The notes beneath the pieces are model-generated. The model was given only the letters and a program-made list of their open reading frames with translations. It did no database searches and was not told where the DNA came from. A DNA stretch of 64,000 bases from an uncultured virus (IMG/VR IMGVR_UViG_3300028888_002345) (taxonomy: Duplodnaviria; Heunggongvirae; Uroviricota; Caudoviricetes), in IMG/VR virus record IMGVR_UViG_3300028888_002345; one strand, written 5' to 3'. Shown here in pieces: positions 1 to 64,000 of this stretch (the first letter of the stretch is position 1; every line of letters starts with the position of its first letter). A program made the position numbers and the translations under genes.

Positions 1-794
1 AAATAAGAATAAAGTAAAACTTTTTCAATTTGTTTTTCTGTAAAATCCCTATTTAATCCAGATTCTTTATAAAAATTATATGCTATACCTGCTGTTGATT
101 CTATATAGTCAATTAAGAACATATCTATAAAAACACGCTATTTACTTTCAGCCATATATTTACGATTTGAAAGTGAATCAGGGTTAGCTACCCAAATATA
201 AGTAATTAAATCTGTTTTATATAAAGGAAGATTATAAGCAAGACGAATAAATTCCATCTAAGTAGAAATACATATATCTTCATGAGAAGTCATATCTTTT
301 ATATAATGAAGATTATATTTTTTCCAAAAGTTATCAAGATTAAAAACTTTTCCATGTGTCCATCCTGCAAATTGAGGCATTTCAAAAAATTTATCATTAA
401 CCTTTTTTACAAATTTAGTAAGAAAAACAGTATCACAACCAGTCTCTTCTATTTCTTTTTTTAATTTAGGAAGAGCACCTTTTACAAGCTAATCATCATG
501 ATCCATAAAAATTAGCCATTCTCCAAGGGCTTGATCTGCTCCCTTTTGTCTTGTATTTCCAGGACAACAATTATAATCAGTTTTAGTTTGAGTAATAAAT
601 AATTTGTCTGTGTATTGATTTACAATATCTTGATAACTTTCTGTAGAACAATCATCAGAAAGAATTACTTGAATTTCATCATATCCCATCTATTGAGATA
701 TAATACTATCTAATGCTGTTCCAATAGTTTCTCTTGAATTATAACAAGGAATAACTATTGAATAAAAAGGTCTATTATTTGTTAATGTAGGCAT
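1..794 (-). CDS. Glycosyltransferase family 2 (3' end outside window; TAG read-through)
   Basis: ATG at 794: MPTLTNNRPFYSIVIPCYNSRETIGTALDSIISQ*MGYDEIQVILSDDCSTE...EWLIFMDHDD*LVKG...; GT2 motifs SIVIPxYN, DDxS and DxDD; frame stays open to the window edge when TAG is read through. Confidence 0.85.
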
Positions 795-1248
795 ATCCTA
801 ATCCTATTGCATCTGCGATGTCATCATTTACCTATATATTGAAGTGGTCTTTTACCCATTGAATATCTAATTCTTTTTGTTGTTGACGTCTAACTCCTCG
901 TCCTTGTTTTATTTGACAAGTTTTACGCCAACTTGATGGATATAAGAAATCTATTTGTAAGTGTTTAAAGTTCTAATGTATCATCATTGATAAACAACCT
1001 TGTAGATACATTAGAACTTTATAAGTTTGTACATTAACAAAGCTCTCTTGTCTAACCTACTCAAGAACCACATATTCTAAATCTGGATTTTCAATAAGTA
1101 TTTTTTGTATACTATCAACCATAACTTTTATTCGATTTAAGAAGTCTAAAGATGTAGCTGTAATACAAGTATAATACTAAAGTTTATTATGTTTATAAAT
1201 TGCTATACCAGTACTTTTAGAGCTAGCATCGATTGCTAATAAATTCAT
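775..1248 (-). CDS. RuvC-like Holliday junction resolvase (4 internal TAG)
   Basis: MNLLAIDASSKSTGIAIY...VVLE*VRQ...YPSSWRK...VNDDIADAIGLG; RuvC acidic motifs; AGGAG RBS; ends TAA; missing from the ORF track. Confidence 0.85.
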
Positions 1249-1317
1249 TTATTTTCTCCTTTTGTTTAGTTATAGTATAACAAAATTTTTTAAAAAAATC
1301 AAATATTAAATAAGATT

Positions 1318-2850
1318 TTATGAAAATAGTTTAGATAAATCCTTACGACCTACAATTTTACGAATAACAGCAAAACCATTAGGATAAGTTCCTCCAGTGT
1401 CGGTAGTAACACTATATGTTGCACTTGAACCTGCAGCAGCTCCATTCCAAGACCATATAGTATGCTCTCCTAATTTAAGTTGATTAGTATAAGATTCATT
1501 TAAACCAAAATTAAGTGAACAAATAGCTAAATTTCCCTGTGCATCTATTTGTACTTCTCTAAGGAAACCTCCACTCATTGATAAAAAAGAAGATGTTTCA
1601 ATAGTTCTTGTTTCATTCTAACCATAAAAATCAACATAAAAATCAAGATAATCATAGTTAGTAATATCATCTATTAAATTAAATATTGTACCTACTGCTC
1701 TTTTAGTACCTGTCCATAGAACTTTTTCACTATTAGTTATTGCAGCTTTTTGTTCATTTAAATCTTCTTGTAACTGAAGTATTAAAGCCATATCAGCATT
1801 ACCGCCTTCTGCGGTAATGGTTCCTATAAGATTTCTTAAATCTTTAACCTGTTCTCTAACAGCCTATCCAGCAGAATTATATTGAGTACTGTCATAACCT
1901 ATTCTAATGTCATTAACTTCAGTATTTTCAACTAATTTACGACCCACAATTTTCTTTAAAGTTATTAAAGTTCTTTGACCACTTACTGGGTCAGAATAAG
2001 TAGTACTATCATTTATAAAAGTATATATTCTAGCATCATAATCTTTTTTGCCTTGCCAATACCATTGCACTTGAAAATTAAAACGTGCAGTTGTTCCAGA
2101 TAAAATAATATTTATTTCTTCTGTTGTTAAAGCTGTAACAATATTATTATTAGAATCACGTAACGCATTAGAAAGATTTATAAATCTAAATGTACTTTCA
2201 GTTGAATTAGATGCAATAGTTTTTATTTCTTTTCCTCCTTGAGAATCAAAATAAAAATCAATATAATCATAATTAGTAACATTATCTGATAATGTTATAG
2301 GATTATGATTTAATCCACTTAATTCTCCTTCCCATAAAACAGTTTCAATATCTACAACATTATTAGTTAAATTATCCATTCTAGCAGAAAGATTCTATAA
2401 ATCTGATTGATTTGCTTTATTTTCTATTTTTTTAGAAAGATTCTATAAATCTGATTGATTTGCTTTATTTTCTGCTAAATTATTATCTGCTGTTTCTCTA
2501 GCAGTTTTTTCAGCATTAATTTGATTTATAAGATTAGTAGATAATGCTGAATCAGCTTCTTGTCTAGCAGTTTTTTCAGCATCAATTTGAGCTTGTACGT
2601 TAGAAGGTACATTAACTAAATTATTTAAAGCACTAACAGCAAAATCACTTGCTGCTAATTTTCCATCTGAATTTGTTATAACTATTTTACTTTTAGTTAT
2701 TGTACTAGCAGGTAAAAATCTAGTTAAAGCTTCTTGTAAATTAGTAGTACCACCTATTGTACTACCTAATGTAATATTACTAGCATTTGCTCCAATATCT
2801 TCCGTAACCCAAGAGGAACCATCATATACGGATACTTGTTTTACTGACAT
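1318..2850 (-). CDS. Tail fibre / receptor-binding-like protein (510 aa by TAG read-through)
   Basis: Track ORFs 2443-2850, 1864-2379 and 1318-1578 share one frame and are joined by TAGs; coiled-coil EKTAR repeats, a YNSAG*AVREQ motif and two LW.G...L.D..TNYDY.DFY repeats. Confidence 0.7.
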
Positions 2851-2877
2851 ATATTATTCTCCTTTTATTCCAATTTA

Positions 2878-3117
2878 TTAAGATGTGATATGAAACCAAG
2901 CAGAACCCTTTTTAGGATTAGCAGGACTATTTTCACTAATTACTCTCATCTAATTATTTAAAACATTCTATAAATTATTAATTGCCTATTCATACTCTTC
3001 TATATCATTATTTTGAACAGAATTAATTGCATTTAAAGTTGTTTCATAATAACTATTTATATTATCAATAGTAATAGTGCCTTCTTCAATATGATTATCT
3101 ATTTTTTGAGTTGCCAT
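2878..3117 (-). CDS. Small tail-associated hypothetical protein (TAG read-through)
   Basis: MATQKIDNH...SPANPKKGSAWFHITS-TAA; GAGG RBS. Confidence 0.6.
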
Positions 3118-3128
3118 ATTACTACCTC

Positions 3129-3407
3129 TTATTTAAGAACTAACCAAATAGTTCCCTTTCCATAATTACTAGGTAAATTTTTTGGTACATTTCCATTTGC
3201 TTCAGAAAAGAATGTAGTTGTTTTACCTTCAAGAGTCGCTGTAAGCTATGTTAAATTATTTTCATCAGTAGAAACTCTATCTATTAAATTATTTACTCTA
3301 GTATTTAATTCATTTAATTGCATTGTATAGTAATTTAATTCAGAAGAAAAATCAAAATTCTTTTGAATTTTTTTTACTATCCAAACTGCCTCTGGCCAAC
3401 TACTCAT
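3129..3407 (-). CDS. Small tail-associated hypothetical protein (1 TAG)
   Basis: MSSWPEAVWIVKK...GKGTIWLVLK-TAA; AGGAG RBS. Confidence 0.6.
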
Positions 3408-3434
3408 ATCTATTTACTCTCCTTTACTCCTATA

Positions 3435-3959
3435 TTACGGATCTATTTGTTCATTAATTTTTGTATATCCAGTTTCTTCATTTTCTAAAATAGTAATAAT
3501 CTTACGGTGTAAAACTTGATTATCTTCCATATCACCTTTATATAAAATAATTTCAATTACTTCTATTTGAGTTAATATTAAAAAGTTTGAATCTGGATTT
3601 GAAGGGTCTTCAAGAAGAAAAGAATTATCTCCATTTAAATCGTTAGCAAGAATATAATCATTAATTGTTTCAGATTTTATAGTAGTTACTAATGAATAAT
3701 TAACTTTATTATTTTGAATCATTGCACTTAAAGAATCGTTTAATTTTTCTGAAAAATACCATTCTTTAATTGTAACAACTTCATCTGTCTACTCTACAGT
3801 AGCATAATGGTCATTTCCTAGTTTTAATTCTTCCTCCAAATCTAAACTAGATAACATATCAATTAAATATCCACTTGAACCAATAGGGATACCAGTGGTA
3901 TATCCGGAAGAAGTTTTTTGTCGAATTTCTTTTATTCTTCCTAAATTTCTATCACTCAT
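3435..3959 (-). CDS. Hypothetical protein (TAG read-through)
   Basis: ATG 3959 with AGGAG RBS, in frame with track ORF 3435-3722. Confidence 0.6.
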
Positions 3960-3982
3960 TAACTTTAATTCTCCTTTTCCTC

Positions 3983-4264
3983 TTAATATATAATATTTAC
4001 AATGGTACTGGATGGGGCACCATTCGGAAAAGATATTTCTACATTAGTTATCTATTCGGTTACTTCATAAATAAAAGTTCTCCCCATCCATATATCTTTA
4101 TTATTTATTAAAAAATGAAAACTGGAATCTGCATTTCCACTTCCAAGTTTCATATAATCTTTTTCTCCAATAGAAATACCAATATGGCATTTTCCAAGAA
4201 CATTAATAGTATGTCCTACTGAAAAAGGACCTGTTTTCTGTACAATTATACCACTATCTGCCAT
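3983..4264 (-). CDS. Hypothetical tail-region protein (1 TAG)
   Basis: Track ORF 4052-4264 continues *ITNVEISFPNGAPSSTIVNIIY-TAA. Confidence 0.6.
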
Positions 4265-4282
4265 ATTTAATCCTTCCTTTTA

Positions 4283-6592
4283 TTAATCATGTCCACCTGA
4301 TACAACAAACCAAATACCATTATCTTGTAATTTATCATCATCTTCTACAGGTCTATGATTAATATCCTATTCACTTATTAATATACTAAAAGCTGGATTT
4401 GATGCCATTGCCTAATCAATAGACATAATCTCATACCAACAAGAAGGAGTACCATCAGGTAATTCATGACTAGGATTCTAAGGATCATCAACATAGTCAT
4501 AAGCAAAAATAGCTTTTCTCTCTGAATCATTCTGGGTATAATTAATTGTTACTAACCAACCTTGTCTATTTCTAGTAAGTTCATCATTACCTAAACCATC
4601 TTTATAAGTAGTTTTTAAATCTTCTAAAGTATAATCTCCTTGAACATGGAATTGAGAACCAATAGGACCAAAATTATACCATCTAAGATTAGTGTATGTT
4701 TTAGGCTAACCATTTACATTATGACTAGGATTTGGATCTGTCCAATCTGAAATATATACCTTATCCTAAGGAATGTTGGCTCGAACTACCGGATCAGAAT
4801 AAAGAACTAAAAGAGAATCTCCATAACGTTTAAAAGCAAGCGGGAAATTTATATTTTCAGAAAGATAATTTGTTTCACCGCCTTCAAAAGTATAAGAAAA
4901 TCTTTGAGACTCTAATATATTATCTTCATTTCTAAAATCAATAGACTAAAGCTTAGGAACAGAAAAAGATAAAACCTAAGTCTATCCATTCTAAACACAG
5001 GTAATATTAAGTATACTATCTTGATAAGTAATATCTGTTATTCTTAATAATCCCCATCTTTTTTCTTCTTCTTCTCCACCATATGTAACAACTATCTATC
5101 CTCTTTCTGTATCATAATATACTTCACCTAATGTTCTACTTGTCATTAAATAGAAAGGCTAATTAGAATCAGAATAGTAAGCAAACATATTGCCATTCTA
5201 ATCCATCGTAATATAATCAAGATTACGCATTAGATTAATAGTATTAGGCTCTCCTGCTTTATAATAAACTGTAGCAGAACTCGCGGGCGCCTGTCTAGGG
5301 AGGATTATGACACGCCATTTTGAAGGATAACCTGAAACTATTTCAGGCGCTTCAATCTACTGCCCAGTAGTGAATGGACCAGTTGGCGGACTATTTAAAT
5401 CAACATCTCCTTCTTTTATACAAACAAGACAGATAAGATTATTATTCTAATCTTGCTAACCTGTATTATAAACGCTTCCAACCTAAGCGTTAATAATTGA
5501 ACTTGATCCTGATGATGTAGACCAGTTAAAGAATACTCTTTGTTTATAATTGGTAGTGATACGATTAATTACACGATACGGCCAACGACCAAAGTGTGCC
5601 GTTACAGCCCCGGCCGCGCTTTCTTCATAATCTTTAATACTATAAGTAATATACTAATCAGTATTTACAATAGCCTTTCCTTCTCCGTCTGAAATAATAT
5701 TATTTTTTTCATAATATGTACTTATATCATCTACAACTGGATTAGTAACTGTTATATAACTATTTCCATTTTTAGTATAATAAGTCTTACCACTCTAAAT
5801 ACTACTATCTTTTGTTAAAGAATATCCAATATCTCTACCAGTTTCTTTTACCATCTAATAAACATCTTGTCCATGTTTACCAGCAGGAATTTTAAAATCC
5901 CATTTATAATAAAATGGATGTGCTGTAGAAGCAGGATTTTCATAAACTGTTGCTGCTGCCATATAAGGATCAGTATCAACTAGTTCAGTTTCTAATACTG
6001 TCTATGGAATATCAAAGGCTATATATCCACTTACTATATCACCATGGTTATCTCTAATATTTACATATCCTGCTTGAATAACATCATTAAAACTAACAAC
6101 TCCATCGTTGTCCTATTTACCAGGTTTTCTATCTAAAATAATAGAATTTCCATCATTTAGAAATGCAGTGCTACCTAATTGAGCTTCAAAGTCACTCCAT
6201 TGCTATATTTCAATTTTTGGACTTTCACCTTCTGGTCCTACTATTTGACCAACATAAATGGCACCTGCGCCAGGATCCTATACCCATTTTTTCCAAGCCT
6301 AAGAAAAAGACTATTTATCAAAATATCCAGTACTTTCATCTATAAAACTAGACTAATCAGGTTTAGCGAAACTAGGATTAGCATTATAATCAAAACCTCT
6401 GCGGTATAAAAGTCCATTTTCTATATTAGATCTTCCACTGGATAAAACAGTATCTATAATTACATATTCACCATAATTTACTTCAGTATAAGCTCCTCCT
6501 CCATGAAAAGCCTATACCATAGCATCTACGGTATCATATCTTTTTACTAAATTATAAGTTCTACCTTGTTTACCACCATAAAAAGAACTCAT
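4283..6592 (-). CDS. Large tail/baseplate-associated protein (~769 aa, TAG read-through)
   Basis: MSSFYGGKQGRTYNLVKRYD... to ...GIWFVVSGGHD-TAA; AGGAGG RBS; same frame at both ends, spot-checked internally; absent from the ORF track. Confidence 0.65.
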
Positions 6593-6607
6593 TTTAACTC
6601 CTCCTTA

Positions 6608-7438
6608 TTACTCTTGATAAGCATAATCTAATAAAAAAGCATCTATATTACTATTATTACTTCCATTAGGATTTGCTATCATAAAACTATTAATTGTAGT
6701 ACCATTATTAATTTCATAAATTCCACTTCTTCCAACTCTTATTGGCTCTCTATTTACGACAATTAAACTTCCTGGTCTACATTGATAGCCAAATTTTATC
6801 CAACCAGAAGACTATTCTACTAAATTATTTAAAGTACAAACATCACCATTTTGTCCAGAATAAATAATTCTATCTCCTTGAGTAGAAACTGTTACTTGCT
6901 TATTTCCATTACCTGTGTAACACATTTTTGTAATATCTGTTTCACTTTCTATTAACCAATTTCTTGGCTAACTTGTAGCATATATAGCATCGTAACTAAC
7001 TCTACTAATTCTAAAACCTAATCTATTAAAATTTTTAGAAGGAGAAAAAACGAAAGAATAAGAGCTATAAGATTCTGGCTAATTATATAAAGCCTGTGGA
7101 ACTGTACAAGTTCCAATTATTTCCGGAGGGTCTTGTTCTTCATCATCTGTATCATTTTTTAATATAATTTGTAAATTTAAAATATCTGCACTATCGGCAT
7201 AAGCAGCAACTTGATCTGAAGTCTTACTGCCCGAATAAAAATATTGAGGAATTTTATGAATTTGAAAACGTAAATAATAAACCTCATTAACAGAAAAATT
7301 TCCTGCTAAAGCAAAATCAGTAAAAGAAGTACTTCCACCAAAAGTATTTGGACTAGTTATTGTACTAGGAGAAACCTCAATATCATTCATATATATTGTA
7401 TTTCCATTTTTTCTTAATTGAGATACTATATATGTCAT
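6608..7438 (-). CDS. Tail-region hypothetical protein (276 aa, TAG read-through)
   Basis: Track ORF 7079-7438 continues to ...FLLDYAYQE-TAA. Confidence 0.6.
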
Positions 7439-7463
7439 TTATTTCTACTCCTTTAACTCTTAA

Positions 7464-9572
7464 TTAAATTTTTTGTAGTGCTTTATAAGCATTAATATTC
7501 ATAGTAGAAGAAATATCAAGAGGTAAAGAAATAGATTGAATTATATAATCTCCATACACTCCAGAAGGAGAATCTTCTACTGTAATTCTTGTATTAGGCT
7601 ATAAATAATAAATAGGTAAAGTTGTAATTGAAATAGTATTATTAACATGAGTATATTGATATAATAAATCTTTTATCTTTTCAAAACAAGAATTTAAAAC
7701 TCCTCCTGTAGAAAATAAAGAATATAATTCACTAGGAATCTGAGTCCAATTTTGTCCTGTTAAAATTAATTTATTTATTAAAGCAATATATTCAGATTCA
7801 GTATATTTACTTGTATCTATATATACTATATCAGGAATCTATGGTTCAAAAACACAGTTAATTCCTTCATTATTATCAGCAATTATTTTTGCCCTTCTCC
7901 CAATATTATTTACACTATATCCACCTAACTAAGAATTCTAATCTATAAAATCAAGAAAGTATCCTATTTCATTAGGATGCTTCTACATCTCTATTGTATA
8001 TTTTTGAGTTTCTAAATTATAAATCTTAGGGAACTACTATTTTAACTCTGCATAATATTGAAAATAACTATTATTAATTTCAGTATTTTGCCCTGTACCT
8101 ATATACTAATCTTCAAGCATTTGATAATAAATCTATTCTCGCCAATCTTGAGATTGTCTATCTGTAATAATTTTAAAAATTCGTCCTTTTGCTGACTATA
8201 ATATAGCATTTGGAAAGAGTTCTGTTCCTATTGCAGGCTAACTAGTTTTATTATTATACCAAACTGCTCTAATAATTTGATTAGAATCATAATATAAAGC
8301 TATATTATGATTATTTAAATTAGGTTTTTTATCAATAGCTAAATGAAAACGACAAGGAATTCTAGTATTACTATTAGTAGTAGGATAAGAACCCCATACA
8401 ACAAAATCATTTTTTATATTATTATAATTTAAACTATTATTATAAGTTGTTGTATATTCATTATCTGTAAAATCATAAATAGACTTAGTTAATCTATAAT
8501 AATCTGCCTAATATACATCAGAAGGTAAATTTCCTACAGGAAAACTTTCTTCTTTTGTCCAATATGCTACATTTGTCATATTAAGATAATTTTGTTTTTC
8601 TTGAAATCTAAAATTTCCAAAAACATCATAGAAATATTCATAATTTCCCATGATATTAATTAATTTATCTAAAACAGAAGTTACTGTTTCTCCTGCATTA
8701 CATGTTAATTCCCCAGGATAGACAAAATCTTCATAAGTAAAACCAATATCTTCTCCTGGCTAATAAGAAAATATAGTAGACTAACTTAATCCTTTTTCAG
8801 TACACCAACTTTTTGCTTCTGCCTAAGAAAGAAAAATCATAGAATTAGAAAAAGATTCTACAATATAAATAGTATCTGTTCCAGTCCATTTTACAACATG
8901 CTTAATTTGAAGCGGAACCTAAGAAATAATAATTTTACTTAATTGTTCATTTCCCCAATGGTTTACTAATTCTTTAATAATATTATATACTAAAACTGGA
9001 TTTTTTTCAAGAGTGAAAGCATCTGCATCCACTAATTCATCTTGATTACTAAATTCTACCGCTGAATGTATTTCTCCTCCTAAATCACCATTTAATAAAC
9101 ACATTTTATCTTTTAATTGCATAGAAATAGTGACTCCATTTACTCCATGAGAAATAGATGGATTAAACATTACATATACTCCAAGAGGAAACCAGATTAT
9201 ATCTCCATAAAGTTCTTGATAATTAATATTAGTAAAATTTATATTATTATATTCATCTTTTTCTTTATAAGCATATTTAGGAACTTTATTAACTATGCCT
9301 AATTCTAATATACATTTTTTATTGATTGAAAATAAATGATCTATATTTGCAAGATTATTATCTTTTTCCTAAGCAAAAATAGATAATGTAGCAGTTCTTC
9401 TCATTGAAGAACTGCCATCTAAATTTACACTACCACTAATTGTTTTTCCTTGAATCTATTCTAAAGGTTCTTCTTTCCAGTTTAAAACAGTTATTTTTAT
9501 AAATTGCTATTTAATATGAAGAGAATCAAGCTATTGAAGAAATCTTCTATCTTGTAAAAAATCATAATTCAT
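7464..9572 (-). CDS. Tail/baseplate hub-like protein (~702 aa; DUF5048-like by recall)
   Basis: MNYDFLQD...KITVLNWKEEPLE*IQGKTISGSVNLDGSSSMRRTATLS...EYFYDVFGNFRFQEKQNYL; includes track ORF 8919-9170 in frame. Confidence 0.6.
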
Positions 9573-12373
9573 TAATAGTAATCCTCCTCTACTAAAGCAT
9601 AATAAAAAATTAGTGCATCCATAGGAAAATAAACATCGAATGATACATACTATTGCTATCCTTCTTCTTTAAATAACTATGCTACATTCCAACGAGACCT
9701 ATGGAAATAATAATAAATATTATTTACTACACAAAAATCTCCCTCATGAGGAAAAATAATATCATCTAAACTATTAACCGTACCTCTAAAAGTTGACTAG
9801 TTTATAAGAGTATTAAAACCAACTATTTTAAGTTGATCAATAGAAATATCTCCAGCAGTATTAGTTAAGAAATCAAAATTAAACTAACCTGTATGATTGA
9901 TAACAATTCTTTCAAAATCTGTCATCTTATTAGTTTTTATTTTTATTACAGCTCCAGGCTCAGTATCTATTAAAATAGATTTAACAGAATTTACTTTACG
10001 TTTAACTTGATCTAAACCTTTTTCATAATTATATTTATATTTGTATTTTATTCTAGAGATAATTTCTGCTTCCTATGTAAAAACCCCCATAAGTTGCCCA
10101 TTAACTTTATCAAAAATTTTATTTTTAGGCTAATTTAAAACAATTTGTTCTACTACATTATCTAATCTATAATCAACTAACATAGCAATATCCTTAGCAG
10201 GAATAAGTTGAGAATTTTTCTTTAAAATTAATCCTTCTTCTTTAAGCTAATAAATATTATTTGGAGGAGAAACAATTATTTGTCTTCCATTTATAGTAAA
10301 TAACCAACCTAAATATACATTAACATTATTATATGTTGATTCAATTTGATAAAGTTGATAATCAATAGGTTGAGTAAAATCAATAGGATCAGATGTTCCA
10401 TCATTATCTATATCGTCATATGGACGATAAATTCCATTTTCCTATATAATTAAATAAGGACTAGATTCAATAGTAAGTCTAATCCAAGTAATATCAAAAT
10501 CTGTAATAATTTTATTATTAAAAATTTGATTATATTTTATTGATTTTGCTATTGAGTTCGCGGCGGCTGTGTTCTAATCGGTACCTATTATATCCTAACC
10601 GCCTTTAAAAAGATTGCCTTCAATATTATCATTAAAATCAAAGCTGTTAATTTGTTTTAAAACAGTACTTGTAGTATACATATTTGGATTAAATTGTCCT
10701 ATATGTATTAATCCATAATTATTAAAAGTATTAATTGTAGGTTCATCTATCTAATATGCAGTGGCAGAAAAAGAATATATTAATCTTCCAAGCTAATTTT
10801 TTGGAGTTAATGAAACTTCCATTAATTTAATGAAAATATTTCCCTACTGCATTGATTTATATAATTTTGGTTTAGAGTTATATAAAAATTCTTCTACTTT
10901 TTCTCTAAATTTTCTTTCATATGTATAATCATATTTGGTAGTATAATTTTCAATTTCTCCTTTAAAATCTTTATAATTATTATAACGATTTTCAAAAAGT
11001 TCTGAAGTATTTGTAAATAAAGAAGCTTCATCCATATATCCTGTAATAGTACCAGTAATAGGAAAAGAACGATAATACATATTTCCATTTCTGCGTATAA
11101 AAGGATATTTAGATCCTATTGTATCTGTTTTACTTTCTGAAATATTAGTTTTATAAGAAGAAATTTGAAAATCATATTTTAATTTTAATTGTTTTACATC
11201 AGATAAACTTTCATTTTCTCCTGACTAAACTAAAAATGCATGCTACCATTCAGCCATAACCCCAGTATCAAAAGTTCTTGATTTATCATAGACTGGAGCG
11301 CCGCGATGTCCACGAATGCTTACTTTTTGAACTAAATATCTATATAATAATCCGCTCTAGGCAGTAAAATCATAATAAGTAAAACTAGGAATAGTATATG
11401 ATTCAAAATATTTTAAATCTTCCCATTTTAAAAAATTACTTTTAGAATCAGATCTTCTAATTACTAAATTGCCAGGATAATATTCATCTGAATTAAAAAC
11501 GAGTTTTATATATCCTTCTTCTTCATTAACAAAGGTAGATAAAGTTCCATTTAAAGAATCAGCTTGTTGACTTGAAAATACAAAACTGTATAATAAACTA
11601 TTTTGATAACCATTTTTAGTCTATATCTCAAATAATAATTTATATTTTACATTTTGAGTAAGTTCATAAGGAAGAGAGCAAGATAAAACTACTGAACTAT
11701 CATTTAAATTATAATTTCTTACACTATTTAACTGAATACCAGAATCTGCTAAAGTATAATTCTAAATATTTAAAAAGTTTTCTTTAGTATAACTATTAGA
11801 TAAAAGTCTCATTCTCCAATGTTTAAGAGCTTCTGAACTTTTTTCTTGTTTATATATTCCAGTGAATTCAGCAAGAGAATAGTAAAAATTATTCTCATCT
11901 GTCTATTGAGGTGCTCTTCCTGTATAAAATTCATCTATATAAAAAAAAGGTATTTCAATTGGTTTTATAATGCAAACTGTAGACCACTCTGAAAAATAAC
12001 TAATATTATTAGTATAAAAACTCATAGTATTAGAATTTGAAGGTAATAAACTACTAAAACGTAATTGTACCTTATATAAAGCATCTACTTGAAATCCCTC
12101 TGAAATTAAATCCTATTTATTTATTTCTATGTAATAACGATTTAGAGTTTTATCAATATCATCTTGTAAACCAAAACTTTTTTCAATAATTTCAGTATTA
12201 GACTTTAAAACATTAACGTTACTACTTTGTCTTCGAACAGATACATGAACTGAATTTATACTATCTATTTTATTTGTATTATATGCAGATAATGTATAAT
12301 ATATTCTAACCTTATTATCTGCTATATTAAAGGCTGGCATCGAAGATGCCACTATAGGTGGATACAAAGCCAT
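9572..12373 (-). CDS. Tail protein (~933 aa, TAG read-through)
   Basis: Track ORFs 12113-12373 and 10844-11080 in one frame; the TAA overlaps the next ATG (TAATG). Confidence 0.65.
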
Positions 12374-12402
12374 CCTTTATTCCTCCTTTTAACTCTTACT
12401 TT

Positions 12403-12849
12403 TTACCTATTTTCAATTTCCATCTTTCTAGGTAATACTCTAACTTCCTACATTAATGTTGCAACAAAAGAATTTCCCCCTTCTTCTTTATAATGAGAAT
12501 ATCGTTTCTACATGCAGTCTAAACTATAATCATCTATGCTTTTTAATTTATAACAAAAATAATGATGATCTTTAGTAATAGCCTGTTTTATATCATCTCG
12601 GTCTGATTCAATTAGAAGGTTAATTAATTCTTTAATATCATCTAAATCTTTATTTATTTTTTTTAACTACTAATCATGTTTTCGCATTTTCTACTATATC
12701 TAAGATGGTCTATCAAACTATTTTATTGCCTGTTTAGTACGTTTTCTTGCCCAGTCTATAAACTAAACTAAACTTTTTATAGCTAAAGCAAGTGCTATAA
12801 TAAATACTATTATCTCACTAATAGTATATTGTGTAAAAAGCTGTGTCAT
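12403..12849 (-). CDS. Holin-like membrane protein (148 aa, 9 TAG)
   Basis: N-terminal TM segment IIVFIIALALAIKSLV, then a coiled coil, then C-terminal LDCM*KRYSHYKEEGGNSFV; holin function is inferred from this architecture. Confidence 0.55.
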
Positions 12850-12901
12850 CGTGAAATTTACCTTTCTCAATAAAGTTTATTTATTATATATCATAATAAA
12901 T

Positions 12902-12937
12902 AAAAAAGGGACTAAGCAAATTAATTTGCTTAGTCCT
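12902..12937 (-). terminator. Rho-independent terminator-like hairpin
   Basis: GGACTAAGCAAAT/ATTTGCTTAGTCC stem followed by T6 on the minus strand. Confidence 0.6.
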
Positions 12938-13154
12938 AAGAAGTAGAAGAATTTTCTTCTTTTTCTGTTTGTTGTTTTTCTTGTTCTTCTCGAAAAAGAG
13001 ATAATTCTTTTTGACCTTGCTATTTATAAAGAAAATTAAATTGATTAGTAAGATCTTTTAAAAGAAAGTAAATTGAACCAACAGAAAGTCCACTCTCCTA
13101 TAAAGTTTTAATTAAAACTTTTTCTGTTAAAAATAATTTTCCTGATTCATTCAT
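12930..13154 (-). CDS. Hypothetical protein (3 TAG)
   Basis: MNESGKLFLTEKVLIKTL*ESGLSVGS...SSTS*D-TAA. Confidence 0.55.
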
Positions 13155-13167
13155 ATAACACAATCCC

Positions 13168-16100
13168 TTATGTTGATGATGTTCCTGTTATTAAACCATT
13201 AGTAAAATTAATTGTTAATTGTCCTTTTGTTCCAGTTAAATCTTTTAAATATTCAATAGTTACAAAACCTGTTTTACTATTAGATATGGAATTATAACTT
13301 GTAGCAATACCAGATTTAAAAACAATACTTCCTCCTAATATAGTCATTTCTCCATTTACTCCAGAGCCACTAGAACCATCTGAAGCAATCGCAGTAATAT
13401 TTCTTAAAGAAGCATTTACAGCTGAAAAACTTTGAGTGACAGCAGCTTTTTTCATTGTTACTTCTCCTGTAAAATCCGCAAAAACCGCATTTAAAAAAGA
13501 AGCTGTAACTTTTGTTGCTACTATAGCTTCTCCCCAATCATCCATGCTTGGATTCCCAGATCCATAAGAACTATTTCTTACAGGAGTATTAGCACTAATA
13601 AAACCGCCTCCACTACCTCCGGATCCTCCGGAAGATAATCCACTACTAGTTAATCCTACATTTGTAATCGGCAAATTATTAGCACCACCACTTGCTATAT
13701 ACCAACCATTTCCTGTTAATTGAGTTTCATTTATAGTAATTCCACCAATTTCTCCCTCTTTAGCTTGTAGTTTTCCATTATTATCTAATTTAACCTTTCC
13801 ACTAGAAGATTGAATTGCTCCGCCTATAATATTCCAATTTCCAATAGTTCCACCTTGAGCATTTATATTATAAAAATTAGCAGTTCCATCCCAATTAATA
13901 GAATATCCAGCATTACTATTATTATAATTTTTACTACTTATATTTCCATTACTATAAATATTAATTCCATTAGTACCAGAACTAGAATATAATCTATTCT
14001 CTTCAATATTCCAACCACCAATTTTACCTTTCTTAGAATAAAACTTACCTTCATTATCAACAGCAAAGTTTAAATTGCTATCAGAACTTCCCGATCCTGC
14101 CCAAAAACGGGCAGCAATAGTATTATTAGTAAAAGGATTATTTGATCCAAAATTTTTTACCCCTAAACCAACATTACCATTAGTAAGCTAATCTTTTTCT
14201 ACCTCCCAAGGTCCTATCTGGGCACTATTTGCCCAAACTTTTCCATCATTGGTAACAGCAAAAGAATCTTCAGACCAAATTCTTGGCTAAATAGCTTCAT
14301 TTTGGTTATAAAAAGTATTAGCGGCAATAGTTTTTCCTTGACCTAATCCAACTTTACCATCAGAAAGTTTATCTTCATCTATATCCCATTTAGCAATTTT
14401 ACCATTAGTAGTAGTTAAAAACCCATCTGGAGTAACAGTAAAAGTTCTATGAGAATAAATAGCATATTCTTGAGTCTCATCTGATTCAAAATATACATTT
14501 CCATCTGAACTAGAAAGTCTTGTATCACCTATTTGCCAACCAGCAATTTCTCCACCGCCTTTAGCAACAAGATTTCCCTCTCTATCAACAGTGAAATGGC
14601 CTGAACCAAAATAAATATGTGGATCAGTTAAATCAATCTCTAAACCGGCGCCCGCAGTTGTTCCAGGACTATAATTGTAATTACCAGAATAAATTTTAGC
14701 AGTTTCTGAACTAGGATCAATAATAATTTGAGAATCATTATTTTTGCCAAAAACAGATTTACCAGTCTATGCATCTAAAAATAAAGTTCTTTCACCTTTA
14801 TTATATCCCATTAAACCAGTATCTGTATCACCACTATTATTTTTTACATCTCCCATTAAGATACCGGTAAAACTATTATCATTCTATTTTTTACCAGCAC
14901 CAACCTGAGGAGCAAGAATAGTATCTCCTTCAGCATTTAATTGAATGCTATTTCCATCCCATCCATTAAGAGCAGAATGTCCATAGCGATTAAGAATCAT
15001 ATATATTGGAATATGAATAATACCAATATTCTAAACCTATACAACAACAGCAGAACTTAAATCACTACCATCAAAATTATTTTTAGGTTTAAAATATTTT
15101 TTATTATTTTCTAAACCTTTATTTCTTAACTAATCCTATTCTATATTACCTATTGAATACCATTCATAATTCTTAATACTGTTATCTTTTTCCCAATAAT
15201 CACCATTAGCTTTTTCTACAATAACTTCAAAAGGTAAAGTATTATCATAGTCTGGTCTAGTACCATCCTCTAAATATACAGCATATTTAAAACCAGATTT
15301 AGGTCTAACTTTTAATCTATACCCAGTTTCTACAAATTCAGTACAAACAGGATATTCCGCAAAATACTTTAAATTATTTTGCTATCTACCCAATCCATAT
15401 TGAGCACGGATAATATTAACTGGTTTATCATTTTGTATATCCTATATTGTTTTTCCTACTACTCTTAAACGAGGACTTGTCCATGTATTATTATTAGAAA
15501 GATAAGTAATAACATTTCTAGAATCTATACCAATATCATTTTTTGTGGCAGGAGGACAACTCCAATAGTCAGCTTCATCTGAAACTTTTATACTATTATT
15601 ATACAACTAAAATTTTAAATTTTCAACTGTTGCTCCATCATCATCAAAAATAATAGAAGAGTCCTTATCAGAAATATAAATTCTATCTGTACTATTAGAA
15701 GCTACAATTTTTGCTACAAAATCAGTTCCGTTAGTTCCTGGATCTCCATCTTTAGGAAAAGTAAAATCAGTATAAGCATCTAATATAATATCTTTAAACT
15801 TTATATTTAACCAAATATAATTTATATTATTTTTAGAATCATATCTATCTGCAATAGAATAAGTAAAAGAAGGAAGATTATTATAAACAGTATATTTATC
15901 CGCGGGAAGGGGTAAATCGGCACGCGTAACAGTTAAATCTAACTATCCAGGCTATCCTTCTATACCATTATTACTAAAAAGTAAAGTTTGCACATTAGGA
16001 ATAATCCATTTTACCCAACCATTATTTATAATCTGATTATAAGTGATTTCTTTACCTTCATTATCTAAAAGAGTAAAAGTTAATGGCAATATATCAATAG

Positions 16101-17871
16101 GCTTGTCAATTTGAGAACTTGCCGGGCTATTTCCTTTATTATCATATTGGAATACTTGTGTACCGTTCTAAATATTTAAAGAATACATTCCCTATAATTG
16201 AGTTTTATTATAAAGAGTAATACTAGCTGTACCTTTATATTTACCATTTTGAGACACAGCACAAGTTATAATAGAATAGTTTGAAATAGATTTAATAGGA
16301 AAATTATAATATATATTTCCATCAATTCTCTATTCGTCTTTTATATTATTCCAATTCTAAATAGCTGTCTAATAATCTCCATTTGGAATTGATACATACT
16401 ATTGTCTACTCGCGGCGGCCAGGTTATTAGCTCTTTCAATCTAGCTATTATATGCCAACTAAGCTTGGTTGTATTCTATATTTAATTCTGGAGTCTAGGA
16501 TTTTTGAACCGCGCTGCCGCGTTCTGGTTTAACACTCCAAATATATTCACAGTTCTATAACCCACTCTAACAAGTTAAAGTTGGACTACCATTATCTAAA
16601 TAATAAATAGTTTTATTAACATTATTCTATATTAAATCACTTGATTTAATCATAATATTATTATTTACATTATTATTAATAATCTAAACATCTCCGGTAA
16701 TCCATTCTCTATTGTTATAAACTGCTACACAACGTATCTTATTTACTTTTGAAATAGCTAAAGCTGTATTATTAATAAGATCATCTTCAGAACTATTAAA
16801 ATAAAAAATACCGTTTGTTTTAGGAGTAAAAGAAGATTGAGAATAGTAATTTAAACACTCCCATCCATCTCCTGCATATGCAGAATATTTTCCTTTGCTT
16901 CCTTTAAAAACCATTCCATTCTATCTAAACCAATAGTATTTTATATTATCTGTAGTAATTTTACCATTAATCTTTAATTGTGCATTAAGTTTTATACTTT
17001 CAATTTCTGAATTTAATATATTTCCATTCTAAGAATAATCTATATGTAGAACATAACCATTTAATTCATCATCTGTTAAAGCTGTTGCTCCATTAATAGT
17101 AATATTAGAAATAATAATATCTTTTATATCTGATTTATTTTCATCTTCCGGGAAATCATTACAATAAGCATATACTGAATCTACTCTTATAAAATTATCT
17201 ACATCAATATCTTTTATTAAAACTTGAACAGGTGTCTATGTAGGTAAATTGTATGGATTTCCTATTACATCTTGAGTATTAACCTAAAAAGTCCTAATAA
17301 CTTCATTTCCAGTTAAATTATCTTTAAATACAAGATTGAATCTTATTCCATAAATACCACCAGATTGACTACTAGCTAATTTTGTTCTAACATTCATTCC
17401 TAAAATTATACTATCACCAGATTTAATATAATTTGATATATCTTGTAATGAAATATATCCATTATTTACTAAATCAATAATCTAGTTAACATAAGATGAT
17501 AATTTAATATCTTTTTGTACTATTGTACCAGTTTTACCAATAATATTACATAAATCACTAGATAAAGGAATCTATTGATAATTAGTAGCAATATTATTAA
17601 TTCCACCTATAATAGTTTTTGTTCTAGAAAAATCATTTCCTGGAATAAGTACGGAAACCTATTGATTTTTTTCATATGTTATTTTAGAACTAGTAGCGTA
17701 AGCCTAAAATATACTATCTTGATATTTAACTTGATATTTTCCTATTGTTGAATCAACAACATTATAAATTAAACCTTTTATTGTTTTATCAAAATTTGCC
17801 TGAGAGATTTTTTTATCAGCAATAATCTATATTGCTTCAACAATAGCATTTTCTCTCCATGTATCACTCAT
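13168..17871 (-). CDS. Large tail tip / central fibre protein (~1567 aa, TAG read-through)
   Basis: MSDTWRENAIVEAI*IIADKK...; follows the tape measure gene; repeated G.I(G/A).W.I motifs; track ORFs 16684-16914 and 13168-13674 in the same frame. Confidence 0.7.
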
Positions 17872-17892
17872 ATAAATCTCCTTTTTCTCTCA

Positions 17893-17924
17893 TTAAAGAG
17901 AGAAGTAAAATACTTCTCTCTTTA
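17893..17924. terminator. Terminator-like hairpin after the tape measure gene
   Basis: AAAGAGAGAAGTA-aaa-TACTTCTCTCTTT inverted repeat. Confidence 0.55.
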
Positions 17925-20900
17925 ATCTCTATATTTTGAAGCTTTCATGCTAGCCATATTAACAAGATTTTCAAATGCCTGCTCAATTTCTGTATGTTGA
18001 GTAACATTCGGGAAGTTTGCTTCAATATGAACATTTTGATCTAATTGTTCAGTATTATTTATTCCAGCTAAGAATCCATTTGCTCCATTTGCTAAAGCAG
18101 AAAGTCCACTATCTGCAACACTGCCAAAAGCACTCGTAATTGCTCTTACAGTTTGAACTGCTCTAAGTATATTAAGAGTATCTTCTTGATTTAATACTAA
18201 CTCTTTTTCATGTAAGAATGCTAATCTTCCTGAAGCATCTCCCCAACTACCTGTAGATCCACCAGTGTCAAAAGTAGCAATAGCCATTTGAGCTAAGAAT
18301 TTTTCATATTCTGCCATAAGGGCATCTATTTGCTGCTTAACCGCCGCCGCGTCTACAGCAGGATTTCCAGTAAAATTATTACCAGCAGTAGTATCTAAAT
18401 TCATTCCAGTTACATTAATATTATCAGCAGTAAGGTCAGATCCATTTAACTGTTGTCCAGTATTATATGCACTTCTTAAATTAGCAACTAATGTTTCAAC
18501 ATTCATTACCTTGTTCATATACTAATCTAACCAACTCATTAATTCCTGAATTGCTGCAATTTGAGCTTCACAACTCTTTATCAATTCATCATTTGTTGTA
18601 ATTAAGTTTTGAGCATTTATAATATTATTATCTAAAGCAGTATCTGCAGCAGAAGTAACTTCTGATATAGTTTCTAAAGATGTTCCTGCGTCATTTAAAA
18701 ACTATTTAATATTCTAATCATATTCAACTGTTGCTTTATTAATCTAATCTAATGCATTATGAGTTGCATTTAAAAGACCGCCCTAGCCAACAATATTATT
18801 TGCAAGGTCTTGAATATTACTATTTACTTGTGGAATATTCTGCATCATAAGTTCCATTTGCTAATCAGCAGACATAAGAGCAGTATCAATACCCATTCCT
18901 CCAAAGAAAGAATTATTTAAATATTGTAAAGCATATCTATTATCTTCAGTAAGACCACCCATTAAATCATTGGCACTTTCTTTTAATAAATCAATTCTAG
19001 ACTGAATTCTTGCTCTTTCTTCTTCATCTTGAGTATTATTATATTCTTCAGTTAAATCTCTCATTTTATCTAAATAATCTTTATATGCATCATATAAATT
19101 ATTAAGATTTTCTGTATAATGCTCTTTGTCCATATTATATAAATTAGCTTGAGCATCAGCTAATGCAGATTGAAGTTCACTAAGTTTCTACTCATCAGCT
19201 ACATATTGATAAGTATAATTACCTTGACTATCTCTTCTAAGTCTCATCTTAGTTTTATTATATCTAGCTTCTTCAAGAGCCATTTTAGCTTTTTCAACTT
19301 CAAGAGCAGCTTTAGCACGATCTATATCATATTGAGTAAGATTATCTTTTTCTCTTAATATTTTTAACTGGTCATTCATTAACTTATTAATCTTTTGCTG
19401 ATTAGAAGGCGAACCAGAAAGACCATCAATAGCCTACTTATAAAGGTCAGTAACCTCTTGAATTCCCATTCTAGATTCAAAAGTATCAAGGAAATTATCA
19501 TCAAAATTGTTAATATAATCCCACTGCTAGTCTAAATAATCTAAACCGCGGCCGCCGCTTAATGCATTATTGAGTTTGGCTATAATTCCGTCAATACGAT
19601 TCTACCATTGATCGGATAGATTCTATATCATATCTTCAAGTTTAGAATTTAAATTATCAGTTACATCATCAAGATTCTTTTTCATTTCTTTCCAAGCTTC
19701 TGATCCAACTGTTTCATTATTCATTAAATTCTGCCAATAATCTTGCTGCATTTTTAAGCTTTGCAATTCCCGTTCATTATTAGCTTTTTGAAGATCATAA
19801 TATTTATTCATCGTGTCATATGCTTTATCGCCATAAAGTAAATCTACAAGTTTTACATTATGCTCGATAAGGTCATTTACACGCTCGTATTGATCTATCT
19901 GATCATCCATTTTCTATTTTGCATCATCTAAAGCATCAAGGTAATTATCTTTAATGTCATCTACAAGGTCTTGAATATTTTCTAAGTCTTCCATTTGTTG
20001 CTTCATATACTATTCAAGGTCTTCCTTTGCTTGTGCAAGATTATCCCCGTAGATAGCAGATGTGCCGCCGCGCTACATAATAGCAATTTCATCACGAATT
20101 TTTTCTATTTGTTTTGCAGTCTATTGAACTTGGTCAGAGTTAAAATATGACATTAGTTCTTTTACATTTGCTTTTGCTGACCCTAAGAAATCATCATCAC
20201 TAAGTTTCTTAATAAACTTATTTTCAAATTCTAACCAATCTCGTTCAAATTCACCTGTATCTAAAGAAAGGTCTACTTTTATTTTCGACATAGCAATAAG
20301 ATTTTCATACATTTTCTATATGATTTCTTGTTGCTGGTCTGCAATATCTTTTTGAAGATCTAAAGTATCCTAATATTCTTTAACATTGCTCTTTATTGCA
20401 TCATATTTTTCTTTTTCTACATCTAATGCTCTTTGAGCCTATTTCTTAATTTGATCCATTAAATCTTTTTGTCGATCAAGCTAAGTTTTATTTTTCTCTT
20501 GAGCCTATGCAGACATAGAATTATAATTAGCAACATAGTTATTATATGCTTTTTCAGCATCAGCTACTTTTCTATTATAATCAGCTATAGAATCGTTATA
20601 ATTATCTCTAGCCTTATCTAAAGCTGCATTGTAATTAGCTATTGCTCCATCTGGATCAAACTGAATACTATTGCCTAAATCTCCAATAAGTTCATTACGA
20701 AGTCTTACAAGTTCTGAAGCGGCTATACCAGATTTCTAATCAAGAAGATCTTTTTGTTTTTCAAGTTCTTTATTTTGCTCTTGAAGATTTTCGAGTCTAT
20801 CTCGATTAACAAGTTTTTTCTATTTGTTTTCAATGTCATCAAGTTTATCTTCTTGCTCTTTCAGAGCGAGATTTACGTCATGGTATACATCAGAACGATC

Positions 20901-23900
20901 TGTGATAGAAGATTTTGCTTCTGATAATTGCTGAGGTTTTATAACAGTTGGTTTCTTGGTGGAACCTTTGCTTCCTCCACCACCACCTTTTTTACCTCCA
21001 CCTTTAGAAGGTGTTCTTCCTGCTCTTGCGGCAGGTTTATTATAACTGCTAATCTTACCACCAGAAGACTTATGGGCACCAATTACTTCTAATGCAGTAG
21101 CAGCAGATTGTACAGAACCTTCTACAACTTCAGTTAAAGTTTTTGGTCTATAAACAGGAACAGCAGTTGTAAAAACTCCTGGCATAACAGAAATATGAGG
21201 ACCAAAATCACCTTGTGTCTAACTTATAATAGGATAAGTATAATTTCCTCTTACGTAATCAACATCATAATCTTGACCAGGAACAACAGTTTGTTGAGGA
21301 ACTTCTTGAGTTTGAGATACCATTTTAGCATCTACACCTGCAGCTTGAGCAAAATGATCTGATGCTAAATATCCTGCTTGTTGAGCTTGTTCTATAGCAG
21401 CATTTAACCCTGCTTCATATGGTGCTAAATCAACATCAAGACCTATTCCAGATAATCTAGCCTAAATTTCTTCTTGTGCGTATCCTGCTTGTTCCATAGC
21501 AGTAACAAGTTGTTGAGTAAAAGCTAAAAGATCTAAATGAGCCTAAGTATTTATATCAGCTCCCTATTCTAAATCTGCTATTTCTGCTAAAAATAATTCC
21601 TAGTCTCCGTTAAATTGAGATAGATCAATTCCTGTATTTACTAAAATATCCTAAGCAGCAAGTTCTTGAAGTTCTTTTAATCCTTCTCCTCCTTTGTCTG
21701 CCATTTCAATAATTTCTTGTAAATGTTTAGAGACAAAATCATCGCTTAAGGCATCAGCAGTAGTATCAAAAACATCTGCAATAGTATCTTTTAAAGCCTA
21801 CCAATCATCAATTGCAGCTAAATCACCTTGTCCATATCTTTCTAATACTTTTAAATAGTCATCTGCATTAGTATAAAGATCTTCAATAGCTGTATTTAAT
21901 TTTATATATCTAACAGCTGCATCTGCAGCAAGTTCTGAATTTTCTTGTAAAACAGAATTTCCTCTTGATAACTAAGCAGCTACCGATTCAATTTGATTAG
22001 CACTCAATCCAGTAGCCTATGCTAACTCGGCAGATCTTAAAGATAATTCTAAAGTTGCAGTAGCATTAGCTAAAGTTTGTTCATCGCCATTTTGAAGAGC
22101 ATGAACATAATTATTTAATTCAGTTTGGCAAGATTCATATTGAGAAGCTAAATTTCCTAATGTATTTTGATAATCTTCAATAGTAATTAACTGTTTACCA
22201 AGAGCATTTTGTAAAGTTTCACTATCGGTAATTAAATTTTGTAAAGAAGTAGAAACCTATTCTTGAGTTAAATCTCCAGACTTTATAGAATTTTGCATTG
22301 TTTCAAGAAGCAGATTATTAACATCATGCAAAGCATCTTGATATGTCATTGTACTTTGCATCCAGTCCGTCTGAAGAATTTGTACTGCATTACTTATCTA
22401 TGGATAAGTATCTTTTAAAGAATTTAACTGATTTTGTAATTCCTAATACTAACTAGAACCTTTTTTAATTTCTCCTGAAGCAAGCTGATTTAAACCACCA
22501 AAAATATCAATATTACCCATAGAAGCAACAGATCGTTTAGCTTGTTCAAGAACTTCTTTCCAGTCATCTGTCGCATGATATAAATCAGTAAATTTTTCAA
22601 TTAGAAGATCTGTTTCTGATGCACTTAAATTAACAGGTAATTCCATTTCTAATTCATCGAGTGGAATATTTACCCATTGATGTGTACTCTCAGATATTTC
22701 TTGGGTTATACGTTCTCTTATTTTTTGAGAATTAGGATTTGTAATAGTAAAATTATCATTTTCAGCAATTTTACTTAAATCAATTTCAATGCCAAAAGTA
22801 TTCTAAATTAAAGTTTTAATAGCTTCTCTTATAGAATCATCTTTTAACATCTAAGCTAATTCTTCATTATTTAATAATACAGTTTTTAATTTTTCAAAAA
22901 TAGCAGTTTGCTTCTAAGCTAATGTAGAATAAGTCTATTCATTTATCTATCCAACTGCATTAAGAAGATATTGTTCTAAAGAAGAAGATTTTCCTTCAAC
23001 TTGATATTTACTAGAATCTGTATATAACGCCTAATTAATTTTAGTAATAAAACCATTAGGACCACTAAGATATTTTTCAACAATTAAAGTTTCAAAATCT
23101 TCAAAACCCTATAAATTTTCTCTAGAAGCCTAACCACTTTCTACTAAACCTTCTATATAAGAATTAATTAGCCCATCCATTGATTTAGAGCCAGCATCTT
23201 TAGCTTTTACGTATTCCTAATTATTAGCTTGTAAAAGGCCTAAAACATGATCTAAATGAGCTTTACTATCTTCGGCTAATTTTTTATTTTCTTCTTCTAC
23301 TTTTGAATTATAATTTTTAAGAGCCTATAAATCTTGCTAAGAAGATTCTGACAATGTTATTCCAATACTTTTTAAATTAATTAAAAGATTATCTAAATTA
23401 GAAGAATTTTTTATATAAGCCTAAACACCCTATTCTTGAATATTATTTAATTCTTCTATATATTTTATATACTATGGTCCTTTAGAACTAAGTGTTTCTC
23501 TTAAGCTATTTAAATTATCTTCAAAAACTCTACTTAAATCTGACTAAGTTTTTGCTTGTTCTGATCTAGCTATCTATCTTTGTGACTAATATTGAACTTG
23601 ATAACCTCTTCTAGCTTCTTGTCCTTCTTGTCCATTATAAGTAGACTAAATTTCAACTTGACGCTTTTCTTTTAATAGTCTAATAGTCTATTCTAAATTT
23701 GTATTAACATCAACAATAGCATTACCTTGCTAATCATATCCTAAAACAGCAGCTGAATTATACTAAGCAATAAGATTACTTAATTCATAATATCTATTTT
23801 TTTCTTCTTCTGTTAAATTGTTTATTGTTGAATTATAGGCGCCAGCTTTTTTAGCTAATTTATCCCATTCTCCAAGTCTTGCTGATATTAAAGTATCTTT

Positions 23901-26831
23901 ATTATTATTATATTTTTGAAGATTATTATTTAACTCTTCTTGTTTTTCATTAAATTTTTCAATAGCCTATTCTGCCTATTTTACAGACATTGTAAAATAA
24001 TCATAAGCTTTAATTGTAGCATAAATTGTAGCTGCAGCTATCGCAATCACTATACCAATAGGATTAGCTGCCATAGCTGTATTAACTTGCTCTTGAGCAG
24101 CAGCTTCTGCTCTTTTGGCTGCAACTAATTCTTGCTCTGCTAAAATTTCAGCTTGCGTTGCACGAGTTTCCGCGGACTTTGCTATTGTTAAAGCCTTAGT
24201 ATAAGCAGTTAATGCTCCAGTGAGTCCTATTTGACCTGCATCTACCTTTGCTTTTGTTTCATTAACTGTTGTTTGAAAAGATAAAACTTTCGTATGAGCA
24301 GCTTCAACCGCTGTCTGAGATTTTTTTAAAGCAATCTAAGCTGTTTCTACTGCTGTTTTAGTTTTTGTTAAAGCTAAATTAGCAGTTTGAATTTTTCCGT
24401 TAAGATCTAAAGCGGCAGACCAAGCAGTCGTAACAGTCTTTAACTGAGAAAAAGTACTTATTAAATTAGGAATTGCTATTCCTATACTCATTATTGTTTG
24501 AAGAAATTTTTGACCTGTTGATAAAGACTAATCAGACCAAATATTTTTTAAATTGGCTAATGAATTTAATGCACTTGCTAATCTACCTACTGCAGCAGTA
24601 GATTGTACTATACCATTAATATTAGCAAATTGTTTTATATTCTATAAGTATTCTTCACTTGCTCTTTTAGCCAATTCTAAAGCAGAAGCAGCTTCTTTTG
24701 CTTTAGCTTGCGTCTAATCTAAAGATAAAACTAAATTTATTCCTGTATTAGTTTGACTTGCTATCTGTTCAGCAGCTATCCTAACTGCTCTTAATTCCTG
24801 ATCAGTAGCTTGAGCAGGATCTTTTATAGAAGCTATTGCTTTTTTAAACTAATCAAAAGCAGGTACAGCAGAAGTATCAACTATTTTACTTAAATCTTCT
24901 ATTTGAGTTTTTAAAGCATTAAATTTATCAGAATTTCTAAGTTGTCCTAATCCACCCTTGCCAGAAAAACTAGACAACATTTCTTGTAAAGCATCTTTTT
25001 CATCAACAGCAGTCTATAAACCACCTTTTAATGCTTTTTCAAAATTATTTGCAGCTTGAATTTGCTCATTTAAAATTGTAAGCTTATCTTGCTAAACACC
25101 GATTTGTTCTACAATACTACTATATTCATTTTTTTGAGCATCAGTCATAAAAGAATAATACTGTTGTGCTGCTTTTTTAGCATCTACCATTGCAGTAATA
25201 GCACCATCTTTATAACCTTGAGACTACCCAAAAAGTTTTGTATTCTAAATATCCTATTTTATTTTTAAAGCATTGTTTTTAACATTTTGCATATTAGTAA
25301 CGATATTATTAATTTCTTTACTAATAACGCCACTAAATAAAGTTGTTAAACTTGAACCTAATAAAAGAAGGGCATTTCCTCCTCCTCCAATAGCTTCTAC
25401 AAAATTTCCAACAAGATTAACTAAAGTAGTTCCAATAGAAACTAAACCCTTTAAACTTTCTTCATCTATAAGAGCATCTTTTACTCTCTCGCCCGCAGCG
25501 CCAAATTGTTCCATTTTAGCTTCAAGAGAATCCATATATCTAGCATTTTTCTACATGGTTGTTCCTTGAGCATCTAAAGAAACATTAACAAGATCAGTAT
25601 ATTTACTCCAATTATCAAATAAAGCAATAAGATTATTATACTGTCTTTGACCTGCCATTGTTCTAGCAAGATAAATTTGTTGTTCACGAGAAAGTGTCTA
25701 CCATTTTCCACCAATCTCATCAAGAACATCACCAGTATCTCTTAAATTTCCATTAGCATCTAATACACTAAATCCAATAGACGCCATTTGTTTAGAATAA
25801 TTACCAAGAGATACTTCAGCATCATCTGCTCCAGTTGTAATATCATTAATTCTAGAATAAATAGTCTTTAAAGCATTACCAACTGATTCTGGTGCTTGTC
25901 TAGTTGTAGCAACAATAGTAGCAATCTGAGCATTTAAATTATCAACAGGAACACCTAATGCATTAGCAGATGAAGCAACCTTACTCATAGCTACTGCTAA
26001 CTAACTCATGTTAGAAGCACTACTATCAGCAACAGCAGCAAGTTTATCTACATATAATTCAGCTTCCTAATTAGCTACTTTATAACCATTCCAAACAGCA
26101 GTTAAATAATCTGCCATTTCCTAACCAGCACCAGTAATATTTTGCGCTTTTAAAATAGTTTCAGTTCTAGTCTGAACCTATTCATCACTTAAACCTTGCT
26201 GATAAAATGTTAAAGCTGCTTTTGTATAATCCATAGTACTTCTACCAAGATTTTGAGCAGCATTATTTGCCTATTGAGCAAACTATCTCATTTGTTCAGT
26301 AGAATCACCAGTAACTATACGAATATCAGTTAAAGCACCATCCAAACTTTTAGCATATTGAAAAGCTTGTTGAACAGAATTAGTAAAACTATTCATAACA
26401 CTAGAAGCAATTCCCCACTTCACAGTGTTTGCCATAGTTTCACCCATTGCCGTAATTAAACTTTTAGTCTATTTTAACTGTAAATTAGTAGTTAAAACAG
26501 AACTAGCCATTTTACTAAAAGCAACTTGTCCTTGCGCGCCCGCCCCAGAAAAACTTTGATATATTTGATCAACAGTAAGGCCAGCAGTTTTTAATTGTTG
26601 ATTAAAAGTTGAAACATTTAAAGAATTTAAATTTACATTAAAAGCAGCATCTAATGCTTCCTAAACTTGTCTAGCAGTTGTTTTTATCTAATCTAGTTGA
26701 GTTTTAGTTCCACTAAAATCTTTTACTTTTATATTTTGTAAGTCTTGTAAAGACTTCTTTACAGCACTTACGCTTGCTTGATCAACGTTATACTTAACTC
26801 CAATATTAATATTGGTCTGATTACTAGGCAT
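17922..26831 (-). CDS. Tape measure protein (~2969 aa, many TAG)
   Basis: ATG 26831 with AGGAG RBS; nine track fragments (e.g. 25698-25988, 25254-25535, 20820-21185, 17922-18518) lie in this frame; TP901-type TMP segment (ESVGNALKTIYSRI, AGQRQYNNL) and C-terminal LAFLHEKELVLN. Confidence 0.85.
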
Positions 26832-26941
26832 AAACGTCTCCTCCTTTTATATCCTAAATCCTATGTATTTTTACATAAAAAAATTGCTCTCTTTGTAATA
26901 CATACAAAAAGAGCAATTTAAGATTATCTTATTTAGTCCTT

Positions 26942-27574
26942 TTAATTCTTCTTAGAAGCAGATGTTACTTTTAATTTCGGAGTCTAATTCGCGGGCGTAC
27001 TAACCGGTACCGTTTCTTGTCCTATAGGTGCCATTGGTTGATTAGTATTAATATTTCGACCACCATTCGCCGCAGTTACAAAATTCACTAATTCTGGATA
27101 TTTTTCTGTATCAAATGAGTCTATAATCTCTTTAGCAGCAGCTGCATTCTTCGGAAGGTCTTCTATAATCCTGGTAAGAACGGCCGCCGCGGTGTTTTTA
27201 TATTTAAGATTAGCCTTCTTCATAGCTTCTAGGCAATCTACCAACATTTGATATTCATCTACTCCGATTGCTGATATAACATCTGTAATAACACCATTTT
27301 GATTTAATATATCATATAACTTCATCTCATCTTCTCTGTCTTTTATTGAAAATTCAATATCTGTATAAAGATAGATTAAATTGAGATGAAAATAAACATC
27401 TAATTTAATTTCATTATATATTCCATTTTCTTCAGATTTTTGTAGAGCAATTTGAATAAGATCTATTACATCTGAAACTGGAATTGTTGATTTTACTTTA
27501 ATATGCTCTTCATTCTGAAGAGTAAGTTCTGTCTATTGAACAGAAGGTTTTAATTTTAAATCTTGAAAATTCAT
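26942..27574 (-). CDS. Probable tail assembly chaperone (210 aa, TAG read-through)
   Basis: Lies between the tail tube and TMP genes; extends track ORF 26984-27325 at both ends; has its own TTGACA-17-TAAAAT promoter at 27633-27605. Confidence 0.55.
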
Positions 27575-27634
27575 AGATTTTTCTCCTTTTATCTCTTTTT
27601 TATAATTTTAACATAAATTTTAATTTATGTCAAA

Positions 27635-28711
27635 TTAATTATTTTTTAAAATAGTTTGAAAATACTAAATTATATAATTATATAAAGCTTCGCTATTAGT
27701 ATTACTAAAATTCTAAATATGCTATCTTAACTAAGGAATGTTTATTTTCTAATTTTGTAATGTTGAAAAATTCTCTTTAAAAGCTTGTGCTATTCCAATA
27801 TTTCCTGTTATACTAGCTGTATGAAAAGCTTTTCCTTGTTTTATAGCAAATTGTAAATTTCCACTCTAATCATATTTTATATCACCACGAACAATACCAG
27901 GAATAGCATCTCCACTTGAAGAATATTTTGCTAATAATTCTATATAACCTTCTTGACTTAAAATATAATTAGGCCCATTTACAGGATTCATACTAATTGT
28001 AGGATAATCTAAAGCCAATTGAATATATCCCTATCCAAGAAAACCCGCTGAGGCTATACTTCTATCAAAATGTTTATAATGTCCGTCCTCACTAACTGCC
28101 CAATATAAAGTTCTTTTTGGTATACCACCTTCTATTATATCTTTATCAGTATAAGCTACTGTTTTATTATATCTTCTTTTACCTTCTATAAAAACACCTT
28201 TTTTATTTTGAGTTGCAAAAGTAAGTTGATCCTGTATCTTTTGACTCTATTCATTTAATTCAAAAGGATTAAAATTATATGCACGACCTTCAATGTATCC
28301 TCTATAAACTTGATCTTTATTCATATCATATTTAGATAAAGTTCCCTCTGCATACATATTTAAAACAGCCTACTAAGAAGCTAAATAAACAACTCCTGCA
28401 TTAGAAATCCAAGTTATAGGAATCTATCTTCCTAAAAAATTATTCCACTAATGCTAAAAAGCATGACTTAAAATTAACATCTATCTTAAAGAGTACTAAT
28501 CATCGTGCATTAATTTTCCTACTAAACTAATTCTTTCTTTTAAATTTTTTATATTTTGTAATCTATTTATATGTACATCAATAGCATTTAAATATCTTAT
28601 ACAAATCTATAAAAACTAATTTAAATCAATTTGCCTTTTCTATAAAATTCTTTGATTAGTTACTTTTTCAACAAGATTATATATTATTTCTTTAGCAATA
28701 GTTTGAGCCAT
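27635..28711 (-). CDS. Hypothetical protein (358 aa, TAG-rich)
   Basis: MAQTIAKEIIYNLVEK... to ...QTILKNN-TAA; missing from the ORF track. Confidence 0.55.
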
Positions 28712-28730
28712 AAAACATACCACCTAACAA

Positions 28731-28758
28731 AAAATAGGGGACTTTCGTCCCCTATTTT
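28731..28758 (-). terminator. Terminator after the tail tube gene
   Basis: AAAATAGGGGAC-tttc-GTCCCCTATTTT hairpin. Confidence 0.7.
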
Positions 28759-28767
28759 AATCTATCA

Positions 28768-30147
28768 TCAACCAGCTGCGCCGGTTTGAACCTTAAAGTA
28801 AACAGAATCACTTGTAGATTCACCAGTCTGGATAGTAGCAATAAGAGTGATTTCTCCACCATTCTTAAGCTTCTTAATCTGACCAGTAACCTTGTCAAGT
28901 TCGACAGCATCCGTGTTTCCAGAGATGCTATAAACAGGTCTGATTTCATCAATGACATCAATACCATTAGCATCAGGAGCCTTTAAGTATTCCTTAAGCA
29001 TGATAACGTCACCAACATTGAGTAATTCTGGTAACTGATAAGCACTAGCAGCAGAATCAGCATCAGAATCATCCTTAGCCTTTAAGCTAGCTGCTTTATA
29101 TCCCTGCTCATCTTCTGTAAGGTTACTATCACTAACAAATGCTTCAACTTCTTCATCAATATCATTGTGATACATAACAGGATCAGCTTCACTAGATGTA
29201 CCAGATCCACCAAGACCAATAGTATCAACAACCTGAAGAACTGCAAGAACTTTCTTCTTTCTGTCGAAATATGTGTATCCTGGGAAAGCATCCATAGTAA
29301 AATCAAATGTACTTGGATCACCAGTTCCAGCAAATGTCATCGTAAAGTTACTCTGTAATCTAACATTCGGGAATGTAAGGTTAGCAGGTAAATCTTTACC
29401 AGTATACTGATCTCTAAATAAAGTATCAGCTTCAACATAATAGTTACCACCAAAAGTATCTGGTGTAATATCAGCTTCATATACATGTCTGCCAGGAAGA
29501 TCGATATAATAATCAACCATAACAGCCTTATCAGTAGTTACTAAGTTACCATTAGAATCTTTAACATTTGCTAATTCAAAGATACCAGTCTTAACTGTAG
29601 AAGCAGTCGTAATAGTTCCAGTGAAAATATTACCAGTTAAAGAACCGTCATCTTCAGTTTCCATGATGTAAATAGGAGCATCATCAACACTTAAAGAAGC
29701 TAAACTACCAAAATCAGCAATAGCATCTCTTAAATCGATCTTAGCTGTATTGCTTGTTGTTGCAGGAGTATAATCAACATCAAGTGTAGCACCACTATTC
29801 ATATGGAAGTGAACAAGGTCTTCATTATGTCCATTTTCTTTATCGCTATTGATACCGTCGCCACGTTTGAATAACCCAGCGCCAGAAAGAATTGCAAAAC
29901 CAATTGGAGAAAGTAAAGCATCAGTAAAACTGAAAGTTAAAGTTTTTTCACCTTCCCAAGCAAGGAGTCTAGTATTACCTCTACCACCTTGAGCATAAAC
30001 TGTTGTAGTAGATTGTTCCATACTAGAAGTAGTTGCTGTGTCTATATAAAGAACAGGCTGACCACTCTGGAAAGTAGCTGTACCAATTCTAATTGGCTGT
30101 TTTGCACGGAAAACGATGTTTGCACATTCGCGCACACCAAACTTCAT
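28768..30147 (-). CDS. Major tail (tube) protein with C-terminal Ig-like extension; no TAG
   Basis: MKFGVRECANIVF...YAQGGRGNTRLLAWEGEKTLTF...FGGNYYVEADTLFR...GDPSTFDFTMD; synteny with neck genes and TMP. Confidence 0.8.
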   Translation of the reverse strand: MKFGVRECANIVFRAKQPIRIGTATFQSGQPVLYIDTATTSSMEQSTTTVYAQGGRGNTRLLAWEGEKTLTFSFTDALLSPIGFAILSGAGLFKRGDGINSDKENGHNEDLVHFHMNSGATLDVDYTPATTSNTAKIDLRDAIADFGSLASLSVDDAPIYIMETEDDGSLTGNIFTGTITTASTVKTGIFELANVKDSNGNLVTTDKAVMVDYYIDLPGRHVYEADITPDTFGGNYYVEADTLFRDQYTGKDLPANLTFPNVRLQSNFTMTFAGTGDPSTFDFTMDAFPGYTYFDRKKKVLAVLQVVDTIGLGGSGTSSEADPVMYHNDIDEEVEAFVSDSNLTEDEQGYKAASLKAKDDSDADSAASAYQLPELLNVGDVIMLKEYLKAPDANGIDVIDEIRPVYSISGNTDAVELDKVTGQIKKLKNGGEITLIATIQTGESTSDSVYFKVQTGAAG

Positions 30148-30175
30148 AAGTTTTTTCCTCCCTTTATTTTAATAA

Positions 30176-30964
30176 TTACTAAAATTCAATTCTATTAGAA
30201 CTAGGTCGAGAAATAATATTTTCCTATTCATCACTCAACCAGTTATCTACATCTTCTAAATTTTCAGCTCCAGCTAGTTTAGATTTTAACCAAATATCAT
30301 AACTATATTTTTTCTCAAAACGCTGAAACTAATCAAATAATTGATAAACAGTATACTCCATTAATTCTGAATATGTATGATGATTAGCTTGAATTAATAT
30401 AGATATATAACGACTCAAAATATTTATAGCTTTCTAACCATCTTGTTTCTTTTGTAATTTCTTATGTCTGTCTCTTAATTTATTAGCTATCTGTTCTGCA
30501 AGTTTATTTGCAGGATTATAATCAGCTCGTCCTTTAAGAGCATCTAAGCAGAACATCTACTTTATAATTTTTTTAAACTATTCAAAATTACTATCTTTTA
30601 TTAAACATTGTTCTTTTTTTCCATCCTTTTGCCTTGTTAATACTAACATAGTTGGCATTTTCATTAATTCATATTCAGGAAAAATAAGAGAGAGAACAAG
30701 TTCAATAGACATTACATTAACAGTTGCGGTAGTATCTGTCTTATTATTTATTATTGACATTAATACATCAAAATTTGTTCTGTTTCCTAAATTTATTTTG
30801 TCCTACTAATTTAAATTTTCTTTAGAAAAAGATAGGAAATTGCATCCTAAATAAAATAAATCTTCTCCAAGATAAGCAATTTCCTTAATTCTTGGTTGAT
30901 GTATATTAATATTACCTTGAACAAAAGGAAGATCATTTCCAGAGAGTAAAAGAAGTTTATTCAT
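30176..30964 (-). CDS. Neck/tail-completion region protein (262 aa, TAG read-through)
   Basis: MNKLLLLSGNDLPF...HQPRIKEIAYLGE...KLAGAENLEDVDNWL; ends TAG-TAA. Confidence 0.65.
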
Positions 30965-31598
30965 ATTCTAAACTGCCTTTATTCTATTTGTCCTCAGTAA
31001 AATGTACTGCTCTATAAGATAAAGTGTACATAGAAATATCTTCATTTAGCACGACAAGATTAAGACCTAAAAAGTAATATTCTCCCATACCAGAAAGTTT
31101 AACATTAGTACTAGTCCTATTTTGCCAAGCTATTTTATTATCATTTGATATAGAATTTAAAATCCCATCTATATAACCTGCAATAACAATTGGCCTAGTT
31201 TGAAAATTATTTAAGTCCCATTCATCATCATAACATATAATGTCAAAATTCATAGTACAATCCATAAACTTTGGATCTACTGCATTAGAACTAAAATTAT
31301 CAAAAGTCAATAGAATAAAAGATTTTATATTCTAAAATTCTTTTCTTGCAATTTTAGGATTTGTTCTTACATAACCCTAAGAACGCAATACACTTAATGG
31401 TTTACTATCAATTAATTTCTGATAATCTTTATTTTTCTAATCTAAACAATCCGGATTATTTACAACTAATAATCTTTTTAATCTATCACTATATGGTTGA
31501 CTTTTTACAAATAACTATTTTAATACTGTTTCAGTATCTTGCGCACATGAAAAAAATGAAGAGTGTATAGGACGTAATTTTGTTACATCTGCTCTCAT
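30957..31598 (-). CDS. Tail terminator / neck protein (213 aa, TAG read-through)
   Basis: Extends track ORF 30984-31310 at both ends; FDIICYDDEWDL motif; synteny. Confidence 0.55.
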
Positions 31599-31618
31599 TT
31601 ATAATCTCCTTTTATCTC

Positions 31619-32800
31619 TTAATTAAAAGGTTTAACTGTTATAGTTGAAACCTAATTTCCATACTTTAAATTAAAAGTAATTTCTGAAGTTACTTTTTTT
31701 GCTTTTATCTTAATTTCATCTTCAGACTGACTTAATATCTGGACAGGAGCGGCCGCAGGTATTTCCCACTCAGAATGCCCATCTGGAACATAATACTTAA
31801 CTACATCATAAGATTGTATATTTTTTGGTCCAATAATCTATAATACTTTCTACTAATCTCTTTCTTGAATCTATTTAATCATCTAATTAGTACTAGTATA
31901 AGTTTCTTTTAAAGCTACTCTAATTAATCCACCAGTAGAATTTTTACTACTAGTCCCATAATTATCATTATATCCTTGTACCTACCAAGTTTGACCATTT
32001 ATAACAACTCTTTCAAAACGCTTAAAAAATTCTGTAGTAGTCTAATCTTTTGTAATATACAATAATTTTGTATAATACATATCATTCCAAACTACTCCTC
32101 TTTTTACATTCCAAATTGCTTCATCTTCATTTGGTCCAACTGTCCATCCATGATAAATAACTGGTTCTCCTTCAGATCCATCCTATTCAATTGGAATTAC
32201 TTCAATTTCATCATCAGCTTTTCTTATTTCTCCTCTAAAATAAGCGGTTTCCTAAGAATATTGCAAATAAATAATCCAATAAGAATTAGGCATATATCCT
32301 TCATTTCCAGAAATCCACTGAAAAGTATCTCCTGGTCTAACTCGATATACTTTTATGTTTCCATCCTAATCTTCTACTAAATTCCCCTCTGAATCATAGA
32401 AAGATCCTGGAGTTCCCACATCTACAAATCTATCTTCTAAAGCATAATCTTTTTCATATTCAATAGGAACCTCTCTAAAAGGAATTGATAAAATTTTATC
32501 CTAATAATCAACTTTTAATTTATCATGATTTATTAAACATCTAAAATGAAAATCTCTGTCATCTTTATCAAACTTTATAATAGCAGCTTGATAAGAATTA
32601 AATAAAGCTCGTTTCATACTACGAAGCTTATCTTCTCTTAATCTAACTAAAGGATCAGCATAACCGGAAGTTTCCTTTCCTCTTACATTAACCTTTTCTC
32701 CATACTAAGGTGTAAAACTTTTATCTGTATAACCCCAATTAGACATTTTATCATAATTATAACGAGCTTTTAATAAATCAACATTTTTTAATACAGACAT
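31619..32800 (-). CDS. Head closure / head-tail connector (393 aa, TAG read-through)
   Basis: DKLRSMKRAL...FRCLINHDKLKVDY*DKILSIPF...; position downstream of the capsid gene. Confidence 0.6.
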
Positions 32801-33107
32801 TTTGTTTTATCTCACTAAGTAAACTTAAACACTAAAAGATTATTCTTCGATATAAAGGAAATTGTTCTTCTTGAATTAAAAAATTCATTCCTTCTAATTT
32901 ACATAATAAAATTAAAAAAGATTCCTATTGCTATCCTACAAACAATCTTTGTAATCCAACAAGCTACTATATAACAGTCTGTAATGGTTTTTGCCAATTC
33001 TAACCCTACTCTCTAAGAGGAAGAAGCTTATATATTTGATTTATAATTCTTTTTATATCTTTTTCAATAATTTTATTAGATATATTTAAATTATACTTTA
33101 ATATCAT
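32778..33107 (-). CDS. Hypothetical head-region protein (109 aa, TAG-rich)
   Basis: MILKYNL...IYKLLPLRE*G*NWQKPLQTVI**LVGL...RRIIF*CLSLL; TGA overlaps the next gene. Confidence 0.65.
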
Positions 33108-33723
33108 AATAAACAATATCCCCCTGAACTGAATTTCTAGAGTAGGAAGCATCTTTTCCCTTTTCACTAATCTCTGGAAGATCTGGTCTCCTTGAGTTTG
33201 GCAATTCATTATCAGACATTGGTTCCATAATTTTCTTCATAGTAGAATGATATACACCATTAAGGTCTGAAATACGACGTTTATAAAGTCTTTGTAAATG
33301 AAAACCTTCTCGCTAATAATCTTTTTTCATCTGTAATATTTTTTGCATATGATTAGCTTGAGAAGTAAACTTAAAATCAGACCCACTATATTTCATACGT
33401 ACATTTTCAATAGAAGCTAATTGTTGCCCTAGCCATTCTACTATCATATAAGTTGAAAGAATATTTATTTCTTCAAGAGTAAGAGAGTTAAGAAAACCCC
33501 AATACTACTCTACAAAAACAAAATCCCCTTGTTCTGTCTTTCTTCTCTATATAATATAAGCATATTCCAATGATTGCCTTGGAAATTCAAACTTTGGAAT
33601 AGCTGCAAGTAAAAGCTGACGAAGAATAGCTAAAGTATCCTATTCTGTCAACTCTAAATACATATCATCTGTTATTTTAGAGAGAAAATTATCATATACT
33701 ACTGAAAAAGCGGTAGGTTGCAT
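33091..33723 (-). CDS. Head-tail adaptor-like protein (210 aa, TAG read-through)
   Basis: MQPTAFSVVYDNFLSKITDDMYLEL...EEINILSTYMIVEWL...SDFKFTSQANH; AGGAGG RBS. Confidence 0.65.
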
Positions 33724-33742
33724 AATATTCCTCCTATAACAA

Positions 33743-34333
33743 TTATTTATTTTCTTTTATAATAACTCTGCGGGCGCTGGTCTTTCCTGGAATCGACTAG
33801 TTACTATCTCCGTTTGAACGGGCCGCCGCGCGTCTTTGTCCAACTGGTTTAACAGATAAATCTGGAACGTCTTCTTCTGTAATTTTCTTATTTTCAATTG
33901 CGTTAGTTACATTAAAACCTAACTTCTTTTGAATAGCATCTCTTTTTGCTACATCATTTAAAGGTAATTCAACTGCAAGTGTTTTAATTGTTTCTTTAAC
34001 TCCATCTGGAGCAAAATCAAGACAATCTAAAAATTCATCTAAACTACCAGTTTGCATTAATCTAATAATATCTTCTCTAGTATAAAAATACTCTGGTTCT
34101 GGAATAAAATTAATTTCAGATAAAATCTCTTTATCTTCTATTGTTAAATAATTTTTTAAAATTTTTGAACCACCATGTAAATAAGAAAGCTTTCTTATCT
34201 CTTCAAAGGTAACTATTTTTTCTTCGCCATCTTCAAAAATTCTTGTTAAATTATTCATATCAGGAATGGTATATCCTACTGTTCCATTTCCAACACGATT
34301 TTTAATTTTTACTTTCCTATTATCTTCTACCAT
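33743..34333 (-). CDS. Conserved post-capsid hypothetical protein (1 TAG near the C-terminus)
   Basis: Track ORF 33797-34333 extended to the TAA at 33745-33743. Confidence 0.7.
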
Positions 34334-34362
34334 ATTAACTTTTCTCCTTTTATCTCTAAAAA

Positions 34363-34398
34363 AATATTGGGGAAGATATTCCTACCTTCCCCATATTA
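34363..34398 (-). terminator. Terminator after the major capsid gene
   Basis: ATGGGGAAG/CTTCCCCA stem followed by a T-run on the minus strand. Confidence 0.6.
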
Positions 34399-34401
34399 AA
34401 A

Positions 34402-35436
34402 TTACATATTAATGTCAAGATCTTCGTTTCTGTAAGAGCAAAGGCCTGGATTAATACTATAAACAGCAACACCAAATTTCTGGTATGTGTGAATAGTCTT
34501 GCTCCAGTCATCGCCATCGACTTCTTTAACCTGAGCAGTTCCTTCGAAAGCAACCTTAACAGGTTTTTCAGAGCCAGTAGGAATAATCCAAGCATAAGAA
34601 GGATCGATAACCTTAACAGCATTTGTCTCATCTTCGAAAGATTGAGGAAGAACAATAACTTGATGTCCTTTGTAATCACCAAGATAACCCATGTTCCAAC
34701 GTCTATCTCTCATATTATCAGAAACCCAACCGGTTTGAGGAATCATCGTTGCCGCGAATTCAAATGTGCAATAAATAGCAGCTTTACCATAAGTATCAGC
34801 AACCATTAATAATTTATCCATCTGAGGTTCACTGAATCCATTTCCGGAATATTTATTATGCGCACCAAGATTTGTAACAGTAGACATAAGAGCCTTAGCA
34901 ATCTCTTTATAAACTGCTTCATCCATTCCTTCAAGAACGATGTCATAAACATCAGCCATCGTAATTCTGCCATCAAGGAACTCTTCAAAAGCAATCTGAG
35001 CAGCTCCGCCGTAAGCTGTGGTATTAACTGTTAAAGAAGCACCATCAAGTTTGAATACTTCATATCTACCAGCAAGACCAACTTTAGTTACAAACTGTTT
35101 TGCTCTACGTCTAGAAGCTTCAGATATTCTCTGATAGAAGACAGGCTGATCGCCCTGAGCAAAAGTACGAACATCTGCGAACTGACCATATTCAGCAAGA
35201 ACCTTAGGAGCAAGAACTTCACTAAGTTGAATCTCAATCAGTTCAAAAATAGTATTTTTATTTTGTCTATAAAGAGCAGGTGTAGCAGAAAGCTCTTTAA
35301 TTTCTTTTCTAAATGTATTTTCTAAAGCATTAGCACTAAGCGTTTCTTCGCCAAAAGAGAATGTTAAAGAAGGATTAACAGACGCTTTAGCAGTAGCTCT
35401 AGCTAATTCGATTAAACTTTGTCTTTCTAAAGCCAT
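34402..35436 (-). CDS. Major capsid protein (344 aa); no TAG
   Basis: Start MALERQ with GAGGAGG RBS; size, synteny after the protease/scaffold and cement genes, codon usage typical of high expression. Confidence 0.85.
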   Translation of the reverse strand: MALERQSLIELARATAKASVNPSLTFSFGEETLSANALENTFRKEIKELSATPALYRQNKNTIFELIEIQLSEVLAPKVLAEYGQFADVRTFAQGDQPVFYQRISEASRRRAKQFVTKVGLAGRYEVFKLDGASLTVNTTAYGGAAQIAFEEFLDGRITMADVYDIVLEGMDEAVYKEIAKALMSTVTNLGAHNKYSGNGFSEPQMDKLLMVADTYGKAAIYCTFEFAATMIPQTGWVSDNMRDRRWNMGYLGDYKGHQVIVLPQSFEDETNAVKVIDPSYAWIIPTGSEKPVKVAFEGTAQVKEVDGDDWSKTIHTYQKFGVAVYSINPGLCSYRNEDLDINM

Positions 35437-35450
35437 TTTTATTTTCCTCC

Positions 35451-35981
35451 TCAACTAATTCTCTGAATTTTAACACCTGGCTGCATATCAGGCATCGTGT
35501 AAACTTTAGCAACCTGCCAAATCATACCTGTATCAGCAGTAGTAGCAGGTGTAAGATAACCAGTACTCTCATCAACCTTTAAAAGATCACCTACGTCAAG
35601 ACTTGCGCCAGAGACAGTAGAAGCAGGAGATGTATTAGCACCAAAAGTATTTGTTGTATAAATATCGCCGATTTCAGTTCTAAGTAATCTTGGAACTAAT
35701 TCGCCGCCCATGAAATCACTCTTTTGCATAGCATAATCTTTAAGAGCCTGTGCTCTTTGATCATAAAGTTTGATTTCATTCATAACAAGCATCCATTCGC
35801 CCTTACCAGTTAAATTGCATTCTTTATTTGGGTAGTCATATTTTAAGAACATACCATTTTCAAGAATATTGAATACTGTAGAGGCAGGAAGCTGAGCATA
35901 AATCTGGCCATTAGTCTGAGCAGAAAGATGATTAGGCTCAACCTGTCCAAAACCTTTTCTTGAGATTTGTGTTTTTGCCAT
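35451..35981 (-). CDS. Capsid cement / decoration protein; no TAG
   Basis: GFGQVEPNHLSAQTNGQIYAQLP...YTMPDMQPGVK; directly upstream of the MCP gene. Confidence 0.7.
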   Translation of the reverse strand: MAKTQISRKGFGQVEPNHLSAQTNGQIYAQLPASTVFNILENGMFLKYDYPNKECNLTGKGEWMLVMNEIKLYDQRAQALKDYAMQKSDFMGGELVPRLLRTEIGDIYTTNTFGANTSPASTVSGASLDVGDLLKVDESTGYLTPATTADTGMIWQVAKVYTMPDMQPGVKIQRIS

Positions 35982-35997
35982 TTTTAAGCAATCCTCC

Positions 35998-37356
35998 TTA
36001 ATTATTTTCCATATCTATATTATTCTTAACAGCTTTTACCCAATCAGGTAAATTTGAGTCGTCATTAGAATAACTAAATGTTACAATTTTTTGTTCTTTA
36101 TTAGAATCAATTTCTTCCTAAGTCTATAAATTAAAATTGACCTTTTTCTCAAAACAAATTACAGCAAGTTTAGCTTTAATTTCATCATAAGAATATTTTT
36201 CTTTATTATCAAGAATTTCCTTTTTATCTTCATTAGAAAGCATATAAAATTCTTCATTAATTAAAGCATCTTTCTTTTCGTTTTCAACTTTGTTTTTAAA
36301 TTCAACAAGAGTATCATAATCAGCTTTTAATTGCTGATATTGAGTTGAAAGTTCATTGTATTGCTGTTCTAATAAAGAGTATTTCTTTTTGTCGTCTTCT
36401 TCCTAATCATCTGAATTCTAAGAATCCTAAACTTTCTAATCCTCTTCTTCGTCATCCTTTTTAAATTCAGACTCAGGTTCTTCCTGCGTCTATTCTTTTT
36501 CAAAGTTTTCAGATACTTCTTCCTAAACAACAGGAGCTTCTGCTTCAAAGGAATTTTCAACGACTGGTTCAGAAGGTTCAACATTGTCCTGTATATTATC
36601 TTCTGTAAAATTATCAACAGGAAGTTTTACTTCTTGTTCCATTATATTTCCTCCTTTTAGAGCATCTTGTAAATCTTTCATCATTGAAAATAATGTTTTT
36701 TTAAAATTATCATCAACTGTTTTACTAAAATTAGAACTTATTATAGGCTTTGTAACAGAAGCACCCTCAAAACAAGGTTCTGTATCATTACCTAAAATAC
36801 ATAATTTTGTAAATATTGCATCATTGATTATAAAAAATTCCATATCATTTTTAACATTTGTTGCCCAATGACCTTCTAAAGATTCTTCATCTAATTCCAT
36901 TGATTGAGGTTTACCTTCATCTATAACAGACTGCACTTCTTTAAATTGACCAGTCCATAAATATCCAGTAGTCATAAGATACTCTCTCTATATCTCATTT
37001 CCAAAATCATCTGAGTCGTTAAATTTTTGGAACCAGACTTTTGCATCAGGAGCAACAAAACCGTATGGCTTTGTTAATACGTTAAAATGAATACCCTAAT
37101 CATCCCAAATCATTTGTTCGCCATGATCAGTAAAATCTTCTTTATTTTCTTTATAATAACCAACGATTGGAGCGCCACGTAATGTTTTTGCCATTTCAGT
37201 AGCAACTTCTTTTGAGATATAACTACGATTTCTATTTTCTCCTATATATAAAACCTTAATTTCACAAGATGACATTAAAGGATTTATATCTAAAGGTTGT
37301 AAATTAATAAATTCAGGAGAATTTATCGTAGCAATAGATTGATGTGGCAATGCCAT
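35998..37356 (-). CDS. Prohead protease / scaffold protein (452 aa, TAG read-through)
   Basis: Track ORFs 37096-37356 and 36523-36975 in one frame; GENRNRSYIS, GAPIVG, QSMEL and LCILG..EPCFEGA motifs followed by an acidic scaffold tail. Confidence 0.8.
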
Positions 37357-37371
37357 GATTATCTCCTTTCA

Positions 37372-39030
37372 TTACATACTCTATCTATTTGCTATAGTTT
37401 TATCACTCTTCTAGTTATCTGCCTTTTCTGGGCGGCCGGTCTAACCGGTACCGCTTCCAGAAGTATTTGCCTTATTTGATTCTTTACCGGTAACGTTTCC
37501 CCTCCCCGCGAGTGCTTCCGCATTCATCGTACTACTCATCATTGGCGGGATAAATACACGAACCAGATCAAGAATATCATTTTCAAAGTAAGCATTAGCT
37601 AATATAGAACTTTGAGTTTGTCCAAGTGCAACTTGAGGTAACATTTTAGAGAAACCAATTTGCATTTGTTCTTTATATAACTTAGATACTTCTTTATAAT
37701 TATAGATAGTAGTATTTAAAAATTGTGCTTTATAATAACATTTATTTGGAGATTTATTGAAAGGATCTAATAATAAATTTAAGAAAGATTCAAATTGCAG
37801 TAATAAATCATACATAGAAGCTTCATCATTTAAAATAGAATTATTTAAAGCAGTATTACTATCACTATTAAACTGCATCTGAGAAACACCAGCTTCATTA
37901 TAAACTGTTCTTTCAACCTTTTCCAATTCATCTACATTAGATTGATTGCCCTTATCTGACATATCTGCTACATCTACATCTGCAAATGTAGTAAGAACAT
38001 CAATACCTATTGCTCTACCTAACATTTTTACTGCATTATTATGTAAAGCTTGAGCCTCATCTATATCAAATACTAAATCTCCATTTTTATCTAATGGCAT
38101 TTTTTGAATAATAATTTTTAAAAGCTTTTGAGCCATCCTTTTTCGATCTAAATCTTGAGCAGCATCTAAATCAACTATATAAGGAATAATAGATAAAAAA
38201 GGAGGATAATCATTATCATTTAAATTAAATTTTACCACAGAACGATAATCTAATAAATACCAACTTCCAGAATCTCCTGGGAAAGCTTTTGGTAATTTTC
38301 CCTTTTTATACAGTTCATATCCTTTTTTAAACTACTTTGGGAATAAATTTAATATTTTAATTCTTTGCTAAGTATCTTTATAAAAATTATCAAAAAATCT
38401 CATATCAAATTCAACAGTTGGTCTATTATTTACTTCTAAACTAGATCTACAGTAATTAGGTAATAATTCTTGAACAACAACTTTATTATTTTGAGAAATT
38501 AAATATCCATAATAACAACCGTTCCTAATTACTTTTAAAGCAACTTTTCCACAAAATCTTTTTACTTCAAACTAATCAAAAAATTTTAAAACTTTAAAAA
38601 AGTTTATAAATTGTTTCTTTCTAATCTTTTCATCAGCTTGTTCATTAGCTTCTGTATCTTGTAAACCTGCATTAGTATCTAATAAACCAACACATTGCTC
38701 AATATATGGTGTTATAAACCAATCATATTTATATAAATAAGCCATATAACGACATAATCTACTATAAATACCACTATGTTTATAAAAGAAATTTGAGATA
38801 TCTCGCATTTCTGCTAAATCACCATTATTAATAGCTTTTAAAATATTCTATTTAGTACCTAATCTTGGATTAGTTTTTCTTAAATCACCATATGTTACAA
38901 TAGCATCATCTAAAGTTTTTAAACCAACTTTAATTTTATTAAAATCAAGAGGAGTATATCTCTCGTCGGTGTCGGTGGCAAGGTTCATATTAAAACCTTT
39001 TTCTTTAATTTGCGCCATTCTATTTTTCAT
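37372..39030 (-). CDS. Portal protein (552 aa, TAG read-through)
   Basis: Track ORFs 38848-39030, 38572-38808 and 37441-38238 in one frame; ends TGRPEKADN*KSDKTIANR*SM-TAA. Confidence 0.8.
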
Positions 39031-39047
39031 AAGACACCTCTTTAAAA

Positions 39048-39404
39048 TTAATATCCAGCTAGTTTCATAATATAATCATAAGTAATTATTTCCTAATCCC
39101 AATAAGGAATTAAAACTAAATTAATATTATTTTTATGACAATATTCTCTTTTTTTCATATCATAAAATTGCTGTTTTTTAAGTCCAGTCATACCGCCAAA
39201 TTTAGGTTTAGGTTTATAATGTTGTATTCCTTGATACTATATTAAAAAATCTATTTCACCATCGTCATCAAAAACAGCAAAATCAAAACGTAAAGGATGA
39301 CCTGAAGAACTTATTAAATCCTTAAAACTATATTCCTATTGAAAATTTAATCCTGCTTTTCTTAATATATCTTCTATTTTTATCTATCCATAAGAAGCTC
39401 TCAT
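39048..39404 (-). CDS. PD-(D/E)XK / Vsr-DUF559-like endonuclease (118 aa, 4 TAG)
   Basis: MRASYG*IKIEDIL...FQ*EYSFKDL...LRFDFAV...FLI*YQGIQHY...DMKKREYC...LVLIPYWD*E. Confidence 0.8.
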
Positions 39405-39478
39405 TTATTTCAGTTCATCTCCTTTTACTAACTATTATTATTTAAAAAAATAATAATATTTTTTATCTTTTTTGTCCT

Positions 39479-41218
39479 TTAACTGAAAAACATTAAATCG
39501 GCTATATTTAAGCCTTTTCGTTTCTTTTTTCGATCTTCTTCTTGTTTTATATAATATAATCCATAAACAAAAGCTGAGAATTTATCTTTATTTATACCTC
39601 TAGAAGATTGTTTTAAAATAATATTAACTCCTTCATTTTCTTCTACAAGATTTAACATCTGCGCTTTAAGCGCATCTGTTAAAACAAAAGGCATAAGATA
39701 ATCATTTCTTTGATCTGGACTCATATTTTGACCGACTTTTGTACTCATCAACTTTACTCTTGCTTGAGATTCATCAATAAGCATTTTTATACGACCTGAA
39801 GAAAGTTGAGTTTTAGCATAAGTATATGCCTACGTATTAATAGGTGCATTTGCTTTTACTAAATATAAAGCATTTTCTTCAACACCTGCTCCTCGTATTT
39901 TTTTATATAAATCAACAGTATCTTGAGCAGTCCCACCTTCTACGCCAAAAGGAGGAAGTTCATCCCCTGTCTAAGGATCAATTTGAGCCTTAGTCATAAA
40001 ATCAATCAATCCAACTCCAAGTCCATTGGCATCAACAGAAAGAACTCTTGCTTTATATTTATAATATAACCTTTTTAATTTAATACTTTGTTCTTCAAAA
40101 TCTTCTGCCTAATAAGTATAAATATTTACTAAACTTTTTAATGCAGCTCCTTGAGGCTGAGGAGTTACTTTAAAAACTAGTGCCTCTGTAGTACATTTAA
40201 TACGACCAACGTCAACTCCAATAACATAGTATGCAGTTTTTGAACTGCGGCCGCTGTATTCATATTCAGGCTGGAGTAATGTTCGATGTTTATCAAATTT
40301 ATCGCCAGAAAAGAATGCATTCTAAGCATCTCCAGACCAAATACTACGGTACTATCTATCAAAAGAATCTTCATTAAAAGTACCTGAAAGTTTAAGCTGA
40401 TCCACAAAATCCTCATTAAGAAGTCCTTCTTTAACAGGAGTCTCATATGTACCACCCATTATCATAACTTCATCTGGATTTATAATACTTTGTACAAGAA
40501 GCTATATTAATTTATCATATGCAAAAGTATTTTTCCAACCGGCTGTAGTAATATAAATTTGAGATTTATTTATTAATTCATTTTTATGCATAGATCCATC
40601 TGCAAGTACACGGTCTACGTTTGTAGTAGGAATAATTACCTCATTTAATGTAGTTCCATCAATAAGAACACACTACTCCATCAAACCACCAGTACGTCTC
40701 TGTCCTCTTGATTTTTCACTTGCTACAAGAATATCAAGAGTAGAACCATTTTTCCATACGTAACGAACATTATCTCTTCCTTTAGTTGTTTTACCACGCT
40801 ACCAGTTAATTTCTTTTTCTAAAACAGGTAATAAATGACATATTTCTTCTACTTTAGCCATTGTAATACTAGCTGCTTGCTATTTACCACCAGTAGTAAC
40901 AAATAAATGACTACGGGGATAAAAAGTACATCTAAGCATTAATGCCATAATAGAAAGAAAGGATTTTGAATAAGCACGCGGAAATGTTGCATAGACATAC
41001 CGATGCCGCATAACTACACGAAGGAAAACTCTTTGATAAAATTTAAAATTAAATGTACTATCAGGCCCTTTTACATAATCAACAAAAAGATCTGGATACC
41101 ATTTAAAAAAAGCAATTAAATGTCTAATATTTTCAAGATTAGCATTTAATCTTTCTTCTGAAATACCTTGCTTTTTATCTTTTTGACTATTTAACTAAAG
41201 GAGTGCTTGAAGGCTCAT
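39479..41218 (-). CDS. terL: Terminase large subunit (579 aa, 10 TAG)
   Basis: Walker A PRAYSKS, Walker B GGLME*C, coupling motif ITTAG, nuclease motifs GVDVGR, VDANGLG and KDKFSA; fully hand-translated. Confidence 0.9.
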
Positions 41219-42396
41219 CTATTTTCTTCATCCTCCTTCTTTTGTTTCTAAATCTAATTATTGTAAGCTTGAATATCTTGGTCTGTTATCTAAACATAAT
41301 CCAGTCCTTTTTCTTTGGCTTCTTTCCTATCTTGTTTTTGCTGCTCATTATTTTTAATCTTCTTTAAATAATCTTCTATCTATCTTTTTAAAGCAGGATC
41401 TTCATATACTAAAGATTTAGTATAATCTTTTAAATCTTTTATAATAACATCTACTACATCTAACTATACATCAATAGGAATTTGAGGAATTTCTCCACCA
41501 TGCTTCTAACAATAGTCAACAAGCTAACCAACCGAATCTATAAACTAACTTGTTTTTTCTTTATTCTGAGCAGCTGTAAATTTTGCAGACTTTCGTAATG
41601 TATCAGAAACTCTTGCTAATTTTTGATAACCCTAAAGATCCCCTTGATCAATAGCCTGATTCATTTTAAGATTATTTTTACAAATAAGAATAAGAGTAGA
41701 ACGAGTATCTGCATCTTGAATATCAAAAGACTCCATCATCTCATTATAAAAAGTTTCAAGCTATACCCATTCTTGAGGAGTATAATATCTACCCCATTTC
41801 ATAACAAGATATTTTTTGTCTTCTTCTGTTAAATCTTGTGCTAAATCTGGTATTTCCTATTCAGGCATAAAATTTTTTTCATTATATAAATTGTTCTGTC
41901 CAATAGGAGAATAATCCGCGGGAACAGGTTTATCCCGCTAACGCTGGATCTCCGCTTTTACTAGGGTGCGATATTGAGCTTCTGTAATCTAGCCTTTCTA
42001 AAATTGATCAGCATACATTTCAGAAAGGGTCTTGTCTTGTTCCGCTTGAGCGGCGACCGCGAGTTCATGCTATTTTGTTAATTTTTCAGTATCCTTCCAA
42101 CCATAATCCTTAAATTGTTTAAGTTTCATTTTAGAAAGATATTTACCGAATACAGTAGTATCATTTTTTTTATTTGGGTTTTTAGCATAAGCTTTCTACC
42201 TTAAACTATCCCATTCCCAAGGTAGCCAAGGGACATCATACTCTTCTAATAACCAAACAAAAGTATTTGGATCCCAAATATCTACATGCATTAAAGTGCA
42301 TTCTTTACATAAAGAAGGTTTAGATCCATCCTTATACGTATAGAACATTGTTTCTTCTTTTGTTCTACCGCATTTAGAGCAAACTAACTTTGACAC
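41215..42396 (-). CDS. Zn-finger protein upstream of terL, possible terminase small subunit (393 aa, TAG read-through)
   Basis: GTG start with GGAGG RBS; CSKC...CKEC; the TGA overlaps the terL ATG (ATGA). Confidence 0.55.
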
Positions 42397-42410
42397 TGTA
42401 TAAAACCTCC

Positions 42411-43520
42411 TTATTTCTTTTTATTTCGACATTCTTTACAGATTGAATACCATCCATCTTTACTTGTATTATTCTTAGAAAAAAATTTATTATGGGCTAA
42501 TTTAATTTGCCCACATCTAGAACAACGTTTCCATTTCCCCTTTTCTACAAAAGTATAATACCAAATTAAATAATTTTTTTCCTAATATTCTGCTATTAAC
42601 TTAGGAATTTTCTTTCTCCATAAGGAAGAAAGATATTCAATAGAATAAGAATGTCCATACTTTTTATATAATAACTATTGAATTTCTAAATTTGATTTAC
42701 CATCTATTTTATAAATTAATAAATCATAATAAAGAGGATATTTATCTTTTAATGCATTATCTATAATATTTTCTAAATCTTGCATTAAATAAAAAATATC
42801 AGAAGTAAAATGTCCTTCTGCCTATTGTTTAATTTTAGAATAATTACATAAAAGAATTGAAATATGTATAGGATTAAAAAAAGAAATTAATCCTTTATTT
42901 ATTATATTTCCATCTTTATCAATTTCTATTCTATCAGACAAGTCAAGAGTAGAAAAGCTTTTTATAAGATTTAAACTATATATAATAGGTTTATAAGAAC
43001 TCTTTATAATATATTGATCTTGTCTCATCTAAATAATTTGCTTTTTAAGCAAATATTTTTTTCTTCCTCTTGCCTTTTTTTCTAGTTCCTATACCTTTTT
43101 TATTTCTTCTCTAAGCTTTTTTAACTAAGGTATATTCTAAGCTTCCTCCTAGGATATTTTATATTTAGGGGTTAATAAGACATTTTTATCATTTATAATC
43201 ATATTATAAATGCCATCTTCACCATTCTAAAATTTTCCAACTAATCCCTAAAAAGAAGTTTCTCGCTTATTAATAGTTACCATTCTATTATCTGTATTAA
43301 TATTCTTTTCTTTCTTCTCTAACTTTGTCATTGCAAATATGATATAGTCAGCGAGAATCTACAAATATTTATTATTTAATTTCTAAGGAGGAGCATTTTC
43401 AACTATTTTTTTAACTAATTCTACTCGATCTTCAGGACTTTCAAGAGAGTAGTCTAAACGTAATACCTCTTCTTGACTAGTATCAATCTCCTTTGGACCG
43501 ACGCCCGCGTTTTCTTGCAT
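42411..43520 (-). CDS. Putative transcription regulator with HTH-like region and C-terminal Zn finger (369 aa, TAG read-through)
   Basis: LDYSLESPEDR...YL*ILADY...RETSF*GLVGKF*NGEDG...EYLSSLWRKKIPKLIA...CSRC...CKEC; first gene of the late strand. Confidence 0.55.
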
Positions 43521-43539
43521 TGAATTTCTCCTTATCATT

Positions 43540-43660
43540 TTGATCTCTATGTATAACATTATATCAAAAATTTTTCTACAAATCAACTAGATAAATTAAA
43601 CATATTTGATAAAAGATAAAAATTATGTTATAATTAATTATAAAAATAAAAGAGGAGATA
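43540..43660. promoter_or_regulatory. Divergent sigma70-type promoters at the late/early strand switch
   Basis: Plus strand TTGATA...TGTTATAAT (43606-43634); minus strand TTGATT...TGATATAAT (43586-43558). Confidence 0.6.
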
Positions 43661-43666
43661 TTATTT

Positions 43667-44056
43667 ATGTCTGTTATATATAAATATCCTATTGAATTCG
43701 ATTTTAAAAATCAAAAAAAATATGTAAATCTTCCAGAAAATAGTGAAGTTTTTTCTACTATTTTTACCGATATTTATACTGCTTATATTTATGCTATTGT
43801 TCATTCAACAGAAGGAAAAATAGAAAAAAGAGATATTCTTTGGTTAGGAACAGGACAAGAGCTAACAAAAGAGCAGGAAGATAAAATTAAATATTATACT
43901 TTTTTAGGGACTTTTAAAATAGGCAGCAATTTAAATTTAATTTGGCATCTTTGGATAGAGCCTAAAAAAGTAAAATGGACTTGTATTGACTTAGATACAA
44001 ATACACCTTATGAAAATGCTTATTATAAAATCAAAAGATATGAAGAAATAAAATAA
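43667..44056 (+). CDS. Hypothetical phage protein
   Basis: GAGGAG RBS; IYKYP...GTG...LGT...WH pattern. Confidence 0.7.
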   Translation: MSVIYKYPIEFDFKNQKKYVNLPENSEVFSTIFTDIYTAYIYAIVHSTEGKIEKRDILWLGTGQELTKEQEDKIKYYTFLGTFKIGSNLNLIWHLWIEPKKVKWTCIDLDTNTPYENAYYKIKRYEEIK

Positions 44057-44057
44057 A

Positions 44058-44405
44058 ATGAATGTAGCTGTAATCGCGGCGGCCGGTGCCCTTAATTACC
44101 GTTTATTAGATAATAAGCTTAATGAACTTATCGAATCATCGGGTTGTTATCTATTTAATATTTTATGTGGGTCAGTAACTAGTGAAAAAAGTAATGAAGA
44201 AACCTTAGGAAAACTTTGGGCAAGAAAAAACGGAGCGCCGGTAATAAATATCTATGCAAAAACGATTAATGAATTGGTAGACAAGATAATTTTAAAAGCG
44301 GATTATGCTATTTTTATTTTGGATGGAAATCCTTTAATTAATAATATTTTTATGAGATATAAGATGTCAGGAAAACATGGTAGCGTTATTACGCGGAAAG
44401 GTTAA
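44058..44405 (+). CDS. SLOG / DUF2493-like protein
   Basis: N-terminal beta strand plus Gly; LGKLWARKNG and ADYAIFILDG motifs. Confidence 0.5.
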   Translation: MNVAVIAAAGALNYRLLDNKLNELIESSGCYLFNILCGSVTSEKSNEETLGKLWARKNGAPVINIYAKTINELVDKIILKADYAIFILDGNPLINNIFMRYKMSGKHGSVITRKG

Positions 44406-44449
44406 GGGCATGCCCTTATCGATTAAGGGCGGCCGCGAATAATAAATAA

Positions 44450-44686
44450 ATGATAGGTGGAGCAGCAGTTTATAGAGCAGGGGTGTCAGTCAATTATAAA
44501 TGTTATTATCCAAAACCGCACCCGTTTTGGAAATGTAAGAAAAAAATTCCGACAGATTGTTTTCGTTGTCAGTATTGTGAAGCAAAAATGAGAGCTTAGG
44601 AAGCAACTAAATTATTAGATATGGTAGAAAGATTAAAGATCGAAAAAAGATATGGATGGAAAAGAGAGGAAGAAATTAAAAAATGA
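44450..44686 (+). CDS. Cys-rich hypothetical protein (1 TAG at 44597)
   Basis: Read-through ends at a TGA overlapping the ATG of the next gene (ATGA 44683-44686). Confidence 0.5.
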
Positions 44687-45015
44687 TTAATATTGGTGGT
44701 TTGCCTAAGGTATTAGCTTATATTTTTATGATAATAGGTAGTTTTACTTGTGTTGGAATAATGACTGCAATAATTATAAGCATACAAGGCTTTATTTCAG
44801 ATTTAATAAAGAGATTAAAATGGAAATATAAATATAAGCATCGTTTTGATAAGCCTCCTCTGGCTAAATGCTATTGTATAGATTGTGATTTCTATGGGAA
44901 AAATAATAATAGAGAAGATTGGAATGAATGCCTTGCTCACAAAGGTTGGAGAGTAGCAGAAGAATGGTTTTGTTGGCAAGCAACTCCGTGTGAAAGTGAT
45001 ACAGAGAAAGAATAA
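44683..45015 (+). CDS. Membrane-anchored Cys-rich hypothetical protein
   Basis: N-terminal hydrophobic helix; CYCIDC...C...FC. Confidence 0.65.
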   Translation: MINIGGLPKVLAYIFMIIGSFTCVGIMTAIIISIQGFISDLIKRLKWKYKYKHRFDKPPLAKCYCIDCDFYGKNNNREDWNECLAHKGWRVAEEWFCWQATPCESDTEKE

Positions 45016-45029
45016 GAAGATAAATATAA

Positions 45030-45329
45030 ATGAGAGCAACGATTAATTTAAGAAGACCTATTGTTAAGATAGATGCTGACTTTGATGAAAATTCAATTGA
45101 AGCTAATGGATATGAAATTTTAAAGTGGACTCCATGTATAAAAGAATTGCCAAAAAGTAGAACTGAAGTGTTGGTATCATGCCACGATGATTCTGGAGAT
45201 ACTCCATATGATTATACATCTTATGGATGGATGACAACCAATAAAGAATATTGGATTATTGATAATGAAATAAACAATTTTGTTGTTGCATGGATGCCAT
45301 TACCAAAACCGTGGAGAGGAGAAAAATAA
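45030..45329 (+). CDS. DUF551-like protein
   Basis: WTPCIKELP...VLV...VVAWMPLPKPW. Confidence 0.7.
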   Translation: MRATINLRRPIVKIDADFDENSIEANGYEILKWTPCIKELPKSRTEVLVSCHDDSGDTPYDYTSYGWMTTNKEYWIIDNEINNFVVAWMPLPKPWRGEK

Positions 45330-45556
45330 TGCGAATTAATCTTAACGAGGATATGGAGGCACTGCCATCTACACAGCCAACTTTATACGGATATAATATA
45401 GAACATCTTGAACTAATAGCAAGAATTCTTCAGGAAGAAAATTTATCGCCAGAGAGAATAGGAGAAGCTTTAACAGATATTGGCAGCATTGTTGCTGTTG
45501 TTAGAAATGAATATGAAGAAGCATTAAGAAAGGCGATAGAGCAATGTATGACTTAA
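45329..45556 (+). CDS. Hypothetical protein
   Basis: ATG 45329 overlaps the upstream TAA; GGAG RBS. Confidence 0.55.
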   Translation: MRINLNEDMEALPSTQPTLYGYNIEHLELIARILQEENLSPERIGEALTDIGSIVAVVRNEYEEALRKAIEQCMT

Positions 45557-45867
45557 TTAGCAAACAAACGGTAATTGATATAGAAGGACTCGATGAACAA
45601 ATCAAATGTGAAATGTGCATAAATCCAATGCGTACAGATAGAGGATGCGATGGTAGTTGCAAATATGACGAGAAGCTATATGAAAGAATAATGCAAATAC
45701 TTGGTGAAAGAATAAAATCATTGCCACCCGCACAGCCCGAACCATCAACAGAAATACAGGAAATTCTTAACTATCTTGACACTGCACTCCATCCGATTGT
45801 ATCACCGGATAACTGGAATGTGTATGCCGAATTATATGATATGGTAAGCAAATTACCATCTGCATAG
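45544..45867 (+). CDS. Hypothetical protein (LPSAQPE family; 3' end looks like a deletion junction)
   Basis: Track ORF; ends at TAG, see findings. Confidence 0.55.
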   Translation: MYDLISKQTVIDIEGLDEQIKCEMCINPMRTDRGCDGSCKYDEKLYERIMQILGERIKSLPPAQPEPSTEIQEILNYLDTALHPIVSPDNWNVYAELYDMVSKLPSA

Positions 45868-45907
45868 CATGGATGCCATTGCCAGAACCATATAAGGGGG
45901 AATAGTA

Positions 45908-46252
45908 ATGAGCAATAGGAAGATCATATACATTGATGATGCTATTAATGCGCTGAACAAATCATTCGATAGGGAAACGCTTTTAAATCATTTTGTGCGA
46001 AAAGTTGCGATTGATGCTATTAAGCAGTTGCCATCCGCACAGCCAGAACGAAAGAAGGGGAAGTGGATTAACAAAAAGCCAAGATGGATTGGAAGTCTAT
46101 CAATGACCGTACAAGATGCTTATGAATGTTCAAACTGTGGTGAAGCTGGCGTTAATTGGTGGAAGTATTGTATTTATTGCGGCGCATCGATGGAAATAGA
46201 GGAGTGGAGAAAACCTATAATCGAGAGGTGGAGAATCGATGAGACTAATTGA
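45908..46252 (+). CDS. Zn-ribbon hypothetical protein
   Basis: LPSAQPERKKGKW...CSNCG...YCIYCGA. Confidence 0.7.
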   Translation: MSNRKIIYIDDAINALNKSFDRETLLNHFVRKVAIDAIKQLPSAQPERKKGKWINKKPRWIGSLSMTVQDAYECSNCGEAGVNWWKYCIYCGASMEIEEWRKPIIERWRIDETN

Positions 46253-46652
46253 TGCGGATGCGCTGATGCAATCACTTAAAATTCTCAACACAGATTGTGG
46301 AGGATGTGAGAGTGCCGATCCGAACTATGGAAATTGCATGAGAGATTTTGCAGAAGCATGCACGGCAATTAAGGATGCACCGACCATCGAAGAACGAAAG
46401 AAGGGAGAGTGGAATCATGGATTATGTAGTGTATGTGGATACGATTGGGGAAAAGATGCACCTATTGCAAATGTCCCACCATTCTGCCCTAACTGCGGAA
46501 CGGATATGAGAGAAAGTAATAAATTATTAAATAATTGTTCAAAATGTAAACATGGTAAAAATTATTTAAATAATATGTGGTGGTGTGAAAAGCACGATAT
46601 GATGAAAAATAGAGAAGGAGAAAGCTGCTCTGATTTTAAAAATAAATATTAA
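46239..46652 (+). CDS. Zn-ribbon hypothetical protein
   Basis: MRLIDADAL...CSVCG...FCPNCG. Confidence 0.7.
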   Translation: MRLIDADALMQSLKILNTDCGGCESADPNYGNCMRDFAEACTAIKDAPTIEERKKGEWNHGLCSVCGYDWGKDAPIANVPPFCPNCGTDMRESNKLLNNCSKCKHGKNYLNNMWWCEKHDMMKNREGESCSDFKNKY

Positions 46653-46994
46653 AATATGGAAAATTAAAAATAATTTGGCACTTGATACTGGGAATATCGT
46701 TTTAAAAAATAACTTGGTACTGGGAATGTCGAGCGCAAAGTCTTTTCAGATTCTCTACTATAAAATCCCATAAGGTATGCCCCCTAGTACGTTCCGTAGA
46801 TTTGCACACCGGAAAATTTTGGCCTCCGAACATACCTTCCCTATTAATCGCTCGGAGCGTTGCCGCACGCAAAGCTCCGGTTTTTTGATTAAAATAAAAG
46901 GCAAGATTTTTTATTTGCATTGATGCGAAGCAAAAATTTTCTATTAAATCCTAAAAGACTAAAGCAAATCACACTACAGAACTATCAGGCAAGA

Positions 46995-47207
46995 TTGTTA
47001 AACTTTTAACAGGTTAACATCAATGTATTGCTTTAAAATTAAAAAATTTAATAACCAGAAGAAGCCATTTGTTAAAAAATTAACAAGCTTGTTAAATTAT
47101 TAACAGCTACTTAATGATGAAAAGGAGTTTTATTGTTAATAATTTAACAAGCTTGTTAATTTTTTAACAAGAGATCATTCGGAGCAAGATTGTTAAAAAT
47201 TTAACAA
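46995..47207. promoter_or_regulatory. Array of six TTGTTAA-N4-TTAACA(A/G) palindromes (Rex-operator-like)
   Basis: Copies start at 46995, 47069, 47089, 47133, 47153 and 47190; four are perfect. Confidence 0.7.
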
Positions 47208-47672
47208 ACTATTAAAATTTTTAAAATAAAAAAATTTTAATTAAAATAAAAAATTTTAATAATTTTAATCCGGTCTACATGAAAGGGTTAGAGAAACTAA
47301 ACTTGAGTAAGAGAGTTTGAACCAAGAGAGAAGGAAGAGAGAAAGAGAGAGAACGACAAAAGACAAAAGAGCAAAACAAACAAACAAAATAATATTTTTA
47401 TTGACAAAATAATATTTTTATGTTATTATTTAATAAAGATAAAAAATAAATAATGTAAAAAGCATTGAAAGAAAGAGTACTTTAATTGATAATGCTATTC
47501 TATTCTAAAATTAAAAAAATATTTACAATAGGTAAAGTTATTTATTGTATTACAAACAATCTTTCTTTAAGCAATTATAAAAGTATTTAGAAGCAACTTA
47601 TTTTCAGTTATTCTAAAGCAATAGAAAACAAAAGCAAAACAACTAACAACATTTATTAAAGGAGAAAAGAAA

Positions 47673-47945
47673 ATGGTCACTTTACAGATTACTTTATTTG
47701 ACAAGAATAATAAATACAAACCAATTAGCACTTTAATTGATGTTGAGAGTATCGAAGAATACAAGAAACATCCTATTGATTATAAGATAAAGGCTATACA
47801 AAAGATTTGTAACAAGAGGTATTTAACAGGCAAAGAATTGCAGAATTTAGGATACACAATTATTAAAGTAAGAAACTACACTTTGTACAAAGAACTACTT
47901 GACAAAAAAAAGAAAAGTGATATAATAAAAGAAAAAAGGAGATAA
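47673..47945 (+). CDS. Hypothetical early protein
   Basis: AAGGAG RBS; TAA stop. Confidence 0.7.
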   Translation: MVTLQITLFDKNNKYKPISTLIDVESIEEYKKHPIDYKIKAIQKICNKRYLTGKELQNLGYTIIKVRNYTLYKELLDKKKKSDIIKEKRR

Positions 47946-47951
47946 AAGAAA

Positions 47952-48236
47952 ATGAATAAAAGATTTTGGTATGAAGGTTTAATTATTGTTGTTCTTTTTG
48001 TTGTATTACTTGGCTTTTGCTCAAAGATTGAAAGCACTTACACAAGAAAAGCAAGGGTTTGTACAATAGAAGACGAAACTGTTCTTTTTATTGATGAAAC
48101 AGGAAATGTTTGGGAATGGGAACTTGAAGAAGGAGAAGAGTACAAGGTAAATGAGAAAGTAAAACTTGTCATGTTTAGTAACTTTACAGATGATATTATT
48201 GAAGATGATGAAATAAAAAAGATAAAAAAATATTAA
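47952..48236 (+). CDS. Hypothetical protein with N-terminal TM helix
   Basis: Own promoter (TTGACA at 47899) and RBS. Confidence 0.7.
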   Translation: MNKRFWYEGLIIVVLFVVLLGFCSKIESTYTRKARVCTIEDETVLFIDETGNVWEWELEEGEEYKVNEKVKLVMFSNFTDDIIEDDEIKKIKKY

Positions 48237-48302
48237 AAAAGTATTGACAAAAGAGATAAAGTATAGTATATTATAGTTAGAAAAAGAAAGGAGATAAAAA
48301 CA

Positions 48303-48440
48303 ATGGCTACCACAAAAGAAAGAATCGAAGAACTGGAAAAGAAAGAATTTTTCTTAGAGATGAAAGACCGCTGGACAAGAGAAGACTTTGAAACGATGAG
48401 AAAAATCAGAGAAGAAATCAGAGAACTTAAAAAACAGTAA
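48303..48440 (+). CDS. Small hypothetical protein (45 aa)
   Basis: Promoter at 48244; AAGGAG RBS; MATTKERIEELEKK... Confidence 0.65.
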   Translation: MATTKERIEELEKKEFFLEMKDRWTREDFETMRKIREEIRELKKQ

Positions 48441-48625
48441 CCGCGGCGGCCGGTCCAAAGAAGATTTGGACCGGTCTTATTTTTATTAGAACGAGATTGT
48501 TAAAAATTTAACGAACTGGATAAAAACTGGATGAACCGGTTCCCGCGAATTTTTTTATTTTTACTATTGACAAATAAAATAAAATGTGTTATATTATAAT
48601 CAGAAAAGGAAAGGAGATACATAAA

Positions 48626-48772
48626 ATGTTAAAAATCAAGTTCAACGGTTCTGAGGCAGCTAAAGCGGTAGGTTTTAAAGAGTTTACAAAAGAATTCAAT
48701 AGCTTTAAAGAAGCAATGGAATTTTATAACAACTGCACTTTTGCTACAGAATGGGAAATGGTAGAAGAATAA
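48626..48772 (+). CDS. Small hypothetical protein
   Basis: Promoter at 48567; RBS; MLKIKFNG... Confidence 0.65.
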   Translation: MLKIKFNGSEAAKAVGFKEFTKEFNSFKEAMEFYNNCTFATEWEMVEE

Positions 48773-48837
48773 AACTTCTACCCTTTTTCTTTACTTTTTA
48801 AAAAATTTTTGGTATAATAATAGTAACAAATAAATAA

Positions 48838-49130
48838 AGGAGAAAAAGAGATGCAGGAGATTTATCGGATTTTTCAATTCTCGCAAGGCTCTTTACATTA
48901 GATTGCATTTGTCTGGTCTGAATCTGTAAAAGATTTTTTAGACTCGTGCAATAAACATAATGAAGAGCCAAACACAGTTTTCTTTTTTGCTCAAAAAATT
49001 TTTGTAGAACAATAAAGAAACAAGGCAGGACAACCAAAAACAGTTGTTCTTGTCCGAAAAATCCGACCGACTGGGAGTAGCAAGTTTTTAAGTGAAAATT
49101 AAAGCTACTTTTTGACTTCTCTTTTCCTAT
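48838..49130 (+). ncRNA. Candidate structured RNA overlapping a 54-codon TAG-containing ORF (48851-49015)
   Basis: Nested complementary segments between a promoter and a terminator; see findings. Confidence 0.4.
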
Positions 49131-49346
49131 ATTAGAAGAAGCGTTAAAACGCTTCTTTTTTAGTTTAATCCAGAACGACCGGCCGCAGGCCGAAAATTAT
49201 ACCACATGAGGAGGCAGTTTGTCAATAGGAAAAATATACAAATATTTAAAAAAATTTTATCCTAAAATTGTGCATCTTTTTCCAAAAAAAGTATTGACTT
49301 TCCGGTCAAAAGTGATATAATTAAATCATCGAAAGGAGATAAAACA

Positions 49347-49538
49347 ATGACAACAAAAAACATTTACATTCACGAACAGGCTTTTGGTTTTGCAATTTAT
49401 AACGATGGTAAAGTAGTTGATTATGCAACAAGTTGCTATGAAGCAGAAGAGAAAGCAAAACAGATTTCTGATACAAAGGGCATTATCTTAAAAGGACTTG
49501 TAAACATGACATTGAGAAAAGCGAAAAAAGAAGCTTAA
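49347..49538 (+). CDS. Hypothetical early protein
   Basis: Promoter, RBS and terminator. Confidence 0.65.
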   Translation: MTTKNIYIHEQAFGFAIYNDGKVVDYATSCYEAEEKAKQISDTKGIILKGLVNMTLRKAKKEA

Positions 49539-49758
49539 AAAGCTTCTTTTTTTTTGTCTAAATCGACCACTCCATGCCGAAAAATTATACCATGCGGGAA
49601 GCCAAGTTGTCAAGAGAAAAAATGCACAAATATTTAAAAATTTTTTATCCTAAAATTGTGCAAAAATTTTTCAAAAAAGTGTTGACATTATCATTCCAGT
49701 GTGGTATATTATAATCAAGGAAAGGGAAAACACCTAAACAAGAGAGGAGATAAAAACA

Positions 49759-49860
49759 ATGTTCGACGATTTCGATTTAGAGATTACCTGTGAAGAGTTC
49801 TACAATGACGAATACTACTTCGATGGAATGTATGGAGAAACTGAATATGAGGAGTTTTAA
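49759..49860 (+). CDS. Very acidic 33-aa peptide
   Basis: GAGGAG RBS; MFDDFDLEITCEEFYNDEYYFDGMYGETEYEEF. Confidence 0.6.
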   Translation: MFDDFDLEITCEEFYNDEYYFDGMYGETEYEEF

Positions 49861-49931
49861 AACTCCTCATAAAAAATCCTTGACAATATAATAAAAAAAT
49901 GATATAATAAAAGAAAAAAGGAGATAAAAAA

Positions 49932-50129
49932 ATGAGAAAACTGCTTTATAAGAATAATGTTACCAATAAAACTACGGCTTCTTACAATATCGCAAAAGAA
50001 TGGACAGATAAACAGATTTTCTTTGAAGACATTGAAGCACCAAAAGGATTTGAAGAACTGGAATTGGAAAAAGAAGCGAAAGAATATAATACAAAAGCTG
50101 GAATTGGAAAAAGAAGCAAAAAAAGATAA
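49932..50129 (+). CDS. Hypothetical early protein
   Basis: Promoter at 49880; RBS. Confidence 0.65.
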   Translation: MRKLLYKNNVTNKTTASYNIAKEWTDKQIFFEDIEAPKGFEELELEKEAKEYNTKAGIGKRSKKR

Positions 50130-50245
50130 TAATAAAAAATTCAGTGAAAAAACACTGAGTTTTTTTTATTTTTTTCAAAAAAACGCTTGACAAATAGACC
50201 GGTCTTTGTTATACTATAATCAGAAAAGGAAAGGAGATAACAAAG

Positions 50246-50545
50246 ATGACAAGCGTACACTTTACAAGAGATAGACAGGACAGAGAAAACCTTATAAAAG
50301 AGATCGGTTCCGGTAAAGTGGTAAAAAGAGTAGTTATCGACAGAGGACATAGAAACGGTCCGGAAATCCATGAAGTGACAGATAATGCAATCGTAAATAT
50401 CTACAATCAGAGAACAGGCAAGCTTATTACAAAACTGATTGCAAGACCGAACCAAATCAAAAGATACTATGAAGAGGGAAAAACACCAAAGGAAATCTTA
50501 AACAAAGCTTATGACCATATGAAAAAAGGATACAATGAAAGATAA
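50246..50545 (+). CDS. Hypothetical early protein
   Basis: Promoter at 50187; RBS. Confidence 0.7.
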   Translation: MTSVHFTRDRQDRENLIKEIGSGKVVKRVVIDRGHRNGPEIHEVTDNAIVNIYNQRTGKLITKLIARPNQIKRYYEEGKTPKEILNKAYDHMKKGYNER

Positions 50546-50607
50546 AAAAGGCTTGACAAAAATAAGCCTTTTTGATACAATAGAATTAAGGAAAAGGAGA
50601 AAAGAAA

Positions 50608-50754
50608 ATGACTAAAAAACAGATTAAAGAAAAGAATAAAAAAAATAGGGTTATAGTAGGTTTTAACACTGGCACAAGAACCTTCAAAAGCGCAAAAGAC
50701 TATGACAGAAAAAAAGAAAAGGAATTTTGCAGAAAAGCCTTGACAGCTTACTAA
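50608..50754 (+). CDS. Small basic protein (48 aa)
   Basis: Promoter at 50554; RBS; ...TGTRTFKSAKDYDRKKEK... Confidence 0.6.
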   Translation: MTKKQIKEKNKKNRVIVGFNTGTRTFKSAKDYDRKKEKEFCRKALTAY

Positions 50755-50798
50755 AAATGTGATAAGATATAATCATCAAGAGAGAGGAGAAAAAGAAA

Positions 50799-50909
50799 AT
50801 GTTTGAAAAGATTATGGATGCAGCAATTAAAAGATACGGCTTCGAAGACAAAAGAACAATCATTATCTGCACAGTGTGTGAAAAAATCGCGGACGCCCTT
50901 AAACGATAA
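50799..50909 (+). CDS. Small hypothetical protein (36 aa)
   Basis: Promoter at 50740; GAGGAG RBS. Confidence 0.55.
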   Translation: MFEKIMDAAIKRYGFEDKRTIIICTVCEKIADALKR

Positions 50910-51125
50910 GGGCGTCTTTTTGTATACTGAACCGGTCCGCGGTTAACGTACCCGGGCGCTGGGCGCCGAAAATTATACCACACCTGAGTCGCCGCTGTCA
51001 AGAACTTTTTTGCGAAGTTTTGCACAAATATTTTCTTCCCGATTTGTGACATTTGTCTATTGCATTTTGGCTACAATCTGCTATACTATAATCAAGGAAA
51101 ACAAATAAGCACAAAGGAGAATAAA

Positions 51126-51272
51126 ATGGAACCTGTATCAGAAGAATATAAAAAAGACCGCTATCAAAGCTATTTAGTAGAGATTAGAGCTGAATGGGGC
51201 GATAAAGCGAAAGTAATGACTTATGAAGAATTTTGTGAAGAATGTGACACGTTCGGGTGGGATTTTATTTAA
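51126..51272 (+). CDS. Small hypothetical protein
   Basis: AAGGAG RBS before MEPVSEEY. Confidence 0.6.
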   Translation: MEPVSEEYKKDRYQSYLVEIRAEWGDKAKVMTYEEFCEECDTFGWDFI

Positions 51273-51319
51273 AAAATAAAAAAGGGGTTGACAATCAACC
51301 TCACCTATGATAAAATAAA

Positions 51320-51520
51320 TATAGAGATGAGGGAGAAAGAGTTCCGAATCGCACAACTCACTCCAAAGTGGCAAGCAGTAAGCAAGCACTACTCCAGCCG
51401 AGTACGCAAGCAGTAAGCAAGCACCACCAAAAAGCGGTTCTCTTGATCGGGTAGTAGAGTTTTGAAGCATACCTCACTACAAAGTGGCAAGCAGTGAAAA
51501 ACAAGCACCACCAAAAAACT
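51320..51520 (+). ncRNA. Candidate repeat-containing small RNA
   Basis: Promoter at 51288; no credible ORF; three GCAAGCAGT..CAAGCAC units. Confidence 0.4.
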
Positions 51521-51599
51521 TCAAAAAATTAAAAAAATGCTTGACAAATAGTCCGGCTTATGATAAGATATAATCAGAAAAGGAAAGGAGATAACAAAA

Positions 51600-51848
51600 A
51601 TGTTCAAAATGGATTATCTTACAGCTTTAAGGGTCATTGAAGTAACTGAAAAAAAGCTTGCCGAAGATGAAAAATGGCTTCCCCGCTTATATAGCGAAAA
51701 AATGATTGCTCAAACTAAAATTGGAATTGAGTTAAACAAAAAGACCATTGAAAGCTTAAAAGCACGGCTTCCACAGCTGAAAGAAGAATACAAAAAAGCT
51801 GAAATCGCAAGGTTGACCGCAGAAATCGAAAGAATCAAAAATCTTTAA
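51600..51848 (+). CDS. Hypothetical coiled-coil protein
   Basis: Promoter at 51541; RBS. Confidence 0.7.
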   Translation: MFKMDYLTALRVIEVTEKKLAEDEKWLPRLYSEKMIAQTKIGIELNKKTIESLKARLPQLKEEYKKAEIARLTAEIERIKNL

Positions 51849-51924
51849 AAAAAATGAAAATAGGGCTTGACAAAAGCCAAGCCCTATGCTAAAATAAATA
51901 CATAAAGAGAGAGGAGATAAAACA

Positions 51925-52176
51925 ATGCTTTATAGAATTGACAGAGAATTTGATGAATACAAGGGCGCAGGAGAGTATGAGACAAAAAAATATTATCAGT
52001 ATGTATGTGGTTTGCGGAATGTCGGCAAGGCTTGCCTTGATGCCGATGAGATTGACAGGGTTGTAAGAGTTATTCGCTTAAGCTTTAGTTTTAAAGGCTT
52101 AATTGTATGTCTAAAAAAAACTTGCTCTTCTCAATATAATCAAACATCAAAATCAAAAAAGTGCTTGACAGACTAA
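51925..52176 (+). CDS. Hypothetical protein
   Basis: Promoter at 51867; RBS. Confidence 0.6.
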   Translation: MLYRIDREFDEYKGAGEYETKKYYQYVCGLRNVGKACLDADEIDRVVRVIRLSFSFKGLIVCLKKTCSSQYNQTSKSKKCLTD

Positions 52177-52228
52177 AACAAATATGATAAGATATAAGCA
52201 GAAAAGGAAAGGAAAGGTAATAACAATA

Positions 52229-52372
52229 ATGACTAAAAAACAATTTATATTAAATATCGTCTTTTTTCTGCCTCTTTTAATTTTAAATTTTTTTGCATAC
52301 GGAATTGAAGGCGATATTAGACTTATAAAAATGTTGCAAAAATATTCAAAAAAGTACTTGACACACTCCTAA
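52229..52372 (+). CDS. Small membrane protein
   Basis: Promoter at 52165; hydrophobic segment. Confidence 0.5.
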   Translation: MTKKQFILNIVFFLPLLILNFFAYGIEGDIRLIKMLQKYSKKYLTHS

Positions 52373-52389
52373 AAAGGTGTTATAATAAA

Positions 52390-52608
52390 GTCAAGAAATG
52401 GGAGAGGTAAGGCAACCTGAGAAGAAGGGAAGGCGCATAGTTGCCGCAGTAAGACCAAGCCGACAAAGAATCCCGACCGCATGGAGCCGAGCGATGCGGT
52501 ATATAAGTGTGAACCAAGCCGAACAGGCAACCAGCGGACACCATGCCGCAGTCCTTGGAAATGGGGTCGCTCAGCAGGACACTAAGAGAGCTATAGGCTC
52601 TCTTTTTT
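52390..52608 (+). ncRNA. Candidate GC-richer small RNA
   Basis: Bounded by TTGACA/TATAAT (52358/52381) and the terminator AAGAGAGC-tatag-GCTCTCTT-T4. Confidence 0.4.
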
Positions 52609-52799
52609 ATTGGCGGCGCGCGCACGTTCCTTGCGCGCCGAAAATTCCATTATACCACCTGGTTGGAGTTTTGTCAAGAGAAAAATTGCACAAATTTTAA
52701 ACTTTTTAACTCCCGAAATTTGTGCAATATTCCGGTATTGCATTTCCCTTCCGGATGCGCTATACTGTAGTTACAGAAAAGGAAAGGGGAACACCAAAA

Positions 52800-53258
52800 A
52801 TGACTAATACAGCACTCTATAGCAACCTAATTGACCGCTACAATGCAATTAGCTTCACACATGACTATATCTTTGGCTTCACCTATAAAGGCAATGTATA
52901 TGCTTGCAAGACTACTTCGAAAGTTCTTCCGTATATCCTTACTCTTGACAAAGCAAGCCGTGGGGCTGGATATGCAATCCGTTTCAAGCCGAACACCGCT
53001 CAGAAGCTGTTTCTTCTCAAGGATTCCGAAGTAATATGCTCCGTTAAATTCTTTGACGAAATGGTCGCTGAAAGCAAGTATAATCGCGGTGAAATCTTTG
53101 AAAAGATTATCACTGAAAAAGGCGGTCAGGCTTGGGAAAAAGATAATCTCAAATTTACAGAAGCTCCCGATGCAATCATTGACGGTATAGGCTATCAAAT
53201 TAAATTTGAAAAAGCCACCTTTACAAATGAAAAAAGTTTGGCAAGTCTTGAAAAATAA
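52800..53258 (+). CDS. Hypothetical protein, possible PD-(D/E)XK fold
   Basis: RBS before MTNTALY; GEIFEK...PD....YQIK. Confidence 0.55.
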   Translation: MTNTALYSNLIDRYNAISFTHDYIFGFTYKGNVYACKTTSKVLPYILTLDKASRGAGYAIRFKPNTAQKLFLLKDSEVICSVKFFDEMVAESKYNRGEIFEKIITEKGGQAWEKDNLKFTEAPDAIIDGIGYQIKFEKATFTNEKSLASLEK

Positions 53259-53338
53259 GGCTTGCCGGACAAAAAAAGGCTTGACAAATAAATAATTCTT
53301 TGATATACTGTATATAGAAAAAGAAAGGAGATACAAAA

Positions 53339-53788
53339 ATGATGAAAATGCTTGTTTTCGATATGGATGGTACAATCGCTAATCTTTATGGTGTTGATGG
53401 ATGGTTGGAAGACCTTAGGGCAGAAAATACAAGACCTTATGACGAAGCAGAACCGCTGTATAATATGATTGAACTGGTAGAACTTCTTAATAAGCTTCGT
53501 TCCCTTGGTTGGTTAATTTGTGTAACAACTTGGCTTGCTAAAGATGCTACAAAAGAATATAACAAAGCTGTTACAGAAGCAAAAAAGGCTTGGCTTGCAA
53601 AATATGATTTTCCGTATGATGAAATTCATTGTGTAAAATACGGAACAACAAAAGCAAATTGCACACGCAAGAAAGGCGGTTTTCAAATTCTTATTGATGA
53701 TAATAAAAAAGTCCGTGATGGTTGGACGCTTGGAACTACAGTAAATGCAGAATATGATATTACAAAATTTTTGAAGGCTCTTGTTTGA
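53339..53788 (+). CDS. HAD-superfamily hydrolase (5'-nucleotidase-like)
   Basis: FDMDGTIA motif I; T motif II; K...LIDD motifs III/IV. Confidence 0.8.
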   Translation: MMKMLVFDMDGTIANLYGVDGWLEDLRAENTRPYDEAEPLYNMIELVELLNKLRSLGWLICVTTWLAKDATKEYNKAVTEAKKAWLAKYDFPYDEIHCVKYGTTKANCTRKKGGFQILIDDNKKVRDGWTLGTTVNAEYDITKFLKALV

Positions 53789-53875
53789 GAGCCTTCCGGA
53801 CCGAAAAATTTTTAAAAAAGGTATTGACAAATAAAAACTTATAGTGTATACTATTAAACATAGGAGGGAAAACAA

Positions 53876-54562
53876 ATGAGCAAAAATTATTATCTTGGAA
53901 TTGACACTGAAACCGCTAATAGCTATCTTAATGAAGATGGAAAACTGGAATTAAAAGATTCTCTTTGCTATGACATTGGATGGGCAATTATTGACAAAAA
54001 AGGAAAAGTGTATAAAACTCGTTCTTTTGTAGTCGCAGAAATTTTTCTTGATAAAGAACTTATGTTAAGTGCTTACTTTGCTGATAAAATTCCGCAGTAT
54101 TGGGAAGATATTAAAACAGGAAAGCGGAAACTTAAAACATTAAAAAATATCCATTGGGTATTTAAACAGGATTGTAAAAAATACGCCCCTAAAGCAATTT
54201 TTGCACATAACGCCTTTTTTGACTATAACGCTTTAAATAATACCCTTAGACTGTTAACTGGTTCAAAATTCAGATATTTTTATCCGTATGGAATTGAACT
54301 GTGGGATACATTGAAAATGTCAAGGGATGCAATAGGAAAAACAGAAAAATATTCTGAATATTGCAAAAAAAACGGCTATCTTACCGCACATAAAAATCCG
54401 CAAAACAGACTTACCGCAGAAATTCTTTGGAGATATATTTCTAATAACCCCGATTTTGAAGAAAGTCACACTGGCTTAGAAGATGTAGAAATTGAAAAAG
54501 AAATTTTTGTAAAATGCCTTAAAAAGAAAAATGTAAAAAGGTTACTGTTTAACAAGCAGTAA
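53876..54562 (+). CDS. DEDDh 3'-5' exonuclease (DnaQ-like)
   Basis: IDTET, AHNAFFD and HTGLED motifs. Confidence 0.85.
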   Translation: MSKNYYLGIDTETANSYLNEDGKLELKDSLCYDIGWAIIDKKGKVYKTRSFVVAEIFLDKELMLSAYFADKIPQYWEDIKTGKRKLKTLKNIHWVFKQDCKKYAPKAIFAHNAFFDYNALNNTLRLLTGSKFRYFYPYGIELWDTLKMSRDAIGKTEKYSEYCKKNGYLTAHKNPQNRLTAEILWRYISNNPDFEESHTGLEDVEIEKEIFVKCLKKKNVKRLLFNKQ

Positions 54563-54650
54563 CCTCGGCCCGGGCAAAAAATTTTTTCAAAAAAGTATTG
54601 ACAATACCCCTAAAAAGTGTTATAGTATAGTTACAAGGAGGGAAGAAAAA

Positions 54651-55016
54651 ATGACAAAAGCAGAAGAAATTAAAAATTACATGAAAAACCTTGGTATCTC
54701 AAAAGAAGAAGCAGAACAGCTTTGGGAAGATGACCATAATGATGTAGTTACTCCCGAAATGGCAGAGATGGAAAAGAAAGCAAAGCAGATTAAAAGATAC
54801 GAAAAATCTGATAATAAAAGAAAGGCTTCCACAAAAGAAAGAAAAGTAGATGAAGAAAAGAAAGCTTTCCTTAATGGCTTTAGAATCTTTGCAGAGGGTA
54901 AAGGTGGAAAAGTTACTGCAATTAAAAATGAAGCAGAATTCTCTTTTACCTACGGTGAAAATTCCTATACTGTAAAACTCGTCAAGCATCGCCCCGAAAA
55001 GAAAGGAGAAAAATAA
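54651..55016 (+). CDS. Hypothetical protein (paralog of 58157-58567)
   Basis: Promoter at 54598; RBS. Confidence 0.7.
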   Translation: MTKAEEIKNYMKNLGISKEEAEQLWEDDHNDVVTPEMAEMEKKAKQIKRYEKSDNKRKASTKERKVDEEKKAFLNGFRIFAEGKGGKVTAIKNEAEFSFTYGENSYTVKLVKHRPEKKGEK

Positions 55017-55017
55017 A

Positions 55018-55269
55018 ATGAAAAAGTTTTTTAGAATTGAAGAGGGTTATAAATTTGAGTGGAATGACCTTAGATGTTTTATTACCGTTGTAAATGTAAT
55101 TCTTATTATGATTTACGGGTTGTCAATTTCTTGGTTTGGTCTTGCTGTCGCTGTAATAGGAATAATTAAAGATATTAAAACAGATAGAAGGGTAAATGGT
55201 CTTCTGATGCATATTGCAAATGCAAGTTTGAATATTTACTTTTTGCTGAGTTATTACAAAATTATTTAA
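55018..55269 (+). CDS. Small membrane protein
   Basis: Two to three hydrophobic segments. Confidence 0.65.
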   Translation: MKKFFRIEEGYKFEWNDLRCFITVVNVILIMIYGLSISWFGLAVAVIGIIKDIKTDRRVNGLLMHIANASLNIYFLLSYYKII

Positions 55270-55866
55270 CCGCGGGCGCCCTTAATTTTTAAGGGCGTGC
55301 CCTTGGCCCGGCCGCATAAAAAAATTTTTCAAAAAACCCTTGACAAACCCAGCTTTTTGTGGCGGCCCGCGTTCCTCCGGCGCGGGCTGATTTTTCATTA
55401 TACCACACACGCCGCAATTTTGTCAAGAGAAATTTTGTACAAATTTTTTAATTAAAAATCCCGATATTTTGTGCAATATTGCCTATTGCTTTTTAAAGAA
55501 TCTTTTGTTATAATAATAAATGTCAAGAGGGAACGGTAGCCTACACCGAAAAGATAACAGTAGGTCGGGTTGCTGAAAAAAATAAAAAAAATTCTTGACA
55601 AATAAAAAACCTTATGTTATAATAAATACATAAGATAAAGAAAGGGGAAACAAAAATGATGCGATGTAGGAAAAAAGCGCTTAGGGAAGGGTGGGCGCTA
55701 TGACATAAAACCATCCCTCTTGAGGGGTAGCGCAAGGCGCCTGCGTCCCTCTCGTATGGCAAAAATAAAAAAAATAAAAAAAACTATTGACAACCTTTTA
55801 AAAATTTGATATAATAAATACATAAAGAAAAACAAACACACTTACAAAAGAAAGGAAGTATGTACT

Positions 55867-56205
55867 ATGACTAAGAAAGAAAACTTCAACGCAATCGCAA
55901 CTATCCTCAACGAAATGGGCAATCATGACTTTGATGAGTTTATCGCTCATGAGGTCGAGCTTCTGAATAAGAAGCGCACTGGTAGCAAGACGCCGACCAA
56001 GCGTCAGAAAGAGAATGAAATTCTCAAAGAACACATTCTCGGGGTTCTGTCCGATGAGGGCATGACGGTAACTGAAATCATGACCACTCTCAACGAAGAT
56101 GGTCTTACCAATCAGAGGGTGAGTGCCAACCTTAAACAGATGGTTGACAACGGCACTGTTAACAAGGCTGTTGTAAAGGGTAAGTCGCTGTTTACCCTTG
56201 CATGA
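55867..56205 (+). CDS. Winged-helix DNA-binding protein (paralog of 57487-57825)
   Basis: MTVTEIM...TNQRVSANLKQMVDNGTV..wing. Confidence 0.7.
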   Translation: MTKKENFNAIATILNEMGNHDFDEFIAHEVELLNKKRTGSKTPTKRQKENEILKEHILGVLSDEGMTVTEIMTTLNEDGLTNQRVSANLKQMVDNGTVNKAVVKGKSLFTLA

Positions 56206-56249
56206 CTTCCCTTGCACGCTTCCTAAATAGCGTACCACGCAAGGCTTTA

Positions 56250-56274
56250 GGGGACTGGAAACAGTCCCTTTTTT
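56250..56274 (+). terminator. Rho-independent terminator
   Basis: GGGACTG-gaaa-CAGTCCC followed by T6. Confidence 0.75.
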
Positions 56275-56520
56275 ATTATACGTTTTGTTAAAAAATTAAC
56301 AAGCTGGACCGGCGCGCATTGTTAAAAAAATCACAGTCTGAAGTTTTAAAAACATAGATGTCTATCCTAATAAATTTACTGAAATTTAAGATGTGTTTTC
56401 ATTCACTGAACATTTTATCGTTTAAAAGAAAAAATCTTAAAAATTTTAGTAAATTCTGCTTGACAGCTTTTACTTACTTGTGGTATAATTATCTCATCAA
56501 TAGAGAGGAGATAAAATAAG

Positions 56521-57087
56521 ATGAATCCTTATGTATTTAAAAGTGATGTTCCCCATGAAAAAAGACTACAGGTTGTTTATCTTGGACTTAAAGAAAAACT
56601 TCCGCCTAAGAAAATCAGTAGTTATGTAAATTATGCCGTTTCTACAATAAGAACTTATTTACATAAATTTAAAGAACTTCTTTCGGAAGCTATTGAATTT
56701 TTTAAACCTAATGTTGAAATTATTTCAAAAGTAAAAGATATTCCAAATGCTGATAAATGTTATTGTTTTAAATTTTATGGCTGTGATGATGAAATTCTTT
56801 TCACTAAAATTGGGACAACGGTAAGAGCCACTAATAAAAGGTTAAAAGAAGAAATCAAGTCTTACACAAAAGCAGGTTTTACTATTGCTAAAGTAGTCAT
56901 TGAAAGTATTATTGATTGTGGGTCAATTCCATCAGAAGGAGCAGAAAGTTTTACAAGAGCAATATTTATTCAAAAGTATCCTAACACTTTTAAAAAGAAT
57001 GATAGGTTTATGGGAGTAGATATTCCTGTAGAAATTTTTAATAAAACTGTTGAAACTTACTTTAAAACTGCGGGAGCCCTTAATTAA
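56521..57087 (+). CDS. HTH plus GIY-YIG / T5orf172-like protein
   Basis: N-terminal KKISSYVNYAVSTIRTY; CY.F....KIGTT...KRLKE. Confidence 0.5.
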   Translation: MNPYVFKSDVPHEKRLQVVYLGLKEKLPPKKISSYVNYAVSTIRTYLHKFKELLSEAIEFFKPNVEIISKVKDIPNADKCYCFKFYGCDDEILFTKIGTTVRATNKRLKEEIKSYTKAGFTIAKVVIESIIDCGSIPSEGAESFTRAIFIQKYPNTFKKNDRFMGVDIPVEIFNKTVETYFKTAGALN

Positions 57088-57486
57088 CAAGGGCACCCGT
57101 TTAGTCCGGCCGCGATTGTTAAACTTTTATCAAAGATTGTACTTAAATAAGAACTTGCTTTCTTTAAAAATTTTTGATATAATTATTATGTCGAAAGGGA
57201 AAAGGAAAGTTAAAGCTTCAAAAAAACTTTCAAAAAAAAATTAAAAACCTATTGACAAACAAAAAAACTTATGTTATAATAAATACATAAGATAAATAAA
57301 GAAAGCGGTTATAAAGTAGTGAGAAAACCTACCTAGTGCGCACAAGGCAAACTCATTCAACCAATTTCACGGAGTTTAAAATCTCCAAAAAAATTTAAAA
57401 AAACTCTTGACAACTTAATAAAGAAATGCTATAATAAACATGTAAAGAAAAACAAAACACTTTAAAAAAGAAAGAGGTAATGTACT

Positions 57487-57825
57487 ATGGCTATGACTTA
57501 TGTTGATGCTCTCACTGTTGCTATTAACGCTGTTGATTCTGAAACTGCTGAAAAGCTTACGGCTCTTAAGGCTCAGCTGATGAAGAAAAAGGGTTCTTCC
57601 AAGCCGACTAAAACTCAGGTTGCTAACGAAGCAACTAAAGCGGAAATCCGCGAGGTTCTCGGTTCTGCTGATGAACCGATGACTGTTTCGGAAATCCTTA
57701 AGGCTCTTCCGAATGACTACTCTTCGCAGAAAATTTCTGCTCTGCTTCGGCAGATGGGTGAAGATGGAACGAAAGAGGTCGTAAAGACCATTGAGAAGAA
57801 AGTTTCTCGTTTCGCTCTCGCGTGA
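57487..57825 (+). CDS. Winged-helix DNA-binding protein
   Basis: KPTKTQ..NE...MTVSEIL...SSQKISALLRQM. Confidence 0.7.
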   Translation: MAMTYVDALTVAINAVDSETAEKLTALKAQLMKKKGSSKPTKTQVANEATKAEIREVLGSADEPMTVSEILKALPNDYSSQKISALLRQMGEDGTKEVVKTIEKKVSRFALA

Positions 57826-57875
57826 GCCTAAAAGGTTTTGGCGGTTTTAGTCCTTAAAAACCGCCTGCGGTTTCT

Positions 57876-57947
57876 GCGTCTGTCGCCTAAAGGTATGGCA
57901 CACGACTTTTAATCGTGACTATGTGGGTTCGATTCCCACCAGACGCA
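57876..57947 (+). tRNA. tRNA-Lys(UUU), CCA not encoded
   Basis: Acceptor stem GCGTCTG/CAGACGC; D stem GCC/GGC; anticodon stem CACGA/TCGTG with loop CT-TTT-AA; T arm GTGGG-TTCGATT-CCCAC. Confidence 0.9.
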
Positions 57948-58156
57948 TTTTTTATCTAAAATTTGTTTTCTTCTCCTTTCCTTGGTGTTGGGCTAGACAA
58001 TCGTCTAGCCCTTTTCGTTTGTCCTTATTGTTAAAAGTTTAACAAGCCGCTCCGGGTCACATTGTTAAAAAAACTACTTTCAAAATCCCTATTGACATTT
58101 TAAAAAATTTTTGTTATACTTTAATTACAAAAGATAAAAGAAAGGAGAAACCCGAG

Positions 58157-58567
58157 ATGAAATATAAAGGTTACGAAATCCCCAATAAAGAGATTGATAA
58201 AATGATGGATACTCTTGATATTTCTCTTGAAGAAGCTTGCGAGGTTTATCTTTTTGACCATGACTTAATAGAGAATAAGGAAGTTGAAGAAATAACTAAA
58301 AAAGCTACAAAAAATCGTATTACTTCTACGATTCATGGTGCAAAAGGTGAAAAAAAGGAAAGAAAACCAAGAGAAAAGAAAGAAAATACACTGAAAAAAC
58401 AGATTATTTCTCATATTTTTGATAGTTTTTTCTACGATAATGTAAGAGAAAGTTATCCAAATCTTGAAATTTCTATCAGAAATGATGAAAAATACATTGA
58501 TTTAATCATTGATAACAGAGAATTTACAATAAATCTTGTAGAACATCGTAAAAAGAAAGGGGAATAA
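58157..58567 (+). CDS. Hypothetical protein (paralog of 54651-55016)
   Basis: Promoter at 58092; RBS. Confidence 0.7.
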   Translation: MKYKGYEIPNKEIDKMMDTLDISLEEACEVYLFDHDLIENKEVEEITKKATKNRITSTIHGAKGEKKERKPREKKENTLKKQIISHIFDSFFYDNVRESYPNLEISIRNDEKYIDLIIDNREFTINLVEHRKKKGE

Positions 58568-58569
58568 TT

Positions 58570-58881
58570 ATGACATTCGAACCTAAAATTAGCGGTACAA
58601 AAGTAGAAGGATTTTCTATCACTCCTATTTTTGCAGAACAAATTGTTCTTTTATCTGATGCTCAAAAGGTAATCAAAAGACAGGAAACAATGAATTGTCT
58701 TCTTGATAACTTTCGTTTTACTAAATGTAACGAAAATTATCCTAATGAATGGTATGCCATTCTTGATTTTGATACTATTTTTAAATTATCTGTACTGGAA
58801 AACTATCCCGAATATGAAAAAGAATTTATTGATTATTTTGGAAAAAGCTGGTTCAAACAGTACATTAGATTCAATCATTAA
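58570..58881 (+). CDS. Hypothetical protein
   Basis: RBS; translationally coupled to the upstream gene. Confidence 0.65.
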   Translation: MTFEPKISGTKVEGFSITPIFAEQIVLLSDAQKVIKRQETMNCLLDNFRFTKCNENYPNEWYAILDFDTIFKLSVLENYPEYEKEFIDYFGKSWFKQYIRFNH

Positions 58882-59110
58882 AACTGCGGGTGGTGGTCTA
58901 ATCTTCACCGCCCTATTCTTTTTTTTCTTTGATTTTTTAAAAGAGAGGTTAAGAAAAACATCTTAAAAAATAAGCATAATTGCTTGTTATTTTCTTAACA
59001 ATCTGCCCGGGCGAACTTCTCATCATTTTTTTAAAAAATTTTAATTTTTTGCTTGACACAAGATATTTTATTTGCTATAATTTACTTATCAAAAGAAAGG
59101 AGAAAAGAAA

Positions 59111-59302
59111 ATGAAAACAAACAAAGGACACATTCACTGCCCAGCTAATGCATGGGATTGCCCCTATTTTGATGCTAATGGATGTTGCATGATGTATCCC
59201 GATGCAGACCCAAAAGAAGAATGTGATGATTTCTATTTCTTCTGGGATGAAGATGATGATTACATTTGTTACAATAACCACGAAGGAGAAGAAAATGATT
59301 AA
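59111..59302 (+). CDS. Acidic Cys-rich small protein
   Basis: Promoter at 59053; RBS. Confidence 0.65.
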   Translation: MKTNKGHIHCPANAWDCPYFDANGCCMMYPDADPKEECDDFYFFWDEDDDYICYNNHEGEEND

Positions 59303-59546
59303 GGACTGGAATAGAAGCGAAGTAATGACACTTAAAGATGTTTTTCATTTTAAAAATTCTTTAAGACCTTTTGTTACTGTAGATACTAATAGTGGAATTA
59401 TTGGAGAACTTTTTATTGACATTAATGAAGGAGTAGCTTATAATTTAGATGAATTAGAATACGAAGGGCTTGAATTCTATTCAAAAGAAGAAGATAAAGA
59501 TTTTAAGGGTGTTGAAATAGACGGAACTATTAAAGAATGGTTTTAA
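59295..59546 (+). CDS. Hypothetical protein
   Basis: AAGGAG RBS before MIKDWN. Confidence 0.6.
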   Translation: MIKDWNRSEVMTLKDVFHFKNSLRPFVTVDTNSGIIGELFIDINEGVAYNLDELEYEGLEFYSKEEDKDFKGVEIDGTIKEWF

Positions 59547-59687
59547 CTGCGGGTACAGGTCTAACGGGGATTAGATTAGTCTAATCTCCTTTGACCGGGC
59601 CGCCGCGTTAAATAAATAACTTTTAAAAAACTCTTGACAACTCTTTTTCTATCTGATATAATTAAACCATCGAAAGGAGATAAAGAA

Positions 59688-59861
59688 ATGACACACATTG
59701 AACTTATTAAAGCAATCAAATCAAATTTTCAAAAAGAATTTAAAGAAAATCCTACTACTTCTGAGCAGGTAAATGCTTTCCGAAGAGGTGTAATTTACGC
59801 TTATGATTATCTTATTGTTGTTTTAAAAAATGATGATTCATGGATTTACGAAAGGAGATAA
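59688..59861 (+). CDS. Hypothetical protein
   Basis: Promoter at 59634; RBS before MTHIEL. Confidence 0.6.
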   Translation: MTHIELIKAIKSNFQKEFKENPTTSEQVNAFRRGVIYAYDYLIVVLKNDDSWIYERR

Positions 59862-59866
59862 TTAAA

Positions 59867-60097
59867 ATGACAGTAGGACAAATTATGGTAGAAGTTAGAA
59901 AACTTAATGATGAAGAACTTAAAAATCTTGAAGATAATATTCATGACCTTAAAAAAGACCGTGAAAATACCAAAAGAGAAAAAGCAGTAAATGAGCTTAG
60001 GAAAGCATGGGATATGGCGGTTTCTCTCGGAGTTGCAATTTATGATAATGATGGTTATCAAATTGTAAATTTTGAAGACTTAGACTATCAGTTTTAA
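59867..60097 (+). CDS. Hypothetical protein
   Basis: RBS before MTVGQ; followed by a terminator. Confidence 0.65.
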   Translation: MTVGQIMVEVRKLNDEELKNLEDNIHDLKKDRENTKREKAVNELRKAWDMAVSLGVAIYDNDGYQIVNFEDLDYQF

Positions 60098-60098
60098 A

Positions 60099-60122
60099 TA
60101 AACACCCTTCGGGGTGTTTTTT
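60099..60122 (+). terminator. Rho-independent terminator
   Basis: AAACACCC-ttcg-GGGTGTTT followed by a T-run. Confidence 0.75.
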
Positions 60123-60222
60123 ATTTAACTACAATTAAAGTCCTCTAACTTTGCCGGCGCGATAATGTTCCACCTGCGCCGAAAAATCCTCCACTTGTCA
60201 ATAGGTAATTTTCACAAATAAA

Positions 60223-60606
60223 ATGTTAAATTTTTAACAATCTTCCTTTTTCCCGAAATTTTATTATGCAATAGTAACAAAAAAAGGTTTACATAATATT
60301 TATTTTTTGTACAATAGTACTAAATTTATAAAAAGTCAATAGACAAAATGAACAAAAAAATATTGTTAAATTTTTAACAATGCCGTTAAAAATTTAACAA
60401 TCCTCTCCGCTTTAGCACTGTAAAGCGTTACGCTTTAGTGTATTGAAGTCAGCAAGAGTAACGATCAAAAGAAAAGAGAGTATATGGTCTATATGGCTAG
60501 TTGGAATGGTTAAAGCATATGTACGCGGCAGCTGGTCAAAGAAGAAATGACTAACTATATGGATTTTTAATCTAGTTAAAGGGAAGGATTGTTAAAATTT
60601 TAACAA
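60223..60606. promoter_or_regulatory. Second cluster of four Rex-operator-like palindromes
   Basis: Copies start at 60223, 60363, 60383 and 60589. Confidence 0.65.
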
Positions 60607-60738
60607 TAATGCTTAACGGTAGATTTTTAAATTGCTATAAGGAATATTAGACTGGTCCTGTGCACCGCATCACTACAATTTTTATAATTTTCCACATTTT
60701 CCACAATTTTACTATTTTTCCAAAGCCTTTGATTTATT

Positions 60739-60963
60739 TTACCAATAATATATATCCTATTTATAACGAGAAGGTATTATTCCTTTTTCTCTTCTTTCTT
60801 CCAATACTTCTAAAACCTTATTAAACATTTCTTTTGTCTCTTCTATCCCTGCTTCTTCTCTATTCTATTTCATTCTTTTCATAAGCTAATAATAAGACTA
60901 ACCTTCATTTTCGTAATTTTCTATAATCTGCTTTCTCCAGTTATCAGTCATTGTTATACTCAT
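60739..60963 (-). CDS. Hypothetical protein (74 aa, 4 TAG)
   Basis: AGGAGG RBS; MSITMTDNWRKQIIENYENEG*SYY*LMKRMK*NREE... Confidence 0.6.
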
Positions 60964-61051
60964 TTTGTTCCTCCTTTTCCATATGCATCTATTTTCCGGA
61001 TATATTGCATCAAATGCCCAATCAAAACTTCACTCACCAAAATCGCACAGC

Positions 61052-61218
61052 CTATTAAGATAAAACTATTAGGAAGAATTATTCTATTAGGACTATTAGG
61101 AAGTGATGATAAAACATCCATTTTTAAGATAATGGATGATGATAAAACATCTTACTATCTTAAAATGGATAATGATAAAATATCTTGTTATCTTAAAATG
61201 GATAATGATAAAATATCC
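61052..61218. repeat. Iteron-like tandem repeats (33-bp units plus CTATTAGGA units)
   Basis: ATGGAT(G/A)ATGATAAAA(C/T)ATC units at 61132, 61165 and 61198, partial at ~61102; CTATTA(G/A)GA four times within 61052-61101. Confidence 0.7.
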
Positions 61219-61229
61219 ACACAAGCAAA

Positions 61230-61964
61230 TCAATCTATAGATAAAAGTTTTACAATATTTTTACTCTATAAAGAAAGATTATTTACCAACTCTTCTTCTA
61301 TGACTTTAGGTAATCTCTTTCCTACAACATTAATTAATTGAAACTATTCTACTGGTCTATTTGTAGCATTTCCTGGTATTTTTACCCATACTTTTTTATA
61401 CTCTATAAATTTCATTACAGATAAAGCAGATAAAGCTACTTTAATAAGATCATTTACTCTACTATTTGCTGATTTAGAATAACCTAACATCTAACGAAGC
61501 TCAGTTAAAGTAAAAGTATAATCTGTTTTAAATTTATATTTATCAGCTAAATAAAAATAAATTTTTATAACAAAAGGATTAGACACAGTACAAAGATAAG
61601 CTAAAACATCTACTGATACAATATAATAATTCTCATTATAATTATATGGAAAAGTATATTCTTTAGCTTGCTCATCATATTTTATATAACCAGCGTCAAT
61701 AAGCTTTTGTACTCTTTCTCCTACTTGTCTTGCCGTTTTACCTATAACCTTCTTTATTATTGGTCTAAGTTTTTTATATTTAGACTAAGAAAGATATAAA
61801 AAAGACTGAGAACCATCTTTTTTCTATCCAGGCTTTATTCTTGCTGTAGCACCAACTAACATAAAAGAATAAACAATACTATCAAGATGATAATCAAACC
61901 AATCTGATTCTAATGAAATTCTTCTTGTTGCAGATGACTATTTTTTTACAACAATAGTCTACAT
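61230..61964 (-). CDS. Replication-initiator-like winged-helix protein (244 aa, 7 TAG including codon 2)
   Basis: AGGAG RBS; M*TIVVKK*...VQKLIDAGYI...KIYFYL...FTLTELR*MLGY; resembles Rep_3-type initiators. Confidence 0.5.
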
Positions 61965-62064
61965 TTCTTCTCTCCTTGTAAAATGTAAAAAGGTTTCCCC
62001 TTTTTTCAAATCAAAATCATTTTAAAATTAAATCTACCCCGAATAAAAATAGAACATACCTCTA

Positions 62065-62247
62065 TTAAAATCCCAGGTTTTTAAGATACTAATCAAGTAC
62101 CCCTATATATTGATCTGGAAGTTTCCTTACACCCCCAGTAAAAGAATAAAAAGTAGTATATGGAATATCACATTTATTACACATAGTCTTATAAGAAATT
62201 CCAATCTACTCCTTACATTTTTTAACTCTTTTCAATAACTCTTCCAT
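62065..62247 (-). CDS. Small HTH (Cro/XRE-like) protein (2 TAG)
   Basis: GISYKTMCNKCDIPYTTFYSF..G; GAGG RBS. Confidence 0.6.
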
Positions 62248-62311
62248 AATTACCTCGTCTGTAATTTTTTTATTTCATACATATGTAAAAAATAATTCAT
62301 ACAATTTTATT

Positions 62312-62563
62312 TTACTAGTCCAAAACTTTCTAATTTTTACTCGATTCTTTTTCAAAATCTTTCATAGCCTCTATAACCTTCTCCATACCCCTCTTATTGC
62401 ATAAATCAATAGTCTCACTAATTACATCAACACTATACCCCTCTTTAAAAATCCCCTAAACATAAATCATACTAATTACTAATTCCAATTCACTCAATAG
62501 CTCAGTAAGACTACCCCTTACAATATTCTTATATTTCTCATTTTCTTTACTTATATTAATCAC
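62312..62563 (-). CDS. Hypothetical protein (TAG read-through)
   Basis: GTG start overlaps the upstream TGA; ends TAG-TAA. Confidence 0.35.
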
Positions 62564-62802
62564 GCGGGCGCCGGTCCTTCCTGGATTTTATCTAAATCCT
62601 TCTCTTCTTCGTTACTAGATTCTGCGGGGTTTAAACGGGCTCCCGCGTTACTTTTATACTTTTCTTCTATTGGTCTCTCCCACCCCGGTTTTGTTAACCA
62701 ATTACAAACACCTCGTTTATCAATAACTACTAATCTATTTAAACAAAAACCACTTTTACTACAATAACCGCAGTTTTTGACCTAACATATAACATTTTGC
62801 AT
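62560..62802 (-). CDS. Cys-rich small protein (1 TAG)
   Basis: MQNVIC*VKNCGYCSKSGFC...GVC; GAGG RBS; upstream TTGACA promoter. Confidence 0.55.
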
Positions 62803-62987
62803 TTTAATTCCTCTTTTCTCTATTGTAATTATATTATATCAAAAATTTCATCGTTTGTCAATCTTTTGATTTTTTAAAAAATTTTTATTATAATATATAT
62901 ATACGGAAAAAGTAAAAAACGCTTTTTCGACTTCCAGCAAAAAACCAGAAAAAAGTCTTTATTTTTAAAAGAAAGGGGAAATGAAAC

Positions 62988-63182
62988 ATGCATGAACATA
63001 AAATAGACAAGAAAAAAATTCTTTTTTGGCTTGGTTTAATTTTTTCAGTTATCGCCTTTTATGTGGCAGGAGGTTTTCTAGTTTCTTTTGTTTTTAGACT
63101 TTTATTTCTAGAAGGTTTGGCTATTTTTATTTTAACAACTATTCTTGTAACTACATTAATTCTTGTTTTTGAAACTATTTAA
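62988..63182 (+). CDS. Small membrane protein
   Basis: Two TM segments; RBS. Confidence 0.65.
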   Translation: MHEHKIDKKKILFWLGLIFSVIAFYVAGGFLVSFVFRLLFLEGLAIFILTTILVTTLILVFETI

Positions 63183-63193
63183 AGGAGGATAAT

Positions 63194-63760
63194 ATGGGCG
63201 CTGATATTCATGTTAGAATTTGTAAATATGATTCAAAAACTAATCTTTATAAAGAACTCGCTATTTATAGACTTCGAGAAGAAGATGAGAAATATAAATA
63301 TGATTATAACGAGGAAAAAAATATTTGGGAGAAAGAAGAAATTACAAACCCCTATATTAAAATTTCTCCTTATGACGCTAGAAATTATGAGATGTTTGAT
63401 GGGATGAAGCATGGAAATGAAACTGATGGATATGGATATTTTCCATGTACCTCTATTGCTTTAAATTCTCTTGAGCCTTCTCTTAGAAAAGATATTGAAG
63501 ATAAGATGAATATGAAAGAAAGCTACTACGATTTTTATGAAACTTCTTTCGCAGATGTAGAAGCTTATCTTTATAAATATCCGACTGTTGTAGACTATGA
63601 TTTAGAATGGGAAGAAGGGGAAATTAAACCTTGTAAAGATAATCCTATTAGGGAATTTTATCAAAAATGTTTAGATTATACCTACTTTGCAGAAAGATTT
63701 GGTATATATGCTGAACAGCCTTTTTCTCAGTATAAAATTCTTTTTTGGTTTAGCTGTTAA
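63194..63760 (+). CDS. Hypothetical protein
   Basis: AGGAGG RBS; MGADIH...RNYEMF...ILFWF. Confidence 0.75.
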   Translation: MGADIHVRICKYDSKTNLYKELAIYRLREEDEKYKYDYNEEKNIWEKEEITNPYIKISPYDARNYEMFDGMKHGNETDGYGYFPCTSIALNSLEPSLRKDIEDKMNMKESYYDFYETSFADVEAYLYKYPTVVDYDLEWEEGEIKPCKDNPIREFYQKCLDYTYFAERFGIYAEQPFSQYKILFWFSC

Positions 63761-63855
63761 ACAAAATTATATAAGAGAGGATAAATATCCTCTCTTTATT
63801 TTTTTATAAATTTTTGATATAATAAATATATAATAAAAGGAAAGGAGTGTTTTTA

Positions 63856-64000
63856 ATGTTAAAATATGAAAAACAAGACGAAGAAGAAATAAAAAAACTA
63901 AAAAAATTTAAAAAAAACTATCTTAAACTTAAAAATTTTAACCTTTCCGAAGAAGAAAAAGTTAAAAGATTTTTGAAAGTTATGAGAGGAGAAGAGTGTC
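63856..64000 (+). CDS. Hypothetical protein (truncated by window end)
   Basis: Promoter and AAGGAG RBS; MLKYEKQDEEE... Confidence 0.55.
   Translation, partial: MLKYEKQDEEEIKKLKKFKKNYLKLKNFNLSEEEKVKRFLKVMRGEEC

Follow-up and report, generated by a model that had tools for sequence, protein, structure and literature searches.

Amber codons are very probably read as glutamate in the late genes of a ruminant gut phage

What does TAG encode in the late genes of this virus? In the window, the whole 64,000-nucleotide stretch of DNA analysed here, 14 open reading frames (ORFs) of at least 150 aa are found under table 11, and 34 when TAG is read through. The minus strand from 3 to 43586 is tiled by 26 ORFs of 155 to 2969 aa that are open only with TAG as a sense codon. 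They contain 316 in-frame TAG among 13,737 codons (2.3%), and all 316 of their interruptions are TAG, with no TAA or TGA. One of these ORFs crosses the window start; the 25 complete ones terminate at TAA (22) or TGA (3), and none at TAG. These counts bear out an earlier, sequence-only reading of this DNA, which held that nearly all late genes are broken by in-frame TAG and by no other stop; the contexts it quoted (GGK*QAA, LME*CVL, FDR*Y, IDP*TGD, FPK*FKKG and others, the asterisk marking TAG) are present in the translations.

Family matches to the read-through translations restore, all on the minus strand, a family-2 glycosyltransferase (3..827, six TAG, its 3' end lying off the window start), a RuvC-like Holliday junction resolvase (775..1248, four TAG), a tape measure protein of 2969 aa (17922..26831, 79 TAG), the portal protein (37372..39030, seven TAG) and the terminase large subunit (TerL; 39479..41218, ten TAG). 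The names terminase, portal and tape measure had already been given in the sequence-only reading and agree with these assignments. Upstream of the terminase on the same strand lies a conserved protein (phrog_3314; 41215..42396, 16 TAG; the 41215 gene), and the block ends with a sigma-factor-like protein (phrog_5767; 42411..43586, 12 TAG; the 42411 gene). Three late genes are free of TAG: a virion structural protein (phrog_2729; 28768..30147, minus strand), a phrog_4088 gene (34402..35454, minus strand), which is probably the major capsid protein, judged by its position, and its neighbour at 35451-35981.

The early block on the plus strand (43667..60097) consists of small ORFs that are open under table 11, only 45544-45936 and 53300-53788 requiring TAG read-through. 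The 27 plus-strand ORFs used for comparison end in TAA (24) or TGA (3) and never in TAG; they were chosen as TAG-free, so their zero count of in-frame TAG is by construction. The late genes use TAG as a sense codon and the early genes are in the standard code. Recoding had first been placed at 1..43520, where it does occur, but those limits do not hold: the last recoded gene of the block starts at 43586, a second small set of TAG-containing ORFs lies on the minus strand at 60739..62802 (e.g. 61230-62009, with seven TAG), and, in a 99%-identical contig, plus-strand tail-fibre-like genes past the window end are also TAG-recoded.

Could the stops belong to a decayed or misassembled phage, or be base-calling errors of GAG to TAG, with no change of code at all? 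Nothing speaks for this besides the in-frame stops themselves, and we consider its probability negligible. The exclusive use of TAG among the interruptions, the full length and conservation of the genes and the sparing of the early genes all argue against it, as do the independent contigs, to which TAG codons are common and among which they nevertheless vary. Of the 53 TAG that could be aligned in the 99%-identical contig, 49 are retained, and contigs of one RNA library cover 18 TAG codons, all unchanged. The window stretch is present in runs of 14 studies, and contigs from three of these keep TAG: the 55, 54 and 38 TAG codons that they cover show 0, 1 and 0 A>C changes, respectively. In these contigs the covered positions carry TAG rather than GAG, the codon whose presence in raw reads had been named in advance as speaking against recoding.

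The relatives of the virus allow the amino acid to be approached. The DNA is that of a phage of the sheep and cattle gut, infecting ruminant gut bacteria, and belongs to a clade that also includes the phAss-1 group and Enterococcus EF1/H1-like phages; its TerL is 44% identical to that of Enterococcus phage H1 and 41% to that of phAss-1, and 13 window late proteins match the phage H1 locus in the same gene order. We translated TAG as X and aligned the proteins to 38 relatives without an in-frame stop, out of 81 loci compared. A column was assessable if covered by at least eight standard-code relatives, which applies to 64 of the 316 TAG positions, in eight head-module genes; such comparative data give the residue that TAG replaces, as distinct from a direct view of ribosomal insertion. 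Glutamate is the consensus in 33 of the 64 columns, aspartate in 11, alanine in four, and asparagine, glycine and proline in two each, the other ten being spread over residues that each lead at most two columns; the 38 relatives are kin to each other, and these counts are not independent events. Glutamine leads in at most one column, residue 339 of the 41215 gene (Q 17, E 13). Where conservation reaches at least 80% (22 columns), the consensus is Glu in 16, Asp in four, Ala and Lys in one each and Gln in none. The log-odds of TAG over the standard-code relatives are +68.4 for Glu, -50.3 for Asp and -85.1 for Gln, and Glu is the top residue in seven of the eight genes. Ordinary codons for E, Q, D, K and W are assigned correctly by this procedure: in the same alignments GAG returns E in 27/37 columns, GAA E in 147/211, CAG Q in 26/38, CAA Q in 53/96 and TGG W in 28/38. 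Applied to sister loci, it gives TAG=Q in L041, TAG=W in L069 and L036, and TGA=W in 23 loci. The sequence-only reading had proposed Glu and not Gln, to be checked by aligning the X columns, and the alignments sustain it; the dominance of Gln that it had named as decisive against it did not appear.

Ten TAG codons fall on columns that are Glu in every relative or in all but one, among them terminase residues 113, 182, 289 and 463 (Glu in 33/33, 33/33, 35/35 and 38/38 relatives), portal residues 233 and 550 (25/25 and 19/19), residues 297 and 136 of the 41215 gene (28/28 and 25/26) and residue 120 of the 42411 gene (19/19). In the terminase, residue 182 occupies the second acidic position of a Walker-B-like GL[IMV][DE]E motif and aligns with that of GLIDE, GLIEE and GLVEE in three cultured-phage homologues. 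A glutamine in the Walker B acidic pair is expected to abolish ATP hydrolysis. On comparative grounds, TAG stands where standard-code relatives have glutamate, at some sites that are invariant and probably catalytic. Conserved columns with another residue also occur: Asp in 26/26 relatives at residue 67 of the 41215 gene, Ala in 24/24 at residue 335 of the 42411 gene and Lys in 8/9 at residue 28 of the 30957 gene.

These sites also bear on the ordinary code 15, in which TAG is Gln and the Glu columns are tolerated replacements of Glu by Gln. Code 15 is the sole amber reassignment that the accounts cited here report for phages (PMC10607447; bioRxiv 10.1101/2021.08.26.457843), NCBI places the related phAss-1 under a 'Caudoviricetes code 15 clade', the relatives L041 and G012 have TAG at Gln columns, and Gln is common in a few columns of the window itself (portal residue 540, E 11 and Q 9, besides residue 339 above). 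The log-odds, the absence of Gln from the consensus of the 22 conserved columns and the ten (near-)invariant Glu sites, with the acidic pair of the terminase among them, nevertheless make this assignment very improbable. Composition points the same way: with TAG as Gln, the late proteins would hold 6.3% Gln against 2.0% in the early ones, while with TAG as Glu their Glu content is 8.3%, against 9.2% in the early genes. The Glu-type codons of the late genes (TAG, GAG and GAA) would then number 1,134, of which the 316 TAG are three times as many as GAG. A broader comparison with five distant genomes, noisier than the column test, aligned 272 of the 316 TAG positions. In head genes TAG faces E in 35% and Q in 7% of cases, the benchmarks being E 45% and Q 4% for true E codons and E 11% and Q 35% for true Q codons; in tail genes the values are E 15% and Q 6%, with benchmarks of E 26% and Q 7% (true E) and E 12% and Q 23% (true Q). 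Within the lineage TAG and GAR interchange, TAG of the relatives L007 and L008 facing Glu of the window 13 and 16 times, respectively.

A less uniform decoding, in which TAG yields a mixture of Glu and Gln (for example from a partly amidated Glu-charged suppressor) or of Glu and Asp, deserves mention. The TAG columns are more relaxed than those of GAA or GAG, with a lower share of Glu than either and more Asp (11/64, against 18/211 for GAA and 3/37 for GAG). The phage probably infects Bacillota, a phylum in which many bacteria obtain Gln-tRNA through amidation of Glu-tRNA (PMC9976931), so that a suppressor could be partly amidated. However, the invariant-Glu sites would not bear a large share of Gln, the excess of Asp may reflect TAG arising at tolerant acidic sites, and the CUA-anticodon tRNAs of two relatives, described below, start with C1-G72 instead of the U1-A72 that bacterial GatCAB needs (PMC2811023). 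We regard such mixed decoding as improbable and retain glutamate as the meaning of TAG.

What, then, decodes TAG? The window and the 16 kb past its end, together 80 kb of the ~130-kb genome, yielded no suppressor tRNA, no release factor 2 and no glutamyl-tRNA synthetase (GluRS); the sole tRNA gene of the window is a tRNA-Lys(UUU) (57875..57948, plus strand), and a domain search of the early block returned no release-factor or tRNA-synthetase domain. Relatives are more informative. In G003, whose TerL is 74% identical and whose stops face Glu of the window 18 times and Gln once, a CUA-anticodon cloverleaf directly follows tRNA-Tyr; it has a non-canonical T-loop and was missed by ARAGORN and Rfam. 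Its best match among the 17 tRNAs of that genome is the phage's own tRNA-Glu(UUC), with a score of 63 against 44 for the next. The fragment G014 carries an orthologous CUA tRNA in canonical form, called by ARAGORN, and its TAG positions face Glu 21 times and Gln four times. The TAG patterns of these two genomes favour Glu weakly to moderately. A third genome, G013, has the same odd tRNA type as G003, but its TAG columns point to no clear residue (Q 7, K 5 and E 3 of 22).

Read by eye, the CUA tRNAs of G003 and G014 have C1-G72 as their first pair, and that of G003 combines U11-A24 and U13.G22 with a variable loop of four bases. U11-A24, U13.G22 and a short variable loop are tRNA-Glu identity elements (PMC9976931), and this tRNA-Glu scaffold is seen in G014 as well. 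The C1-G72 tRNA-Glu paralogue of G003 and G014 favours a tRNA-Glu(CUA) as decoder, one of the two mechanisms offered in the sequence-only reading. What weighs against charging by GluRS is that a CUA anticodon alters C36, which a review counts as a strong identity element of tRNA-Glu in E. coli (PMC9976931). The other mechanism of that reading leads through a tRNA-Gln-derived CUA suppressor that is charged with Glu by a non-discriminating GluRS and escapes GatCAB through a changed first pair. The CUA tRNAs of TAG=Gln phages in the clade have a weak first pair by eye (U1.U72 and A1-U72 in G012, A1-U72 in the Phassvirus-like type), and C1-G72 is that of relatives with Glu-favouring TAG columns; since the first pairs differ in this way, their change could switch the meaning between Gln and Glu. 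We hold this origin to be rather unlikely, given that the G003 CUA tRNA is nearer to tRNA-Glu(UUC) than to its own tRNA-Gln genes (44 and 30) and has the identity elements of tRNA-Glu.

Based on the above data, we propose that TAG very probably encodes glutamate in the late genes of this ~130-kb siphovirus-type phage. A phage-encoded CUA-anticodon tRNA, which would derive from tRNA-Glu and whose gene would lie in the part of the genome outside the 80 kb examined, would be charged with Glu by the host GluRS and read TAG, leaving TAA and TGA as the only terminators. The late proteins would be completed only after infection starts, because the suppressor tRNA would be made only then.

A broader and more tentative view is that the meaning of stop codons is fluid in evolution within a single clade of ruminant and human gut phages, in which the standard code and the assignments TGA=Trp, TAG=Gln, TAG=Trp and TAG=Glu are spread over sister lineages. 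The meaning of amber would depend in each case on the tRNA that acquired a CUA anticodon, and the first pair of a GluRS-charged suppressor may be a one-step Glu/Gln switch in hosts that make Gln-tRNA by amidation. If this is true, C1-G72 would be ignored by GatCAB and give Glu, A1-U72 or U1.U72 would be amidated and give Gln, and the present phage would take its place in a natural series in which one or two mutations in a tRNA suffice for a virus to give a codon a new meaning. For amber-recoded phages, TAG=Gln (table 15) is the only option in phage gene callers and databases. Applied to this lineage, table 15 would write Gln into about 2.3% of the residues of late proteins, probable catalytic glutamates among them, which distorts annotation, structure prediction and proteomic searches. 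With close relatives in four other code states, the origin and switching of codon reassignments are open to study by sequence and by aminoacylation assays.

How does this phage compare with known recoded systems? The code 15 phages (phAss-1 and the proposed Phassvirus, PMC10607447; crAss-like, Lak and the Borges et al. clades, bioRxiv 10.1101/2021.08.26.457843) likewise have in-frame TAG concentrated in late, virion or lysis-type genes, early genes in the standard code and no TAG terminator, and phAss-1 is a true relative with the same genome type and a tape measure protein of ~3000 aa (PMC10607447). The phage analysed here has these hallmarks of a late-gene code switch, its conserved late genes being laden with TAG. 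In the code 15 phages, however, TAG falls on Gln columns and the suppressor tRNA is assigned to Gln. A phage-encoded suppressor tRNA is described in only part of the known recoded phages, and Borges et al. state that, where phage and host codes differ, TAG to Gln and TGA to Trp are the only changes in their data (bioRxiv 10.1101/2021.08.26.457843), a rule that TAG=Glu would break because it implies use of the host GluRS, beyond GlnRS and TrpRS. Our literature search found no published description of TAG=Glu in a phage, in line with the earlier suggestion of a distinct code; it appears that no bacterial virus with this genetic code has yet been published. The TGA=Trp gut and rumen phages (code 4, 'Agate'-like; 23 loci, TerL 55-67% identical) belong to the same clade, are sister in the TerL tree and show the same late-gene pattern, but with another stop codon and another amino acid. 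In the eukaryotic nuclear codes with UAG=Glu (NCBI tables 30 and 31), TAA is also Glu and the change concerns the whole genome. The present phage shares with them UAG at Glu, whereas TAA, far from being reassigned, is its main terminator (22/25 late and 24/27 early ORFs), and the change is confined to late genes and brought about by a virus whose host uses the standard code.

Read with the standard bacterial code, the window holds 14 open reading frames (ORFs) of at least 150 aa, and 34 when TAG is read through. The minus strand from 3 to 43586 is then tiled by 26 late ORFs carrying 316 in-frame TAG per 13,737 codons, with no in-frame TAA or TGA inside any of them, which confirms the sequence-only reading that the late genes are broken by TAG alone. 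TAA terminates twenty-two of these ORFs and TGA three; the remaining one is cut by the window start. Read-through restores the terminase large subunit (TerL, 579 aa), the portal (552 aa) and the tape measure protein (2969 aa), along with a RuvC-like resolvase, a glycosyltransferase of family 2 and further virion proteins. By ORF stop counts, the late genes at 28768-30147, 34402-35454 and 35451-35981 (all minus strand) lack TAG; the first encodes a virion structural protein and the other two are a probable capsid gene pair, so what are likely the most abundant virion proteins avoid the recoded codon. First in the late operon stands a sigma-factor-like protein, phrog_5767 (42411-43586), with 12 TAG; if it drives late transcription, a suppressor would be needed for making phrog_5767 itself. 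On the plus strand, the ORF scan finds small ORFs open under the standard code at 43667-60097, of which 27, chosen as TAG-free and thus with zero TAG by construction, stop at TAA (24) or TGA (3). The sole tRNA found by the tRNA search is a plus-strand tRNA-Lys(UUU) at 57875-57948. Further recoded genes lie at 60739-62802 and past the window end.

The same codons are found in independent assemblies. The nearest record, a 44.7-kb contig (G002, the same as G001), is 99% identical to window 35426-64000, reaches 16 kb past the window end and keeps TAG at 49 of 53 aligned positions; its only tRNA is the same tRNA-Lys. The stretch 36000-43600 is present in public runs from 14 studies, those with labels being sheep, bovine or unspecified gut metagenomes. 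It has 55 TAG codons; in each of three other studies, contigs span 55, 54 and 38 of them. GAG, the codon that would point to an artefact at these sites, is nearly absent: A>C changes (TAG to GAG on the gene strand) number 0, 1 and 0 in per-run tallies of change types, made on contigs and not on raw reads. One RNA library yields contigs that match the window exactly or almost exactly and span 18 TAG codons, all unchanged; they are no proof of transcription and may come from carried-over DNA.

The terminase query retrieved 128 GenBank phage records, the nearest being an unannotated 12-kb human-faecal contig (74% identical). Enterococcus phages VRE9_4, H1 and EF1 follow at 44%, with Geobacillus virus E3 and Alicyclobacillus phage KKP_3916 among the other near terminases; that of phage phAss-1, placed by NCBI taxonomy in the 'Caudoviricetes code 15 clade', is 41% identical. 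Of 250 relatives in IMG/VR, the 80 best matches, at 63-98% identity, were used. The leftmost large protein of the window (1318-2850), used as query, matched no relatives.

The meaning of TAG was assessed from the codons that relatives place opposite it. The window late proteins, in which X stands for TAG, served as the hub, and tblastn gave the codon opposite each window codon in 81 loci. The references were the 38 loci with no in-frame stop over at least 500 aligned codons, taken as standard-code, and the remaining 43 were excluded. A TAG was assessable when covered by at least 8 references, which holds for 64 of 316, all within eight genes at 30957-43586. The consensus at these columns is Glu in 33, Asp in 11, Ala in 4, and Asn, Gly and Pro in 2 each; the remaining 10 carry scattered residues, each the consensus in at most two columns, and Gln leads a single column in the per-column list. 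Of the 22 columns with conservation of 80% or more, 16 are Glu, 4 Asp, 1 Ala and 1 Lys. Over the TAG columns, the log-odds are +68.4 for Glu, -50.3 for Asp and -85.1 for Gln. The same procedure recovers Glu for GAG (27/37) and GAA (147/211), Gln for CAG (26/38) and CAA (53/96) and Trp for TGG (28/38), and the log-odds scoring returned the right residue for seven control codons. As the references are mutually related, the column counts are non-independent events. The sequence-only reading had proposed Glu rather than Gln, and alignment to standard-code homologues supports that choice.

Some individual sites are uniform. Glu stands opposite TAG in every covering reference at, among others, TerL residues 113 (33/33), 182 (33/33), 289 (35/35) and 463 (38/38), and at portal residues 233 (25/25) and 550 (19/19). 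In an alignment with terminases of three cultured phages, TerL 182 lies opposite the latter of the two acidic residues in their motif (GLIDE, GLIEE or GLVEE) and would be a Walker-B-type position, where the glutamate is normally catalytic. Since no solved structure matches the window terminase in sequence, this assignment comes from the motif alignment. A noisier comparison with five distant genomes aligns 272 of the 316 TAG positions; their partners are 35% Glu and 7% Gln in head genes and 15% Glu and 6% Gln in tail genes, and in both sets the partner profile is like that of Glu codons and unlike that of Gln codons. Composition also fits: with TAG as Glu, late proteins contain 8.3% Glu versus 9.2% in early proteins, and with TAG as Gln they would contain 6.3% Gln versus 2.0%.

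Glu dominance is nevertheless lower, and the Asp share higher, at TAG columns than at GAA/GAG columns, and a few conserved TAG columns are not Glu at all (Asp 26/26, Ala 24/24, Lys 8/9). Such looseness would also fit mixed decoding of TAG, an explanation we consider improbable; we read the looser columns as a sign that TAG arose mostly at tolerant acidic sites. Judged from sequence, the column test is one of the residue that TAG replaced and not of the residue inserted. The evidence supports glutamate as the meaning of TAG in the window late genes, which we hold to be very probable.

Related lineages differ in their codes. The loci L006-L085 form one clade (TerL 53-98% identical) in which five code states are interleaved in a FastTree topology taken without support values: standard in 43 loci, TGA=Trp in 23, TAG=Glu in 6, TAG=Gln in 2 and TAG=Trp in 1. 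TGA falls at Trp columns in 23 loci of the clade, and TAG falls at Gln columns in L041 (12/27) and G012 (11/16 conserved columns), at Trp columns in L069 (13/15) and L036 (7/9), and at Glu columns in L006, L007, L008, L009, L042 and L034. The 146-kb contig of L069 (G004) carries a 93-base CUA tRNA (L099:1932-2024) 8 bases after tRNA-Trp(CCA), of which it is a clear paralogue, so that columns and tRNA type agree where both are visible. TAG=Trp in phages was not found in the accessible text of the literature consulted, which reports TGA=Trp only. TAG=Glu occurs in two groups of the TerL tree, one of the window with L006, L007 and L008 and the other of L034 with G003, a large relative's contig; both lie inside one clade that, in the same tree read without support values, also holds eight standard-code loci.

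Several terminase loci have unusual lengths. The TerL gene of G003 (113324-116011, L299) is split into residues 1-112 and 112-579 with about 950 bases between, and L018, L031 and L078 are among the loci whose terminase matches far exceed 579 codons. An intron, an intein or a homing-endonuclease insert at a single site may account for this.

Searches of the 80 kb formed by the window and the 16 kb beyond it turned up neither a CUA tRNA nor a release factor or a synthetase. In the window and G002, nothing credible came from ARAGORN run with introns, from Rfam under permissive E-values or from a custom cloverleaf scan. At the end of G002 (28593-44686; L118, L119) lie tail-fibre-like genes on the plus strand that contain TAG and repeat the unit 'PSGYIQPAGT', and also a glycosyltransferase free of TAG; the corresponding region in G003 is a tRNA cluster. 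We tried to walk into the remaining roughly 50 kb of the window phage genome through relatives of this glycosyltransferase among viral and metagenome contigs. The closest (G006, G007, L205 and L207; 79-84% identical) have tRNA clusters in which no CUA tRNA was found, and in-frame TAG are few there. G006, a close and apparently standard-code relative, has a weak tRNA-like Rfam match (23.9 bits) at 14885-14956 (L200), between tRNA-Val and tRNA-Arg. We infer the decoder of the window phage from its relatives.

Among large relatives, G003 (137 kb, TerL 74% identical) is the nearest to share the TAG pattern. Its in-frame stops face window Glu 18 times and Gln once; against the standard-code references its columns are thin (Glu 6/18, and 3/4 where conserved). 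Directly after tRNA-Tyr, at 23216-23289, it has a 74-base cloverleaf with a CUA anticodon, missed by ARAGORN and Rfam, and closest among the 17 tRNAs of G003 to tRNA-Glu(UUC) (63 versus 44 for the next). By eye it shows U8-C9, a D-stem G10-U11-C12-U13 paired as U11-A24 and U13.G22, and a variable loop of 4 bases; a review (PMC9976931) counts U11-A24, U13.G22 and the absence of base 47 as E. coli tRNA-Glu identity elements. A second CUA tRNA of this kind, also missed by both programs, lies in G013 at about 107093-107165 (L338, L332, L368, L369) and ends in GCCA. Both have a non-canonical T-loop, GGCAGCA, seen in these two contigs only, and a D-loop without GG, and all three stems compared differ by compensating changes. 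The TAG columns of G013 give a split consensus, with Gln in 7, Lys in 5 and Glu in 3 of 22. An anticodon arm identical to that of the G003 tRNA is present in 11 viral contigs, with the Glu-like copy in G003 only.

A canonical ortholog of the G003 tRNA, its acceptor stem the same bar one compensating pair, occurs in G014, a fragment of 37 kb with replication genes that share 54-73% identity with those of G003 and with 127 TAG in its ORFs. The TAG positions of G014 face Glu 21 times and Gln 4 times; true Glu codons there face Glu 463 and Gln 48 times, and true Gln codons 45 and 138 times. By eye, the first pair is C1-G72 in the CUA tRNAs of both G003 and G014, versus A1-U72 or U1.U72 in those of TAG=Gln relatives. 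Because bacterial GatCAB tells U1-A72 from G1-C72 (PMC2811023), these few cases suggest that pair 1-72 of the CUA tRNA may set the choice of Glu or Gln. Typing of CUA tRNAs by nearest neighbour among 172 typed tRNAs gave no discrimination, and an apparent Glu-type CUA tRNA, the L139 match, is better read as tRNA-Arg(UCU). Another tRNA-Arg(UCU) call, at L127:18444-18595 in the 169-kb contig G008, has a 77-base 'intron' that is itself tRNA-like with a CUA anticodon; the terminase of this contig has no in-frame TAG.

As in the recoded phages described by Borges et al. (bioRxiv 10.1101/2021.08.26.457843) and in phAss-1 (PMC10607447), TAG in the window is biased to late genes and not used as a terminator, and early genes are spared. 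The window departs from table 15 in that its TAG does not align with Gln, the defining feature of that code. In the eukaryotic tables 30 and 31, UAG is Glu and TAA is reassigned too; the window shares the former, and differs in that TAA is its main stop. That TAG=Glu had no phage precedent held in a full-text literature search of sources outside subscription journals and supplements: no such case appears in the accessible text of Borges et al., where the sole changes observed were TAG to Gln and TGA to Trp, of the phAss-1 paper, of Cook et al. 2024, or of a 2026 jumbo-phage survey and a 2026 k-mer code screen. These comparisons support a phage of a known kind, the late-gene stop-recoded phages, in which the very probable meaning of TAG as glutamate is what is new.
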